In this document: positions 1 to 64,000 of the stretch, in pieces
Position numbering within the stretch: position 1 is the stretch's first letter
Layout: each line of letters begins with the position of its first letter
Sequence record: PQ657772.1
Length of the DNA stretch: 64,000 nt
Direction: 5' to 3' (one strand)
The notes under the pieces: generated by a model
The model's input: the letters and a program-made list of their open reading frames with translations, nothing else
What the model was told of the DNA's origin: nothing
Databases searched by the model: none
Translations under genes and position numbers: made by a program

Positions 1-154
1 TCTCAGGCATGTATTCTTCAGCAGTACGTTTTGGTTGGGCTTTCCCTGTTCCAATCGTCTTGATTGTTTGACGCTGGTCTTCCGCATGTACTGGTGCAAC
101 AAAGCAGGAAGTACTGAATACAACAGCAGTGATTACTAGAAAGTGTTTAAACAT
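1..154 (-). CDS. Secreted/periplasmic hypothetical protein, N-terminal part (runs off window start)
   Basis: ATG at 152-154 reads MFKHFLVITAVVFSTSCFVAPVHAEDQRQ..., a signal-peptide-like sequence ending VHA; open to base 1. Confidence 0.65.
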   Translation of the reverse strand, partial: MFKHFLVITAVVFSTSCFVAPVHAEDQRQTIKTIGTGKAQPKRTAEEYMPE

Positions 155-156
155 AA

Positions 157-384
157 TCAAACCTCTTTTACAATAATGTCGATTTGCACAGGAATAGCAA
201 TCTCACTGTTGCATGAATAAACATCGGCACAGTACTCAATATCTAGTACTTCATAGTATTTTTCAAAGCCACAGATTGTAAGATTCAACGTAGCACCAAT
301 AGCTGGCAATACGGGAAAGGATAAAAATGCAATTTTAGAATTAAATTCTTCATTAATATCTTGATATACAGTGGCAGTAATCAT
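157..384 (-). CDS. Hypothetical protein
   Basis: 75 aa ORF overlapping the stop of the upstream gene. Confidence 0.65.
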   Translation of the reverse strand: MITATVYQDINEEFNSKIAFLSFPVLPAIGATLNLTICGFEKYYEVLDIEYCADVYSCNSEIAIPVQIDIIVKEV

Positions 385-965
385 AATGGTAACTCCTGAA
401 GTGGTTTAATAATACTCAGTACTGGGTGATTTTCAATCATTGGTCGCCCTGGTACACCTGTTAGCACAACTGGAATCGAACTAATGTCTTTTACATAGTT
501 GAATCCCTCAAATGTGAATTCTTGCTTTTTCTCATTATACAATACCCACAGAATAACGTCAGCTTTTTTCTGTATATTTTTTAACTGTCGAGTACTAACA
601 CATGGTCCAAAGTCGGTCCACGATTTGTACTTGATACCTTTCACTTCAATTCTTAAGTTGTTTACTTTGATATCACATTCCCCATCACGTCCATCACTTT
701 GGAACGCTGGATCGATGTTAAGTGCAATACCTGAATAGTTTTCAATTTCATTAAAAAGTACAAATGAAGCATGTTCACATACCATACCAACAAAATGACT
801 GTGAGCGTGATTAAACCCATACGGCGATTTACTTGCAGGTGCAAGAATTTTATATCGTTCGGATTTCTCAATTGCTTTAGCCATAAAAGAATCAGCTTCA
901 TCTTTGTATAGCTTAACAGTCATTTTACCATTTTTCAGTACTAAACGTTTTTCTACAACACTCAT
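381..965 (-). CDS. PD-(D/E)xK nuclease-like protein
   Basis: DGECDIKVNNLRIEVKG fits the D...ExK restriction-like nuclease motif; GGGG RBS. Confidence 0.55.
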   Translation of the reverse strand: MSVVEKRLVLKNGKMTVKLYKDEADSFMAKAIEKSERYKILAPASKSPYGFNHAHSHFVGMVCEHASFVLFNEIENYSGIALNIDPAFQSDGRDGECDIKVNNLRIEVKGIKYKSWTDFGPCVSTRQLKNIQKKADVILWVLYNEKKQEFTFEGFNYVKDISSIPVVLTGVPGRPMIENHPVLSIIKPLQELPL

Positions 966-1044
966 AAAATCCCCTTATTGATATTCCATTTAAGTATACG
1001 TCAAAAACACAACTCAGTCAAGGTGCTTTTTTACCTATCTAGAA

Positions 1045-1050
1045 TAAATA
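1045..1050 (+). promoter_or_regulatory. Late-promoter-like TAAATA upstream of 1082..2239
   Basis: TAAATA recurs upstream of probable virion genes (also 37773, 43730, 50237, 55004, 63098); resembles the T4 late TATAAATA. Confidence 0.45.
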
Positions 1051-1081
1051 CGTTATAATAATTATACCAATGGAGGGATGA

Positions 1082-2239
1082 ATGTCAAGATCGATTGCTG
1101 CTGCTGGACAATATAAGTTCGGTGAATGTGGATATGTAGTCGATGGTGCAATTCTCAACGATGGGACTAAACTCAAAAATGTTCGAATCTATCGTCAGAG
1201 AAGCCATAGATTATATGATTTACTTGATCCTGTAAGTAATGTAATTTATCGTAAAGTACAAATTACAACAAAGGATATACAAGGATATCAATTAAACTAC
1301 AACAAAACTAATGACCAAATCCTAAGTGAAATAAGAAAGAACTCTTTTTTCGTAAGAGGATACTCAGATGCTAAACTTGAATCAGATCCTACTGGGTTTG
1401 TTTATAAGTTTCTTTTGCACAAAACAATTCTAGGTAGTTCACAAACACTATATAATATGTACACCCCTGAATGCGGGATTATAGATAGAGATATAGACAA
1501 CATCCTTATGTTCCCAACGTTCGTAGGTGATGATTTGGTAGGTGGTCGCCTATTCAACGCAGGTTCAGCCATTGATACAACTGGAATGCGTATTACCGTT
1601 ATACTTCCTGACGGAACCGAGTACTTCACAACTGAAATAATTGATGATGTTTTTAGTATTCCAGTTGATCCAATTACTCAATCCGGTAAAGGAACCATCA
1701 TACTCACTTCTGACATATATAATACCAAAACTATTGAATTTGATATACTAGAAAGCGGCGAAGATATTGACTTCGTTACTTCAGTACTTCTATCTCAGTT
1801 TGAGTACACGTCCGATGGTATGTACGTGGCAACTGTACCAGCTACTGTGCATGAACGTGGTGAGTATCTTGCTCTACAAGCATACAGTGGTGATTTATTC
1901 CAAATTGGAGTAGACCTCATTGTAGATCCTAGCGGTAATATTACTGTGTACCAAACTGATGATGCTCCAATCTCATTGAGTATTATTGGTAAAACCTTAC
2001 ACACCACTCCATATCACAACACGTATACTGATAGTGATTGGGTAGATGATGGTGATTCTATGTACACACTGTCCATTCCTGCCAGTGAACATGGTAAAAT
2101 CCTCCCACAAGTTCAAGTCTATGCTGAAGACAATCACGTTGTACTAAGTGAAGTTGAACTCGATGCAGATGATAATGTTGTATTAAAAGTTGTTGAACCA
2201 TTTGGCTGTACTGTAGTCATTGTTGGTTATAACGCATAA
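1082..2239 (+). CDS. Probable virion structural protein with two C-terminal tandem beta-rich repeats
   Basis: GGAGGG RBS; 385 aa acidic; repeats DGMYVATVPATVHERG / DSMYTLSIPASEHGK; TAAATA upstream. Confidence 0.6.
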   Translation: MSRSIAAAGQYKFGECGYVVDGAILNDGTKLKNVRIYRQRSHRLYDLLDPVSNVIYRKVQITTKDIQGYQLNYNKTNDQILSEIRKNSFFVRGYSDAKLESDPTGFVYKFLLHKTILGSSQTLYNMYTPECGIIDRDIDNILMFPTFVGDDLVGGRLFNAGSAIDTTGMRITVILPDGTEYFTTEIIDDVFSIPVDPITQSGKGTIILTSDIYNTKTIEFDILESGEDIDFVTSVLLSQFEYTSDGMYVATVPATVHERGEYLALQAYSGDLFQIGVDLIVDPSGNITVYQTDDAPISLSIIGKTLHTTPYHNTYTDSDWVDDGDSMYTLSIPASEHGKILPQVQVYAEDNHVVLSEVELDADDNVVLKVVEPFGCTVVIVGYNA

Positions 2240-2240
2240 C

Positions 2241-2274
2241 AAAAAAGCCACTACAATGTAGTGGCTTTTCTTTT
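2241..2274. terminator. Bidirectional intrinsic terminator
   Basis: AAAAAA-GCCACTACA-A-TGTAGTGGC-TTTT between convergent genes. Confidence 0.85.
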
Positions 2275-2283
2275 ATCTATATC

Positions 2284-3099
2284 TTATTTGAAGTTTTTAC
2301 GTAGAACTTCTTCCAGTGTTTGTTCTGGATTAGCAATTGCAACAGTGTAAATCAAATCTTTGAATGCCTGTACTGCTTGCTCAGTTGCTTCTTTACCGAA
2401 GTTAGCTGAAATACTGCTAAACATATTTTCAGCACGTTCAGAACTAATTAGTTCATTAACAAAGGTATCAATCTCTTTTTTGAGTTGACCAGTGGTCATG
2501 TCACCAATTAGCATTTCATCAACTTCTGGCTTTTCATCAGTACTAACACGTACATTTGTAAAGCCAAATACATCATCCAGTGAACCAAAACTATGTTTAA
2601 CTTTAGTAACAATAGATGGCTTGGTGCGTTCTACTGGTTCTTCTTGTTTCTCTTCAGAATCAGTACTTGATTCGTATGGCTTGGTGAACATATGAGTGAG
2701 AACGTCATCAATGTTTTTAATCATACCTTCAACACGTTCTTCAGTTTTCTTAGTAACTTCTTTGAATGCTTGCTCAAGTAGACGATCTTGAACTGTAGTA
2801 CGTACATCACCAACAACACCACGTAATTTTTCATTACACTGGTCTAGAATTGATAATAGTTCACCACTTTTAATTTTGTCAACCAATAAATCAAGGTCAG
2901 ATTTAACTTCAGGTTTCTTCTCAATACCATTTAGTAAGCTGTTAAGCTCTTGAGCACCCTCAATCGCTTCTTGATGACTGGTAAATTGAACAGGCACATC
3001 AACACCATCTAGAACGATATTGAGTACTTTACCATCTACATAAGCGTAAGAGTAAGATTCTTTTTTGAAGGAAATGGTTTTGAAGAAAATGTTGCTCAT
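2284..3099 (-). CDS. Hypothetical protein (271 aa, helical)
   Basis: Long ORF, GGAG RBS. Confidence 0.85.
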   Translation of the reverse strand: MSNIFFKTISFKKESYSYAYVDGKVLNIVLDGVDVPVQFTSHQEAIEGAQELNSLLNGIEKKPEVKSDLDLLVDKIKSGELLSILDQCNEKLRGVVGDVRTTVQDRLLEQAFKEVTKKTEERVEGMIKNIDDVLTHMFTKPYESSTDSEEKQEEPVERTKPSIVTKVKHSFGSLDDVFGFTNVRVSTDEKPEVDEMLIGDMTTGQLKKEIDTFVNELISSERAENMFSSISANFGKEATEQAVQAFKDLIYTVAIANPEQTLEEVLRKNFK

Positions 3100-3110
3100 A
3101 TTATTACTCC

Positions 3111-3452
3111 TTATTTCCCAGATGCTGGGTATGTTTTAAACATATAGTGACATTGTACTAAATCATTGAATTTCAATCCAAAATCTTTAGTACCCATCAG
3201 TGTGTGATAAAAATAATGTGAAATCTCATTGGTTTCTGCATCTTTAATATAGATACCGAACTCGGTACAGCAGAACTGAACGACTTCATTATAACCTACT
3301 AATTTCGAAACAACAAGTACTTGATCATAAGAATTTGCATCAAAACGAATGATATACATATCTTCAGTTTCAGGATGCACAATCATACCACCACGTGAAA
3401 TGATTTTGACAAAATTCTCGCTCAAGTACTGAATTGTTGAACTCATGTCCAT
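3111..3452 (-). CDS. Hypothetical protein
   Basis: 113 aa ORF in a tight minus-strand array. Confidence 0.75.
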   Translation of the reverse strand: MDMSSTIQYLSENFVKIISRGGMIVHPETEDMYIIRFDANSYDQVLVVSKLVGYNEVVQFCCTEFGIYIKDAETNEISHYFYHTLMGTKDFGLKFNDLVQCHYMFKTYPASGK

Positions 3453-3662
3453 CTACGACTCCTTGCGTATAACACGTCCTGTTAAGTGCTCGTCTGCACA
3501 GAACTTCATTATAAATGCCTTAAGATAGAAGTTGTCTAAGATGCGGTATGCTTGCTTCTTCATAACAACTTCCTTCTTTTCTACATCTACAATTATATCA
3601 TGTTCTTCATGAAGTTCCTGGATCATTTTGTAAGTTTGGGAATTTAGTACGCTCATAACCAC
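3453..3662 (-). CDS. Hypothetical protein (true start possibly MIQEL)
   Basis: ORF fills the gap in the array. Confidence 0.55.
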   Translation of the reverse strand: MVMSVLNSQTYKMIQELHEEHDIIVDVEKKEVVMKKQAYRILDNFYLKAFIMKFCADEHLTGRVIRKES

Positions 3663-3972
3663 CTATATCCTCCATTTCCCATAAAATTCCAATCGCAACT
3701 GAAAGATCATGGTGAATTTGAAAATAGCCATTTGCAGCAGTGTAGATATAACCATGCTTGGTTATTGCATAACCCCACTTCTTACTCTCGGAATGCATCT
3801 CACGCTTCAATGCATATGGTGAGCGGGGTAGCTTCTCTGGCTCTGGCTCACGGTTTTCGTTGTAAATCTCTTGTTCGATTCTCAACGCTTTATGATATGA
3901 GTATACATGAATTAGACGACAAAGTACAATAGTAATGCAACAAATAATTGTAAAATATATCAGATTAATCAT
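3607..3972 (-). CDS. Hypothetical membrane-anchored protein
   Basis: N-terminal hydrophobic stretch LIYFTIICCITIVLC. Confidence 0.7.
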   Translation of the reverse strand: MINLIYFTIICCITIVLCRLIHVYSYHKALRIEQEIYNENREPEPEKLPRSPYALKREMHSESKKWGYAITKHGYIYTAANGYFQIHHDLSVAIGILWEMEDIGGYERTKFPNLQNDPGTS

Positions 3973-4388
3973 TTCAACCTCTGCATAGAAACGTACTCGT
4001 TGATTGCATCAACTAAATCATATCCAGACATCACCGTATCATTGATGGTCACATTGTACTTTTTACGAACTTGTGTACCATCTGTTTTACTGTATAGTGA
4101 TCCATCTGGTTGAATTGCTAAAGTATTGTTTAGGATAAAATCAAACATTTCTTCTTTTGATAGATTTACAGTACAGGTGTCAATATGATCAGTACTTACC
4201 AATTCACGAGTATGTTTAACACCGTACTCGGTGTGTTCACCTACACTACGATGCAATACCTTTAACTGCTCCGCTGCTGTCTCTTCGTCATAGACATGAA
4301 TAGTTTCAGTACTGTATAAAATATCTTGAATATTACCAGTACTTACTTCTGTCCATGTATCTTTGAAATGTGTTTTGATTGTTTTCAT
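3969..4388 (-). CDS. Hypothetical protein
   Basis: 139 aa ORF, 4-nt overlap with next gene. Confidence 0.8.
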   Translation of the reverse strand: MKTIKTHFKDTWTEVSTGNIQDILYSTETIHVYDEETAAEQLKVLHRSVGEHTEYGVKHTRELVSTDHIDTCTVNLSKEEMFDFILNNTLAIQPDGSLYSKTDGTQVRKKYNVTINDTVMSGYDLVDAINEYVSMQRLK

Positions 4389-4399
4389 ATTATCTCGTA

Positions 4400-4852
4400 T
4401 TAGTTATATGAAGTAAATAGATCAATACTTTCATCATCTACACTGATTAATTTACCAGTTGAACTAACAAACACAATATTACCACCAGGGGTGAGTTGAA
4501 CACGCTGGTTTACTGAATATTGATCACTAAGGTTATAATTAGCCCATTCAACTACATAACGCTGTTCAACACCATTAGTATCATAAAGATAAACGTGTGT
4601 AACATCACGCATTTTTAAACGGTCTAACAGTGTAGAGTTATCCATGAAATCCGATGGTGTATCACTACGCAATGCAATACCGAACTCACCAATACCAGTA
4701 CTAATAGTTAGACCGTTGGAAAAACGACTACAAAGAGTTTTCTCGTCAGCAATATGCATCCATAAAACATTCTTTACATCAATCTCAATGAACTCACAAT
4801 TTTCAAAAACTAAACCTACTTTAGAAACCTTACCATTAAATTGCATCATCAA
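4400..4852 (-). CDS. Hypothetical protein
   Basis: 150 aa ORF, GGAG RBS. Confidence 0.8.
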   Translation of the reverse strand: MMMQFNGKVSKVGLVFENCEFIEIDVKNVLWMHIADEKTLCSRFSNGLTISTGIGEFGIALRSDTPSDFMDNSTLLDRLKMRDVTHVYLYDTNGVEQRYVVEWANYNLSDQYSVNQRVQLTPGGNIVFVSSTGKLISVDDESIDLFTSYN

Positions 4853-5285
4853 CTCCTATTTTTTTGTATTTTAAAATAAAATCTCTTGCTGCTTTCATAA
4901 GTTTAAATGGAATAGCTAATTCTTTGACAGTACTATCCATGAAATGTTCTTCTTCTGTATCATAGAATGTTGACATGAAATGGTCACAATCATCAATTCT
5001 ATCCCAGAAATCAGAAGTACTTGGTTTGTTGGCAATAACAGTGATTGTTTTAGTATAGGAAGCATGTATCGTTAATCCAATATCACCCTTTTCAACACGA
5101 ATTATAAATGAACTATCAGATGTATAGTTCAGCCAACAATCTTTACCGAAGTATACAGTACTGTGTTTCTTCTCAAATGTATTACTGTTTTCAAGTACAT
5201 CAATGACAATATCAACTGCATTATCACTTAAAATTTTGACCATATCATCTTCCTCGTAGGGTTCTGGCAATTTCAAAGATACCAT
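4836..5285 (-). CDS. FQxST-box family paralog
   Basis: C-terminal DTEEEHFMDSTVKEL. Confidence 0.75.
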   Translation of the reverse strand: MVSLKLPEPYEEDDMVKILSDNAVDIVIDVLENSNTFEKKHSTVYFGKDCWLNYTSDSSFIIRVEKGDIGLTIHASYTKTITVIANKPSTSDFWDRIDDCDHFMSTFYDTEEEHFMDSTVKELAIPFKLMKAARDFILKYKKIGVDDAI

Positions 5286-5315
5286 TTATGTTGTCAATTG
5301 TCAACATTTAAATGT

Positions 5316-5792
5316 TTATCCTTTATTTTGTTGTACGTTTTTATGTAGTACACCACAAATATAAAATAATTTACTTAGATTAGAATAACTTATGTTAGTT
5401 AGATCGTATACGAAATTTAGTTGCATGTACATATCTTCAGTTAAATCATACAACGATTCATCCACATCAATTACGATTTTGTGCGTGGTATCAATCTCTA
5501 CTTTATTAGGCCACATATCAATAACATAATCATTACCATGTTTTTCAGATATGGAAATGAACACATTATCGCTTTGTTCTAAAAACTCCATGTATCCGTT
5601 AAGAAATGATCCAGTTATTATCTCATATTCACCAGAATAATACGTTGTTCTGGACTCAAATGCATTAAAAAATATAAAACGATATGTTTGGTTGATATAC
5701 TCATCCATTAAACTAATAACTTCTTTATTCATTACATTAATCCCCACAAGAAAAAAGGCCGATTCATAATGAATCAGCCTTAAGTATAACAC
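5316..5792 (-). CDS. FQxST-box family paralog, divergent (true start probably MNKEV)
   Basis: C-terminal LTEDMYMQLNFVYDLTNISYSNL. Confidence 0.65.
   Translation of the reverse strand: MLYLRLIHYESAFFLVGINVMNKEVISLMDEYINQTYRFIFFNAFESRTTYYSGEYEIITGSFLNGYMEFLEQSDNVFISISEKHGNDYVIDMWPNKVEIDTTHKIVIDVDESLYDLTEDMYMQLNFVYDLTNISYSNLSKLFYICGVLHKNVQQNKG
5751..5781 (-). terminator. Intrinsic terminator immediately downstream of a promoter
   Basis: AAGGCTGATTCAT-TATGAATCGGCC-TTTTTT on minus strand. Confidence 0.65.
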
Positions 5793-5812
5793 AGTAGAAG
5801 TAAAAATGTCAA
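5783..5812 (-). promoter_or_regulatory. Sigma70-type promoter
   Basis: TTGACA-N18-TATACT with TGTG extended -10. Confidence 0.65.
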
Positions 5813-5972
5813 CTTCTAAAATACAGTATCAAAGAGGAATAAAAAAGATACTGTTAGAGGGTAACGAATATAATGAACCATGAGGGTGATATCATTATAC
5901 TTTAAAAGAGTGATAGCTTCTAGACAAAAGGAGGAATTCAGTACCGACTAGAAGCTATCCGGTTAAACGATT

Positions 5973-6257
5973 TCAGTACTGAATGTTTAGTTTAGGATGA
6001 GTATGTCCATCTTCGATTTGCTTTAGAATCGAGTCGCGGATCTCCACTGCACCCTGATAACTGTATTTATCGTTCGGAACTACCCATGTATATTCACCAT
6101 CAGTGGTTTTAAAATCAATACATGGATTGTCTCTGTATTCAGATGCAATGATTGAAATAACATGCAATGAATTCAATGAATGATTTATATAAGGATAATT
6201 GTTATTGTCTCGGAACGTGAATGTTTTTAGTTCATCAGGTGCAACAATAAATTCCAT
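5973..6257 (-). CDS. Hypothetical protein
   Basis: 94 aa ORF, 1-nt stop/start overlap. Confidence 0.75.
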   Translation of the reverse strand: MEFIVAPDELKTFTFRDNNNYPYINHSLNSLHVISIIASEYRDNPCIDFKTTDGEYTWVVPNDKYSYQGAVEIRDSILKQIEDGHTHPKLNIQY

Positions 6258-6448
6258 TATTCATCCTCGTACTTCTTGAATGGTTGAACATCTCCATTGA
6301 AGTCTTTGCACATCTTAGTTGCACGAACTTCAGTGTTGTTGTGGTAATTTTTCTTAAATTCATAAGAAACATAATTACGAATACCAGGTGTATGAATAAT
6401 AGCAAGAACCAATGTACGACCAAATAAGCATAACAAATTCAAAAACAT
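6257..6448 (-). CDS. Hypothetical protein
   Basis: 63 aa ORF, GGAG RBS. Confidence 0.55.
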   Translation of the reverse strand: MFLNLLCLFGRTLVLAIIHTPGIRNYVSYEFKKNYHNNTEVRATKMCKDFNGDVQPFKKYEDE

Positions 6449-6461
6449 ATTAAGCTCCGAG

Positions 6462-6821
6462 TTATGGATTAATCAAACGACACATACCAACTATAACATT
6501 TATCTCTTCTAATGTCAAGTCACCAATGTCATTTATCATTGAGTACTGGAATAATGACTCTTCTGTGTACTCAAAATCATGTACTGCTATAAAAAATGGC
6601 TCCTTAGAAACATCTAATGTTATCTTAGCCATTGTACTATATAAATCAAATTGATACAAAATATTAGGAGAAGTATATGCTATGTATATATTATTAGATT
6701 CAGATGGGTGTACCAGTGTGAATACATCATAACATAATATTTTTATGTTAGGATCATCAAAATTACCAGTATAAAGATTCTTACGAACATCTTGCATTAT
6801 ACGAGTTATTAAACTAGTCAT
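6462..6821 (-). CDS. FQxST-box family paralog
   Basis: YTEESLFQYSMINDIGDLTLEEI. Confidence 0.8.
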   Translation of the reverse strand: MTSLITRIMQDVRKNLYTGNFDDPNIKILCYDVFTLVHPSESNNIYIAYTSPNILYQFDLYSTMAKITLDVSKEPFFIAVHDFEYTEESLFQYSMINDIGDLTLEEINVIVGMCRLINP

Positions 6822-7230
6822 TAAACGGATTTGGAACCTCTTCTGGAATCAATCTTTTAACTTTAAGGATAGCACTAATGTCCTCAAATGTCAATCCATT
6901 TAGATCGTTTACGAGACAGTACTGAAAGAATTTTTCTTCAGTATCAATATCGTCAAAATTCAATTCAATTCTAGTGTCATAATAATCACTATTTACATTA
7001 GCAATTCTGATTTTAACTCGTTCAAAATACACATCAAATGAATAAAAATGATTATTGATTTCATAACCAAGAAAAATATTAAAACATTTACTCAAATCAG
7101 TGGTTTCGTTCAAATCGTCATCATAGCAAAAAACTCTAACTTCACCAATATCTTCTAATTGTACATCATGCAGTGACCATGCGTTGTTTTTTAATACGTA
7201 GTTCACCATTTTAACAATGTTGTATGTCAT
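6814..7230 (-). CDS. FQxST-box family paralog
   Basis: DTEEKFFQYCLVNDLNGLTFEDI. Confidence 0.8.
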   Translation of the reverse strand: MTYNIVKMVNYVLKNNAWSLHDVQLEDIGEVRVFCYDDDLNETTDLSKCFNIFLGYEINNHFYSFDVYFERVKIRIANVNSDYYDTRIELNFDDIDTEEKFFQYCLVNDLNGLTFEDISAILKVKRLIPEEVPNPFND

Positions 7231-7246
7231 AGTGTACCTTATAAAA

Positions 7247-7642
7247 TTATTTACGATTCCTTGCGGAGTTCTTGTTCCTTGCTCTGAATGTTGGTGTCAT
7301 TGAATGACAATTAGGGCAAAGGATTTTTAAATTTGGTAGGTCATTATTTGTAGCATCACCATCAATGTGCTCAACTTCTGTCAGTACTGCACCATCAGTT
7401 GGATGACGTTTATCCCATCCACACTCTTCACATGCAGTTCCGCGTGTTTCATGTAGGTATCTTCTCACAAATGGACATAACTGTATAGTAATACCTTTAT
7501 ATCCTGGATGTTCACCGTTAAGCCATTTATCAACTTTCTGTTGATATTGTAGCTCTTGTTGACATGCAACACTACAATATTTTGTTTGACCCTTTCGAAC
7601 CAATTCAATTTTACAACATGCACAATAACGTTTTTCTTTCAT
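7247..7642 (-). CDS. HNH endonuclease (Zn-binding), directly downstream of tRNA-Thr
   Basis: CEECGW...EVEHIDGDATNNDLPNLKILCPNCHS; start MKEKR at 7642 with GGAG RBS (the track's 7714 start lies in the tRNA). Confidence 0.85.
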   Translation of the reverse strand: MKEKRYCACCKIELVRKGQTKYCSVACQQELQYQQKVDKWLNGEHPGYKGITIQLCPFVRRYLHETRGTACEECGWDKRHPTDGAVLTEVEHIDGDATNNDLPNLKILCPNCHSMTPTFRARNKNSARNRK

Positions 7643-7707
7643 ATAGTTCTCCATATAGTATGGAGTATTTATTTTCAAGAAAAATGTTATTTCTAAGAAT
7701 ATATTTG

Positions 7708-7778
7708 TGGTCAATATTAGAATCGAACTAATGACTCAGACTTACAAGATCCGTGTTATACCATTTAACTAATCAACC
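7708..7778 (-). tRNA. tRNA-Thr(TGT), no encoded CCA (followed by CAA)
   Basis: Acceptor GGTTGAT/ATTGACC, D arm GTTA/TAAC, anticodon arm CGGAT-CTTGTAA-GTCTG, T arm ATTAG-TTCGATT-CTAAT. Confidence 0.8.
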
Positions 7779-7782
7779 AGAT

Positions 7783-8034
<252 letters not shown>

Positions 8035-8036
8035 TA

Positions 8037-8852
<816 letters not shown>

Positions 8853-8869
8853 TCCCTATATCATGTGAA

Positions 8870-9814
<945 letters not shown>

Positions 9815-9845
9815 CCCTTTCGTTTACATTGCACAGTACTTAATC

Positions 9846-10223
<378 letters not shown>

Positions 10224-10239
10224 ATCACCAACTTTAATT

Positions 10240-10578
10240 AAAAAAATGGATGGTGACGCTTTTAAACGCCGCTGTTAATTCAGCTTTATAACCACCCGTT
10301 TTAACTTGCCTTTCGGCTACCTTGACGTGGGGCGTACAGGCTACTAAAAGCAACTACTGTAAACATATTTCCACGCCTTACCCTTTTAAATAAAAGTCCA
10401 TCCGGTTTTCCAGTTTGGTGAAGGATAGTCACCTCTAGTTTAAACCTGCTAGTCAAGTAATAATTGCCTATCGTCCAATTATCAAACCCGTCTAGGTTAA
10501 CATTCACCACTTCCTAGAGTACCAGAGATCTTGTTCTGGATTGCATCGACGTAACTTACACCATATACGTCTGATTGT
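10240..10578 (-). ncRNA. Large structured ncRNA (~340 nt), unknown family
   Basis: Own consensus promoter (10586-10614), about 14 hand-predicted helices, GAAA tetraloop and G-U pairs favour minus strand, ends in T7 run. Confidence 0.75.
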
Positions 10579-10585
10579 GGAATTC

Positions 10586-10610
10586 ATTATATCAGTACTG
10601 AACTATTTAG

Positions 10611-10614
<4 letters not shown>
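10586..10614 (-). promoter_or_regulatory. Repeated sigma70 promoter, copy 2 (drives ncRNA)
   Basis: TTGACT-AAATAGTTCAGTACTGA-TATAAT, identical to copy 1. Confidence 0.85.
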
Positions 10615-11206
<592 letters not shown>

Positions 11207-11210
<4 letters not shown>

Positions 11211-11367
11211 ATTCGTACCAGTAGTTCAATTAAGTACATTTCATATGCTGGATCGTTGATAAGTTTATCATACAGATGTGGCTCTGAAATGAATTCCCAA
11301 TGATACTTTAGCCATTTACCGATACCCGAATATCTAAAATTAATGTCATTCATCCATTCTTCATGTG

Positions 11368-11371
<4 letters not shown>
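11207..11371 (-). CDS. THEEW-family small protein (54 aa)
   Basis: MTHEEWMNDINFRYSGIGKWLKYHWEFISEPHLYDKLINDPAYEMYLIELLVRI; ATGA-coupled. Confidence 0.8.
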
Positions 11372-11532
<161 letters not shown>

Positions 11533-11549
11533 GGTTTAACCTTTAATTG

Positions 11550-11635
<86 letters not shown>

Positions 11636-11639
11636 ATTT

Positions 11640-11755
<116 letters not shown>

Positions 11756-11772
11756 ATAGTCTGTTCCAATAT

Positions 11773-12045
11773 TTATGATTCGGTTTCGGGATTAAATTTT
11801 ATAAATTCATCTTTATGTTCATCTTCAATCGCAATATCTTCTACGTGTTCAGGCCAGATTGTGGTGTCCCCTTGGTAGAAGCGATAGTTATCGAATTCTG
11901 CACTACGTGTTCTTCCCTGTTCCCAACCAATAGTACAGTCATGATATACATCACCACTACGTGTGCGAATGCTTATTGAGTCTTGTGTTTCATAAAGAAC
12001 GTCAATGCGTGTGTTGCGATTTGTATTGAATTTTTCAAAATGCAT
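11773..12045 (-). CDS. Hypothetical protein
   Basis: 90 aa ORF. Confidence 0.7.
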   Translation of the reverse strand: MHFEKFNTNRNTRIDVLYETQDSISIRTRSGDVYHDCTIGWEQGRTRSAEFDNYRFYQGDTTIWPEHVEDIAIEDEHKDEFIKFNPETES

Positions 12046-12065
12046 AGTAATCCCAATAACAATTG

Positions 12066-12284
12066 TTATTCTTGTGGTTTAGTTACACCAACACCAATAA
12101 TACTTTTAATATCAATATGGATATTAGCAAGTTCATTACTGTCAAACGGGTTAGTTTCAGTTACAACAACAGTGGTGTCATTAACTAAAACTACTGAACC
12201 TTTTACACGGTATCCCTGAAGGAGTACTTGTACATTGTCACCAGCGTTTAATGAGTTAATAACTTCTAATAGAGTAGATTCCAT
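12066..12284 (-). CDS. Hypothetical protein (Sm/SH3-like beta pattern)
   Basis: 72 aa, AAGGA RBS. Confidence 0.7.
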   Translation of the reverse strand: MESTLLEVINSLNAGDNVQVLLQGYRVKGSVVLVNDTTVVVTETNPFDSNELANIHIDIKSIIGVGVTKPQE

Positions 12285-12294
12285 TTTATTTTCC

Positions 12295-12492
12295 TTACGG
12301 TTTACTATTTTTACGTTTTTCTGATTCGGGTATAGTTTTCATTTCACCAATACATAGTTCCATGATGAGCACACCTTTGTCATTATAACGTACTACATCT
12401 TCAATGTCAAAATGTCTCGCACTATGAACAACTTCAATACATGCATCATCGGGATATGATTCCAATAATGCTACAAGTTCTGCTTTAGTCAC
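12295..12492 (-). CDS. Hypothetical protein
   Basis: MTKAELVALLESYPDDACIEV, common phage small-protein pattern; GTG start with AGGA. Confidence 0.75.
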   Translation of the reverse strand: MTKAELVALLESYPDDACIEVVHSARHFDIEDVVRYNDKGVLIMELCIGEMKTIPESEKRKNSKP

Positions 12493-12505
12493 TTTGGATT
12501 CCTCG

Positions 12506-12854
<349 letters not shown>

Positions 12855-12864
12855 ACTATATCTT

Positions 12865-13035
12865 CTATTTCCTAATTGCAAGCTCATAGATGTACCAGTG
12901 ATTACTATCCTCATCAAGTACAAATGATTTGAAAAGTTGTTTATCTTTTAACACATCATAATGACCTTGGCGTATACCAAAACCAAAAGGATTATGTTTA
13001 AATTTTAGTTCATCTAACCATTCTTTGTGTGTCAT
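12865..13035 (-). CDS. THEEW-family small protein (56 aa)
   Basis: MTHKEWLDELKFKHNPFGFGIRQGHYDVLKDKQLFKSFVLDEDSNHWYIYELAIRK; ATGA-coupled; not in ORF track. Confidence 0.75.
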   Translation of the reverse strand: MTHKEWLDELKFKHNPFGFGIRQGHYDVLKDKQLFKSFVLDEDSNHWYIYELAIRK

Positions 13036-13217
13036 CTTATTTTGTCCATGACTGCTATACTAAAATATGTACCAAAATCATCACAATTGATGATGTTGTT
13101 ATAGTACTCGATTGGATTACGCAATGATATATACAATTCAAGCTTAAAATAGTATATATCTGCTGCATTTATATTATAGTGTAGATTAAACCACTCATCA
13201 AATGTCTTAGGCTGCAT
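13032..13217 (-). CDS. THEEW-family-like small protein (61 aa)
   Basis: MQPKTFDEWFNLHY... N-terminus matches T(H/F)xEW. Confidence 0.65.
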   Translation of the reverse strand: MQPKTFDEWFNLHYNINAADIYYFKLELYISLRNPIEYYNNIINCDDFGTYFSIAVMDKIR

Positions 13218-13611
13218 TATATTTATCTTTATAAAAATCCATGATTTTAGTCAACAGTACTGCAATCGTATAATCTAAATCAGGATAAAGTAAATTGTAC
13301 TGAAATTCTTCCTCTACACTATAGTTTGTGGTGCAGTACTGATAGTCTTTATAACCAATGGAAAAATGGTTAGGATACAATGTACAACGAAAACGATATG
13401 CTTCATCTGTCATATAATCATTGTATTCAACACAGAAGTATAGTGATTTTGCATTTAATTCAATAAGCTCGACGAAACCATCAGGTAATGAATGGTTATA
13501 AATTACTGAATCTTCATTAAACCATTCATAGTATTTTTCCAAAAAATCACTAATGGATACATCCAGACTTTGTATAGGTGGAGTTATGATAATTTGAACT
13601 TCTTTATTCAT
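13207..13611 (-). CDS. FQxST-box family paralog
   Basis: SVEEEFQYNLLYPDL. Confidence 0.75.
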   Translation of the reverse strand: MNKEVQIIITPPIQSLDVSISDFLEKYYEWFNEDSVIYNHSLPDGFVELIELNAKSLYFCVEYNDYMTDEAYRFRCTLYPNHFSIGYKDYQYCTTNYSVEEEFQYNLLYPDLDYTIAVLLTKIMDFYKDKYNAA

Positions 13612-14114
13612 TTCGACCCCTTACTATATTTCACGTATGGGCTATCATACAGATCATAACTTTTTTGTGCACGTTCTTTTCGGCGTTCATACATGATTCT
13701 ATCATAATCTTTGGCTTTCTGATTTGCTTCATTATACAATTTTAAAATTAGCAAAAATGCATCAAGGTCAGGATAGTTTGCTGGATTGATAGTACTCAGC
13801 ATAAATCGTTCTTCTTCAGTTCTAGCTAAGTCAAATTCATACTTAATAGTTTTATATCCACTCCATTTATATGTATGTGTTACTTTATTAGTAAGTACAT
13901 TGTACCCAACGAAGTCAGTACTACCATCAAGTACGCGAGTAATCATAATAGATGTACCAATGACAATCTGCACAGAACTCATATCTGAAGTTTTAAAGTA
14001 ATATATATTACCACGTCGCAGATTAACTTCTCGATCTCCAATGCGAACATGCTTAATAACTTCAGTTAATGGTTCTGGGACACCACGAATCGGCATGTTA
14101 GTATTCCTCAACAA
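13608..14114 (-). CDS. FQxST-box family paralog
   Basis: RTEEERFMLSTINP. Confidence 0.75.
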   Translation of the reverse strand: MLRNTNMPIRGVPEPLTEVIKHVRIGDREVNLRRGNIYYFKTSDMSSVQIVIGTSIMITRVLDGSTDFVGYNVLTNKVTHTYKWSGYKTIKYEFDLARTEEERFMLSTINPANYPDLDAFLLILKLYNEANQKAKDYDRIMYERRKERAQKSYDLYDSPYVKYSKGSK

Positions 14115-14667
14115 CGGTTAGGAATCTATCCCAACCAGTATAAGTGAAATGATCAAAGTATTGTTTTTCGCCACCTACCATATATACTTCAATTAAACCG
14201 TGGTCGAAATAATTTTTTGGTTTTTTAACTTCAGTTACAATTGCTTTATGTCTGAAACCATTATAATCAGTATATGTTACAATATCGTGAATTTTGATAT
14301 TATCAGGTGTGTAAGTGTTGGCGTTATTATTGAGAACATGAAGATGATGGTCTACGATTTCTTTACTGGAAATTACCCCAAATATGTTACCAGAAAATAC
14401 TTTATTACCATTACAGGTCAATGCCCAGCCATCACCAACTTCAATAGATTCAAATACATAATGTGTGCAAATTTTAGATACATCTGACGTATCCCAGTAA
14501 TCACCATCAAGATTGGTGAATTTATAAACAGTTTTGAGTTTTTCGCCATCAAATGAAAGCAATGATACTCCGATAACAACCGTTCCGTCTTTAAGAATAA
14601 TATTAAATTTATTATTTGTATTAAAGTATGCTTCTGACTCAGATGAGTTGAATTTAATAAAGTTCAT
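14098..14667 (-). CDS. Hypothetical protein
   Basis: 189 aa, GGAG RBS. Confidence 0.8.
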   Translation of the reverse strand: MNFIKFNSSESEAYFNTNNKFNIILKDGTVVIGVSLLSFDGEKLKTVYKFTNLDGDYWDTSDVSKICTHYVFESIEVGDGWALTCNGNKVFSGNIFGVISSKEIVDHHLHVLNNNANTYTPDNIKIHDIVTYTDYNGFRHKAIVTEVKKPKNYFDHGLIEVYMVGGEKQYFDHFTYTGWDRFLTVVEEY

Positions 14668-14714
14668 ATGTTCTCCTTAGTAAGTCATAGTATTATATCA
14701 GAGTTTCATTGCAC

Positions 14715-15107
14715 TTACCAGCATGTTTTCATAACTTCTGTGATGTAAATCATTTTATCTTTTAGTTCATAAGGGATGCAAATTTCACCTGGGCTTAACG
14801 TTGTGTTCTTTTGAAACTCATCTTCTTCGGAATCAGCCAGATAAAATGGGTGCGTCACAAAGGCATCATCAACTGGACGCTTATTTGGTTTCATTAATGC
14901 ATCATGATTTACAAAATAATAAGCATCAATATCAGGACGAAAATACAAACAATCAACTTTGTAGTTCTGGTTTATCCACAAAGATAAAGAATATGTCATT
15001 TGGTTACCAATTTGTCTTGGACCAGAAATAATTGTATTGATGTTATTTTTATCTTGTATCATTTCATAAATGAAATCTATCATTTCATGTAGTTCTGATT
15101 CAGTCAT
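14715..15107 (-). CDS. FQxST-box family paralog
   Basis: DSEEDEFQKNTTL. Confidence 0.75.
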   Translation of the reverse strand: MTESELHEMIDFIYEMIQDKNNINTIISGPRQIGNQMTYSLSLWINQNYKVDCLYFRPDIDAYYFVNHDALMKPNKRPVDDAFVTHPFYLADSEEDEFQKNTTLSPGEICIPYELKDKMIYITEVMKTCW

Positions 15108-15158
15108 TTTATTTCCTTAAAAAAAATACCCAGTACTAGACTGGGCATAAAGTAATGT

Positions 15159-15308
15159 TTAATCAGATTTCTTTTCGTAATCTGTAAAAACAGTCAGGAT
15201 TGTTGCACACAGTGAATCAACTGCTGCTGCATGTTTTTCATCAAGGTCTTTAGCTAGTGCTTGAATCTCTTGAAGTTTTACTACTAAGTCGATTTTTTGA
15301 TTACTCAT
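15159..15308 (-). CDS. Small hypothetical protein (49 aa)
   Basis: MSNQKIDLVVKLQEIQALAKDLDEKHAAAVDSLCATILTVFTDYEKKSD with GGAG RBS; not in ORF track. Confidence 0.7.
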   Translation of the reverse strand: MSNQKIDLVVKLQEIQALAKDLDEKHAAAVDSLCATILTVFTDYEKKSD

Positions 15309-15332
15309 TACTTCTCCTATTGATTGTATTTT

Positions 15333-15638
15333 TTAGATGTTAATTTTAATCCCAGATAGATCCAGTACTTTACGTATAGGAGGTTCTGGTTCAGGCTGAA
15401 CAACCTCTTCAGGCTCTTGTGCTGGAATCTTTGTGTTAATATTTAGACCATCTTGAAGAATTTCAGGGATAATTCCATGCTGCACATCATTGTACATAGA
15501 CACAACCGTTTCTGCACAAGATAACATTTCACGAACTTTAAACTGATATCCTTGTGGTAAATCTTTGATGATTTCCATAACATCTAATAACTTCGTTTGT
15601 ACATCAATAAGAATACTGTTTGATTTATCTGCGTCCAT
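15333..15638 (-). CDS. Hypothetical protein
   Basis: 101 aa, GGAG RBS. Confidence 0.75.
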   Translation of the reverse strand: MDADKSNSILIDVQTKLLDVMEIIKDLPQGYQFKVREMLSCAETVVSMYNDVQHGIIPEILQDGLNINTKIPAQEPEEVVQPEPEPPIRKVLDLSGIKINI

Positions 15639-16144
15639 TAATCCAACTCCACTACGTTATTTTTTTTCTTTGTATTTACTACAGTGGGTGAATCATTTTT
15701 TGTCACATCACCTCGTAGTTTCTTTTCTAGTGCGATGATACGCTTTAATGTCTTAATTGACGGTCGTTTCTTTGTTAGCTCGGCTTTTGCTTCAGTATAA
15801 TACTTTCGGATATATCCATATGCATAATACTTAGAACCAATAAAAATTTCAGCAACGGCTGGTTGGTAACTCATTTCGTACCCATTAATGTCCACGGGTG
15901 ATGCATAAAATACAATATTTGTATTACACGAAGAAATTTTAGCAACCAGTAAGTTAGCTTCAAGTTTATTCAAAATCAACGTAGTGGTTTCTTCTGCCTC
16001 GTCACTGTACTGCATAGCTGACATTAGAAGTTGAAAGGACTTGAAGTAATTACTACCACTGATTACCGTATTGAAGATTAAGCCCAATGTAATCAGTACT
16101 AGTGTACCAAGACATATAAACAAAAACCAATATTCAACACTCAT
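15638..16144 (-). CDS. Membrane-anchored hypothetical protein
   Basis: N-terminal TM segment WFLFICLGTLVLITLGLIF. Confidence 0.8.
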   Translation of the reverse strand: MSVEYWFLFICLGTLVLITLGLIFNTVISGSNYFKSFQLLMSAMQYSDEAEETTTLILNKLEANLLVAKISSCNTNIVFYASPVDINGYEMSYQPAVAEIFIGSKYYAYGYIRKYYTEAKAELTKKRPSIKTLKRIIALEKKLRGDVTKNDSPTVVNTKKKNNVVELD

Positions 16145-16209
16145 TAATATATCCTCAGTTTGTATTTTATTAAAAAAGCCCCATCAACATTGATGAGGCG
16201 GGAAATCAA

Positions 16210-16419
16210 TTACTTACGGTTTGCTTTACGCAGTTCAGAAAGTTCTTCTTGTAGACTTTTCTTCCATGCAATTAGATGAGCAAAACGGATTGGCCTTGCA
16301 CCAGTACCGTGGAATACTGCGAGAGCTTCTTCAGCTTGATGAATCTGGAACTGAATGTAGTTCACAGTGCGGTCGAAGTCGGTGATATCTAGTACTTGTG
16401 CGTTAGTTTCTTTAGCCAT
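16210..16419 (-). CDS. Hypothetical protein
   Basis: 69 aa, AAGGGG RBS, terminator-like hairpin downstream. Confidence 0.75.
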   Translation of the reverse strand: MAKETNAQVLDITDFDRTVNYIQFQIHQAEEALAVFHGTGARPIRFAHLIAWKKSLQEELSELRKANRK

Positions 16420-16536
16420 TTTTAATACCCTTTTATTTCTTTTTTATGAAAAACCCTCATCATTGAGGAATGGTTTGCATTTTTACATCTGCCGATAATA
16501 TACATTATATCATGCTTTTCAGCGTTGTCCCAAAAA

Positions 16537-16826
16537 TTAATTATTTTTTAGAACAAATTTCACGACTGGTAACTCTGTTTCGTTTGATTCGGATTCATTA
16601 TATCCGTTCTTCGTGAGAACGTCAATAACTTTTTTAGAATCGATTGTAAATTTATCAAGTTCAGTATAACGATAATAACCAATGGTCTGACTGAACTCAT
16701 ACTCACCTGGACGCTGACGGCAACATGTTTGTGTTTCTGACATAATTGCATTGATTAGATAATAAGATTCAGTACTATCATTGTTTGGTACATAAATCTT
16801 ACCATCAAAATGAATCACTTCATGTT
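16537..16826 (-). CDS. Hypothetical protein (start near MNKHEV; start approximate)
   Basis: ORF track 16537..16896; ATG coupled to the upstream stop preferred. Confidence 0.65.
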
Positions 16827-17095
16827 TATTCATACAGTGAGTTGATCTCCACTTGAAGAATTGAAATAATTTCCTTTTGAAGACCTGTAATTTCACTATT
16901 CAGTGAAGATAAACGTTTGGTCAATGCCATAAACTGTTTAGCGTCTTCTTTGGAACGGTCATTGCGAACTTTATCGGAACTCCAGTTAGCATATGATTGC
17001 TCATCTTTTTTGTTAAGAATGTCCCAGTCCAAACGGACTAGTTTTCGTTCTTTCTTAAGTTCGCTTAGGCGAGATTTCATTTCTTCTTTAGTCAT
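16826..17095 (-). CDS. Hypothetical coiled-coil protein
   Basis: 89 aa. Confidence 0.75.
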   Translation of the reverse strand: MTKEEMKSRLSELKKERKLVRLDWDILNKKDEQSYANWSSDKVRNDRSKEDAKQFMALTKRLSSLNSEITGLQKEIISILQVEINSLYE

Positions 17096-17385
17096 TACAA
17101 TGTTCCTTTCATAAAGTCAGGGATAACGATTACGATAGAAGGATTATACTCCACATATCCATTCTTTGTCAATAGACTTTTGATATCAGAAATAACATTA
17201 TCATGTTGTTCCATATCTTTATCGCAGTGAATTTCCAATTCTTTTAGGAAAGGTTGTTTAACTGAAATTGATTGGGTCAGTGTTTGAATACGCTGCATCA
17301 TATCAATTGGATCAGGACTGAACTCATTACCAACATAAAGAGTGCCGGATGCATCCTTTTCAAGTAAGACTTCTAAAATTTTCAT
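17095..17385 (-). CDS. Hypothetical protein
   Basis: 96 aa, coupled starts/stops. Confidence 0.75.
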   Translation of the reverse strand: MKILEVLLEKDASGTLYVGNEFSPDPIDMMQRIQTLTQSISVKQPFLKELEIHCDKDMEQHDNVISDIKSLLTKNGYVEYNPSIVIVIPDFMKGTL

Positions 17386-18218
17386 TTTGTACCCTTTAAT
17401 GTACCAAAATTACGTAGAGTAAATCCAGGAACTGGGAAATATACATCACAGTCAATGTCAGGATTAATTGTCACTACCTCATTACACATTATATCACGAA
17501 TTCCACTTCCGTCTACGATTTTTTGCATTAAATCGTTCCATTCTTTTCGTTCAATAACATATGTGTTAATCAAACACAAGTCATGACCACGTTTCGAAAT
17601 ATAACCAAGTACTACATCATTGTGGACAACACGTATAGTAACTTTTCCAATTCGAGTTCCTCGTACTGCATTAGTACTAGTATCGTCGTAAATCAGTTCT
17701 ATCCTAAGTGAACCATTAGATATAAGAGTTGTGGTATATTTTGAAACCATATTCTCAATTTCTTGAGTTAAATCGTCTCGGTTAAGGTACTCAAACACCG
17801 AATATGTCAACTCATTTGCATCCAAATATTGGACTGTTGGAAGCTGGGCAACCATATCCAAAGATACAGGTTCTATGTATATTTTTTCAATATCAGATGT
17901 TTTGACGAATAGATACCCTTCTAGCGTCATTGAACTAACAATTTCCGCATAATAAGAGTACAGATAAAAAACATTCGTCTCATTCGAATCAGTTTCTACC
18001 CAAACCTCTGGCTGTTTCATCTCATATTGTTGTAGAATTCGTTGTGTAAACCCAATGTAAAATCCAAGATTAACATCGGATTGAGTTTCAAATGGATTAA
18101 ACATCAAATATGGATATTTGTCAAGATACTCATTGAACTTACGCTGGGTATCTCTATCACAATCAATGATGTACTTTCGGAATTCAGAAATAATTACTTT
18201 TTCCAATGACATAATCAA
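17382..18218 (-). CDS. Hypothetical protein (278 aa)
   Basis: Long ORF, GAGGA RBS. Confidence 0.85.
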   Translation of the reverse strand: MIMSLEKVIISEFRKYIIDCDRDTQRKFNEYLDKYPYLMFNPFETQSDVNLGFYIGFTQRILQQYEMKQPEVWVETDSNETNVFYLYSYYAEIVSSMTLEGYLFVKTSDIEKIYIEPVSLDMVAQLPTVQYLDANELTYSVFEYLNRDDLTQEIENMVSKYTTTLISNGSLRIELIYDDTSTNAVRGTRIGKVTIRVVHNDVVLGYISKRGHDLCLINTYVIERKEWNDLMQKIVDGSGIRDIMCNEVVTINPDIDCDVYFPVPGFTLRNFGTLKGTK

Positions 18219-18412
18219 TCCTCACGATGCATATAGTACATAAACATCGCCAACCATATGCAGAATCCAACACAACGAAGAAACATATCAACGGTTGGAT
18301 CTGTGCCACCATTAACTTGGTAAACGATTACTGGGATTAAAGCAATAGCAATAGACACTGTACATAAGATGAATGCAACAAACACCTCAAACATAAACTT
18401 AATCGTTTCCAT
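18215..18412 (-). CDS. Small two-TM membrane protein
   Basis: Two hydrophobic segments in 65 aa. Confidence 0.7.
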   Translation of the reverse strand: METIKFMFEVFVAFILCTVSIAIALIPVIVYQVNGGTDPTVDMFLRCVGFCIWLAMFMYYMHRED

Positions 18413-18986
18413 TATTATCCTTCAATGTGTAGTGTAGTACATCTAAAAAGTTATACATTGATTCATTACGCATAACCTTGATTGTTAAATTACCACAACC
18501 CAACATACGTTTGAGGCGACGCTTCACCGCAGTTAAATCATGTGTACTGTTCGTATACAGACCATTAACCTGACCTGGAACAGTAGGAACATGAAGAATG
18601 TAATCATAATTCATTAGTAAGCGTTGATTATATTTCTTTAATGCTTGCTTGTATTCTGAAATATTTTCAAAGAATGTACAATAACGGTCGTAACGATTCA
18701 TTTTATTCAAAATTGAAATACGAAAAGCGTTACCACTATTCCAATCATCTTCAGTTGGGTTTGGGTTGATATGTGCCATGTTAGCTGTACTATACCCACC
18801 ACTTGTGAAAACTTCAGAATATCCATTCTCAAAAACATACAATGTTGCTTTGTGTCCTCGGAATTCTTTACGGTACTTTGACAGAACTTGAATGTGATTA
18901 CGCTTGGACTTGTACATTTCGTAACCTTCATAATCGCCACTGAATTCACAAATTTTATCAACACCAGCCATTTCGTATATCCTCAT
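18399..18986 (-). CDS. Hypothetical protein
   Basis: 195 aa downstream of promoter 19004-19032. Confidence 0.8.
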   Translation of the reverse strand: MRIYEMAGVDKICEFSGDYEGYEMYKSKRNHIQVLSKYRKEFRGHKATLYVFENGYSEVFTSGGYSTANMAHINPNPTEDDWNSGNAFRISILNKMNRYDRYCTFFENISEYKQALKKYNQRLLMNYDYILHVPTVPGQVNGLYTNSTHDLTAVKRRLKRMLGCGNLTIKVMRNESMYNFLDVLHYTLKDNNGND

Positions 18987-19003
18987 TTGATTAATATAGG
19001 AGT

Positions 19004-19032
19004 ATTATACATACTCCATTTTCATGTGTCAA
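19004..19032 (-). promoter_or_regulatory. Consensus sigma70 promoter, -10 inside a hairpin
   Basis: TTGACA-N17-TATAAT; GGAGTAT-GTATA-ATACTCC. Confidence 0.8.
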
Positions 19033-19172
19033 GCTTTATAATACGGAAGACTTTTCACTAAAGATTCGGACGTATTATTTTTTACCCATGTACTACCGTT
19101 GTCATTGGATACATATCCAGTACCATTAACAAACTTACGCATAATACCAGTAAAAATATTAGTATACACCAT
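19029..19172 (-). CDS. Small hypothetical protein (47 aa)
   Basis: MVYTNIFTGIMRKFVNGTGYVSND...; coupled to upstream stop. Confidence 0.55.
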   Translation of the reverse strand: MVYTNIFTGIMRKFVNGTGYVSNDNGSTWVKNNTSESLVKSLPYYKA

Positions 19173-19342
19173 TACTCAGTATCCTTTGGTTTAGAATGTA
19201 AACCATACTTTTCATCATAACGATCATAGGTAGTGCCATTAGTACTAGCTTTGATGCTTTCGGTGCGATTGATTGGTTCGATTTTGACACCACGATAACC
19301 AATCTCTTCTTTAAATTGTTCCCATGATTCACGTAGACTCAT
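19172..19342 (-). CDS. Small hypothetical protein (56 aa)
   Basis: MSLRESWEQFKEEIGYRGVK...; AGGGG RBS. Confidence 0.65.
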   Translation of the reverse strand: MSLRESWEQFKEEIGYRGVKIEPINRTESIKASTNGTTYDRYDEKYGLHSKPKDTE

Positions 19343-19358
19343 TTTAGTCCCCTTTTTG

Positions 19359-19502
19359 TTATTTCATACACTCACGTAGGTCAATCTTTTCAACTGAACC
19401 ACCGAGTACTAGATAGTGAAAATTAGAATCTTTGTTTGCCATATTCAAAAGATCTGCTTTCTGTTGAAGCGTAAAGCGTGAAGTACTGTTACGTACTGGC
19501 AT
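19359..19502 (-). CDS. Small hypothetical protein (47 aa)
   Basis: MPVRNSTSRFTLQQKADLLNM...; AAGGAG RBS. Confidence 0.65.
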   Translation of the reverse strand: MPVRNSTSRFTLQQKADLLNMANKDSNFHYLVLGGSVEKIDLRECMK

Positions 19503-19504
19503 AG

Positions 19505-19948
19505 TTACTCCTTAAAGTAGATATCACGAATTTGCTTAATCATCTCTAACTCTTGAAGTCCTATCATACCAAAGTTTTCTTGTACTGTCAACTGTTGGAA
19601 GTACATTTCCTCTAAATTATTATAAGGAATATCCACTAATGATAAAGGTACTCGTTCTTCACTGAATGCCAGATCTTCAACTAAATGTTTTATAATCATA
19701 ACAGTAAATGAATCTTTTTGTATATGAAATTTGTAAAACGTTTGGTTAGTAGTGAACATTGTGTTTGATGGATGGAAACCCATTTCAACAAATACTGTAT
19801 CTTTATCATTATGTGTGCAATATGTACATCTTGAATTCGCAAGAACTTTAGATTTTGGGTAATAAAAATCACCCAGCAACTTCTGTCGTTTCCAGTCCTC
19901 ATATACAACTGGATGCTTAACCTTCTTCAATCGGTGCAGTACTGTCAT
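19505..19948 (-). CDS. FQxST-box family paralog
   Basis: NLEEMYFQQLTVQENFG. Confidence 0.8.
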   Translation of the reverse strand: MTVLHRLKKVKHPVVYEDWKRQKLLGDFYYPKSKVLANSRCTYCTHNDKDTVFVEMGFHPSNTMFTTNQTFYKFHIQKDSFTVMIIKHLVEDLAFSEERVPLSLVDIPYNNLEEMYFQQLTVQENFGMIGLQELEMIKQIRDIYFKE

Positions 19949-20328
19949 AGTTTTTTCCAGTCCAATGAATCGAAATCGATTTGTTCAGGGTTATCAACAG
20001 CGACAACTCGTGCATTATGAAGAGTTTCAAAGTAGCCGTTCCACGGTGTTCGTAATGGAACTGTCACATCACCAACTTTAACCAAGAATGAATATGCTGG
20101 TGATATTGGGTCAAACCACTCTTTTTGTTTAGCATTTTCGACGATGGTTTCGTGTTCTTTTGTATAGCAATTATCTTGCTTCATATAAAACACCCAATGC
20201 TCTTTTAGGCACTGTAAAGCAGCAACTGCTTCCTCTTTAGAAGACCATTGAATATCAATTGTATTAAGAACGTCATAACAATTTTCAGTATCACCTGTAG
20301 TGTAATGTACTTCAATGCAGTATTTCAT
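19945..20328 (-). CDS. Hypothetical phage protein
   Basis: IEVHYTTGD...PWNGYFETL, a recurrent phage hypothetical pattern as recalled. Confidence 0.8.
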   Translation of the reverse strand: MKYCIEVHYTTGDTENCYDVLNTIDIQWSSKEEAVAALQCLKEHWVFYMKQDNCYTKEHETIVENAKQKEWFDPISPAYSFLVKVGDVTVPLRTPWNGYFETLHNARVVAVDNPEQIDFDSLDWKKL

Positions 20329-20783
20329 TATTCAACACCTTTTAGTAATTTACAAATTTCAATCATATGATAATAACATGTATTCCAAAATTGCCCATTA
20401 GTACTACCAACATCATGCACAGTACTTTGTTGGAAAACATATTCATCATTGAACAACTTTTTAATATCATCAATGTAAAATTCTGGTTTTGAATCATTAT
20501 TGTATTCAATACTCGTTTCACCATCTGGATCAAGTGAAATTGATGATATATCGTGAATGCCTATCGGACTTGTTGGATAAATTCGCAACGTAAGAGGATA
20601 GAAGTCTGGATCGGTTTCATATGTATATTCGATTATGTAATTACCATCTCCAGTGATTGAGTTATATTTAAATGTAGGTTCAAATACATTATGGACATTA
20701 TAACCTAGTTTATTCATCTCGTTAAGATGTAATAATATTTTATGTAAAGTCCCTAAGACATGAATCAAATTATCAATTTTCAT
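20328..20783 (-). CDS. FQxST-box family paralog
   Basis: FNDEYVFQQSTVHDVG. Confidence 0.8.
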   Translation of the reverse strand: MKIDNLIHVLGTLHKILLHLNEMNKLGYNVHNVFEPTFKYNSITGDGNYIIEYTYETDPDFYPLTLRIYPTSPIGIHDISSISLDPDGETSIEYNNDSKPEFYIDDIKKLFNDEYVFQQSTVHDVGSTNGQFWNTCYYHMIEICKLLKGVE

Positions 20784-21292
20784 TTACGATCCTTTGAAAA
20801 GTTCAGTTTAAAAGATTTACCAAATTCCATTGTAGCTTTACCCAGATTGTTAATATTTTCTTTCAACATTTCTTGCATTTTTCTCACACTTTCATTCCAG
20901 GCTTCCTCTTCTTTACGGAGGATTGGTCGCAATCGTTCCTGAATATCGTTGAAACGTGTATTGAGTTCAACCAATGATTCATATGTGAAATCTTTCATGT
21001 CGATGATAGTACTTCGTTGAAAGAATTCTTCTTCGGATAAATTACTTAAAATGATTTTATCACTACCAATAGATAATGTCAATTCATCATCTTGATTTTT
21101 TTTAATTACAATACGTACAGGTGTTATAGTAATGTGAACATCATGATTATTAAAAGTTTCAGTTTGGTTTGACATTCTGAATTGTAGTCTTCCGGTTAGT
21201 GCGTGTACTGGCATTGGGTTCTTTTTACCAGTAATAACATCTTCCCACGAATCAAGGATATTATTAATAATTTTAACATAAGGAACTGTCAT
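20780..21292 (-). CDS. FQxST-box family paralog with C-terminal coiled coil
   Basis: LSEEEFFQRSTIIDM. Confidence 0.8.
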   Translation of the reverse strand: MTVPYVKIINNILDSWEDVITGKKNPMPVHALTGRLQFRMSNQTETFNNHDVHITITPVRIVIKKNQDDELTLSIGSDKIILSNLSEEEFFQRSTIIDMKDFTYESLVELNTRFNDIQERLRPILRKEEEAWNESVRKMQEMLKENINNLGKATMEFGKSFKLNFSKDRK

Positions 21293-21336
21293 ATATATGC
21301 ACCTATGAAAAATCCACGCATAGCGTGGATCTGTAA

Positions 21337-21867
21337 TTAATCGAGTATAGTAACTTCAATCAAACGAATTTCGATGAATTCGTTTTCAGTTTCCCATGAT
21401 GAACCTAATTTCTTATTAAGTTCAGTTTTAACATCACTTTTAAATTTTCCCATAGTATTAGGAATAATTTGTTTGGTTAGTTTGTCATAACCACAATAAA
21501 ACATAGGTTTCTCCCTTCGAGATATTAGCTCAACAAAATCCTTTGGATATGCAGGTATATTATGCATCACTTCATGAATGCACTCAGTACTTGAATCTTG
21601 TACTTTGTACATTACATTAAGTTTACCTTTGAAAGTTCTAATCATATCAACAATAATACCTTTACCAGATTTAAGTAAAGTTCCATTCTTTGTATGAGAA
21701 CAATAGAATACCTCATCACCAATATTAGGATAGTACAAATTAAATTCTAATTCTTCCTTTGATGACTGACGTTGAAATTTCATTACACGATCAGTATAGG
21801 TGGGGTAGTTCTTCATGTTCAAAAGAATATCTCTCTTAGTAAGTGTGATATAACTGGCATAGTCCAT
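21337..21867 (-). CDS. Hypothetical protein
   Basis: 176 aa ORF; true start may be MKNYP. Confidence 0.7.
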   Translation of the reverse strand: MDYASYITLTKRDILLNMKNYPTYTDRVMKFQRQSSKEELEFNLYYPNIGDEVFYCSHTKNGTLLKSGKGIIVDMIRTFKGKLNVMYKVQDSSTECIHEVMHNIPAYPKDFVELISRREKPMFYCGYDKLTKQIIPNTMGKFKSDVKTELNKKLGSSWETENEFIEIRLIEVTILD

Positions 21868-22679
21868 CCATTCCCAAGCATTTTGTATGCTTGTGTCTTA
21901 CTAGACACTTTAAAGAAATCTACAGGAATACCCTGTAATTTACAACATTCTACTACACTTAAGTGTCTATAGTCAATATTTCTTTTACCATTCTCCAATA
22001 GATATTGACGATTAATCGTTGGGTCACGAAACACCAACTGTCGTCTTGATTTATTAAAGTACTGGTTACAATCACCACCCTTAAAATAGTTAGCATCTAT
22101 ACAGTACGAAGCGGTTCTGTCAGTGTACCAACCATCTTCAATGATATCTTGAAGTTTAGGGGCATTTGATAATGCAGGTGGTATAAAAAGCTTATCAGTA
22201 CTGCACCAGTAGTATCTCTGCCTGAAGTGAGGCGTATAATGCTGGGAATTTATCAGTACTGGTGTGATTCCTAAAATACTATTAATGTATTCTTTGAAAT
22301 CTTCCTTCATTTTAACATTCTCGAACAGAAATTGCAAGTTTGGATTTACACTTTTGATGTGCTCAAAAATATCAACCATAACCAAAAATAACTGTCCACG
22401 TATATCATTCAAGCCACCTTGCTTACCAGCAACAGACCAGGCTTGACATGGGAATCCTCCCATGAGTAAATCTATCTTATCCCACTCAATATCCCATTCT
22501 TTCCACTTAGTCACATCACCTAACTGGATAATATCAGGAAAATTCTCGGAAGATTCAGCAATTGCGTACTTGTCAATTTCAGATGAGTAATATTTTTCAA
22601 CTGGAATACCTGCATCTGCCAATGCCATATATCCAACGCTCATTCCATTAAAAAGTGACAGTACTCTGATAGGTTTCAT
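21819..22679 (-). CDS. Orphan C5-cytosine DNA methyltransferase
   Basis: Motif I SLFNGMS, motif IV GGFPCQAWS, motif VI ENV, motif X LGNGW. Confidence 0.9.
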   Translation of the reverse strand: MKPIRVLSLFNGMSVGYMALADAGIPVEKYYSSEIDKYAIAESSENFPDIIQLGDVTKWKEWDIEWDKIDLLMGGFPCQAWSVAGKQGGLNDIRGQLFLVMVDIFEHIKSVNPNLQFLFENVKMKEDFKEYINSILGITPVLINSQHYTPHFRQRYYWCSTDKLFIPPALSNAPKLQDIIEDGWYTDRTASYCIDANYFKGGDCNQYFNKSRRQLVFRDPTINRQYLLENGKRNIDYRHLSVVECCKLQGIPVDFFKVSSKTQAYKMLGNGWTMPVISHLLREIFF

Positions 22680-22731
22680 ATAAAATCCTTTTTATATTGT
22701 TAAGGTACTATAATACATTATAGCATCTTAT

Positions 22732-23022
22732 TTAGAAATCTTCCAGACTTTTTTCATCGCACCATCGAGAAGTACAGATGATCGCAGATGCAAGAATTGA
22801 AGCACTGGCTCGACCACCACCAAGTAAGTACTGGCTAATGACACCAATCATATTGAAGACTTTATCATACTCAGCAAGGAGTTCAAAATCCTTCTTCCAA
22901 CATTGATATTCTTCTTCAGTAACATTAAACTCATCACCAAGTTCATTTAAAATCTTTTTAAGTACTGCACGATGTTCACTCATCTGATTCCCCATATCGT
23001 TCGTCGTAAAAATCATCATCAC
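22732..23022 (-). CDS. Hypothetical protein
   Basis: 96 aa. Confidence 0.65.
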   Translation of the reverse strand: MMMIFTTNDMGNQMSEHRAVLKKILNELGDEFNVTEEEYQCWKKDFELLAEYDKVFNMIGVISQYLLGGGRASASILASAIICTSRWCDEKSLEDF

Positions 23023-23061
23023 GGTTCAATGGTTCTTTTGGTTTTTCTGCCATATATTTCC

Positions 23062-23322
23062 TCACATGGTAAATGTATTATCACCATCCATATCTTCATC
23101 TGTAGCTTCAGCTAAGGTCTTAATCGTTAGCAATTCACGCTTCACGTACAACATGAAGACCTTTTCATAATTACCGAACATCATCTCAGGTGACATGTAA
23201 TTCTCCGTTACAATGACGATTGGACGGCCCTGTGACAGCATACGAAACATAGTACGGTATTTGTCAAAGGTGCGAAATTCATCCATGTTCATCATGTGGC
23301 GTTTACGAACTACTTTAGTCAT
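23062..23322 (-). CDS. Hypothetical protein
   Basis: 86 aa, AAGG RBS. Confidence 0.75.
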   Translation of the reverse strand: MTKVVRKRHMMNMDEFRTFDKYRTMFRMLSQGRPIVIVTENYMSPEMMFGNYEKVFMLYVKRELLTIKTLAEATDEDMDGDNTFTM

Positions 23323-23336
23323 TTTGATACCTTTAG

Positions 23337-23792
23337 TTAATTGAACTCGATTTCTGGATAATGATTATAGAACATCTCACGTACTGCGTCAAGCTGTTCT
23401 TTAAATTTCTCAATGTCATCAAGAGTTAGTACAGTGTTACTAACTGTACTCAACTGAAAAAGTGCCTCTTCAGTACTGTTTTCTGATAAATCAAATGTAC
23501 ATGATGAATCATCTGTTATAATATTATCACATATTTCAAATGTGTCAATATGAACATCATTGAGTAGATCACCACTATAATCATTATATATGAACACAAA
23601 AATGTATGATGGTTTTTTTATCTCAGTTTCTGACTCATAGGCTACCAAATCATATGTTACGTAACATTTAAAGTCAGGTGAATCGTATTCCATAGATACA
23701 ATTCCTATATCACGATATTGATTCGCTTCACTGATTAAATCCGGTATAGGTGTAATACTAAGTAAATGGAAAAACTGTCCTGGATTTAGCAT
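23337..23792 (-). CDS. FQxST-box family paralog
   Basis: STEEALFQLSTVSNTVLTLDDI. Confidence 0.8.
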   Translation of the reverse strand: MLNPGQFFHLLSITPIPDLISEANQYRDIGIVSMEYDSPDFKCYVTYDLVAYESETEIKKPSYIFVFIYNDYSGDLLNDVHIDTFEICDNIITDDSSCTFDLSENSTEEALFQLSTVSNTVLTLDDIEKFKEQLDAVREMFYNHYPEIEFN

Positions 23793-24241
23793 TTGATTAC
23801 CTTCGGGTTTTGCTCTGTGATATCAAACATAGATAGAACGAAATCATTTAGATTTTCAACACAATTGATTATAGTGCTTAAATCAGAATAACTAACTGTT
23901 AAATTTTTAACAAGAGATTCCTGAAAGTATCCTTCTTCAGTTGAGCAATAACTCACATTTGAGATAGTCTCATAATGTATATCTTTGCTTGTTTTACATG
24001 TTATAATTTCTATTATATCCGATGTTGTGTTATATAATAATATAAATGTTGTTGTTCGTGAATTCTTATTGTAAAATGCGAGTTCAGTGCTGTCATATGT
24101 TTTCTCAATAAGAACATTGTACTCTTCCGAAAACGATGTGGAAATTCTAATTATCTCTTCTGGTTCAGGAACATAAGATCCATCAAATTTACAAGACAAT
24201 GCAATTTCAAAATGATTTTTTATTTCATCAATTTTCATCAT
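23786..24241 (-). CDS. FQxST-box family paralog
   Basis: STEEGYFQESLVKNLTVSYSDL. Confidence 0.8.
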   Translation of the reverse strand: MMKIDEIKNHFEIALSCKFDGSYVPEPEEIIRISTSFSEEYNVLIEKTYDSTELAFYNKNSRTTTFILLYNTTSDIIEIITCKTSKDIHYETISNVSYCSTEEGYFQESLVKNLTVSYSDLSTIINCVENLNDFVLSMFDITEQNPKVIKC

Positions 24242-24633
24242 AGCTCACCATTTAATTTGCTATTTACATATTCTAATGCTTTTTTAACAATGCCAATTTC
24301 TGTAACTCCTATTACATTTTTCTCGATTAACGACAATTGAAATAGTTCATCTTCCTCAATATCAATACTATGGGTTCTTGACCAATAAACGTTGAAGTCA
24401 TATGCATATCGTATTGTATTTTCTTTAATATCAAGTACCAATATAACCATACCATTGTGTAGGTATGTCAGTGTTTTTCCGTATATATTAAAAATTAACC
24501 TATCTGGTGTACCCAATGGAAGATGAATTATATTTTGTGTAGTTCCAACAATAACAAAATCATTATCTATATTTTTATTCAAGTCACCTAGAATGTCATA
24601 TATAGTAGTCATGTTAATCTTGACCCTCAGCAT
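24238..24633 (-). CDS. FQxST-box family paralog
   Basis: IEEDELFQLSLIEKN. Confidence 0.8.
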   Translation of the reverse strand: MLRVKINMTTIYDILGDLNKNIDNDFVIVGTTQNIIHLPLGTPDRLIFNIYGKTLTYLHNGMVILVLDIKENTIRYAYDFNVYWSRTHSIDIEEDELFQLSLIEKNVIGVTEIGIVKKALEYVNSKLNGEL

Positions 24634-25033
24634 TTCTGATGATTCGCATTACTTCTCTGGATACGTTGTATACTTTTTTATAGTACTCAAATGTAACTGA
24701 ACCAAAATCATTAACCGTACTATCCATGAAGAACGATTCTTCGGTGCAATACACACCTGTAATTGAAACATGCTCATGATGGAATTTAGCATCTTTCCAG
24801 TAACGGAATTCGAAAATAAATTGCCCGTCATGACCAACCCTACAACACTCAGCACGGTCACTGTCTACGCAGCTAATCACAATATCCCTTTCGGAGTCAT
24901 ACCAGATATTTCCAATATTTGTTTCAATAACTGCATAATCAATTTTTGTAGAATTGGGAATTACACCTTTTTTTACCAGTACTAGACTGGTATTATCAAT
25001 ATCAAGTAAACTTACCATATCAACTCCCCACAA
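24614..25033 (-). CDS. FQxST-box family paralog
   Basis: CTEESFFMDSTVNDFGSVTFEY. Confidence 0.8.
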   Translation of the reverse strand: MWGVDMVSLLDIDNTSLVLVKKGVIPNSTKIDYAVIETNIGNIWYDSERDIVISCVDSDRAECCRVGHDGQFIFEFRYWKDAKFHHEHVSITGVYCTEESFFMDSTVNDFGSVTFEYYKKVYNVSREVMRIIRNAEGQD

Positions 25034-25430
25034 TTACTGTGTTTTTAATTTCTAACAATTCACTATACATCTTCTTCAATTGTACAATATCTTCATATAA
25101 AATACCACCCATATCATCAATCAAAGAACGTTGGAATAGTGATTCATCTGACTGTATCGTGTCCAAATCAGAAATTTTCAATACTGTAACTGGGTTTAGG
25201 GTGTTTACAATAAGTTTGTTTGTGTATGGTATGTATGTGATCTTGATATTCATTTCCGAATCAAGGGCATACAACCTCAAAACAGACAAATCACCACAAA
25301 GTTGGATTTTTGGTTCATCAAACTCATCAGACCACCACATAGTACTAGTCATATAATTGACGTGTTGGTTCAAATGTGATATATCCAAATCGAAATAATA
25401 TTTTAGTTCATTGTGTAAATCTAAACTCAT
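25020..25430 (-). CDS. FQxST-box family paralog
   Basis: QSDESLFQRSLIDDMGGILYEDI. Confidence 0.8.
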   Translation of the reverse strand: MSLDLHNELKYYFDLDISHLNQHVNYMTSTMWWSDEFDEPKIQLCGDLSVLRLYALDSEMNIKITYIPYTNKLIVNTLNPVTVLKISDLDTIQSDESLFQRSLIDDMGGILYEDIVQLKKMYSELLEIKNTVIVGS

Positions 25431-25485
25431 AAATTTATCCTCTATGCATCATTATCTTACAGTGTAGGATAAACCCACGATAATG

Positions 25486-25881
25486 TCAAGATGTGAATTG
25501 CTTATACCAGTGATACAGTTCTTTCAATTCTTCAGTACTGAATAGAACATCTTCAATCGTTGTTTGTTGGAAGTGGTAATCTTCATTTAAGTACATTGAA
25601 ATATTTTTATATACTTTTCGATTACATTTCCCAAGAAATGATGTTCTTTTGGATGTATATTCAATAAATGTTAACTTATCTAATTCTACATCCAATGACA
25701 ATTTCATACAGTATTCAGTATCATCTACGTACATAAGTTTATTTGAATAACAATCAACTGTGATATATTCTTTATGTGAGAATTGGTATATACCATTAAA
25801 TTTTTTACCATTTGTACTTCTGAATTTTTCAAGGTAATAAGAGAGTGGTTTAGATATTGTACTACCAATAGTATTATTCAT
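25486..25881 (-). CDS. FQxST-box family paralog
   Basis: LNEDYHFQQTTIEDVL. Confidence 0.8.
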   Translation of the reverse strand: MNNTIGSTISKPLSYYLEKFRSTNGKKFNGIYQFSHKEYITVDCYSNKLMYVDDTEYCMKLSLDVELDKLTFIEYTSKRTSFLGKCNRKVYKNISMYLNEDYHFQQTTIEDVLFSTEELKELYHWYKQFTS

Positions 25882-25902
25882 AGAACCTCAAAATTTAGAC
25901 AA

Positions 25903-25927
25903 GAAAAATGCCCCGAAGGTCGGGGCA
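25903..25927 (-). terminator. Intrinsic terminator
   Basis: TGCCCCGA-CCT-TCGGGGCA-TTTTT on minus strand. Confidence 0.75.
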
Positions 25928-26038
25928 GTACGAAAAAGATTTTGTACAAAAAAGGGGAATAATACAATAAAATAATAACGCATCATTATTATGTAAGGGA
26001 GGAAAGTAACATGATAATGTTAACCATTACTGGTATAA

Positions 26039-26590
26039 TTATTTATCATTTAATTCTTTTAATTGAGCTTGTATATCACCAGAAAGTTTACGGATTTTCT
26101 TGAAACAGTAAACACTATCATCAAGTTCAAGTTCTAGGCCGTGAGTGATTGCATAAAGCATTTCTGCAAGTACTAGATCCTGACGCATCCAGTTACCATT
26201 TTTATAGGTTGTCATTACACAATAAGGACAGTGGCTGTTTCCGGTTTGTTTACCCAGGAACACAGATTGGATTGTATCATGCTTGAAACCCACAAAAGAT
26301 TGGTTGATCTTGTTGATTTCAGCTACTACGTCCATTTGTGCACCAGTGTTGATTGCAAACACTTGGTCACCGTTCTCGGTTTTGTTAATGTTTAGTTCAA
26401 TATCACTACCAAGTTTACGAACAGCCAATGTATAAAGTAGGATTTCATACATATCATAATTGGTTGTTTCACCATTTGGTGCAGTTACATCGAGACTAAC
26501 ACCATGCATTTTAACTTCAGTACTGAATCCATCTTTATCTGCTAGAAAATCAGTGATTTGTTCAGTTAGGATTTTAATTTGTTCAATCAT
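26039..26590 (-). CDS. Hypothetical protein
   Basis: 183 aa, AAGGA RBS. Confidence 0.8.
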   Translation of the reverse strand: MIEQIKILTEQITDFLADKDGFSTEVKMHGVSLDVTAPNGETTNYDMYEILLYTLAVRKLGSDIELNINKTENGDQVFAINTGAQMDVVAEINKINQSFVGFKHDTIQSVFLGKQTGNSHCPYCVMTTYKNGNWMRQDLVLAEMLYAITHGLELELDDSVYCFKKIRKLSGDIQAQLKELNDK

Positions 26591-26646
26591 TATTCATATC
26601 CTTATGTTGGAAAAAGCCCCCATTACGGAGGCTTTTGTTAATCTAA

Positions 26647-27075
26647 TTATAGGGAAGCTTCGTATTCAGCTACAATGTCAACCATCTCATTGACAAAGTT
26701 GATATGGTCATGAGTTACGGTACGGAAATCATAAACCAGTGATTGTTGGAAGAATACGTCTTCAGCCAGATTACCTTCAAAGTTCAGGTCGATGTTTTCT
26801 TCATCGTTGGTTGGAGCAACTTTGATATTTAGTTGATTTTCATCAACGACCAATTTCACTACACAACCCAATGCAATCGCCAGTACATAGGCAGGTTTCT
26901 TAGCTGCTTCAGAACGGAATGGAGCACGTAGTGCACAAATGGTGCTGCTAATCTCATCATTCAGTTCTTTATATTTAACGTTAATCATCAGTTCTTCAAT
27001 TTTGACGCTCTCGATTACACGACCAGTTTCAGCAGCGAAGAAAGAGTGGTTACGGATAGTTTGTTCGATATTCAT
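26647..27075 (-). CDS. FQxST-box family paralog
   Basis: LAEDVFFQQSLVYDFRTVTHDHI. Confidence 0.8.
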   Translation of the reverse strand: MNIEQTIRNHSFFAAETGRVIESVKIEELMINVKYKELNDEISSTICALRAPFRSEAAKKPAYVLAIALGCVVKLVVDENQLNIKVAPTNDEENIDLNFEGNLAEDVFFQQSLVYDFRTVTHDHINFVNEMVDIVAEYEASL

Positions 27076-27078
27076 GTG

Positions 27079-27273
27079 TTATTCCTTATATAGATTGCTA
27101 AAGTTACGAAGATTACGGTTTGCTTTAAACTGTTTTAAATCACCAAATCTATCATCAACGATAAAAGTGGCAGCCTGTTTTGATTGGCATATTGTACAAA
27201 TCAACATACCCTGTATTGTATACTCGGTTGAACAATTTGTACAGTACTTTTTTTCATAAAGTTCAGTACTCAT
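27079..27273 (-). CDS. Small zinc-ribbon protein
   Basis: CTNC...CTIC. Confidence 0.7.
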   Translation of the reverse strand: MSTELYEKKYCTNCSTEYTIQGMLICTICQSKQAATFIVDDRFGDLKQFKANRNLRNFSNLYKE

Positions 27274-27605
27274 AAAACCTTCACATCAGTACGTTTATCT
27301 CTTTCTTCTTTCTTTACCTCATCGGAGCGGGTATCTTCTAATTGTAACACAACTTCTTTCAGAATGTCAACATCAATCATTGCTTCTTTGTATTGAAAGT
27401 CGTTTACGCCGAAAATATACTTCAATGCAACCCATACACGTTTGTACCATTTTAAGAAAGGATTCAAACGCATACTCACCAGACATTGACCAAGTTTATC
27501 ATCTCCATGTTCTTGTGTCAAGTCAAATTGTGAAATGTGAACACAATGTTCCGTATTATCGCCACAACTACAACGCACTATAAATTCTTTGCTGTCTTTG
27601 CTCAT
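27270..27605 (-). CDS. Hypothetical protein
   Basis: 111 aa, CSC...HC. Confidence 0.75.
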   Translation of the reverse strand: MSKDSKEFIVRCSCGDNTEHCVHISQFDLTQEHGDDKLGQCLVSMRLNPFLKWYKRVWVALKYIFGVNDFQYKEAMIDVDILKEVVLQLEDTRSDEVKKEERDKRTDVKVL

Positions 27606-28024
27606 ACTGGATAAGCCTTCATAAATTGTTTTAGAACTCCAAACTTAGAAGCACTGTAATCATACTGATAACTTAGCTCACGTTTATCATTCATTCGATA
27701 AACCATATGATTGTTTGGATAACCTATTCTAACAGGTTTGTTAGGATTTGCAAGCAAAATTGCCCATTCTTTTACAGGAAAAACGTTTTCAGATAACATC
27801 TTCACATCTTTACTGTAATACTTCATTGCTTGGGTACAGTGCTTGTAATCTTCAGCACTCAGTTCTTCACACACAACACTGTGTGTTTCAGTACTGGATA
27901 CCCATGACTCTTCTTCATAATATAAGTCAATTACATCTTCTACGGTATAGCTATCAGGTAAATCATAATATACCCAATTACTAAAACCAGAGCTTACACC
28001 AACTCGAATTCGATAGTACTTCAT
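27602..28024 (-). CDS. Hypothetical protein
   Basis: 140 aa. Confidence 0.75.
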   Translation of the reverse strand: MKYYRIRVGVSSGFSNWVYYDLPDSYTVEDVIDLYYEEESWVSSTETHSVVCEELSAEDYKHCTQAMKYYSKDVKMLSENVFPVKEWAILLANPNKPVRIGYPNNHMVYRMNDKRELSYQYDYSASKFGVLKQFMKAYPV

Positions 28025-28188
28025 ATTTTTTTATCATCCGATTTTACATAATAGTAACATACAATGCAGTGAATTACAAGAAGAATAATTTCTACTACAT
28101 TCAGTGCCACAACATGCCCTTGCGGGACCGTAAGTGACAATAACAACATTATAGTAGGTATTACGAATATTGTCAATGTTTTTTTCAT
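28021..28188 (-). CDS. Small two-TM membrane protein (55 aa)
   Basis: MKKTLTIFVIPTIMLLLSLTVPQGHVVALNVVEIILLVIHC... Confidence 0.7.
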   Translation of the reverse strand: MKKTLTIFVIPTIMLLLSLTVPQGHVVALNVVEIILLVIHCIVCYYYVKSDDKKI

Positions 28189-28276
28189 TTTATTTCCTTG
28201 TGGGACCGTAAGTGACAATAACAACATTATAGTAGGTATTACGAATATTGTCCATGTTTTTTCATTTTATTTCCTT
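28118..28276. repeat. Tandem duplication of a ~78-bp unit (RBS plus 5' end of the membrane-protein gene)
   Basis: Units 28118-28195 and 28196-28272 near identical; one copy has a 1-nt-shorter A run that truncates it (MKKHGQYS*). Confidence 0.9.
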
Positions 28277-28498
28277 AATGTAGGCAAATGGTAAAAATAC
28301 AACCTCTACCCCAGGAAATGCAGTTGCGAGTGCATCAACTATAGATTTGTTTTTATTACATTGCCATACTTTTGTAACTTTGTGCTGGAATACCTTGCCA
28401 TCTTTTACTAACCAATACATTTGCATTTTAACAGTACAGTTATCAGATGGTATTAGTAAATCTTCCATATCATATGAATTAAAGATTCTCTCGTTCAT
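28262..28498 (-). CDS. Hypothetical protein
   Basis: 78 aa, GGAG RBS. Confidence 0.75.
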   Translation of the reverse strand: MNERIFNSYDMEDLLIPSDNCTVKMQMYWLVKDGKVFQHKVTKVWQCNKNKSIVDALATAFPGVEVVFLPFAYIKEIK

Positions 28499-28757
28499 AT
28501 AATCTCCTAGTGAAAAAAGCCAGATTCTTTCTTATATATTCGGCGACACAATCAGTAGTTTGTGTATTTGTGAATGCAACAACTTCATTCGATACACCAT
28601 TCCCATTACACAATGGACAAATCCCCATATACTTAGGTGTTGGAACTGTATCTAGTTTATATTTCCCTGAAGATATCATGTATTGTTGTGGTAATACATC
28701 CAAAGAAATAATATAATCTTCATCGAATTGCTTACAACATACCCAACATTTACTCAT
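28479..28757 (-). CDS. Small zinc-binding protein
   Basis: CWVC...CPLC. Confidence 0.7.
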   Translation of the reverse strand: MSKCWVCCKQFDEDYIISLDVLPQQYMISSGKYKLDTVPTPKYMGICPLCNGNGVSNEVVAFTNTQTTDCVAEYIRKNLAFFTRRLYERENL

Positions 28758-29241
28758 TGTGGTTCTCCTTCAAAACAATTCTTATATCTTCGAATGTTTT
28801 AACAAACCAGTCATGTTCATCAGATACATCAACCACCTTCCCACCATAAACATAGTAATGATAGAAGGGTAACTTACTTTTCCTCAATCGTTCAGCAAGT
28901 TCTGGGTTTTGAAATATCTTAGCACATATTGCATCCTGGATACGAGAAATGCATTCGGGTGTCATTTCAATACGGTCGTGCATATACTTGTTCGCCGCTG
29001 CTTTTGCAGCAGCACCCGACACTTTTCTAAGATCATCATGTTTCTGGCCTGTTAAAAACCAAAAATAAAAAGTTTCTACCGATGGGAACCAACCATATGG
29101 TTCTAAGGTAAAACTATGTGAAGAAAAGTTAGATAGATCCCTACCTAACTTAGTCTTAGCTTTACTATAGATATTAATATGTCTGTATCCATCATCAGTA
29201 GGGTCAATATAGTTAAATGACTCTTCAGGAAATTCAAACAT
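28750..29241 (-). CDS. NADAR-superfamily protein, T4 gp30.3-like
   Basis: HINIYSKAKTKLGRDLSNFS...FPSVETFY...KIFQNPEL pattern. Confidence 0.65.
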   Translation of the reverse strand: MFEFPEESFNYIDPTDDGYRHINIYSKAKTKLGRDLSNFSSHSFTLEPYGWFPSVETFYFWFLTGQKHDDLRKVSGAAAKAAANKYMHDRIEMTPECISRIQDAICAKIFQNPELAERLRKSKLPFYHYYVYGGKVVDVSDEHDWFVKTFEDIRIVLKENHNE

Positions 29242-29243
29242 AA

Positions 29244-29597
29244 TTACTCTTCTTCACCAGATGGTGTGCCACGCAGTTTATCAAAATCAACCCAAATACC
29301 ATGCTGGTTTTTGAAGCGACATTTCTCATAGTACCAGCTATAGTCGGTTTCAACACCCTGGGAAATTGAACGAACACTACAGTCATACATATTGTATAAA
29401 TGTGTACGTACAATGAATGTTCCTATAAGAAGAACAAACACAACAATCCCAGTACAGATCTTTGGATGATCCATTATTAGGTCCAACACAGAACTGGTTT
29501 CAGTACTATCCATTTTACTACGACCGATGGCAACAACTTTCAGTACTGCTAATGATACCAGTAATGAAATAACAAGAACACTCAAATAAATTAGCAT
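29244..29597 (-). CDS. Two-TM membrane protein
   Basis: Two hydrophobic segments. Confidence 0.75.
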   Translation of the reverse strand: MLIYLSVLVISLLVSLAVLKVVAIGRSKMDSTETSSVLDLIMDHPKICTGIVVFVLLIGTFIVRTHLYNMYDCSVRSISQGVETDYSWYYEKCRFKNQHGIWVDFDKLRGTPSGEEE

Positions 29598-29599
29598 AT

Positions 29600-30184
29600 T
29601 TAGACTCCTACACCAAAACGTAAAAGGATGTTATTAACAAACACAAAATCAAATGGAGACTTTGGTTCAGATACCGAGTACTGAAAAGTTTCAGTGGCAA
29701 AATTTTCCCTATTATGCCATGTTGATGAATCGATTAGTAATTGTTTATCACCAATTGACATTGAATGTAATGGGACGTGTGCTGATGAATTTATAGAATA
29801 CGCATTTAGTTTTCCTTGTTCATCAAATGTAACACAAAGGTAATATCTCTTCTTAACATCAGGGGAACTCTCTTTAATATACGAATATATTGATTCATTC
29901 AAATCATCATCATCCCTTGTCTTAGAACCGAGAACTTGAGCAAAAGACAAACTACGTTTCGGTTGGATCGTTCCTGGTCTTTTTAGAATGAATTCTTTTG
30001 TTAAGTAAAAGTTATTGTGTTTTACCTCAATATTAACAGTTTTAAAGTTTGTGATTTTATCATATACGTTCCTAAAAACTGTTATATCCCATGAACTAAT
30101 TTCCTGCATCGTTACCGTAACTAGTTCTTCTAGTTCTTGGATAAATGGCAAATCGTCTTGATCAAATCTAATCACAGTTTTCAT
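29600..30184 (-). CDS. Hypothetical protein
   Basis: 194 aa. Confidence 0.8.
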   Translation of the reverse strand: MKTVIRFDQDDLPFIQELEELVTVTMQEISSWDITVFRNVYDKITNFKTVNIEVKHNNFYLTKEFILKRPGTIQPKRSLSFAQVLGSKTRDDDDLNESIYSYIKESSPDVKKRYYLCVTFDEQGKLNAYSINSSAHVPLHSMSIGDKQLLIDSSTWHNRENFATETFQYSVSEPKSPFDFVFVNNILLRFGVGV

Positions 30185-30755
30185 ATACCTTTTTTAAATT
30201 CATAATTTCAAGAAGACTATATTCTTTTTCACTAATCAAATCTTCAGTGAGTGCTTCTGGTTCGGTGTTACAATACAACTTCCCATTAATGATAACATAA
30301 CCATTGCTAAGATACAACGCACTCATTATCTGTTGTCCTTCTTTTGCGTTGACTGCTATACCAGAATTTGTTACAACAAGCCCATTGTTTGCAAATGCTG
30401 ATGTTAGTTCCGACCATTCAACTGATATTAAATCACGATAGTCTTTTGATACTTTTATAGTAACAATACAAGCAACTCTTGTAATAGATGGAGTACTAAT
30501 CGTATACATCTGTGGGGGTTGGTAGTTTGAGTTATATGTTTGTGGTGTATTAACAGCAGTTCCTGGATTCGGAGTTGTTGGCATAATTACTTGATCTATA
30601 TTTGGAACAGCCGTTCTTAGTGATGCAATACGCCCAGTTTCATCCAATTTCAAAACTAAACGATGAGTTTTATCCTCAGAGTGATACGGGAATAGACCAC
30701 CGGAATTCATATTTTGAAGCATTTTAATTAATTCATAAGTATTTTTTAAAAACAT
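30168..30755 (-). CDS. Hypothetical protein with central P/T/Q-rich linker
   Basis: 195 aa. Confidence 0.8.
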   Translation of the reverse strand: MFLKNTYELIKMLQNMNSGGLFPYHSEDKTHRLVLKLDETGRIASLRTAVPNIDQVIMPTTPNPGTAVNTPQTYNSNYQPPQMYTISTPSITRVACIVTIKVSKDYRDLISVEWSELTSAFANNGLVVTNSGIAVNAKEGQQIMSALYLSNGYVIINGKLYCNTEPEALTEDLISEKEYSLLEIMNLKKVYENCD

Positions 30756-30802
30756 AATAAATCCTATAGAAAATGGGAGTACAATGTACTCCCAGATTTA
30801 GA

Positions 30803-31357
30803 TTATAGTTTAATTACTTCTTGGATACCAGTATCCATTGCTTTCTTAGTGCGTGTATCAGAAACTACTGTACATAAATGTTCAATATTTTCACTTGGGA
30901 ATGTGTTAGTATCAAGAATTTTGGAGTTCCAGAAACCTTTACGGAACTTAGCATAATCAGTACACTGGTCAATTTTCATTTTCTGAAGATTGTTGAACTG
31001 TGTACGTCCTGACTCGATAGTTACCATAAGTTCTTGATAAATCTTAGGATCGAGATTAGGAACCTGTTGTTGAATCTGTGACATCACAAACTTCTGGTCA
31101 ACACCTTCACGACCTTTAAAGTATGTTTCGATGGTTTCTTTCAATGCATCCTTATACTTATCAGAAACTTGTACTTTTTCTTGAATGACAAGAGTGTATT
31201 TACTTAGTTGACTTTCTGATGCATCATAGTACTTTTTAATATTACCTTCAAATTCAACAGCACGGTCATGTGCATCTACATACATACTAACTGAACCAAT
31301 TGCCATAAGACCGAATACAACAACAACACCAATCAATGCAATAATTTTACCATTCAT
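30803..31357 (-). CDS. LemA-like membrane-anchored coiled-coil protein
   Basis: Single N-terminal TM then helical domain (IESGRTQFNNLQ...Y) resembling LemA. Confidence 0.55.
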   Translation of the reverse strand: MNGKIIALIGVVVVFGLMAIGSVSMYVDAHDRAVEFEGNIKKYYDASESQLSKYTLVIQEKVQVSDKYKDALKETIETYFKGREGVDQKFVMSQIQQQVPNLDPKIYQELMVTIESGRTQFNNLQKMKIDQCTDYAKFRKGFWNSKILDTNTFPSENIEHLCTVVSDTRTKKAMDTGIQEVIKL

Positions 31358-32448
31358 AACTTGTTATCCCTCATATAAAGGCCAATGAAAATAGATACAA
31401 TCAGTAATAAAATAGAAGCACCGATGAGAACATCTTTACGTGGTTCCATTTTTACAGACAAGTACTCGAACTCTTTATTAGAGAGTCTTTCAAACTTTGT
31501 GTCAATATTATGCACTTCTTTGCTCAACAAGTCAAGAGTTAATTTTTCATTTAATGCATCCATTCGCATCTTAGCATGTAGTTCTTCGTTCTTCATGCCT
31601 TGTGCAAAGGAAGTGCTATCAAATTTAACAATCTTCCCATCATTATCAATTCCAAAGAACATAATAACATCATTCTTCTTACCACCACGCCACGAAGCGA
31701 GTGTTGCCTCAACAAAATCTACGTTTTTATAATCATAAACCAAAACTTGGATGTTGACTTGTTTACGTGCACCCATAGTTTTTAGTTCTTCACGCAGATA
31801 CTCATCATAACCATCTACATTATAATTAGTAGTGTTGATTACATGGTGTGTTTTATAATAGTCTACCACACTTGGGTATTCTGGTAAAGTACTAAGATAT
31901 TTCTCATCATACATTTCATGTAATTCATCAGGACTGAACAATGAGTTTTTATCAGCGAACAGATAGTTAATATAAGAACTTTCTGCGGCAGCATAATCCC
32001 CAATGTTAACCTGTTGCCAGCGTGGAGGGGTCATTGTACCCTGACGGTTTACTCGCTCAATCTCAAACTTCCCTACAGTACTTTTTACATACCAGTCAAC
32101 TTCGTATGAATAATCAAATACCTTATAGGACTCACATTCACGATGGGATTTCCCCTTACTATCATAACGAGTTCTGCATTTCTCGTGCCACGTGTAATGC
32201 TTACATGAGCTTGATTGTGTACAAAACTCCTTGTGATTATATTTGGATGTTACCTGCCCATTTAGAATCTCTACATCGTACAATTGGCTGTAGTTGATTG
32301 CATATGAGATACCAAGCACAAGAGCAGCACCAACTATACAACAACCAATATGAATCAACAGTTCTTTAGTACTGATATGCTTATCATACATGTATTTCAT
32401 AACAAATACAACGATAAGTGAAGGAATCAACAGAATAATAAAATTCAT
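31354..32448 (-). CDS. Membrane protein, partner of the LemA-like gene
   Basis: Two N-terminal TMs, Cys-rich extracytoplasmic loop, SWRGGKKNDV motif, C-terminal TM; coupled to 30803..31357. Confidence 0.75.
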   Translation of the reverse strand: MNFIILLIPSLIVVFVMKYMYDKHISTKELLIHIGCCIVGAALVLGISYAINYSQLYDVEILNGQVTSKYNHKEFCTQSSSCKHYTWHEKCRTRYDSKGKSHRECESYKVFDYSYEVDWYVKSTVGKFEIERVNRQGTMTPPRWQQVNIGDYAAAESSYINYLFADKNSLFSPDELHEMYDEKYLSTLPEYPSVVDYYKTHHVINTTNYNVDGYDEYLREELKTMGARKQVNIQVLVYDYKNVDFVEATLASWRGGKKNDVIMFFGIDNDGKIVKFDSTSFAQGMKNEELHAKMRMDALNEKLTLDLLSKEVHNIDTKFERLSNKEFEYLSVKMEPRKDVLIGASILLLIVSIFIGLYMRDNKL

Positions 32449-32451
32449 GTA

Positions 32452-33141
32452 TTAGTCCAGTTTAAGTTTATTGAGACAATAGGAGATTTGGATAGCTTCA
32501 CGTGCTGCATCATACAGAGGGTGATGTAATTCCAAACCATTAATACCACATTTTTCTACATACTTCACGAATTTAGCTAACTGCACTGACACAATCTCAT
32601 CCATTTCGGTGCGAGCTTCTTCATTCAATAAACGCTTCAGGGTTCGTGCGTTTTCAGGAGCATCATATTTCCACAAATCACCAACATTCAATAGTTTTAA
32701 GTGATTAGCTTGTAAAATACTACAGTCGAAGTTGCAGCCATTTCCCCAAATTGAATGTTCAACCTCTTTACCATAACAATCAAAACGGATATCTTTCCAG
32801 AAATCGACAATACCATTAGAAGTAAAGATTTGTTTGGATTTACCATTAGGACCGTACAATTCTGGTGCAACTAGTGCCATAGTACTGGCAACTTCAGCAT
32901 ATGCATTAGGATATTCCTTCTGACATGTATTCATCCAGAAATCCATTGCACCTGCATCTGATTTCAGCCCAGCGTTGACTTGTGCTTGGTATGGTAACTT
33001 AACATATACAAATTGTCTGATATCATGTTCAGGTTTACTTGGAACAACTACTGCTGCATAATTTGGAATAATAATATCATAACCAGAGTTTTCAGGAGTA
33101 CCGAGAGCTTCAATATCAACACTAACATGACGGCGTTTCAT
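32452..33141 (-). CDS. DEDDh 3'-5' exonuclease (DexA/ExoVIII-like)
   Basis: SVDIEALGT, WGNGCNFD, HHPLYDA motifs. Confidence 0.8.
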   Translation of the reverse strand: MKRRHVSVDIEALGTPENSGYDIIIPNYAAVVVPSKPEHDIRQFVYVKLPYQAQVNAGLKSDAGAMDFWMNTCQKEYPNAYAEVASTMALVAPELYGPNGKSKQIFTSNGIVDFWKDIRFDCYGKEVEHSIWGNGCNFDCSILQANHLKLLNVGDLWKYDAPENARTLKRLLNEEARTEMDEIVSVQLAKFVKYVEKCGINGLELHHPLYDAAREAIQISYCLNKLKLD

Positions 33142-33164
33142 ATTTCGTTCCTTATCTGTATATT

Positions 33165-33219
33165 AAAAAAGAGTGCGTTTCAATAAGAACATTATATTGA
33201 AAACGCACTCTTGTGTCAA
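33165..33219 (-). promoter_or_regulatory. Promoter nested in a terminator hairpin
   Basis: TTGACA-N17-TATAAT (33219-33191) forms the 5' arm of GAGTGCGTTTTCAATA...TATTGAAACGCACTC-TTTTTT. Confidence 0.75.
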
Positions 33220-33222
33220 CTA

Positions 33223-34365
33223 TTACTTGTTAGCTTTTTCAGCAATTTCACGAAGAGTATCTTCAAGTTCATGAGAGAGTTTTGCGATTTCAATCTTAGC
33301 TCGCTCACGCTCTTCTTTACCTTTCTTCTCTTCAATCAGTACTGCTTCGATGCTATCGATCATTGTTTTGTGTACATTACGCAATGTTTTAATATCCACG
33401 ATACCACGATTATTTGCCTTAGCAGCATCCAACATGTTAGTTGCTACCATTTTAGAGTTTACTTCGAGTAAACGGTTAGTTTCATTGTCAATCAGATTAC
33501 CCAACTCATTGTCTTTACGTTGACGTTCGGAAATCAACTGTTCAGCCAATTGTGATTTCCATGCTGGAATAACAACTGATTTCAAATCCTCAAACTTAGA
33601 AACAGTGTTGAGGTTTACTTTCTTCATACTCATCAGGCGAGGACCGCTCAGTTCACACATCATGATAAGACGACGAATCTTATCTTCCTGTTTAGAAAGA
33701 GCTTCACAAATCATCTTTTGCTCCTGGATTGCAAAAGAATCAACGTCAGGGTTCGCTTGCATTGCTACCAATTCAGCATCTTGTGCTTTGGTAACTTCTT
33801 CCAACTCAACTAACGTATCACGCAGTTCAAAGAGATAGTTTTTGTTTTCGTTGTAAGCAGTGTCTAGCCATGCACATTCCCCATGCTGGCGGTTAATACC
33901 AACCTGAAGAGTGTTCATGATTTCATCAATTTGTTCTTTACTGTTTTTGTACTGATCGCCAACTTTCTGTTTAGCATTAACAAAAAGTTTTTTGACCCAG
34001 CCTACGATTGATTTATCATCCTGTAGACTATCAATATCAACTGCACGAGTCAATGTCAAGATAGTAGTAATAGACTTACCGAATTCGGTATTATCATCAG
34101 TGACGTTAACTTTTGACATGATTTCATCAGCCAAACGTCCTACACCTGCCCCAGCAGTGGTTCCGATGGTATTAATATTCTGCACAGTTAAAGCCATACT
34201 GTTGCCTTTAGTATCTTTCAGTGCTGGAAGTGACTTGGACTGTTGTTCGAAGATATCAGTTGCGTCAATTGTGTGTGCTGCTGTTTTGGTAGTACGTTTG
34301 GCAGTTTTGGTTGCTTTGGCTTGTTTAACTGTTGCTTTTTTCGGATTGATTTCTTTCTCGGACAT
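33223..34365 (-). CDS. Toxic anion resistance protein TelA family
   Basis: IVGWVKKLF...QYKNSKEQIDEI, IPAWKSQL; start MSEKE with GAGG RBS. Confidence 0.8.
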   Translation of the reverse strand: MSEKEINPKKATVKQAKATKTAKRTTKTAAHTIDATDIFEQQSKSLPALKDTKGNSMALTVQNINTIGTTAGAGVGRLADEIMSKVNVTDDNTEFGKSITTILTLTRAVDIDSLQDDKSIVGWVKKLFVNAKQKVGDQYKNSKEQIDEIMNTLQVGINRQHGECAWLDTAYNENKNYLFELRDTLVELEEVTKAQDAELVAMQANPDVDSFAIQEQKMICEALSKQEDKIRRLIMMCELSGPRLMSMKKVNLNTVSKFEDLKSVVIPAWKSQLAEQLISERQRKDNELGNLIDNETNRLLEVNSKMVATNMLDAAKANNRGIVDIKTLRNVHKTMIDSIEAVLIEEKKGKEERERAKIEIAKLSHELEDTLREIAEKANK

Positions 34366-34411
34366 TGTGTATTCCTCAGTTAATTTAAGATAGTGTTGCT
34401 CAGTGATAAAC

Positions 34412-34440
34412 ATTCTACAGGCAACACTCAGTACTGTCAA
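34412..34440 (-). promoter_or_regulatory. Sigma70 promoter containing AGTACT, within an inverted repeat
   Basis: TTGACA-GTACTGAGTGTTGCCTG-TAGAAT; AGTGTTGC/GCAACACT stem. Confidence 0.75.
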
Positions 34441-34448
34441 CTACTTTT

Positions 34449-35576
34449 TTACTCTTTATTTCCATACGCTAGGTTGCGAATGATATTGGCAGTATCTTCA
34501 TCGACTGCTTTACCAGTTTGAGCTTGTAAACGACCTATAATCAATGGGATAGTGATAGTTTGAATATCAATCATTCGGCTCATATCAATCTGATACTGCT
34601 TACTAACACCAACAATACTAGTTTCAGTCATTGCTGTTGAAATACCCATTTTCATAATACGTTCAAGCGTTAGTTCATATTCAAATGGATCTTCCAAACG
34701 ACGAATTGCATATTCACACCCAATCTTACCATACTCAAGTTCATTTTTGATTTCACGAACTTCATCACGAATTTCAGTGAATAAAGACGTAATACCACTA
34801 AACTTGTTAGTATCGTACTTCACGGCCTCATTCAATGCTTTCATTACTTTTGGTAAATCAGATGGTTGAACTTTGATATCTGCTTTCCCAAACAACTTCT
34901 GTGCAAAGGTAGGCTTCAACGGGAATAACTTTTCCAGTGCTGTTGTAAGGTTACCCATTAATAAACGGATATAATCACTGTGTTGTTGTAGTGCTGCGTT
35001 CAAATCCAATTGTCGCTCAGAGATCTTCTGAATCTTCATACCAACTTCTTGTGCACATACTGGGAGGTTAACATACCAATCCAGTACTTTTACCGAATCT
35101 TTTTTAATTGTATCTGGGAATTCCATCCAACGTTCAATGTCAGCAACCATCTCACATTCAGGGTCGATAGGTTTCTTCTTAAGAACAATAGGAGCCGGAA
35201 CTTCTGGTGAAGTAGCTACTGCTGCCATGTTTGGACGAAGTTTACCTTCCTTCCAGTCTCGGTACTCCTTCTCTAACGGAGGAATTGGGAGATCTGGAAC
35301 GATTCTCACATTTGAGAAATGAATTTTATCTTTCATCAAATCCATTACCTTCAAACGGCGATTATCAAAATAGATCTCGTCGAGTGAAAGTGAACGGGTG
35401 TCGAAATGTGGATTTCCCAATGAATCGTATGTTCTGTCCACAACAATGGTATACATATATTTTCGATTCGATGAACGATCATACTGTTTTAACAGTGAGT
35501 TAAGAACGTAGTTGAAGTTAAATTCTTTGATTTCAACTTCTTTGCCGTTGTCAATGAAAAAATATTTTCCTTTCAT
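34449..35576 (-). CDS. TelA/KlaA-like coiled-coil protein with extra N-terminal domain
   Basis: C-terminal half helical with TFAQKLFGK; adjacent to TelA. Confidence 0.55.
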   Translation of the reverse strand: MKGKYFFIDNGKEVEIKEFNFNYVLNSLLKQYDRSSNRKYMYTIVVDRTYDSLGNPHFDTRSLSLDEIYFDNRRLKVMDLMKDKIHFSNVRIVPDLPIPPLEKEYRDWKEGKLRPNMAAVATSPEVPAPIVLKKKPIDPECEMVADIERWMEFPDTIKKDSVKVLDWYVNLPVCAQEVGMKIQKISERQLDLNAALQQHSDYIRLLMGNLTTALEKLFPLKPTFAQKLFGKADIKVQPSDLPKVMKALNEAVKYDTNKFSGITSLFTEIRDEVREIKNELEYGKIGCEYAIRRLEDPFEYELTLERIMKMGISTAMTETSIVGVSKQYQIDMSRMIDIQTITIPLIIGRLQAQTGKAVDEDTANIIRNLAYGNKE

Positions 35577-35616
35577 TACTAACCTCTTAATTAATTAAAA
35601 TTGATACGATACGTAC

Positions 35617-35645
35617 ATTCTACATACACACGATGTATTTGTCAA
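35617..35645 (-). promoter_or_regulatory. Sigma70 promoter
   Basis: TTGACA-N17-TAGAAT. Confidence 0.75.
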
Positions 35646-35675
35646 ACCATTTTTTAAAGAAAAAAAGGACGCACC

Positions 35676-36494
35676 TTAGTGCATCCTTTTGTTACTCTTG
35701 TCCTTGTACCACACAAATGTTTTTACTGGTGGGTACTTTTCATTCTTTGGTGGTTCCGGCATATCATACACAGTTGCATTTCTGAATTTTAAAATGTATG
35801 AATCCATTAAACGAATTATACAATAGTTCATGCACTTTTGTGCACGTTCTTTCCAAAAATGTTTATATGGTTCTGGACACCCAAGATAATCCAATTTGTA
35901 CATACCCATAGCAGCTTGCATAAAGCGTTGGGCAGAGAACTTACGCTTGTCTACCTTACTAGCTCGATGCTGGTCACATGTCCAACTAGAGATACCAGGG
36001 AGATGACAGAATAAATCAAAACTCACCATACTATCAAAGTACTTGTTATGACCGTTCAACTCTCCATAAAATACCGCTTCGGAAACAGTTTCATATAGTG
36101 AGTAATTTGTATGTATATGTTCATTGTCAAATATAGCTTTTAGATCTTTGTAAGTTTCTGGTACTGGTGGCTCTGGTAACACTTCACCGAACGTCTCTAA
36201 GCACCAAATCTTCCACAAGCCTTTCGTAAATTTTACTTCAAGTTCTTTATCGCTGTCAATATAAAAAGTTTTCTCATTGATAAAAACTTTTCGTGCCATG
36301 TATGCTTTGAATACCGCATCAGGGTCGATATCTTCACGTTTGATATCGTCCCATCCTTTACCGATTCGAGAAATTTCGAATCGTCTCATATACATTCTAC
36401 ATGCCAAATCTTTAGTTGTACTACGATGATACTTGTCGTCTTGGTGAAGTTTGGTAGTCTCATGGAGAGATTTAAGCATGTTTAAAATTCTCAT
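35676..36494 (-). CDS. Hypothetical protein (272 aa)
   Basis: Long ORF. Confidence 0.8.
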   Translation of the reverse strand: MRILNMLKSLHETTKLHQDDKYHRSTTKDLACRMYMRRFEISRIGKGWDDIKREDIDPDAVFKAYMARKVFINEKTFYIDSDKELEVKFTKGLWKIWCLETFGEVLPEPPVPETYKDLKAIFDNEHIHTNYSLYETVSEAVFYGELNGHNKYFDSMVSFDLFCHLPGISSWTCDQHRASKVDKRKFSAQRFMQAAMGMYKLDYLGCPEPYKHFWKERAQKCMNYCIIRLMDSYILKFRNATVYDMPEPPKNEKYPPVKTFVWYKDKSNKRMH

Positions 36495-37171
36495 CGTAAC
36501 ACCAAATACTTCCCATCTTTACCTACTACATACTGATTACCGCTACGTAGGACGCTATAACTTTCACCTAGTACCGAACTTAAGCGAGATGTATCTACCT
36601 GCGTATCGTTCGATAGAAGCTGTTTTACGTATGCTTCTGACACAAAGCCACTACCAGTACTGTAATGTAGTTTACCATATGCAGTGTTTAGTGCAAGCAT
36701 GTGACCTTCTTTAACAACAGATACACCAGCAAAGTCTAAAAATTCACTGATGGATTTAGGAATACCCAAATCGATACGTTGTTGAATTTCATCAAAATCA
36801 ACATCAATCGGATCATTCACACCATAAAGCTGAATCTTCCAGCCAGGATTTGGGCAAATGTTTTCAATAGTTTTGATAAGACGAAGTAGGTTTTCTGGAA
36901 ATTCCGCATCACGTTCCATTTCAACGAATACCTGATAACGACCATCCAGGTTAGGTGTTTCAGCAGCTTCAGTATCAACTGCATCAATTGGAGACTTCTC
37001 AATAAAAGATGACAGGTCATATGCAGCATCAAAGTTGTTTAGTACTTGAAACATAACAACGATATTACTATCTTCAATCTTAGGAGTATATTCATCTACA
37101 CTAATAATAGGATGAATCAAATCCTTTAGTACTTGTGGACGTAAACCTTGTTCATTTAGTTTCTTTTTCAT
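36491..37171 (-). CDS. Jumbo-phage hypothetical protein
   Basis: 226 aa, coupled to 37168..37734. Confidence 0.8.
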   Translation of the reverse strand: MKKKLNEQGLRPQVLKDLIHPIISVDEYTPKIEDSNIVVMFQVLNNFDAAYDLSSFIEKSPIDAVDTEAAETPNLDGRYQVFVEMERDAEFPENLLRLIKTIENICPNPGWKIQLYGVNDPIDVDFDEIQQRIDLGIPKSISEFLDFAGVSVVKEGHMLALNTAYGKLHYSTGSGFVSEAYVKQLLSNDTQVDTSRLSSVLGESYSVLRSGNQYVVGKDGKYLVLR

Positions 37172-37734
37172 TGCATACCACCTTGTTGTACATCATCAGA
37201 TACTTCTACATCTAAATCAACATCTTCACCAGTAATTGGCTCATCTGATGGTTCTTGTGCATTCATAGGATTACTATTGAACTCGGAAGCCATTAGTTTG
37301 TATTCATCAAAACTTTCAGGGTTGATTAGGTTTCTAGGAATTTGTACACGAACCAATAGAACTGGAATTCGTTCATTTTTTGGAATACGAACAGAACCAG
37401 ATTGCGTTGCCACACTCTTCATATCAGCCTGACGGTTAGGATCTTGAATAGGTGTAATTTCATAATCTGCTTTCACATATACCTTAGTCCCGTGCTTCTC
37501 AAGAATTGAGAATGCAGTAGGATCAGGGAAATTCTCACGATAGTATTTGAATGTCACAGTACACCAGTACTTACTAACAATCGGACCTTCAACGAGTTCA
37601 CCTTCGATGATACCATGATATGCGTACAAATCATTATCATCAAAATATTTTTCAACAGCCAGAAGTATATCTAGCATACCGCTGTTATCATACAACTGCT
37701 GGACTGCATTATCTGTATAATCTAAATCATCCAT
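37168..37734 (-). CDS. Jumbo-phage hypothetical protein
   Basis: 188 aa, TAAATA at 37773-37778 upstream. Confidence 0.8.
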   Translation of the reverse strand: MDDLDYTDNAVQQLYDNSGMLDILLAVEKYFDDNDLYAYHGIIEGELVEGPIVSKYWCTVTFKYYRENFPDPTAFSILEKHGTKVYVKADYEITPIQDPNRQADMKSVATQSGSVRIPKNERIPVLLVRVQIPRNLINPESFDEYKLMASEFNSNPMNAQEPSDEPITGEDVDLDVEVSDDVQQGGMQ

Positions 37735-37833
37735 GTTTTATATTATCCTTAAAAAACTAGCACATATAATACTATTTACTACTTTTAAAAAACAATAAAA
37801 GGGGATTAAATAATCCCCATTGTTTTTACTATA

Positions 37834-38460
37834 TTATTGGTAATATTTCGACAGTACTGAATAGATTTTTAAACGTAGTTCATCCCAGTTGTTAACATAG
37901 TCATACCCATAACCATTTTTATACATATGATTGTGGGACGCTCGCATCATAACTGATGGGATACCCAATTCCATTGATGTTTCAATATTATTGATATAAT
38001 CATCAATCATCAGTTTTACGTCATATCGTTCTTTTAATTCTACTAGTGCTTCATGCTTAGATTCATTCATTTCAACAATGATGATTTCATCAAAACATGT
38101 CTCACCAAATACATGCATAAGATTAGTATTGCGAAGTACCTCGCTATAACCTTTCTTACCACACTTAGTCAGTACTATGAATTTTTCCTTGTAAAAACGA
38201 TCACGCAGTTCATGCATAATACTTACAGTGTTAGTTTCTACAGGTTTTAGTAATCCAAACATATACGAACGTTGATTGAATTCAGTAATGATCTCTTGAA
38301 CTTTTTCTCGTGAAACACCAAACCATTCAGATAAATCGTATGCGAGTGGGTATGGTGTTGTTGGGTTGATATCATATTGGAGTTTTGCGTATTCTCCTAA
38401 TGAACCAATGTGATCTAGTAGTACTTCATCACAGTCGAATACAATACAACGGTCTTTCAT
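37834..38460 (-). CDS. HAD-superfamily 5'(3')-deoxyribonucleotidase-like phosphatase
   Basis: FDCDEVLLD (DxD) and MIDDYINN motifs. Confidence 0.8.
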   Translation of the reverse strand: MKDRCIVFDCDEVLLDHIGSLGEYAKLQYDINPTTPYPLAYDLSEWFGVSREKVQEIITEFNQRSYMFGLLKPVETNTVSIMHELRDRFYKEKFIVLTKCGKKGYSEVLRNTNLMHVFGETCFDEIIIVEMNESKHEALVELKERYDVKLMIDDYINNIETSMELGIPSVMMRASHNHMYKNGYGYDYVNNWDELRLKIYSVLSKYYQ

Positions 38461-39413
38461 TACATGTTCCCCGAACAGATTAGGTCAATCTCACACAGTA
38501 ATGCACTGAGATTCATTTCACGGTCAGACACGGTAGCTTGTTTAACAACAGCGTCACGAATCTTAACCTTAATTTTCATTAGAGTAATTTCATCAGTACT
38601 GAACATTTCTGCATTACGATACAGATAAGAGAAGAATGCATCCATCTCATCATCAGGAATGTTTTGCACGATCTGCTCACGCATTTGACGAATGTTACCA
38701 GCTTTTAGTGCATCAATAATGGCAGTACGATACCCAGCAGAGTTCTCAATACTGTCTTCAAGCTTTACAAGTTTACCATCGACTACTGAACTTTGCAATA
38801 CGTTTAGCGTTTTGCGGAAATCAGGATATGAAGCATTGATGTATTTTTGTACTTGTTCAATACTTTCATCAGTACTTAGATCTACTCCTTCTGCCAATAG
38901 TACGTTGTAGATGCGTGACATGAATTGTTCCATATCATGCTTCTCAATGGTGATGACCTGAACACGAGAGATAATAGGTTTCTGAATCTTATGTGGTTCA
39001 TTACTGGTAAGAATGAAACGAGCATTTTCATGGTAATCTTCCATGACACGTTTCAAGCTACCCTGTGCTTTGTGGTTCATTTGTTCCATTTCTTCCAGAA
39101 CAAATACACGATAACGACCAAAACATGATAGTTTTGCTGCTGCATCAATTTTGTCACGAACAGCATCGATACCTTCATCTGACATATTCAGTGTTGTTAC
39201 ATCACTAGGGTCAAGGTGTCCGTTAGCTTCCAGACCATTCAGTAGTACTTTGATTGCTGAAGTTTTTCCTGTCCCTGCTGGTCCAAAAAATCCAATATGT
39301 GGGATATCACCAGTACGAATCCATTCTTCCATCTTCTGACGTAGGGCTTCGTTCTTAGATACATAATCTTCCATAGTTTGTGGGCGGTATTTTTCAGTCC
39401 ATAATGTAGTCAT
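38460..39413 (-). CDS. Sliding-clamp loader AAA+ subunit (RFC small/T4 gp44-like)
   Basis: LWTEKYRPQT, GPAGTGKTS, EEMEQM, SRVQ. Confidence 0.92.
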   Translation of the reverse strand: MTTLWTEKYRPQTMEDYVSKNEALRQKMEEWIRTGDIPHIGFFGPAGTGKTSAIKVLLNGLEANGHLDPSDVTTLNMSDEGIDAVRDKIDAAAKLSCFGRYRVFVLEEMEQMNHKAQGSLKRVMEDYHENARFILTSNEPHKIQKPIISRVQVITIEKHDMEQFMSRIYNVLLAEGVDLSTDESIEQVQKYINASYPDFRKTLNVLQSSVVDGKLVKLEDSIENSAGYRTAIIDALKAGNIRQMREQIVQNIPDDEMDAFFSYLYRNAEMFSTDEITLMKIKVKIRDAVVKQATVSDREMNLSALLCEIDLICSGNM

Positions 39414-39439
39414 GTTTTATTTCCTTGTATATTAGGTGT

Positions 39440-39709
39440 TTATGAAATCCAATCTGCATAATCATACAACAATGCAGTGAATAAGTCTTCTGTCATTTCA
39501 AGTTGATTAAACAAAAAATTAAATGAGTTTGCTTTGTTCTTCACACCCATTGCTTCGGCCTGGGCTGATACGATAAGTAAGTACTTAAACATATCATGAG
39601 AAACTTCATATACGTACTTCGTGTTAGTTCTATCTTCAAACATAAATCGTCCATTTTTAGAAACTAACGTAACGTCAGAAAAACTATATTTTCCATCATC
39701 AGTTATCAT
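39440..39709 (-). CDS. Hypothetical protein
   Basis: 89 aa. Confidence 0.7.
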   Translation of the reverse strand: MITDDGKYSFSDVTLVSKNGRFMFEDRTNTKYVYEVSHDMFKYLLIVSAQAEAMGVKNKANSFNFLFNQLEMTEDLFTALLYDYADWIS

Positions 39710-39765
39710 GTATTTTCATCCAAATAAAAAGCCCAGATAATATATCCGAGCTTTAGATTTATGTT

Positions 39766-40092
39766 TTAACGACCAAATGTTTGAGCAGAGATGCGTGGAT
39801 CAGTGTCAGATACCAAACTTACTGCTGCTGGATAATCAACGAGATTCATTTTAATACCATCAATCTCAATAGTTCTCGACCAACGACCGTGGTCAATTAG
39901 AATCCATTGTCCTTCTTTGATATCGGTAATGTCTTCACCAACAGAATATACTTTAGCCCAACGACAACGAATACCACGTATCTTACCATCATCACTTGTC
40001 AGTACAATACCACCTGCGGTTTTACGCTCACCATGTTCTAGTTCAGTTACAATAACTTTACCTTTACAAGCTGTCATTACTTTATTGGTCAT
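39766..40092 (-). CDS. groES: Co-chaperonin GroES (Cpn10)
   Basis: KVIVTELEHGERKTAGGIVL mobile loop; VYSVGE; IKEGQWILI. Confidence 0.88.
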   Translation of the reverse strand: MTNKVMTACKGKVIVTELEHGERKTAGGIVLTSDDGKIRGIRCRWAKVYSVGEDITDIKEGQWILIDHGRWSRTIEIDGIKMNLVDYPAAVSLVSDTDPRISAQTFGR

Positions 40093-40095
40093 GAA

Positions 40096-40440
40096 TTACT
40101 CCTGATCTTTAGTTTTTGCTCGGCGTGGAGCTTTCTTCTCTTCAGATACTTCAACTTCTGGTTCTTGTGGTTGAACTTCAAAGCTTTCATCATCCCATAC
40201 TTCTTCAGTACTATATTCAGCACTGTGAAGTTGGTGTTCAGGAATGAAATCAGGAATTTGCATTTCACGTTCTTTTTCTTGGATTAGTTCTTCACGGGTT
40301 TTAATGACCGTACCACCTGAACCAATCTTATCACCACGAGCATTTAGGTTTGCATTACCTAGTGCTACTTTGTGCTGGTTTTGATACTTTAGCATATCCA
40401 TATCAATGGTGGTTCCACGATAAGTTGTGTGTTTTGACAT
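40096..40440 (-). CDS. Hypothetical protein
   Basis: 114 aa; ALGNANLNARGDKIGSGG. Confidence 0.8.
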   Translation of the reverse strand: MSKHTTYRGTTIDMDMLKYQNQHKVALGNANLNARGDKIGSGGTVIKTREELIQEKEREMQIPDFIPEHQLHSAEYSTEEVWDDESFEVQPQEPEVEVSEEKKAPRRAKTKDQE

Positions 40441-40503
40441 ATAAAAATCCTTTTTCTATGTGAGTGATATAACGCCTCAAACAACATTATATCACATGTT
40501 TTT

Positions 40504-41022
40504 CTACCATTTCAAAAATTCATTTACATCTAGTTTATACTTCAAAGAATCAACCATATGCAAATCAATCAGGAACAAACAATACGAAGCCACTGAACTA
40601 CCACGCCCAAGACCCCAAAAAATATTGTGCTCTTCCATATAATCAACTAACCAGATCATACATCTTAAAAGCTTAGTCATGTTGTAATGTTCAAACAAAT
40701 CAATCTCATACATTACACGTTCACGGGCTTCATCCGATGTACATTTCTGTAAAAAGTACTCACGCAAGTTGATGTTATCGTACACTGGATCATAACGCCA
40801 TAGTTCATGGTTTTTATCATGTTCTATTGTATAATCCAGCATACGCTGTTCTAAACCAAATTTTTTACAATTATCGTTAAATTTCAATCGTTCCGGTTCA
40901 TCAATCTCCTGTAGCTGTAAGTACTGAATATCTGCACCACAGTTGATTGCATACACGACTGCATTAAGGTTACATTTTACATCACCATTGGGACTTATAA
41001 ATCTGTTTCCTTGTACTTTCAT
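40504..41022 (-). CDS. Stand-alone fragment of DNA polymerase III alpha (DnaE-like)
   Basis: RVMYEIDLF...WGLGRGSSVASYCLFLIDLHMVDSLKYKLDVNEFL matches the DnaE GxGRGS...DP..L.FERFL segment. Confidence 0.8.
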   Translation of the reverse strand: MKVQGNRFISPNGDVKCNLNAVVYAINCGADIQYLQLQEIDEPERLKFNDNCKKFGLEQRMLDYTIEHDKNHELWRYDPVYDNINLREYFLQKCTSDEARERVMYEIDLFEHYNMTKLLRCMIWLVDYMEEHNIFWGLGRGSSVASYCLFLIDLHMVDSLKYKLDVNEFLKW

Positions 41023-41293
41023 TTTTCTTCTTCTGATCCTCTTCGTTATCCGTTAAGTAAGAGTTCATGTCAAATATACATGGGTCTTGTTCATCATAGG
41101 AGGTTTTTTCTTTTTGTCCCTGACGAATCTCTAATTCAGCATAGCACTGATTCAGAACGGTTTGCATGTTACCAACAATCATATCACTCATACCTGCTGC
41201 ACGAGCAGACGTAATACGCATCGATTGTTCGTTAATTTTCAATTGTAACTCTTTCTCGGTCATGGTTGATGGATCAAAAAATGGATTGAACAT
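40982..41293 (-). CDS. Hypothetical protein
   Basis: 103 aa, AGGAGG RBS. Confidence 0.8.
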   Translation of the reverse strand: MFNPFFDPSTMTEKELQLKINEQSMRITSARAAGMSDMIVGNMQTVLNQCYAELEIRQGQKEKTSYDEQDPCIFDMNSYLTDNEEDQKKKNESTRKQIYKSQW

Positions 41294-41294
41294 A

Positions 41295-43718
41295 TCATCC
41301 TCCTAAATTGCTGTTTTGTAATGAAATCAAAAATGTATCATGAACGTAGTTTTCGAATTCATGTGCAAAGAATCCAAATTCAACTCCTGTGATTTCAAAC
41401 TCAACACCAACCATCTTACCATGTTCATTGTTCTGAAGTAAAGTGTTAAAGAATGCTTCACCCTTTCCTGGTGCACAGTATGCAACTGGAATGATTGGCA
41501 TGAATTTCTTTTTAACTCCATCTTCTTCGTATGGGTGATTCATGAAGCGAGGAACAGTATCTAGCATCTCATCAGAAATTCCAGGTATAGCATCTACATA
41601 CAAACCACGGTTCTGTAAATCAGTTGGGTCTTTCACAAGGTTAGTTGTGTCTTCGCCAATTGCTGCAAAAATATTTTGACGCAAGCCAAATATTTCACCG
41701 AGTGTTCCGTTATCAATTTGCGTGTAACTTCTTGGATTCTTAGAAACTGACACCAATGAACCTGCTGGTAAAACTTCACGGTATAATATATCATACTGCA
41801 AGTTACCTTGGTTGTCAAGTGCTGACATTACTTTATAGTTTCCCATTACCATTCTAAATTTTCCATCAGGTATAGTTGCACCAGTTTGGTTTATGATATT
41901 TTCCCTAAGTACTTTTTTAATATCACTCAACGTAGTGTAAGTATAGTTCTGACTCAAAAAGTTTTCTTTTAATAAAATACGTGGTACTTTTTGTAACCCG
42001 TATCTATCATCTGATTGGCGATGGAAAGCTTGATTTGTAAATGATGGTGTACTAATACACTTAAACCATTCACGTTCAAAATAAACAGAAGGTACAATAT
42101 GTGCACTTAAGTAGTTTTGTCCAAAACCACGTACAATTTTAAGTTTAAATAACTTGGACGCAACACCACCTTCAGTGTCATATGCTTTGATGTTGAATTC
42201 TAAATTTATATCATCATTTGCACTGAAATCTAAACTTTTTGCATATGCCGTCCCGACCAAGAACCCATCTGCGGTGAGGTCCAAACCATATTTGCGAATA
42301 TCATCAGGTCCACCATCTAATACATAAGATACCTGATTAGTACTGGTAGTTTGTATTTGTGGATAAGTACTGTGACCGAAATATTCACCCACATGAATAC
42401 TACCTAAATCACTATCAGTTGTGAAGTCTATTGAGTTTCCTTCTTCTGCGTTCACTAGAACACGGAACATCTTCTCTTCACCTATAATATTCTCACCTAA
42501 GCTTGAATCATAATATCCTAAATCAATCCAATCTGAACTTTTAAACACTGGCTTTGTTTCACCTAGATCATATTCACCAGAGATTACATATGGATATACA
42601 ACGTTATCTTTCAACTGATACAAATGATTAGGTAAAGGTTTATCACCATCAGCGTATATACCATCTACATTGTCTGGACATACCCACATTTGATATGCTT
42701 TGAAACGTTGGTTTATAGCGAAGCGGTCAGTGTCATAACTATATGTACTCAAAATATCAACAATTTCAACTTTGAAATATGCATCACATGCATCAGAGTC
42801 ATATAGGAATGTTTGCAGAAATTGTCCATTTGGGTTGAAAACCAATCCTGAATCTAGTAACTCCCCAGAGCTAGTTTGAATATTAACCTTAATTTCTTTA
42901 TTAATACCAAATACAGGCCATATATTATCAATAGGACGTAGGATTGCATAATCATCAGTAATGTGGCGAGCAGGAACTTCTGCTGGGGTCATATCGAGTA
43001 GACGATACGCTGGATAAAATACTCTAGGAGATAGGTCAGTTGATGTATCAGTTCCTAAAATAAATGGACGACGGCGACCAAATCCCTGTACAAATAAAGT
43101 ACTGTTGGAACCGTATTCAATATCGCCAATACAATATAATTTGTCATCATCACCGATTTCGATTCCAGGAGTAACCCACACTTCCTGACTATCATATTCA
43201 ATTGTTACTTCATTTGAACCAATTTCACCACTAGGGGAAATGTTACCATAGTACATAACATTTACTGCTTGAAGATAAAAGTTAATCTGTTCAGAGTTGT
43301 TAAATGTACCATCATCTTTACAATGCAATTTAATAAAATAAACATCTTCGGTATTAGTGCTTGCCGATAGATCAAATTGAGTTTTATCAATTTTACATTT
43401 GTGCTTACCATTAATCAACTTGTTACCAGTAATACCTGATGATATAGGTGTGAGATTAGATTCATCATTTCCAACATACACTGCGTAGTGATCTTCTGGT
43501 TGAAATACTGCATCAGAACTGTCCAAACCCTGAATAGTTAGAATCATCTCTAAGTATTCGTTTTCATTAAGTATATAACTATCATCCGTTGTGGTTTCTT
43601 TGTTGATACTCAAACGCACAAGAATGTCTTGTCCTTCTTGTATATATCGAGCATCGGCTTTTATATCCCATCTAGGGGTAAAAGTTGTCATTATAATTCT
43701 CCATAGCCAAGCTACCAT
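41295..43718 (-). CDS. Large probable virion structural protein (baseplate-like; true start probably MTTFT)
   Basis: 807 aa, acidic beta-rich; exact TATAAATA at 43730-43737 upstream. Confidence 0.6.
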   Translation of the reverse strand: MVAWLWRIIMTTFTPRWDIKADARYIQEGQDILVRLSINKETTTDDSYILNENEYLEMILTIQGLDSSDAVFQPEDHYAVYVGNDESNLTPISSGITGNKLINGKHKCKIDKTQFDLSASTNTEDVYFIKLHCKDDGTFNNSEQINFYLQAVNVMYYGNISPSGEIGSNEVTIEYDSQEVWVTPGIEIGDDDKLYCIGDIEYGSNSTLFVQGFGRRRPFILGTDTSTDLSPRVFYPAYRLLDMTPAEVPARHITDDYAILRPIDNIWPVFGINKEIKVNIQTSSGELLDSGLVFNPNGQFLQTFLYDSDACDAYFKVEIVDILSTYSYDTDRFAINQRFKAYQMWVCPDNVDGIYADGDKPLPNHLYQLKDNVVYPYVISGEYDLGETKPVFKSSDWIDLGYYDSSLGENIIGEEKMFRVLVNAEEGNSIDFTTDSDLGSIHVGEYFGHSTYPQIQTTSTNQVSYVLDGGPDDIRKYGLDLTADGFLVGTAYAKSLDFSANDDINLEFNIKAYDTEGGVASKLFKLKIVRGFGQNYLSAHIVPSVYFEREWFKCISTPSFTNQAFHRQSDDRYGLQKVPRILLKENFLSQNYTYTTLSDIKKVLRENIINQTGATIPDGKFRMVMGNYKVMSALDNQGNLQYDILYREVLPAGSLVSVSKNPRSYTQIDNGTLGEIFGLRQNIFAAIGEDTTNLVKDPTDLQNRGLYVDAIPGISDEMLDTVPRFMNHPYEEDGVKKKFMPIIPVAYCAPGKGEAFFNTLLQNNEHGKMVGVEFEITGVEFGFFAHEFENYVHDTFLISLQNSNLGG

Positions 43719-43779
43719 TATCTATAGATTATTTATATAAAGGACAAGGAAGACCCATAAAGGTCTTCCCTGTTTATAA

Positions 43780-45192
43780 TCAATCTTCAGTTTTTGGCGT
43801 GAAGTCAATCTTACGTAGTTCTTTCAACTCATCTTTATAGATGTTCCAAATCAAATCATGATTCGACAGGAGATTGTTATATTCATCCATTAAATCCAAG
43901 TTATGTTGAATATCAGCTAGTACTGATTGATAATTGTCTTGGGTCCAACGATATGATGGGAAGTTTACGATGCTTTGAATATTCTCATCGGTTGCTTCGA
44001 TTTCAGTGTTTAATGATTTAACAAACTCAACCATTTCTGAACGGTTAGCAAAACCCTTAACCTTAGCAATCATATCATTATCAAAACATTCTTTGATTAG
44101 AATCTTATAACGTACTTCAGCAGCACAATCATCAAGTTTCTTCTCATAGCGTTTCACATAGTATTTGAAACGGAATTCAACAAAGTCCTTAATCAAATCC
44201 ATTGTGTTATCATAGACTTTAACCTTACCATTCTCACCTAGAACAGTTAGGATTTGTGTCATCTTCTTATGAATGCCAAAGTATTCAATTACATCTTTCT
44301 CCACCCATTTAGCAGATGTTCCGCGTGGCAATTTGATTGTAATATCAATAACATCAGTACTATCATTATCATAATCACGAATATCACCATCATCGCTCAT
44401 CTTAATGAGTTTCTCGATGAATTTCTCAATACTGTAGTTAGGTGGTAGACCTGTTACTTTAACAGTACTGGCATCAATTACTTGTGCTTTACCATAGAAC
44501 TCATATTTGTTTTCATCAAGCTTAGTTACGATATCACTTGCACCACATGAAACATAGTATGGAGTCATTTCTTTTAATGGTTTTTTATCAATAGCACGAA
44601 TACAGTTATCAATAACATCTTCAATCTTATGTGGTAGAATTGTACTCTTATAACCTACTGACATACTATCGTTACCAAACAAAGATAGTGGGATAATAGG
44701 TAAAAAGAAACTTGGTTCCATTGTAGTACCATCATAGTTCTCTTTCATTGGAATAATGTCAGAGTCACGCAGTACTAACATTTCAGTACTTTTATTCTTT
44801 TTAACATAAGTATAACGAGCAGAAGCTGGAGTACTGTTTACTTGTGTACCAAAACCACCACGTTTACCAATGAGTGGGTAGTTGTTTACCACTGGTGATG
44901 CTAGGTTCTGGAGAGTTCCAGATGCAGATATATCACCGTGTAGATAGATACCATCACTAATCATTTTACCAGCACATGATACAGTTTTGATTTCACCACT
45001 AACTTTTGAGAGGGTGAAGATTGCTTTACGTTGTGAACTCTTAAGGCCATCAATCCCAGGGATTGCACGGTCTAGTGTGTACATTGAATATTCTAGTGAT
45101 GTGGTATTCACATAATCAGAACTGTTATAATCTAGTAGAGTTAGTGTTTGGTTATCGATGCTTTGATTTTCGGTTTTTTTACTTTTAGCCAT
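43780..45192 (-). CDS. Type II topoisomerase, DNA-breakage subunit (T4 gp52/GyrA-like)
   Basis: IPGIDGLKSSQRK, YLHGD, PASARYT catalytic Tyr. Confidence 0.95.
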   Translation of the reverse strand: MAKSKKTENQSIDNQTLTLLDYNSSDYVNTTSLEYSMYTLDRAIPGIDGLKSSQRKAIFTLSKVSGEIKTVSCAGKMISDGIYLHGDISASGTLQNLASPVVNNYPLIGKRGGFGTQVNSTPASARYTYVKKNKSTEMLVLRDSDIIPMKENYDGTTMEPSFFLPIIPLSLFGNDSMSVGYKSTILPHKIEDVIDNCIRAIDKKPLKEMTPYYVSCGASDIVTKLDENKYEFYGKAQVIDASTVKVTGLPPNYSIEKFIEKLIKMSDDGDIRDYDNDSTDVIDITIKLPRGTSAKWVEKDVIEYFGIHKKMTQILTVLGENGKVKVYDNTMDLIKDFVEFRFKYYVKRYEKKLDDCAAEVRYKILIKECFDNDMIAKVKGFANRSEMVEFVKSLNTEIEATDENIQSIVNFPSYRWTQDNYQSVLADIQHNLDLMDEYNNLLSNHDLIWNIYKDELKELRKIDFTPKTED

Positions 45193-45242
45193 TCCATTGT
45201 CTCTTTGTAAAAGGGGAACACCATGTTCCCCATTAATCTATA

Positions 45243-47207
45243 TTATTCCATCCAGTTCTTACGATCATCAGCACGTTTCTTGTTGAAAATCAAATCAAGA
45301 GTTTCACCAAGGCGACCATCATCTGTAATCGCTACTGCAACACTGTTAGTGAATGCATCACGGAAGTTTGCTTTTTCTAACGTACCCAATCCTTTCGCAC
45401 GGGTTGCTTTCCAACCTTTCCAATCATCTGGGTTGTATTCATGTACATCATGACCATAGTAGTACTTGGATTCCTTACCTTTCTCTAGAATGATGAATGG
45501 TGTTTTGAATATATACACAAATGGATTCTCTGGGTCTTGGAATAGTTCAGGCCAGAATTTGTATAGGAAGTTACATACTAAAGCACCAATGTTCTTTCCA
45601 TCCTCATCTTCGTCGGCACAGATATAAAGCTTACCATAGTTAAGGTCTGCTCTTTCCGCTTTTACACCAGGAATCAGGTTGATACTCGCCATTATATCAT
45701 GCAATGCCATTGAATCCATTAATTCTTTGGTTTTCTCATTACCACTGACGTTCATAATTTTACCACGCAATGGTAGAATACCATGAACTTTAGGATCACG
45801 AGCACTCGCCATGTTGGAAATAGCAGAATCACCCTCAGCAATTAGTAGGATGCATTTGGAACGATCCGTACCTGTACTGTCCAGTAGTTTTGCAACTTTA
45901 CCTTTCAGTAGTTTTTTAGCTAGACGGCGATCTTCTTCTGCATCTTTCTTGTTGGTACGAGCAGCACAGCGTTCAAAAATTTCATCAATCCACTCTTTGT
46001 TCTTCTTGACTAATTCATCGAACCATTCAGAATTCATCGCTTGTTGAATTGGACGAATAACGTTTTCGTTGGTTAGTTTTGATTTAATCTGTGAGTTGAA
46101 TGATGGTGCTTTCATCGTTGTTACGTTATAAATCAACAGACCTTCTTCAATATCAGAGCGGTTAGGTTTCATCTTGCGTTTCTTTGATTCTTTCTCTAGA
46201 GCAGTTCCTACTCCTAATGAGAAGAATTTCTTGAATGTATCAAGATGTGTACCACCATCAAATGCTGGGGCATTGTTAACCAAACCATGCATATGGAAGT
46301 TAGTGTTCATACCCGATACTGCATTAGGAACAATGTAGAAAGTACTGTTAAAGTTGAATGATTCATCTTTAACGTTCAATTGCATCAGTTTAGATGCGTT
46401 GAATAGTGCTTTTTCAGTAGTTCCTTTAATTGCAATACGCTTACCGTTAAGGAAAATCTTATAGGTAGGGTTAGCAGCAGACATTTCTTTCAAAATACTG
46501 TATAACAATTCGGTTGGCAGTTTACGGTTAGGAAATACCTCAGAACTCAGAGTGAAGCGAATTGTTGTTCCAGTCTTATCTGCTTGAACCTTACGAATAG
46601 TTGGTTCATGTACATGAAGTTCAGGAAACATAATAGTTCCTTCTTCGAACTTCTGATTGAACTTATAAAAACCGTCATATCCGTCATTGCTACTTTGTGT
46701 TTTATACGGGCGACCTTGGCGATGGATTTCAAGTTCAGCTTTAGAACTTACAATCATTGCAACTGAACCACCCAATCCATTCTGACCGATTGTTTCATCA
46801 CGCTTCGAGTCATCAAAGTTGCGACCAGTTTTAGTTTCAGTCATTACCATTGTACATAGATTTTTCTGATACTCAGGAACATAGTCAATTGGAATACCAC
46901 GACCATTATCACTGATCTCAAAGGATAACTCTTCTTCATTGAAATCAACTTTGAGTACTGGTTCTTTTGTGCCAGCTTTTTTAAATTCATCTAAGCTGTT
47001 ATCGATAATTTCACGAGTAGCAGTTAGAATTGCAGGAACCCACTCAACGTTTTTAACTTCATATCCAGACTCACCAAAGATCAGTACTTGACTTTCGTGA
47101 ACAGAACGTGAACCCAGATACATCTCAGTACGTAAGCGAGCATGTTGATAATCGTTTAGACGTTGTACATCATGTTCCTGAAGAACAGCACTTTCTTTCT
47201 TAGCCAT
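45243..47207 (-). CDS. Type II topoisomerase, ATPase/TOPRIM subunit (fused gp39+gp60/GyrB-like)
   Basis: EIIDNS, DNGRGIP, AEGDSA, PLRGK, DEDEDG. Confidence 0.95.
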   Translation of the reverse strand: MAKKESAVLQEHDVQRLNDYQHARLRTEMYLGSRSVHESQVLIFGESGYEVKNVEWVPAILTATREIIDNSLDEFKKAGTKEPVLKVDFNEEELSFEISDNGRGIPIDYVPEYQKNLCTMVMTETKTGRNFDDSKRDETIGQNGLGGSVAMIVSSKAELEIHRQGRPYKTQSSNDGYDGFYKFNQKFEEGTIMFPELHVHEPTIRKVQADKTGTTIRFTLSSEVFPNRKLPTELLYSILKEMSAANPTYKIFLNGKRIAIKGTTEKALFNASKLMQLNVKDESFNFNSTFYIVPNAVSGMNTNFHMHGLVNNAPAFDGGTHLDTFKKFFSLGVGTALEKESKKRKMKPNRSDIEEGLLIYNVTTMKAPSFNSQIKSKLTNENVIRPIQQAMNSEWFDELVKKNKEWIDEIFERCAARTNKKDAEEDRRLAKKLLKGKVAKLLDSTGTDRSKCILLIAEGDSAISNMASARDPKVHGILPLRGKIMNVSGNEKTKELMDSMALHDIMASINLIPGVKAERADLNYGKLYICADEDEDGKNIGALVCNFLYKFWPELFQDPENPFVYIFKTPFIILEKGKESKYYYGHDVHEYNPDDWKGWKATRAKGLGTLEKANFRDAFTNSVAVAITDDGRLGETLDLIFNKKRADDRKNWME

Positions 47208-47306
47208 TTGAATTCCTTTTTAATGTCTCTTTGTCATGCAACATTGTATCATCAATGCTTTGTTTGTCTCAAAAAAATATCGGGACATTAAATGCCCCGA
47301 CAATTA

Positions 47307-48100
47307 TTATTTTACCAGAAGTAATTGTAATTCAGCACTAGGACTAAATTCATCATCACTCCAGTACTTGTGAACCTTCTCTGGACTAGCCTTAGCCAGT
47401 ACTTCACCACCACCCACAATGTAGACTTGGTGTGAACCAATCAATCGGGTCCAGAATTTAATTGCATCATCTGTGTGAAGACTGTCACTTAGTACTTTAA
47501 TACCATGAGAAACCATATCCATAAAGATATTATAGATGATACCTTTAGTACCAGTTTTAGAGGCTGTAGCAGAAATCTCAAACACTTGTGGTACACCAAC
47601 CACTGCATCATTCGACAAATGTCCACTAACGATAGCAAGCTGTTTACCCGCTTTATCATAGGCAATAAACCCAGTACCATTCTTATTCATAAACACATCA
47701 TAATCTTTGTGTTCTGCGAACTTAACCATGTTGTGCTTACCTGTCATCTCGGCAGTTTTGTCAACAAACTCGTCACGGTCTTGGCCTTGGAAACTATCGA
47801 AACGTTGTGGCATTTCTTCCAATTTCTCTTTATGGTCTTCTTCACATGAATCCATTATATCACTAGTTCTGTCTTCTGTATCAGCTAATTCTGCATCTTG
47901 TACAATATCAACCAAACCACGCATACTAGATTCTTTTACTTTATTAGGGAGTTTTGAACCTTTCTTAAGATTTCCCTCTTTTTCATCGGCTGCATTCCAC
48001 TCTTTTGCTGCAATTTGTGAAATCCCTGCTTTTTTGGCGAATTCAGGATTATGGGCAGCAGCAGCGAAGAATTTCGCTTGGCTTTTACTTTTACTTGGCA

Positions 48101-48101
<1 letters not shown>
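47307..48101 (-). CDS. Probable virion/late protein with basic N-terminal motif
   Basis: MPSKSKSQAKFFAAAAHNPEFAKKAG; last gene of the TAAATA-led unit. Confidence 0.6.
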
Positions 48102-50268
<2,167 letters not shown>

Positions 50269-50281
50269 AGGTTATATACTG

Positions 50282-51344
<1,063 letters not shown>

Positions 51345-51388
51345 GTAATAAAAGCTCCGATATGGTTTTAATGTTCAATTCGATAGTA

Positions 51389-51417
51389 ATTATAGTTAAG
51401 AACTAATGTTCTGTCAA
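51389..51417 (-). promoter_or_regulatory. Consensus sigma70 promoter upstream of infC
   Basis: TTGACA-N17-TATAAT. Confidence 0.8.
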
Positions 51418-51608
51418 GCACTATCATTATGTTTTTTAATTGCTTCACAGATTGCTTGAACTTGCACTAGATAAGTTTTAGCAAACTCTGCTTGAGTACG
51501 CACGCGTGGATTTGGTGCGTCTTTGATCATAAGTTCTAAGTCATAAACAACTTTATCGAAAACACCCTTGTCTTCAATAATACGATCATAAAAGGTTTTG
51601 TCAGTCAT
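51414..51608 (-). CDS. Hypothetical protein
   Basis: 64 aa, GGAG RBS. Confidence 0.75.
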   Translation of the reverse strand: MTDKTFYDRIIEDKGVFDKVVYDLELMIKDAPNPRVRTQAEFAKTYLVQVQAICEAIKKHNDSA

Positions 51609-51631
51609 GTCAAGAACTCCATGTGGTTAAA

Positions 51632-52222
51632 TTATAATTTTACGTAAGAAACTACAGAAGCATCAGTAATAGAAGGTACGTTTAGGTACACATTCTCGTA
51701 CTCAATGAAATCAACAGTGGTGGTAGATAGTGCATCTTTATCACGTTGGATTGTTTTCTGTACAGAAATTTCTTCATTCTCAATTGCGTTAGTACCGTCA
51801 CCTTTTAGGGATTCGTTTAGCAACTCTTGAATAACTTCTGCTGCTTTAGCAGTTTTAAGATCAACAGTGGTTAGTGCAGCTTGTTCTTCAACACTTAGAG
51901 TGCTTAGGAATGGCTCGTAGCTGATATAACCAACATTGATGGTTGCACCAGTTGGAATAGTTGCTGCTGTGCCTGGGGTAGCAAATTCAACAGTACAATA
52001 CACTGGAACAGAATATGTTGATAGTAGACGTGTAACCTGTAGGTAACGTAGTAGTGCTACAGACTTGTCAATTGTTTGTTGGTCGGTTGGTGCAGTTGTT
52101 GGGGAAGATGAATCATAATCTTCATACATATAATAAGGAATATTATCTAGATTTGTCCCTGCAACTTCAATTTTGAATACTTGTAGTAAATTGTTCATTG
52201 TATATTCTTCTCCATAATACAA
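51632..52222 (-). CDS. Hypothetical protein (possibly structural)
   Basis: 196 aa, T/A-rich. Confidence 0.75.
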   Translation of the reverse strand: MYYGEEYTMNNLLQVFKIEVAGTNLDNIPYYMYEDYDSSSPTTAPTDQQTIDKSVALLRYLQVTRLLSTYSVPVYCTVEFATPGTAATIPTGATINVGYISYEPFLSTLSVEEQAALTTVDLKTAKAAEVIQELLNESLKGDGTNAIENEEISVQKTIQRDKDALSTTTVDFIEYENVYLNVPSITDASVVSYVKL

Positions 52223-52281
52223 AACACTTTTGATTATTTATTGTTAAGAATCAAAATTATTTGTGTATATCATTTAGTCTA

Positions 52282-53625
52282 TTAGAATCGTGCATTTTGA
52301 CGCAACATAACATTATAACGCGGTCGTGTCATTGCAGTATATAGGATTCTACATTTTGTATCATTAGTGCCAATACGCTCAATAAAATCAGTATCAAACC
52401 AGATGTTATCGAATGTACTTCCTTGTGATTTGTGAACAGTTGTTGCATAAGGATAGTTGATAATATGTAATTTGTTTTTAATCACATAGTAATCTTGCCA
52501 CATATATGGTTTCTTTGTCAATGGGTTGATTTCTTTTTTCTCAATGTTTTTAACTAGTTCATCAAGTTTAGTTTCCATTGCAATTCTCGTTTCTGGCCCT
52601 ACACCTAAGATGTAGCTACCATTTGGTAAACGGAATTGCCAACAGTCAATCCCCATGAAACTTTCGGTTTTCACATCAGGACATTGGATGATTTGCTGGA
52701 CCACATATGGACTGTTCTCTGTGATACTTTCAAATACAATCGGTTCACCTTTTGTGAATTCCTCTGGTACTTCAAACAATTGGCTACGAATGTAGATGTT
52801 AGCCAAGTTCACACGGTAGTTAGTGTATGCCAAAATTTTATTTTCATTAACAAAATCAAATATCTTCTTAGCTGAACCTTTGTTCTCCATAATAAATTCA
52901 CGGTAAACTTCCAAGAAAAGATCTTCATCTTCAATTGGTGTAATAGTACTCAAACCATGTGTCTGGTGCATAATATCAAACGGGTTCTTGGATGTACCTA
53001 TGCACTCACGAATTGCAGTTGCAATTGCAAGTATAGGGTTATCCAACGCTTGACGTAAAACTTCTGTTAATTCATATTGTACTGGAACATCAAAAGTAGG
53101 GGAAAGCTTAGTTTCTCCTATTGTTCCTTCTGATTCAACTGGAGGCAACTGACAGCGATCACCGATGAATAAAACCGCTCGGCGAACACGCCACAATTGA
53201 TCCTGAATGTGTTGAAACAGTTCTTCTGAAATCATACTACATTCATCGACAATTAGAATATCAACATTAGTATTACTAACTTTACTTTGTGGGTCATGCT
53301 TCAGTACTTGACGATTCTTTTCATATACTAGTTTTAAACCTAGAAATGAGTGAATAGTACTAACCTGTGCATCTTCTTTAGTTAACCCAGCATTGTTGAT
53401 TAGCATATTGCGAATAACAGAGTTTGCCTTGTGTGTTGGCGATGTTACTGCAATATTGTAATTTTTACATAGTGCTTTAACAATCTCAGCAGTAGTGAAA
53501 GTTTTACCTGTACCCGCTGGTGCTGACAGTACAGATATAGTTTTACCTGCATAATTATAAACACGATCTACAAAATTATCAAAAATTTCTTGTTGCTTAT
53601 CCGTAAGCTTGATTTTACTCATCAT
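52282..53625 (-). CDS. SF1B DNA helicase (Dda/RecD2-like)
   Basis: APAGTGKT, DECSM, GDRCQLPPV, YATTVHKSQGSTFD. Confidence 0.9.
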   Translation of the reverse strand: MMSKIKLTDKQQEIFDNFVDRVYNYAGKTISVLSAPAGTGKTFTTAEIVKALCKNYNIAVTSPTHKANSVIRNMLINNAGLTKEDAQVSTIHSFLGLKLVYEKNRQVLKHDPQSKVSNTNVDILIVDECSMISEELFQHIQDQLWRVRRAVLFIGDRCQLPPVESEGTIGETKLSPTFDVPVQYELTEVLRQALDNPILAIATAIRECIGTSKNPFDIMHQTHGLSTITPIEDEDLFLEVYREFIMENKGSAKKIFDFVNENKILAYTNYRVNLANIYIRSQLFEVPEEFTKGEPIVFESITENSPYVVQQIIQCPDVKTESFMGIDCWQFRLPNGSYILGVGPETRIAMETKLDELVKNIEKKEINPLTKKPYMWQDYYVIKNKLHIINYPYATTVHKSQGSTFDNIWFDTDFIERIGTNDTKCRILYTAMTRPRYNVMLRQNARF

Positions 53626-53647
53626 TCCCTCGACTGATTATTACACT

Positions 53648-54956
<1,309 letters not shown>

Positions 54957-55033
54957 TTATTACTTTAACTCCATATAAACTATCAAAAAAACGTAAATTT
55001 GGGTAAATACTTTATAAAAATAACAATAAGATT

Positions 55034-57894
<2,861 letters not shown>

Positions 57895-57929
57895 TCATTA
57901 TAGCACAGTTCTGGTGTTTGTCCTAAATT

Positions 57930-58124
57930 TTATTCGGTTGGTACAAACATGACAATGTGTGCCTGAACGACTCTAGTACCATCTACCAGTACAAGACCAT
58001 TGGGACAAACATCAGATACTGCACCAGTTACCTTAAATCCACCAGTTAGGTAGAAGTCATAGATAACATTACGCTCAATTGTAAAAATATCACTCATATA
58101 AATTCCATAAGAAAAGGGATTCAT
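57930..58124 (-). CDS. Small Sm/Hfq-like beta protein
   Basis: DFYLTGGFKVTGAVSDVCPNGLVLVDGTRVVQAHIVMF resembles the Sm-fold pattern; weak. Confidence 0.45.
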   Translation of the reverse strand: MNPFSYGIYMSDIFTIERNVIYDFYLTGGFKVTGAVSDVCPNGLVLVDGTRVVQAHIVMFVPTE

Positions 58125-58145
58125 AGAATCCCTGTTAGTTTTATT

Positions 58146-59270
58146 TTATAGTTTAAATGGTGAGAATGTATCTCCTTGGATATCATTCACAATACCACCA
58201 ATGATATAAGAACTGATTTCAGTTTCTTGTGGTGCTACCTGTACAGAACTACCACTTACCCAGTGTTCAGTCCACGGTAGTGGGTTACTCTTGGATACAG
58301 TATATGGACATTTGATACCAAGTGCAGTCATACGCTTAGAACCAATCCAGCGAACATACTGTTTAAGAATTTCAGAGTTCAATCCAATAATAGAACCATC
58401 TTTAAAGAGGAAATCTGCCCATGCTTCTTCTTGGCGAATAGCAGACATAAACATTTCCAGTACTTCATCATAGCACTCTTCGGCAATTTTTACCATATCT
58501 GGATCTTCTTTCTTTAGAAGACGTAAAATCATTTGTGTTGCTGCGAGATGAAGGTTTTCATCACGACAAATTAGACGAATAATCTTTGCATTACCTTCCA
58601 TGAGGTTGTTCTCTGCAAATGCCCATGAACAAGCAAAACTAGCATAGAAACGAACACCTTCAAGAATGTTAATACTATTCAAACATAACCATAGTTTTTT
58701 CTTTAGATCATACATATTAATTTCAATAGTTTTACCATTAACAGTATGAGTACCTTCACCTAATGCACGATACAATGTTCCTAGTTCATCAAGGTCATCA
58801 TAGTATTTTGAAACATCAGCAGCACAATCAGTGATTTCTGGAATGTCCAACATAGTATCAAAAACTTCAGATGGATTAGGATAAATGTTACGAATAATAT
58901 GTGTATATGATTTACTATGAATAGCACCTTCAAAGAACGCCCATGTTTCAATAAAGTTTTCAAGTTCAGGTAGAGATGCATATGGCAGTAGCATTAGATT
59001 AGGACCACGACCTTGAACTGAATCAAGAAGGATTTGACGTTTTAAGTTTGATGTAAAGATATGCTTCTCAGAATCATTGAGGTTAGCAAAATCAATTTTA
59101 TCTTTAGATACGTCAACTTCACCTGGTGTCCAGAAGAAACTTTTCTGTTGTTCAGTTAGTTTTTCAAGTGTAGAGTATTTGTTACTTTCAAATCGTTGAA
59201 TATCAACACTTTCATCAAAAAACATATTCTTTTCTAGGTGAGACTTCTCATTAATTTTGAAAACTGACAT
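58146..59270 (-). CDS. nrdB: Ribonucleotide reductase class Ia beta subunit
   Basis: FFWTPGEV, LDSVQGR, IHSKSYTHI, EGVRFY, RDENLH, PQETE. Confidence 0.97.
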   Translation of the reverse strand: MSVFKINEKSHLEKNMFFDESVDIQRFESNKYSTLEKLTEQQKSFFWTPGEVDVSKDKIDFANLNDSEKHIFTSNLKRQILLDSVQGRGPNLMLLPYASLPELENFIETWAFFEGAIHSKSYTHIIRNIYPNPSEVFDTMLDIPEITDCAADVSKYYDDLDELGTLYRALGEGTHTVNGKTIEINMYDLKKKLWLCLNSINILEGVRFYASFACSWAFAENNLMEGNAKIIRLICRDENLHLAATQMILRLLKKEDPDMVKIAEECYDEVLEMFMSAIRQEEAWADFLFKDGSIIGLNSEILKQYVRWIGSKRMTALGIKCPYTVSKSNPLPWTEHWVSGSSVQVAPQETEISSYIIGGIVNDIQGDTFSPFKL

Positions 59271-59282
59271 ATATATATTCCT

Positions 59283-60056
59283 TTATGTATTAATTTTATG
59301 ACCCAATTTATATGATAGCCAATGGATATCACTAATTCCTTCTTGTGAACCCAAGTGTAGTGTAAGTAGTTCATTCCATGTCAAAACTGTATTATTGTCA
59401 GGTGTATGAGCATTGTATCGAGCCATACCATCGGCACATGGGTCCAACGCGAGTATTTGATTACCCGTAATAGTTTTTGCTGGTGCTTCTAACCCCATCA
59501 ATGAGCGTATATCATCCGATAGTATTTGAAATGCGGATACTGCTGCAACATTTAATGCAGTAATATTATCTTTGATAAAATCAACCGTTAAAGTTTGATA
59601 ATATGAAATATAGTTCTTATCAATATAATCCCATTTATCTTTAATGAAATCAAGTGTTAGTTTTTGGTATCTGGAAATTTCCGACATTACACCATCTCTA
59701 AATTCAACAAGGTCATTCCATTTGTCTTGAATAAAATCTTGTGTTAGTTTTTGATACTTAGCAACAGTATCCAGAAAGTTATCTTTGAAGTCATTCCATT
59801 TTTCCATAATCAATTCCATTGGCATGACTACATATTGTGCAATAACATTTTTATCAAACCACTCCCACTTTTCTTTAAGAAAATCAGTTGTCATTGTTTG
59901 ATATCGAGCTAACATATTAGGGTTCATTTTATCAAAATGTTTTTTTATAAAGTCTTGTGGGAGTTTTTGATAGCGAACAATCATATCCATATCAAGATCA
60001 TCCCAAAATTCTTCTATGAATCCAATATCTATTGGACTACGATAGTCAACTTTCAT
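59283..60056 (-). CDS. Tandem-repeat protein (about 7 x 22-29 aa YQxLxxDFI repeats) between nrdA and nrdB
   Basis: Repeats such as RYQKLPQDFIKKHF, KYQKLTQDFIQDKW, RYQKLTLDFIKDKW. Confidence 0.85.
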   Translation of the reverse strand: MKVDYRSPIDIGFIEEFWDDLDMDMIVRYQKLPQDFIKKHFDKMNPNMLARYQTMTTDFLKEKWEWFDKNVIAQYVVMPMELIMEKWNDFKDNFLDTVAKYQKLTQDFIQDKWNDLVEFRDGVMSEISRYQKLTLDFIKDKWDYIDKNYISYYQTLTVDFIKDNITALNVAAVSAFQILSDDIRSLMGLEAPAKTITGNQILALDPCADGMARYNAHTPDNNTVLTWNELLTLHLGSQEGISDIHWLSYKLGHKINT

Positions 60057-60075
60057 TATATCACTCCTATGAAAT

Positions 60076-60098
60076 AAATCCCGCCGAAGCGGGATCTT
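60076..60098 (-). terminator. Terminator-like hairpin after nrdA
   Basis: GATCCCGC-TTCG-GCGGGATTT on minus strand; short U-tract. Confidence 0.6.
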
Positions 60099-60101
60099 TA
60101 A

Positions 60102-62420
60102 TTAGATCTTACAACTATCACAATCACCTTCATCTAAGTCAGGTAGTGTAGGCAACACAAACTGTCCTGATTCTGGTTTTGCAGCTTCTTTTAGTACTTT
60201 CTCAACATCAACTTCATCAGAACCATCATTAGTATTATGATAGTACAGATTTTTCAAACCAACTTTGTATGCATACATTAATTCAGTTAGTAGTGTTGAC
60301 ATTGGCAACTTACCATCAGGGAAGTGTGCTGGATTGTAACTGGTATTCACACTGATACTTTGGTCAATGTATTTCTGAAGAACACCACAGATTTGTAGAT
60401 AACCGATGTTATCTTTCTGGTCCCACAATAAATCATATTTGTTTTTCAACTTATTGATTTCAGGAACTACTTGTTTCAGAATACCATCTTTAGATAGTTT
60501 CTTGGTTACAAGTGAACGAGGTTTCTCAATACCATTAGTACTGTTACTGATTTGTGCACTAGTTTCTGCTGGCATCAGTGCCATAGTTGTTGCGTTACGA
60601 ATACCATATTGTTTGATATCCTGACGCAATGTTTCCCAATCTTGTTTTAGTTCAGGAGATACCAACGCATCAATATCTTCTTTATAGGTATCAATTGGTA
60701 GAATACCTTTAGCATATTTTAGTGTGTCAAAACCTTCACACTTACCTTTCTCTTTAGCAAGCTGTACAGAAGATTTAATTAGATAATAAGACCATGCTTC
60801 AGCCCACTCGTTAACTGTTTCCAATGCAGCTTCATTGTAACGCAAACCACGTTTAGCAAGGAAGTATGCAAAGTTAATTATACCAACACCTAATGGGCGA
60901 TACATTTTAGTTGCACGGTCAGCATGAACTACTGGGTAGTCTTGATAATCCAATAGAGAATCAAGAGCACGTACAGAAAGATCACAAGCAGTTTCCATAT
61001 CTTCTGGGCGGTCAAAGTTACCCCAGTTGATTGCACTCAAAGTACATAGACTAATCAAACCTTCGCCAGTATTAATATCATCAAATGGCACAGATGGTAG
61101 TGCGATTTCTTGACACAAGTTGGATTGTTCAATTGGTGCAATTGATTCAATAAAGGTTGAGTGTGTGTTTGCATGGTCAATGTTTTGAATATAGATACGA
61201 CCAGTTTCGGCACGCTCAGTCATTAGAGTACTGAATACTTCAACAGCAGATACAGATTTTTTACGAATGCTTGGATCAGCTTCATACTTCTTGTAAAGCT
61301 TTTCAAATTCTTTTTGGTTAGAACAGAATGCTTCATATAGCCCAGGAACTTCATTAGGACTAAAGAATGTAATATTCTTGCCATCCACTAAACGTTGATA
61401 TAGTGTTTTGTTCACTTGGAAACAATAGTCAAGTTGTCGAACACGGTTGAACTCAGTACCTTTGTTATTTTTCAGTACTACAAGATTGTCAAATTCCAAA
61501 TGCCACAATGGGAAGTGGACTGTTGCTGCACCACCACGTACACCACCTTGAGAGCAGCTTTTAACGGTCTTAGCAGTTGATGCAATGAAAGGAATCAAAC
61601 CAGTGTGTACTGCATCACCTGAACGAATCTCGGAGTCCAGAGCACGAATGCGGCCCATATTGATACCAAGTCCAGCTTTACGGGAAATATAACGTAGTAT
61701 AGCGTGGTTAGAAGAACCAATACTATCTAGACTATCTCCAACGTTTAGTACTACACAAGAACTAAACTGACGTGTATTGGTACGTAGACCAGCCATGATA
61801 GGAGTCGGGAGACTGATATCAAAGTTACTAACAGCATCATAAAACTTCTTAACATAAGACATACGTACAGAGCGATCATACTCCATAAAGATGATTGCTG
61901 CAATGGTCATATATGCCATTTGTGGAGTTTCGTAGATTTTCTTAGTTACGCGATTCTTATATAGATACTTTCCTTCCCACTGACGCATAGCAACATAAGT
62001 GAATTTATCATCACGTTTATGTTTGATGTAACGTCCAAGCTCTTCAATTTCTTGAAGTGTGTATTTCTCAAGAATTTCTGGATCATAGATTTTTGTATCT
62101 ACCATTTCTTGTAGATGTGCAGTGTACTTGATAGGGTCATAGTCACCATACACTTGCTTACGGATACTATAATTTAGTAAGCGACCAGCAACGTATTGGT
62201 AGTTTGGTGTATCTTCAGAAATAAGTTCTGCTGCTGATTTAATCAGAATATCATGAATAGTATTTGTTTCAATACCTTCAAAGAATTGAAGTTGTGCACG
62301 AATTTCAATTTCGGAAACAGATACACCACTCAGCCCTTCGGCAGCAAAAAATAAAATTTGATGGATCTTATCCAAAGATAACGGTTCTTTTTTTCCATTA
62401 CGCTTGGTTACGTTAATCAT
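60102..62420 (-). CDS. nrdA: Ribonucleotide reductase class Ia alpha subunit with ATP cone
   Basis: VTKRNG ATP cone, FSSCV, SNLCQEI, C-terminal CDSC. Confidence 0.97.
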   Translation of the reverse strand: MINVTKRNGKKEPLSLDKIHQILFFAAEGLSGVSVSEIEIRAQLQFFEGIETNTIHDILIKSAAELISEDTPNYQYVAGRLLNYSIRKQVYGDYDPIKYTAHLQEMVDTKIYDPEILEKYTLQEIEELGRYIKHKRDDKFTYVAMRQWEGKYLYKNRVTKKIYETPQMAYMTIAAIIFMEYDRSVRMSYVKKFYDAVSNFDISLPTPIMAGLRTNTRQFSSCVVLNVGDSLDSIGSSNHAILRYISRKAGLGINMGRIRALDSEIRSGDAVHTGLIPFIASTAKTVKSCSQGGVRGGAATVHFPLWHLEFDNLVVLKNNKGTEFNRVRQLDYCFQVNKTLYQRLVDGKNITFFSPNEVPGLYEAFCSNQKEFEKLYKKYEADPSIRKKSVSAVEVFSTLMTERAETGRIYIQNIDHANTHSTFIESIAPIEQSNLCQEIALPSVPFDDINTGEGLISLCTLSAINWGNFDRPEDMETACDLSVRALDSLLDYQDYPVVHADRATKMYRPLGVGIINFAYFLAKRGLRYNEAALETVNEWAEAWSYYLIKSSVQLAKEKGKCEGFDTLKYAKGILPIDTYKEDIDALVSPELKQDWETLRQDIKQYGIRNATTMALMPAETSAQISNSTNGIEKPRSLVTKKLSKDGILKQVVPEINKLKNKYDLLWDQKDNIGYLQICGVLQKYIDQSISVNTSYNPAHFPDGKLPMSTLLTELMYAYKVGLKNLYYHNTNDGSDEVDVEKVLKEAAKPESGQFVLPTLPDLDEGDCDSCKI

Positions 62421-62486
62421 GTGTCATCCTTGTTATATTGTTTATACAGTTCTTAAATTTTGTGGAAGAAAAAGGCGGGACGCCTT

Positions 62487-63068
62487 TTAAGGTTTGTCCC
62501 ACCCACGATATACAAATTCTATGTGGTATCCTGAATTTAAATAATCCGCATTAACTATGTCAAATTGCATATTTCCAGTACTTGAATCATAAACTGGATT
62601 ACTAAACAGAATAGATAAAATTGCATCAGTACGGCTTGTGTTATTTGACTGTGCAATCATAGTTGAAGAACCAGCAGCAACAATTTGCACTGTGCCTGAT
62701 TCTAAAATAGTCTCATTGCTATTATACGCGATGTAGTCGATGAATACACGACTTTCACTTTCAATAATAACTTCAACACTCTCTTGGTTTTGTGGAATGT
62801 CTACTTCAAATGGACGGTTGATGATTTTGGATACCGTTCTCCACGGTGAGAATTCGGTAATTATTTCCACGTTCTCTTTACCAGAGTTTGGATCAGTTTC
62901 CCATGTACGCCCAGCAACTAAGCTTGCTGGGTCTGATGAGGAAGGTAGGCCGATGAATACACGACCCACATCAGTACTGAATCCTATCTGGCCTTTTTCC
63001 AACGCGTCTGGTAAGTCACGTTGCTTACCAGTTCTTACTTGCTGTAACGCAATTTGTTGTTGTGCCAT
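62487..63068 (-). CDS. Probable virion/tail-associated protein
   Basis: QQVRTGKQRDLPDALEKGQIGFSTDVGRVFIG, typical N-terminal tail-fibre attachment motif; TAAATA upstream. Confidence 0.6.
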   Translation of the reverse strand: MAQQQIALQQVRTGKQRDLPDALEKGQIGFSTDVGRVFIGLPSSSDPASLVAGRTWETDPNSGKENVEIITEFSPWRTVSKIINRPFEVDIPQNQESVEVIIESESRVFIDYIAYNSNETILESGTVQIVAAGSSTMIAQSNNTSRTDAILSILFSNPVYDSSTGNMQFDIVNADYLNSGYHIEFVYRGWDKP

Positions 63069-63096
63069 AAAAACTATCTCCTATAGTATTATAGGA

Positions 63097-63654
63097 TTAT
63101 TTAGCGTTTTCTTTAACTTCAGCAATACGCTCATTGATTAGTTGAGATACAACAGAGCTATCAACGGAAGAAAGAATTGATTCAGGAACTAGGGATTTCA
63201 AGTGTTTTACATAGTTTGCAACACTTTTTAGTTCTTTGGTTTTTAGTGCTTCTTTGATAATATCCAAATCTTCTTTTGAAGCTTCAACACGTTCAATAAC
63301 AACAACGTCTTCTTCTTCAACAACAGGTGCTAGTTCTTCAGCGATTACTTGTACTTCTTCAGATACTTTAATTTGTTCTTCAGTATCTACTACATATGAT
63401 TCGATTACTTCTGGTGCAACATTACGAGATACTTCGTCAACACTAATATCTTCAGCAATTTTCTCTTTGATTACTTCTACTGGTTTTGCACCGCGAGATT
63501 TATAATCTTTAATATTAACTAGAAGTTTATTTGAAAGTTGTAGTTTGTCAATTTCTTCATCACTTAGTTTGATTACTTCATCTAAGGAGTAGCCTTTACT
63601 TTCTAGTGCACGAATTGTATATAGGTCTTGTTTCATTTGTTTATGCTGTTCCAT
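63097..63654 (-). CDS. Acidic hypothetical protein (start MEQHK)
   Basis: E/V-rich centre; RBS GAG upstream of 63654. Confidence 0.75.
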   Translation of the reverse strand: MEQHKQMKQDLYTIRALESKGYSLDEVIKLSDEEIDKLQLSNKLLVNIKDYKSRGAKPVEVIKEKIAEDISVDEVSRNVAPEVIESYVVDTEEQIKVSEEVQVIAEELAPVVEEEDVVVIERVEASKEDLDIIKEALKTKELKSVANYVKHLKSLVPESILSSVDSSVVSQLINERIAEVKENAK

Positions 63655-64000
63655 TTGATTCAATTTCTCCACGTAAAATATAGTATTGTTCAACTCTACC
63701 AATCCACATATCAACCGCATCCTTGAAGTCTTGTCCTTCAATAACGAATTCTTGATATTGTAAATTGTTAGGATCTTTTCTTACACAGATGAAAATTACA
63801 CCACGCTCAATATTTGTTCCAAACATTTGATTATGCGATAGTGCATATGCAGCGATTTGCATACGGTAATTTTCGATATGTTCCCATGTCTTTAATTTAC
63901 GGGAATTCTTATAGTCCATGATAGAAGGAATACCATCATGAACTCCAACTAAGTCAGTTGTTCCAGCCCATAATCCTTCATAGAATAATGGAACTTCCTG
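63641..64000 (-). CDS. PD-(D/E)xK (Cas4/RecB-like) exonuclease, C-terminal part
   Basis: Open to window end: EVPLFYEGLWAGTTDLVG...IMDYK...QIAAYA. Confidence 0.85.
   Translation of the reverse strand, partial: QEVPLFYEGLWAGTTDLVGVHDGIPSIMDYKNSRKLKTWEHIENYRMQIAAYALSHNQMFGTNIERGVIFICVRKDPNNLQYQEFVIEGQDFKDAVDMWIGRVEQYYILRGEIESNGTA

Follow-up and report, generated by a model that had tools for sequence, protein, structure and literature searches.

In Escherichia phage EC.P1 (PQ657772.1; Asteriusvirus, 121Q/PBECO4 group), a run of small genes raises the question of whether a large set of related proteins is built from two parts, a variable domain and a constant docking box, or on a single scaffold. 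The window analysed here is a stretch of 64,000 nucleotides of this record, in which an earlier note had listed 19 related ORFs. We recovered all 19 at those positions, with lengths of 119–170 aa and all on the minus strand, and the count is complete for the window (Table 1). The annotated starts trim four of them slightly. A ‘virion structural protein’ label, taken from a first BLAST hit, belongs to 27270–27605, outside the family.

Table 1. Family members in the window, with the box sequence and the leave-one-out box score of each (the shuffle column gives the best of the member's own shuffles; lengths marked ‘a’ are counted from the annotated start).
Position	Strand	Length (aa)	Box	Score (bits)	Shuffles (bits)	Remarks
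4836..5285	-	149	TEEEHFMDSTV	25.0	8.3	pI 4.7
5316..5732	-	138 a	TEDMYMQLNFV (degenerate)	19.1	8.4	PBECO4 match partial, 68% identical; no match in UE-S1
6462..6821	-	119	TEESLFQYSMIND	38.4		Tandem duplicate of 6814–7230; 30% identity over 128 aa
6814..7230	-	138				Model: helix 4–15, six strands 20–91, box helix 98–107, last helix 115–125
9846..10223	-	125	DEADEFQKRTVYEN (weakest)	10.2	5.2	Missing from UE-S1
10611..10976	-	121	TEEEYFQTSTL	32.9		Near-consensus sigma-70 promoter immediately upstream, at 11035–11008
13207..13611	-	134	SVEEEFQYNLLY (weak)	11.6	8.8	
13608..14096	-	162 a	TEEERFMLSTIN	17.4		Basic C-terminal tail, pI 9.2
14715..15107	-	130	SEEDEFQKNTT (weak)	11.7	6.3	UE-S1 orthologue apparently split into two CDS
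19505..19948	-	147	LEEMYFQQLTVQE	22.5		
20328..20783	-	151	NDEYVFQQSTVHD	15.8	9.0	
20780..21292	-	170	SEEEFFQRSTIID	31.6		Long charged C-terminal helix
23337..23792	-	151	TEEALFQLSTVS	22.5		Most acidic: net charge -23, pI 4.05
23786..24241	-	151	TEEGYFQESLVK	31.2		
24238..24612	-	124 a	EEDELFQLSLIE	15.5	7.3	
24614..25018	-	134 a	TEESFFMDSTVND	35.6		
25020..25430	-	136	SDESLFQRSLIDD	28.8		
25486..25881	-	131	NEDYHFQQTTIED	25.4		
26647..27075	-	142				Model: N-terminal helices, seven strands, box helix 105–114, last helix 122–141

All 19 proteins share a C-terminal box, [ST]-E-E-x-[YFL]-F-[QM]-x-S-[TL]-[VIL]-x-D, a 14-residue helix that is nearly identical across diverged copies. Matches to this motif as a regular expression are confined to minus-strand ORFs in 4836–27075, and neither the expression nor an HMM search found the box in any other ORF of the window. 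The box HMM matches the 19 members at E-values of 1e-15 to 1e-8 (0.024 for the next real ORF and 0.051 for the highest-scoring shuffled ORF out of 5,660). As such a search is circular, the test was repeated with each member left out: box scores then range from 10.2 to 38.4 bits, whereas the top score among 200 shuffles of the same protein is 3.7–9.4 bits, and all 19 members beat their own shuffles, the weakest being those at 9846, 13207 and 14715. Shuffled proteins, chosen beforehand as the comparison on which the box might fall, score worse, and the box stands. Leave-one-out recognition of the N-terminal parts, on the other hand, fails for most members (0.9 bits for the unalignable N-terminal part of 26647), in line with their description as ‘barely alignable’. 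The second motif and final helix described downstream of the box were also found, the motif reading [ILF]-T-[YLF]-E-D-[IL]. The S-T of the box is indeed encoded by AGTACT at 4929, 10689, 13791, 20421 and 21008; we rejected this hexamer as a box-specific DNA signal because it is over-represented throughout the window (146 observed compared with 21.5 expected, about a 7-fold excess).

The initial figure of about 19 members holds for the window but understates the family, which has about 60 members genome-wide, or about 10% of the 586 EC.P1 genes: 56 lie in two arrays, the second of which (37 members) is outside the window, and six are singletons elsewhere (E ≤ 5e-4). The family is likewise expanded in PBECO4 (44), RaK2 (30), GAP32 (14) and CBB (11), and no copy was found in PA5oct; it varies in copy number across the phage clade and spans three genera (Asteriusvirus, Alcyoneusvirus and Mimasvirus). 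The nearest paralog lies at most two family positions away for 21 of the 56 members, compared with four expected at random, which we count as support for the reality and the size of the family; it would have expanded through tandem duplication. The evidence therefore supports an expanded family of paralogs in which one element is sharply constant and the remainder highly divergent, and this is probably the largest paralog expansion so far reported in a phage. A roughly 35-copy zinc ribbon in Bacillus phage G was called unprecedented (PMC7824862), and roughly 10% of the genes of RaK2 were noted as paralogous (PMC3622015). These are likewise small proteins without an assigned role, tandemly expanded in giant phage genomes, but the EC.P1 family differs from the zinc ribbon in its fold and in its larger number of copies (about 60). 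Our literature search returned no paper describing the family, its box or its spread over the three genera, no Pfam entry covers it, and PHROGs splits it over many unlinked groups of unknown function.

AlphaFold2 models were obtained for two of the 19 members, both from one shared family alignment: 6814..7230 (pLDDT 91.1, pTM 0.84) and 26647..27075 (pLDDT 78.8, pTM 0.67). Both show one compact domain made of an N-terminal helix, a 6–7-stranded antiparallel sheet and two C-terminal helices, with the box as the first C-terminal helix, placed after the sheet and before the last helix (pLDDT above 90 for the box helix of 6814). The order of the elements is the same in 26647 as in 6814, despite its unalignable N-terminal part. 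According to these models, the ‘variable N-domain’ is the β-sheet of a single domain and not a separate module. Foldseek gave nothing significant against the PDB and the AlphaFold DB clusters, the ESM Atlas gave nothing usable by shape or by features, and BFVD matched only uncharacterised proteins from the same phage clade. In Pfam, none of the 19 window members had a significant match; in PHROGs, each matched its own family of unknown function with only weak cross-hits; and a word-indexed protein search returned close orthologues only. A match to PF21220 (RecQ-1-like HTH, E 3.7e-12) came from one of 86 family sequences, which lies outside the 19 window members and a further 21 that were checked.

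The earlier note had proposed that the constant box docks on one shared phage or host partner while the variable part picks different targets, by analogy with poxviruses. The poxvirus ankyrin-repeat/PRANC proteins likewise form a large viral paralog family in which the C-terminal element is constant and the rest has diversified, and are thought to engage varied host targets. However, they consist of two modules, a repeat domain and a separable Skp1-binding box, whereas the EC.P1 family consists of one small domain. Neither the modular organisation nor the PRANC/F-box-like architecture is supported by the two models, in which the box is an integral helix and not a separable appendage.

The conservation of the box, computed over 144 family sequences, bears on the same question from both sides. 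The box reaches 3–4 bits per position, compared with less than 1.5 bits elsewhere, with E at 89%, E at 83%, F at 98%, Q at 88% or M at 11%, S at 83%, T/L at 94%, V/I/L at 95% and D at 72%. Variation is confined to positions 3, 7 and 11, a single narrow stripe along the helix, and M is the sole alternative to the near-invariant Q. This stripe and the Q/M alternation suggest a mostly buried packing helix, so that the buried core envisaged as an objection to docking is approached, and the box is probably a largely buried keystone, as judged from the helix periodicity. Yet the near-invariance of the polar E, E, Q, S and D, which a docking surface would account for, exceeds the usual requirement of fold stability and would be compatible with a ligand, a partner or an oligomer interface common to the members. 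Among 1.84 billion representatives, searched exhaustively, box-bearing proteins formed 90 clusters, all of 62–222 aa and all with a β-rich part preceding the box; the box was never found there in a large multidomain protein. A large, early and diversified family would suit adaptors, but with a single modelled domain, an internal box helix and no candidate partner known, we consider adaptors with a docking box unlikely. Parts of the box also recall short motifs: Q-x-S-L-[VI] was compared with the sliding-clamp motif QL[SD]LF, and E-E-x-Y-F-Q resembles TEV and 3C sites. The clamp-binding pattern does not hold, as its position 4 is T in 52% and its position 5 is V, I or L. The 356-kb phage record has no match to PF00863 or PF00548, the control for PF00548 being uninformative; the protease-site reading is rejected for want of a cognate NIa-like match, its 3C-like half being weak owing to that control.

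If paralogs assemble with each other, the ‘shared partner’ would be the family itself, with the box and terminal helices forming the interface of homo- or hetero-oligomers, for example acidic rings resembling those of p32/Mam33. The terminal helices of p32 participate in its trimer contacts. The p32/gC1qR/Mam33 proteins, which are acidic proteins of the mitochondrial matrix, form a doughnut-shaped homotrimer of subunits with an N-terminal helix, a seven-stranded antiparallel sheet and two C-terminal helices; the order of elements is that of our models, and the EC.P1 members are likewise strongly acidic. VIA-align matches chains of p32, Mam33 and p22 to the whole length of each model (Z of 5.9, 5.0, 4.8, 4.5 and 4.1 for 6814 and of 5.8, 5.6, 5.2, 5.2 and 4.8 for 26647), but every Z is below 8, a level below which likeness may be a mere common arrangement. 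Moreover, the EC.P1 members are 40–60 residues shorter, nothing in p32/Mam33 is known to correspond to the EExFFQxS box and Foldseek does not support the likeness. MAM33 (PF02330) matched none of the 19 window members (ten searched at E ≤ 1 and nine at E ≤ 0.01) and none of 86 family sequences at E ≤ 0.01. For the models, p32/Mam33 is the best fold likeness (Z of 4–6), below significance, and our literature search for p32-like phage proteins found nothing relevant. Polo-box domains, in which a helix backs an antiparallel sheet of six strands, share this arrangement with the 26647 model and give its best partial match (Z of 6.1 over 83 residues, below the noise level); these eukaryotic phosphopeptide binders cover it only in part and have no sequence relation to the family. 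We regard oligomerisation through the box as decidedly unlikely.

The one-to-one orthologues (18 of 19 in PBECO4 and 17 of 19 in UE-S1, at a DNA divergence of about 13–15%) give dN/dS values of 0.26–0.29 for the sheet part and 0.19–0.22 for the box, compared with 0.16–0.17 for non-family neighbours. The members are under purifying selection (ω of 0.2–0.3) and each copy is maintained. Some turnover does occur, with an extra member in PBECO4 and UE-S1 and the loss and apparent splitting noted in Table 1, as might be expected if runaway tandem duplication had left copies that are mostly redundant or decaying and that individually do nothing; yet the reading frames are intact, the orthologues are retained under constraint and the family persists in three genera, and we find this very improbable. 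Least credible of all, despite the resemblance of pattern in many members, is the idea of a short linear motif read by a host machine (a clamp-binding-like peptide or a protease site): the box lies inside a confidently predicted helix of a folded domain rather than in a tail that is extended or disordered, S-T replaces S-L in half of the family, and no NIa-like or 3C-like protease was found in the phage genome, the 3C-like search being weak.

The family seems to sit in operons in an early, host-directed part of the genome. Promoters, identified as matches to the sigma-70 consensus, comprise five perfect (12/12) and nine 11/12 matches, all on the coding strand. In phage CBB, short hypothetical ORFs lie in a region where RpoD-like promoters cluster, and this region was predicted to be early (PMC5259590); we take it to be the counterpart of the EC.P1 region. 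Metatranscriptome RNA contigs cover parts of the region, and are indistinguishable from carried-over DNA. The window array corresponds to gp082c–gp134c of phAPEC6, none of which is among its 62 virion proteins (PMC7247149). Finally, 15 of the 19 members have a pI of 4.05–4.91, and the median is 4.55, compared with 5.60 for 54 neighbouring genes (p = 0.002).

We therefore favour the view that the members probably make up a repertoire of proteins that engage the host early, on one undescribed scaffold, rather than two-part adaptors. Each protein would be a single small α+β domain, in which the S/T of the box would cap the N-terminus of the helix, E-E would fill its first turn, the F, Q/M, S, T/L and V/I would point towards the sheet and the other helices, and the following T-x-E-D would cap the last helix. 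This placement, read from the models and the conservation, would make the box the keystone of the fold, around which the sheet and loops would have diverged past sequence recognition. The genes would be transcribed early from host-type sigma-70 promoters, and the proteins, outside the virion according to the proteomics of a relative, would act in the infected cell as mostly acidic binders or inhibitors, each of which would use its variable face to bind its own target among host or defence components. Binders caught in an arms race might well show positive selection in the variable part; dN/dS between orthologues reveals none there, which counts against such a repertoire. We put at about an even chance the full reading of one family of about 60 paralogs on a single-domain scaffold, expressed early and serving as host-directed binders. 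Its boldest form, a germline repertoire of about 60 binders on a private scaffold, whose near-invariant keystone helix would support a freely diversifying sheet surface, and which neutralises many host defence or housekeeping targets together at the start of infection, perhaps as mixed p32-like acidic rings assembled through that helix, we hold to be quite unlikely.

Once the family is recognised, about 60 ‘hypothetical proteins’ per genome become one tractable question: a single family accounts for roughly a tenth of the genes of a 356-kb phage and for dozens more in RaK2, GAP32 and CBB, and it offers a confident predicted fold and, with the box, a sharp mutational handle. Should the members prove to be target-specific inhibitors, their arrays would be a rich source of new anti-defence and host-takeover proteins, and would also supply a natural binder scaffold.

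All 19 ORFs that the earlier note had assigned to one family at 4836-27075 are present, all on the minus strand; members are designated here by their ORF coordinates in the window. Among window ORFs, regular-expression matches to the conserved box, [ST]-E-[ED]-x-[FYL]-F-[QM]-x-S-[TL]-[VI]-x-[DN], occur only within this stretch and only on the minus strand. An HMM of the box region recovers the 19 members with E values of 1e-15 to 1e-8, the next-best window ORF having an E value of 0.024 and ten shuffled copies of all ORFs reaching 0.051 at best. As this separation test is circular, we repeated it by leave-one-out: the omitted members scored 10.2-38.4 bits (the weakest being 9846, 13207 and 14715), whereas 200 shuffles of each one's own box region never exceeded 9.4 bits. 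The family is real. Most members are not recovered by leave-one-out when only their N-terminal two thirds are used, which confirms that these parts, described earlier as barely alignable, are beyond alignment by sequence. Most pairs of window members have only the box region of about 34 residues in common; the window members are old copies.

The AlphaFold2 model of member 6814-7230, built with an 86-sequence family alignment (pLDDT 91.1, pTM 0.84), places the box in helix 98-107 (E-E-K-F-F-Q-Y-C-L-V), preceded by T97, and starts the last helix at the second, more C-terminal motif (T-F-E-D-I). Member 26647-27075, the N-terminal part of which scores 0.9 bits in leave-one-out, is modelled with the same order of elements and seven strands (pLDDT 78.8, pTM 0.67). 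A single-domain fold with the box as a helix is thus predicted with good confidence. Both motifs can be read as helix N-caps (S/T, then acidic residues) followed by core residues. Across 144 family sequences, the box is conserved as T/S 75%, E 89%, E 83%, F 98%, Q 88% (otherwise M), S 83%, T/L 94%, V/I/L 95% and D 72%, and its free positions (3, 7 and 11) form one stripe of the helix. Because three quarters of the circumference is constrained and Q is exchanged only with M, the box helix would most simply be sandwiched between the sheet and the remaining helices.

These models bear on the adaptor system proposed earlier, in which the constant box docks on one shared partner and a variable N-domain picks the targets. 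Since the elements follow the same order in both models, the 'variable N-domain' corresponds to the sheet of one small predicted domain and to no separate module, and the proposal fails on architecture, the box lying inside that domain. Its other half, a common partner, persists as a less likely rival; the invariance of the polar box residues may still reflect such a partner or an oligomer interface. Readings of the box as a linear motif (a clamp-binding peptide or a TEV/3C-like site) are unlikely, because the motif lies within a confidently predicted helix and because a profile search, weak in its 3C half, found no TEV/3C-type protease encoded in the 356-kb phage record. Many members do contain E-x-x-Y-F-Q, and some second-array copies E-E-x-Y-F-Q-G, resembling the TEV protease site, which matters where TEV-cleavable tags are used.

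Foldseek gave no significant match in the PDB or the AlphaFold DB clusters. An aligner working independently of Foldseek ranked the p32/gC1qR/Mam33/p22 family first or close to first for each model, with alignments spanning the full length, at Z scores (5.9-4.1 for 6814-7230 and 5.8-4.8 for 26647-27075) that are all below its level for more than a common arrangement; polo boxes match only part of the 26647-27075 model (Z 6.1, also below a meaningful level). Since no member matches Pfam MAM33 either, we call the predicted fold p32-like in topology only. One of the 86 family sequences matches PF21220 (RecQ-1-like HTH domain; E 3.7e-12), which none of the 19 window members and none of 21 other family sequences tested does; the matching sequence may derive from a fusion or have strayed into the set.

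The window belongs to the Escherichia phage EC.P1 record PQ657772.1 (356,444 bp, 586 annotated features; record position minus 62,000 gives window position), in which every gene of the region is annotated as 'hypothetical protein'. Window 19000-27500 is 100% identical to EC.P1 and 82-99% identical to about 36 other 121Q/PBECO4/phAPEC6-like jumbo coliphages (genus Asteriusvirus). A profile from the 19 members found more copies along the record: local iteration over the window and record 300-350 kb yielded 56 members, of which 19 lie in the window and 37 form a second array. A profile made only from window members and database relatives gave 56 matches at E <= 0.01, among them six singletons (E <= 5e-4) that lie outside the two arrays. 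The family is thus very large, taking up some 10% of the genes (about 60 of 586). The box of the second array is cleaner than that of the window (e.g. S-E-E-E-Y-F-Q-E-S-L-V-W-D), and members there often carry a helical C-terminal extension of 50-60 residues. This array holds recent duplicates, some pairs being 56-73% identical. Together with the adjacency of paralogs (the nearest is at most two family positions away for 21 of 56 members, with 4 expected at random), these pairs show that the arrays arose by tandem duplication.

When 1.84 billion representative proteins were searched exhaustively with HMMER, 90 clusters matched at E <= 0.001, all of 62-222 aa and nearly all with T-E-E-x-[YFL]-F-Q-x-S-[TL]..D..T-x-E-D; the ten that were sampled are for the most part metagenomic proteins with no name. 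On a 50-kb metagenomic contig that belongs to a different phage, a 20-kb stretch encodes at least nine to ten members. At E <= 0.001, the profile matches 44 proteins in PBECO4, 30 in Klebsiella phage RaK2, 14 in Cronobacter phage GAP32 and 11 in Pectobacterium phage CBB, and the identical profile none in Pseudomonas phage PA5oct. A structure search of viral models returned only uncharacterised proteins of RaK2, CBB and Erwinia phage pEa_SNUABM_47. The family is therefore specific to enterobacterial RaK2-like giant phages, among which its copy number differs. In both PBECO4 and UE-S1, an extra family member, absent from EC.P1, lies between the orthologues of 4836 and 5316. For member 5316, PBECO4 has no more than a partial match (68% identity) and UE-S1 no match at all. 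UE-S1 also has no orthologue of 9846-10223, and its orthologue of 14715-15107 (L005:12853-13246), annotated as two short CDS, is apparently frameshifted or split.

Five AGTACT sites had been reported at the S-T of the box. The sites are correct; a box-specific meaning does not hold, as the window contains 146 copies of AGTACT where its base composition would predict 21.5; the hexamer is therefore a genome-wide oddity. No other palindromic hexamer in the window comes near its degree of over-representation. CAGTAC and GTACTG are 8.5-fold and 6.8-fold over-represented, and the excess is already seen among pentamers. The palindrome frequently extends to CAGTACTG. Phages usually avoid palindromes; the excess may mark a modification, regulatory or nuclease site. 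The box serine is encoded by AGT in 7/7 S-T boxes and by TCN in S-L boxes, a split that marks descent within the family.

Positions of features discussed in the text (window coordinates unless stated otherwise)
Feature	Position	Strand	Remark
Second array	record 310,870-340,793 (L002:10870-40793)		outside window; at least 37 members, larger than window array
Extra member, PBECO4	L004:2116-2544		
Extra member, UE-S1	L005:1339-1767		
AGTACT sites (examples)	110, 4929, 20421, 62973		whole window
tRNA Thr-TGT	7707-7778	minus	among family genes
tRNA Asn-GTT	8877-8951	minus	among family genes
tRNA Met-CAT	9042-9116	minus	among family genes
tRNA Ser-ACT	9124-9215	minus	among family genes
tRNA Ser-TGA	11640-11729	minus	among family genes
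12/12 sigma-70 matches	19032-19004, 17172-17143, 12554-12527, 12410-12382, 8093-8066	minus	
ORF-poor gap	10240-10578		just downstream of 11/12 promoter 10614-10586
Elements of 6814-7230 model	residues 4-15, 20-91, 98-107, 115-125		helix; six consecutive strands; helix; helix

The family genes are tightly packed on one strand, with frequent overlaps of 4-8 bases and tRNA genes in between. Two minus-strand ORFs look like HNH-type homing endonucleases: 7247-7714 has a Cys-rich H-N-H signature and 9277-9834 an HKDGNKLNN motif, and UE-S1 is annotated with an HNH endonuclease at the corresponding place. Within 20 kb, the coding strand carries all five 12/12 and all nine 11/12 matches to the sigma-70 consensus TTGACA-N16-18-TATAAT, several of them immediately upstream of a family member; roughly estimated from base composition, fewer than 0.1 perfect sites would be expected. 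This cluster of putative promoters fits a strongly expressed early region. The early region predicted for CBB is one of short hypothetical ORFs in which RpoD-like promoters cluster (PMC5259590); we take it to be the probable counterpart of the family region in EC.P1. Parts of the region are represented at low depth among the contigs of four RNA libraries; these contigs are indistinguishable from phage DNA.

The phAPEC6 counterpart of the window array, gp082c-gp134c, is absent from the 62 virion proteins found by mass spectrometry (PMC7247149), a set with no entry between gp078c and gp149c or between gp347 and gp549. The members are significantly more acidic than 54 neighbouring genes (median pI 4.55 versus 5.60, p = 0.002), 15 of the 19 having a pI of 4.05-4.91. 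Against PBECO4 and UE-S1 orthologues, dN/dS is 0.26-0.29 for the sheet part, 0.19-0.22 for the box and 0.16-0.17 for non-family neighbours; all copies are under somewhat relaxed purifying selection, with no overall sign of positive selection in these comparisons.

Paralogues have been reported to make up nearly 10% of RaK2 gene products (PMC3622015), 22 paralogous ORFs are listed for CBB (PMC5259590) and arrays of related genes are mentioned for phAPEC6 (PMC7247149); neither the family nor its box or fold is described in any of the three papers. The family is missing from Pfam, and PHROGs divides it over many families of unknown function with weak cross-matches. We favour a role for the box as a structural keystone that would allow the rest of the protein to diverge. 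The proteins would be made early and act inside the cell, where the diversified face of the sheet may bind differing targets.

Follow-up and report, generated by a model that had tools for sequence, protein, structure and literature searches.

A pseudoknotted RNA module of about 190 nt within the tRNA islands of jumbo phages and other phages

Background

What is the product, if any, of the DNA that separates a promoter of near-consensus sequence from a run of seven T residues within the tRNA island of the jumbo phage EC.P1? The DNA analysed here (the window) is a stretch of 64,000 nucleotides from sequence record PQ657772.1, of which bases 7000-14000 are 100% identical to Escherichia phage EC.P1, an Asteriusvirus of the 121Q/PBECO4 group with a genome of 356 kb. 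All positions refer to the window, and those of minus-strand features are mostly given in the direction of transcription. The initial annotation, made from the sequence alone, read the region as one non-coding RNA of about 340 nt. The non-coding, structured unit with its own promoter and terminal U-run has held up, but it consists of two separable modules, here called A and B. We know of no function for the stable RNAs of the T4 and T5 tRNA regions, which were found in the 1970s, or for the GOLLD and ROOL RNAs.

Results and discussion

Locus and transcription unit

The locus is enclosed by a tRNA island comprising five minus-strand tRNA genes between 7707 and 11729, as identified by ARAGORN and Rfam, and these are interspersed with small ORFs and an HNH-type endonuclease ORF. 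Four paralogous minus-strand ORFs of 54-56 aa, which begin with MTH[EK]EW, are located at 11046-11210, 11207-11371, 11368-11532 and 12865-13035; all four lie between tRNA genes, and three are in tandem. At 9124-9215 (minus strand), adjoining tRNA-Met and tRNA-Asn, ARAGORN recognized a tRNA-Ser with the anticodon ACT, in which A at position 34 is unusual for a bacterial-type tRNA set.

A sigma-70 promoter is found at 10614-10586 on the minus strand, with 11 of 12 matches to the consensus. It is composed of the -35 box TTGACT (10614-10609), a 17-nt spacer and a TG-extended -10 box, TATAAT (10591-10586), and it points into the region as initially proposed. The 3' end of the unit is marked by the run of seven T residues (10246-10240), directly after a 7-bp stem formed by GGGTGGT (10297-10291) and ACCATCC (10254-10248). 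The predicted fold of the minus strand has a free energy of -95 kcal/mol and a z-score of -2.68, with none of 100 shuffled sequences folding as well, versus a z-score of only -0.86 for the plus strand, so that the original choice of strand is also confirmed. Because no promoter separates modules A and B in EC.P1, the two would form one primary transcript of about 345 nt. They are joined by a putative AU-rich linker hairpin, CUUUU-AUUU-AAAAG (10396-10383, minus strand), which corresponds to the CTTTT/AAAAG helix of the initial annotation and is present in the sequence. An AU-rich stretch also occurs 3' of module A in other jumbo phages, with a different sequence.

The promoter cassette of module A is present twice in phages ph0011 and BF17. 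We considered an insertion inside the RNA of these two phages and rejected it; the extra DNA consists of an upstream ORF and the second copy of the promoter, and the RNA is intact. In phage phAPEC6 the same cassette is reused ahead of a tRNA.

Fold and covariation of module A

Module A (10585-10396, minus strand) comprises about 190 nt, folded into eight helices and three pseudoknots, and scores 236.9 bits with R1, a covariance model that we built from 12 sequences and a hand-drawn structure. The fold includes P2 (10575-10566/10553-10545), P3 (10539-10535/10526-10522), P4 (10518-10513/10496-10491), P5 (10483-10476/10466-10459, with the loop GACGAUA), S1 (10458-10454/10448-10444), P7 (10433-10429/10421-10417) and P8 (10413-10410/10405-10402). 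Standard pairs occupy 95.8% of 867 cells, compared with 80.3% after column shuffling and 24-40% when the partners were slid, and double changes were found in 29 of the 50 pairs; these counts were taken from the alignment of R1 matches, which was fitted to the nested helices of R1 and is hence biased towards them. None of 500 shuffles reached the observed value in any of five measures of covariation.

Five helices drawn in the initial annotation (GACGTA/TACGTC, CCAGA/TCTGG, TCTAGG/CCTAGA, ATAATTG/CAATTAT and GGTGA/TCACC) turn out to be conserved and covarying. A sixth, CTGG-AAAA-CCGG, is kept where it exists, with 91.9% of its cells paired, but shows no double change. The long-range helix between the two modules, TACTTGAC/GTCAAGGTA, must be abandoned: its bases in module A form a covarying local hairpin and pseudoknot, and they remain conserved in phages that have no module B. 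Local pseudoknots thus take its place.

The three pseudoknots had been overlooked. In PK1 (10580-10577/10510-10507), CCAC near the 5' end pairs with GUGG of the P4 loop, and this pairing is replaced by GCAC/GUGC in Aeromonas phages, by CCUC/GAGG in Klebsiella phage KP13-16 and by CUAC/GUAG in L024, an uncultured viral contig. In PK2 (10452-10449/10438-10435), CUAG of the S1 loop pairs with a downstream CUAG across an A-rich loop, with the variants CUGG/CCAG, CAAG/CUUG and CAAG/UUUG; it is modelled as an H-type knot whose third loop is rich in A. PK3 (10426-10423/10399-10396) joins the 3' tail to the P7 loop, is 97.2% paired and includes columns with the pair types GC8/AU5/UA1/GU1 and UA12/CG5/UG1; its last base, C10396, is shared with the linker hairpin. 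Since PK1 holds the 5' end and PK3 the 3' tail, both ends of module A are buried in tertiary pairings. Several unpaired motifs are invariant, namely GACGAUA of the P5 loop, CGG of the P4/P5 junction (which reads CGGGWUUG in most members), UGAC, and GG of the GAUGG tail. They are likely to be sites of tertiary contact or of contact with a partner.

The position of PK1 bears on the transcription start. The -10 box ends at 10586, and the usual start, 7-8 nt downstream at a purine after a pyrimidine, would be A10578 or C10579. This lies within the 5' strand of PK1, half of which would be lost. In phage RaK2 and the metagenome contig L021 the -10 box is further upstream, and the whole strand would be transcribed. 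Either Asteriusvirus transcripts have an atypical start, or read-through transcripts are processed at the AAUU edge of the module, or PK1 may be unformed in this genus.

Distribution of module A and its setting among tRNA genes

We compared a 385-nt query with 50,697 phage records by BLAST. The whole query was found in about 35 Asteriusvirus (97-100% identity) and Alcyoneusvirus (about 81%) genomes, and only its bases 36-224 (10585-10397) matched unrelated phages. These matches were in the T4-like Proteus phages PM2 and Pm5461 and Morganella phage vB_Mm5 (92-93%), the T4-like Shigella phage vB_SdyM_006 (Bragavirus; 85.6%) and the T5-like Proteus phages 1 and 2 (Novosibvirus; 84.5%), with weaker ones in Klebsiella phage KP13-16 (Stephanstirmvirinae, phi92-like) and in the groups of the T4-like Aeromonas phages 65 and CC2. 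Identity stops at the edges of the module, and the flanks are unrelated.

Among the loci examined, R1 recognized 19 copies at 68-237 bits (236.9 in EC.P1 and 68-233 in the 18 others) and, beyond these, L024 at 83 bits. Motif scans added three metagenomic contigs and a 120-kb uncultured viral contig; one of the metagenomic contigs (L023) has two diverged copies of module A, one on either side of a tRNA-Arg. In IMG/VR, both strict and loose motif scans returned mainly known isolates plus L024. With Aeromonas phage 65 as the starting point, a BLAST walk yielded about 20 further, related Aeromonas phages; walks from KP13-16, L024 and L023 reached no new lineage among isolates. No match to module A was found in 5,426 complete Escherichia coli genomes, and in 185,579 species genomes the strict pattern gave no matches and the loose pattern four chance matches, all of which were rejected by R1. 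The family is known from some 55 isolate genomes, together with three contigs from metagenomes and one from an uncultured virus, and is thus rare. Module A is a family present across at least seven phage lineages, including jumbo phages and others, and all of its copies lie in tRNA islands.

In the unrelated phages the copies occupy unannotated gaps of about 190 nt within tRNA clusters; in every case they share the strand of the tRNA genes, and they lie next to or between these genes. The order is Gly-A-Asp in PM2 and vB_SdyM_006, Leu-A-Ser in Proteus phage 1 and KP13-16, Pro-A-Thr in CC2 and AP1, A-Ser in EJP2 and A-Arg-A in L023. The module starts 0-3 nt past the encoded CCA of the upstream tRNA, or a few bases from a -10 box, and usually ends 7-15 nt ahead of the next tRNA. 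According to ARAGORN, the minus-strand tRNA annotation of vB_Mm5 is wrong. In KP13-16, a remnant that follows module A (L006:1620-1680) matches the 3' half of many tRNA-Leu genes of Felixounavirus and Vequintavirus, and is probably a decayed tRNA that ARAGORN does not call.

Module B and the separability of the two modules

Module B (10384-10240, minus strand) consists of a hairpin domain followed by a three-way junction with the U-run. The 5' domain (10384-10307) scores 171 bits with a further model, R2, and is shared with RaK2-like phages, L021 and the Kuravirus phages XT18 and 1-6af. In this domain helix B1, GGCGUGG/CCACGUC (10377-10371/10330-10324), in which double changes occur twice, encloses B2/B3, ACAG..GUUGC-loop-GUAGC..CUGU (10360-10350/10344-10336), and is followed by the hairpin GCC-GAAA-GGC (10317-10308). 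The 3' domain, domain T (10297-10240, minus strand), is closed by the stem GGGUGGU/ACCAUCC (10297-10291/10254-10248) and has the arms GCUG-AAUUAA-CAGC (10284-10271) and GGCG..CGUC (10270-10255); its 3' end is A10247 and the seven U residues (10246-10240). Across module B 93% of pairs are standard and six pairs show double changes, which bears out the helices drawn for it at first (GGCGTGG/CCACGTC, ACAG..CTGT, GCC-GAAA-GGC and the three-way junction). Support for module B is moderate, because only three lineages contribute to it.

The terminal three-way junction is present as first described, but it is a recurrent terminator-type unit and nothing peculiar to this RNA. With R2 we found further copies of domain T in RaK2-like DNA, one of them immediately 3' of a tRNA-Arg and another a short way upstream of module A; the closing stems of these paralogous copies are compensated (GGAUAGU/ACUAUCC and GGAUGAU/AUUAUCC). 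Copies lie at 365-425, 765-817 and 1757-1816 of the metagenome contig L022 and at 2951-2970 and 3332-3351 of locus L002; RaK2-like phages have two or three within a few kb, and the 64-kb window has one. Like intrinsic terminators, domain T combines a stem containing G+C with an immediately following U-run. Unlike simple terminator hairpins, it has a conserved three-way junction and the conserved loops UAUAAA and CUGAAUURACAG, and a simple terminator scan does not call it. Domain T is the probable intrinsic terminator of the unit, and is best read as a reusable terminator-type module.

The two modules are separable, since they occur apart or under separate promoters in several phages. In RaK2, K64-1 and L022, module A is set apart from what follows by a promoter (TTGAAC-17-TATAAT). 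L021 has a separate promoter for module A and no module B 3' to it; what follows is another promoter and a different structured element. In EJP2 tRNA-Ser comes immediately after module A, with module B absent, and the phages with module A in tRNA clusters have module A only. The additional element of L021 (JACCDR011713278.1, minus strand, around 600-770) is unrelated and about 160 nt long, with module A on one side and a tRNA-Arg on the other. Its terminal helix, UAUCAACGGUGAGUAACAUUG/CAAUGUUACUCACCAUUGAUA, comprises 21 bp, and the element is probably another non-coding RNA.

Some relatives of EC.P1 have lost the RNA. In phAPEC6 both modules are deleted, and the first 36 nt of module A are kept and fused to the downstream ORF. 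In Sharanji and EC22.5-2 the match is confined to the first 72 nt of the query, so that these phages probably share the deletion of phAPEC6. In UE-S1, module B is cut back and the 3' strand of the terminator stem is gone. In view of these losses and this truncation, the RNA is accessory and not essential on the isolation hosts.

The arrangement in EC.P1 brings to mind a cis-acting leader or attenuator, in which the terminator would open or close and so determine whether transcription continues into a 125-aa ORF beginning at 10223. The U-run ends 17 nt ahead of the ATG of this ORF; in phAPEC6 the deletion places the promoter almost directly before the ORF homologue; and the invariant tail of module A, GGAUGG, is perfectly complementary to CCAUCC of the terminator, so that an alternative pairing is conceivable. 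However, the GAUGG tail is kept, and pairs with the P7 loop, where both module B and the downstream ORF are absent, and such copies of module A are flanked by tRNA genes. In RaK2 a separate promoter precedes module B, and the ORF downstream of it is a different one; domain T is also found after a tRNA-Arg. In most lineages what follows module A is tRNA genes or a second promoter. We therefore consider this explanation unlikely, although it survives better than those that follow.

Conservation of the DNA rather than of an RNA

Near-identical copies of module A in unrelated phages with unrelated flanks indicate that it has spread horizontally, and would fit transfer within tRNA regions. Homing endonuclease genes are found near several of the loci, including a segD-like gene in vB_SdyM_006, an HNH gene in RaK2 and one in P19. 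In EC.P1 a 185-aa ORF at 9277-9834 (minus strand), about 560 nt downstream of the RNA, looks like a homing endonuclease of the HNH/NUMOD type from its sequence; the homologous region of the relative WPEC3 is annotated as 'HNH endonuclease'. In T4, SegB is reported to cause preferred inheritance of the tRNA region (PMC2330249), which would fit the near-identical copies. Module A might then be no RNA at all, only a target or cargo of a homing endonuclease, or a hot spot of recombination in tRNA regions. We find this very improbable. Homing could account for the spread, but not for the covariation: compensatory changes in helix pairs (the 29 noted above), G.U pairs possible on only one of the two strands, and the constant orientation of the element relative to tRNAs and promoters point to selection on an RNA.

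Comparison with known RNA families and coding potential

A search of the whole window with Rfam 15 at gathering thresholds returned only the five tRNAs, and at E <= 10 the regions 10100-10750 and 10232-10385 gave only noise of 12-20 bits. Five homologous loci likewise gave only tRNAs. The families covered include tmRNA, RNase P, 6S, group I and II introns, T-box, HEARO, GOLLD, ROOL, raiA and riboswitches, and ARAGORN found neither a tmRNA nor an additional tRNA at the RNA. These searches uphold the original statement that no signature of tmRNA, RNase P, 6S RNA or a group I intron is present, and the comparison with Rfam proposed there gives no significant match. Module A is a previously uncatalogued RNA family, as far as Rfam 15 and the searchable literature show; a catalogue of about 10,000 viral candidates (PMC10690425, 2023) could include it.

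A tRNA- or tmRNA-like function, in which the 3' domain would imitate the acceptor stem of an alanine tRNA and be CCA-tailed and charged, or take part in ribosome rescue, seems hardly credible. The closing stem GGGUGGU/ACCAUCC followed by A does supply G1-C, G2-C, G3.U and an A at the discriminator position; T4 RNA C has a canonical T arm, and RNA1 and RNA2 of T5 are annotated as tRNA-like. The GACGGGWUUG of module A presumably resembles the 5' region of tmRNA, and we count it on the same side. However, the 5' end does not pair with the 3' end, and there is no CCA and no tag-like ORF; a canonical T arm with a 5-bp stem and a 7-nt loop is also absent, the hairpin of domain T being a 4-bp stem with an 8-nt loop, NUUAAAAN. 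Neither the tRNA model nor the tmRNA model of Rfam gave a match at E <= 10, not even with the 154-nt stretch (10232-10385) alone, and R2 found no match in T4 rnaC or the T5 RNAs. The G.U that would correspond to the conserved G3.U70 of alanine identity is present in the copies of module B, but it is replaced by A-U in two paralogous copies of domain T, and we have rejected the alanine-acceptor reading of the 3' stem for this reason.

That the locus encodes a protein, either a 69-aa GTG ORF (10510-10301, minus strand) overlapping both modules or a 39-aa ORF (10353-10234), is practically untenable: the 69-aa frame is open only here and in the Proteus T5-like phages, and is broken by stops or shifts in RaK2, K64-1, PM2, Pm5461, vB_Mm5, vB_SdyM_006, KP13-16, all of the Aeromonas phages and the metagenomic copies; its variable columns show no strong excess at the third codon position (13/10/18); and its GTG start sits in PK1. 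The non-coding reading of the initial annotation is thus borne out. Several Asteriusvirus records (for example, SD-1_S14, L031:506-715) list the 69-aa ORF as a hypothetical protein, which is probably a mis-annotation.

Comparison with other phage RNAs

Module A is comparable in its genomic surroundings to the non-coding RNAs of the T4 and T5 tRNA clusters, namely T4 RNA C and RNA D (species 1 and 2) and RNAI, RNAIII, RNAIV, RNA1, RNA2, RNA2H and RNAX of T5, which are likewise on the tRNA strand and abut tRNA genes. In T4, RNA C and RNA D are late RNAs validated by Northern blotting, with function unknown (PMC9697503; see also PMC3014915), and the T5 record NC_005859 annotates eight 'stable RNAs with unknown functions'. 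Module A is homologous to none of them in sequence or structure: R1 and R2 found nothing in the T4 tRNA region, and their best match in T5 was 12.7 bits, in the promoter-proximal part of rnaX. The canonical T arm of T4 RNA C and the tRNA-like annotation of T5 RNA1 and RNA2 have no counterpart in module A, with its three pseudoknots.

GOLLD and ROOL are often located near tRNA islands, and their function is unknown (10.1101/2024.12.08.627333). Like module A, they are RNAs of phages and prophages with complex pseudoknotted folds, and they have no known protein partner. In contrast, they are three to four times larger, have been published mainly from other bacterial groups, and their Rfam models do not match module A, for which there is no hint of multimers.

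An element that we call XT18-type, found in Kuravirus, Gamaleyavirus, 9NA and SopranoGao, shares GACGAUA and GAUGG with module A. As in the 3' half of module A, an H-type pseudoknot whose third loop is A-rich precedes a hairpin of 5 bp with a 7-nt loop, but the element is much shorter and is undetected by R1. In Kuravirus it is situated 3' of a module B-like 5' domain. The XT18-type element may be related to module A or may have converged on it. The element is an unannotated unit of about 60 nt, AGUC-CRGACGAUAUCUG-AGU-GACU-UUAAAAA-CAGAUGG-AG, followed by the 5-bp hairpin with a UGGAAUC loop. Examples are at L008:1560-1625 (Kuravirus XT18), L033, L027:1195-1260 (IME11), L028:1195-1260 (Salmonella phage 9NA) and L029:1210-1275 (Klebsiella phage SopranoGao). 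Its stems covary between phages, and it is found in more than 100 records of N4-like phages, Kuravirus and other phages.

A possible mode of action

We consider it probable, with considerable room for doubt, that the EC.P1 locus is a non-coding unit whose core, module A, is a stable trans-acting RNA freed by tRNA processing. RNA polymerase would start from the promoter at 10614-10586, transcribe module A, the AU-rich hairpin and module B, and stop at the three-way junction and U7. Module A would be the functional core of the unit. Host tRNA-processing enzymes would cut it out of tRNA-type precursors: RNase E would act at the 5' edge, where AAUU is conserved, and RNase P at the tRNA that follows, and exonucleases would then trim the product. 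Module A may then accumulate as a stable RNA because both of its ends are buried. Its shape would allow it to bind a protein or a small ligand, and it would act in trans in this way, with neither coding nor long antisense pairing involved. Module B is a second, separable RNA domain, with a 3' part that is mainly a terminator, of a type reused by RaK2-like phages.

Conclusion

Module A probably has a general role in infected Enterobacterales, to judge from the identity of more than 90% that has been kept between jumbo, T4-like and T5-like phages. Far more doubtful, and put forward here only as a possibility, is that it represents a new compact RNA class of ribozyme or aptamer grade, carried by virulent phages along with their tRNA sets and manipulating host RNA metabolism or immunity. 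Such an RNA would, for example, be a decoy or inhibitor of a defence nuclease that targets tRNAs or senses RNA, or would modulate RNase E, RNase P or CCA-adding activity in favour of the phage tRNAs. Module A is tractable: it is about 190 nt long, its fold, including three pseudoknots, is fixed by covariation, it is present in at least seven lineages, among them phages of E. coli K-12, Klebsiella, Proteus and Aeromonas that are easy to grow, and natural deletion variants exist in phAPEC6 and Sharanji. It deserves an Rfam entry, and its annotation as a hypothetical protein should end. If the role proposed here is true, module A would provide the first functional handle on the 50-year-old puzzle of the stable RNAs in phage tRNA islands.
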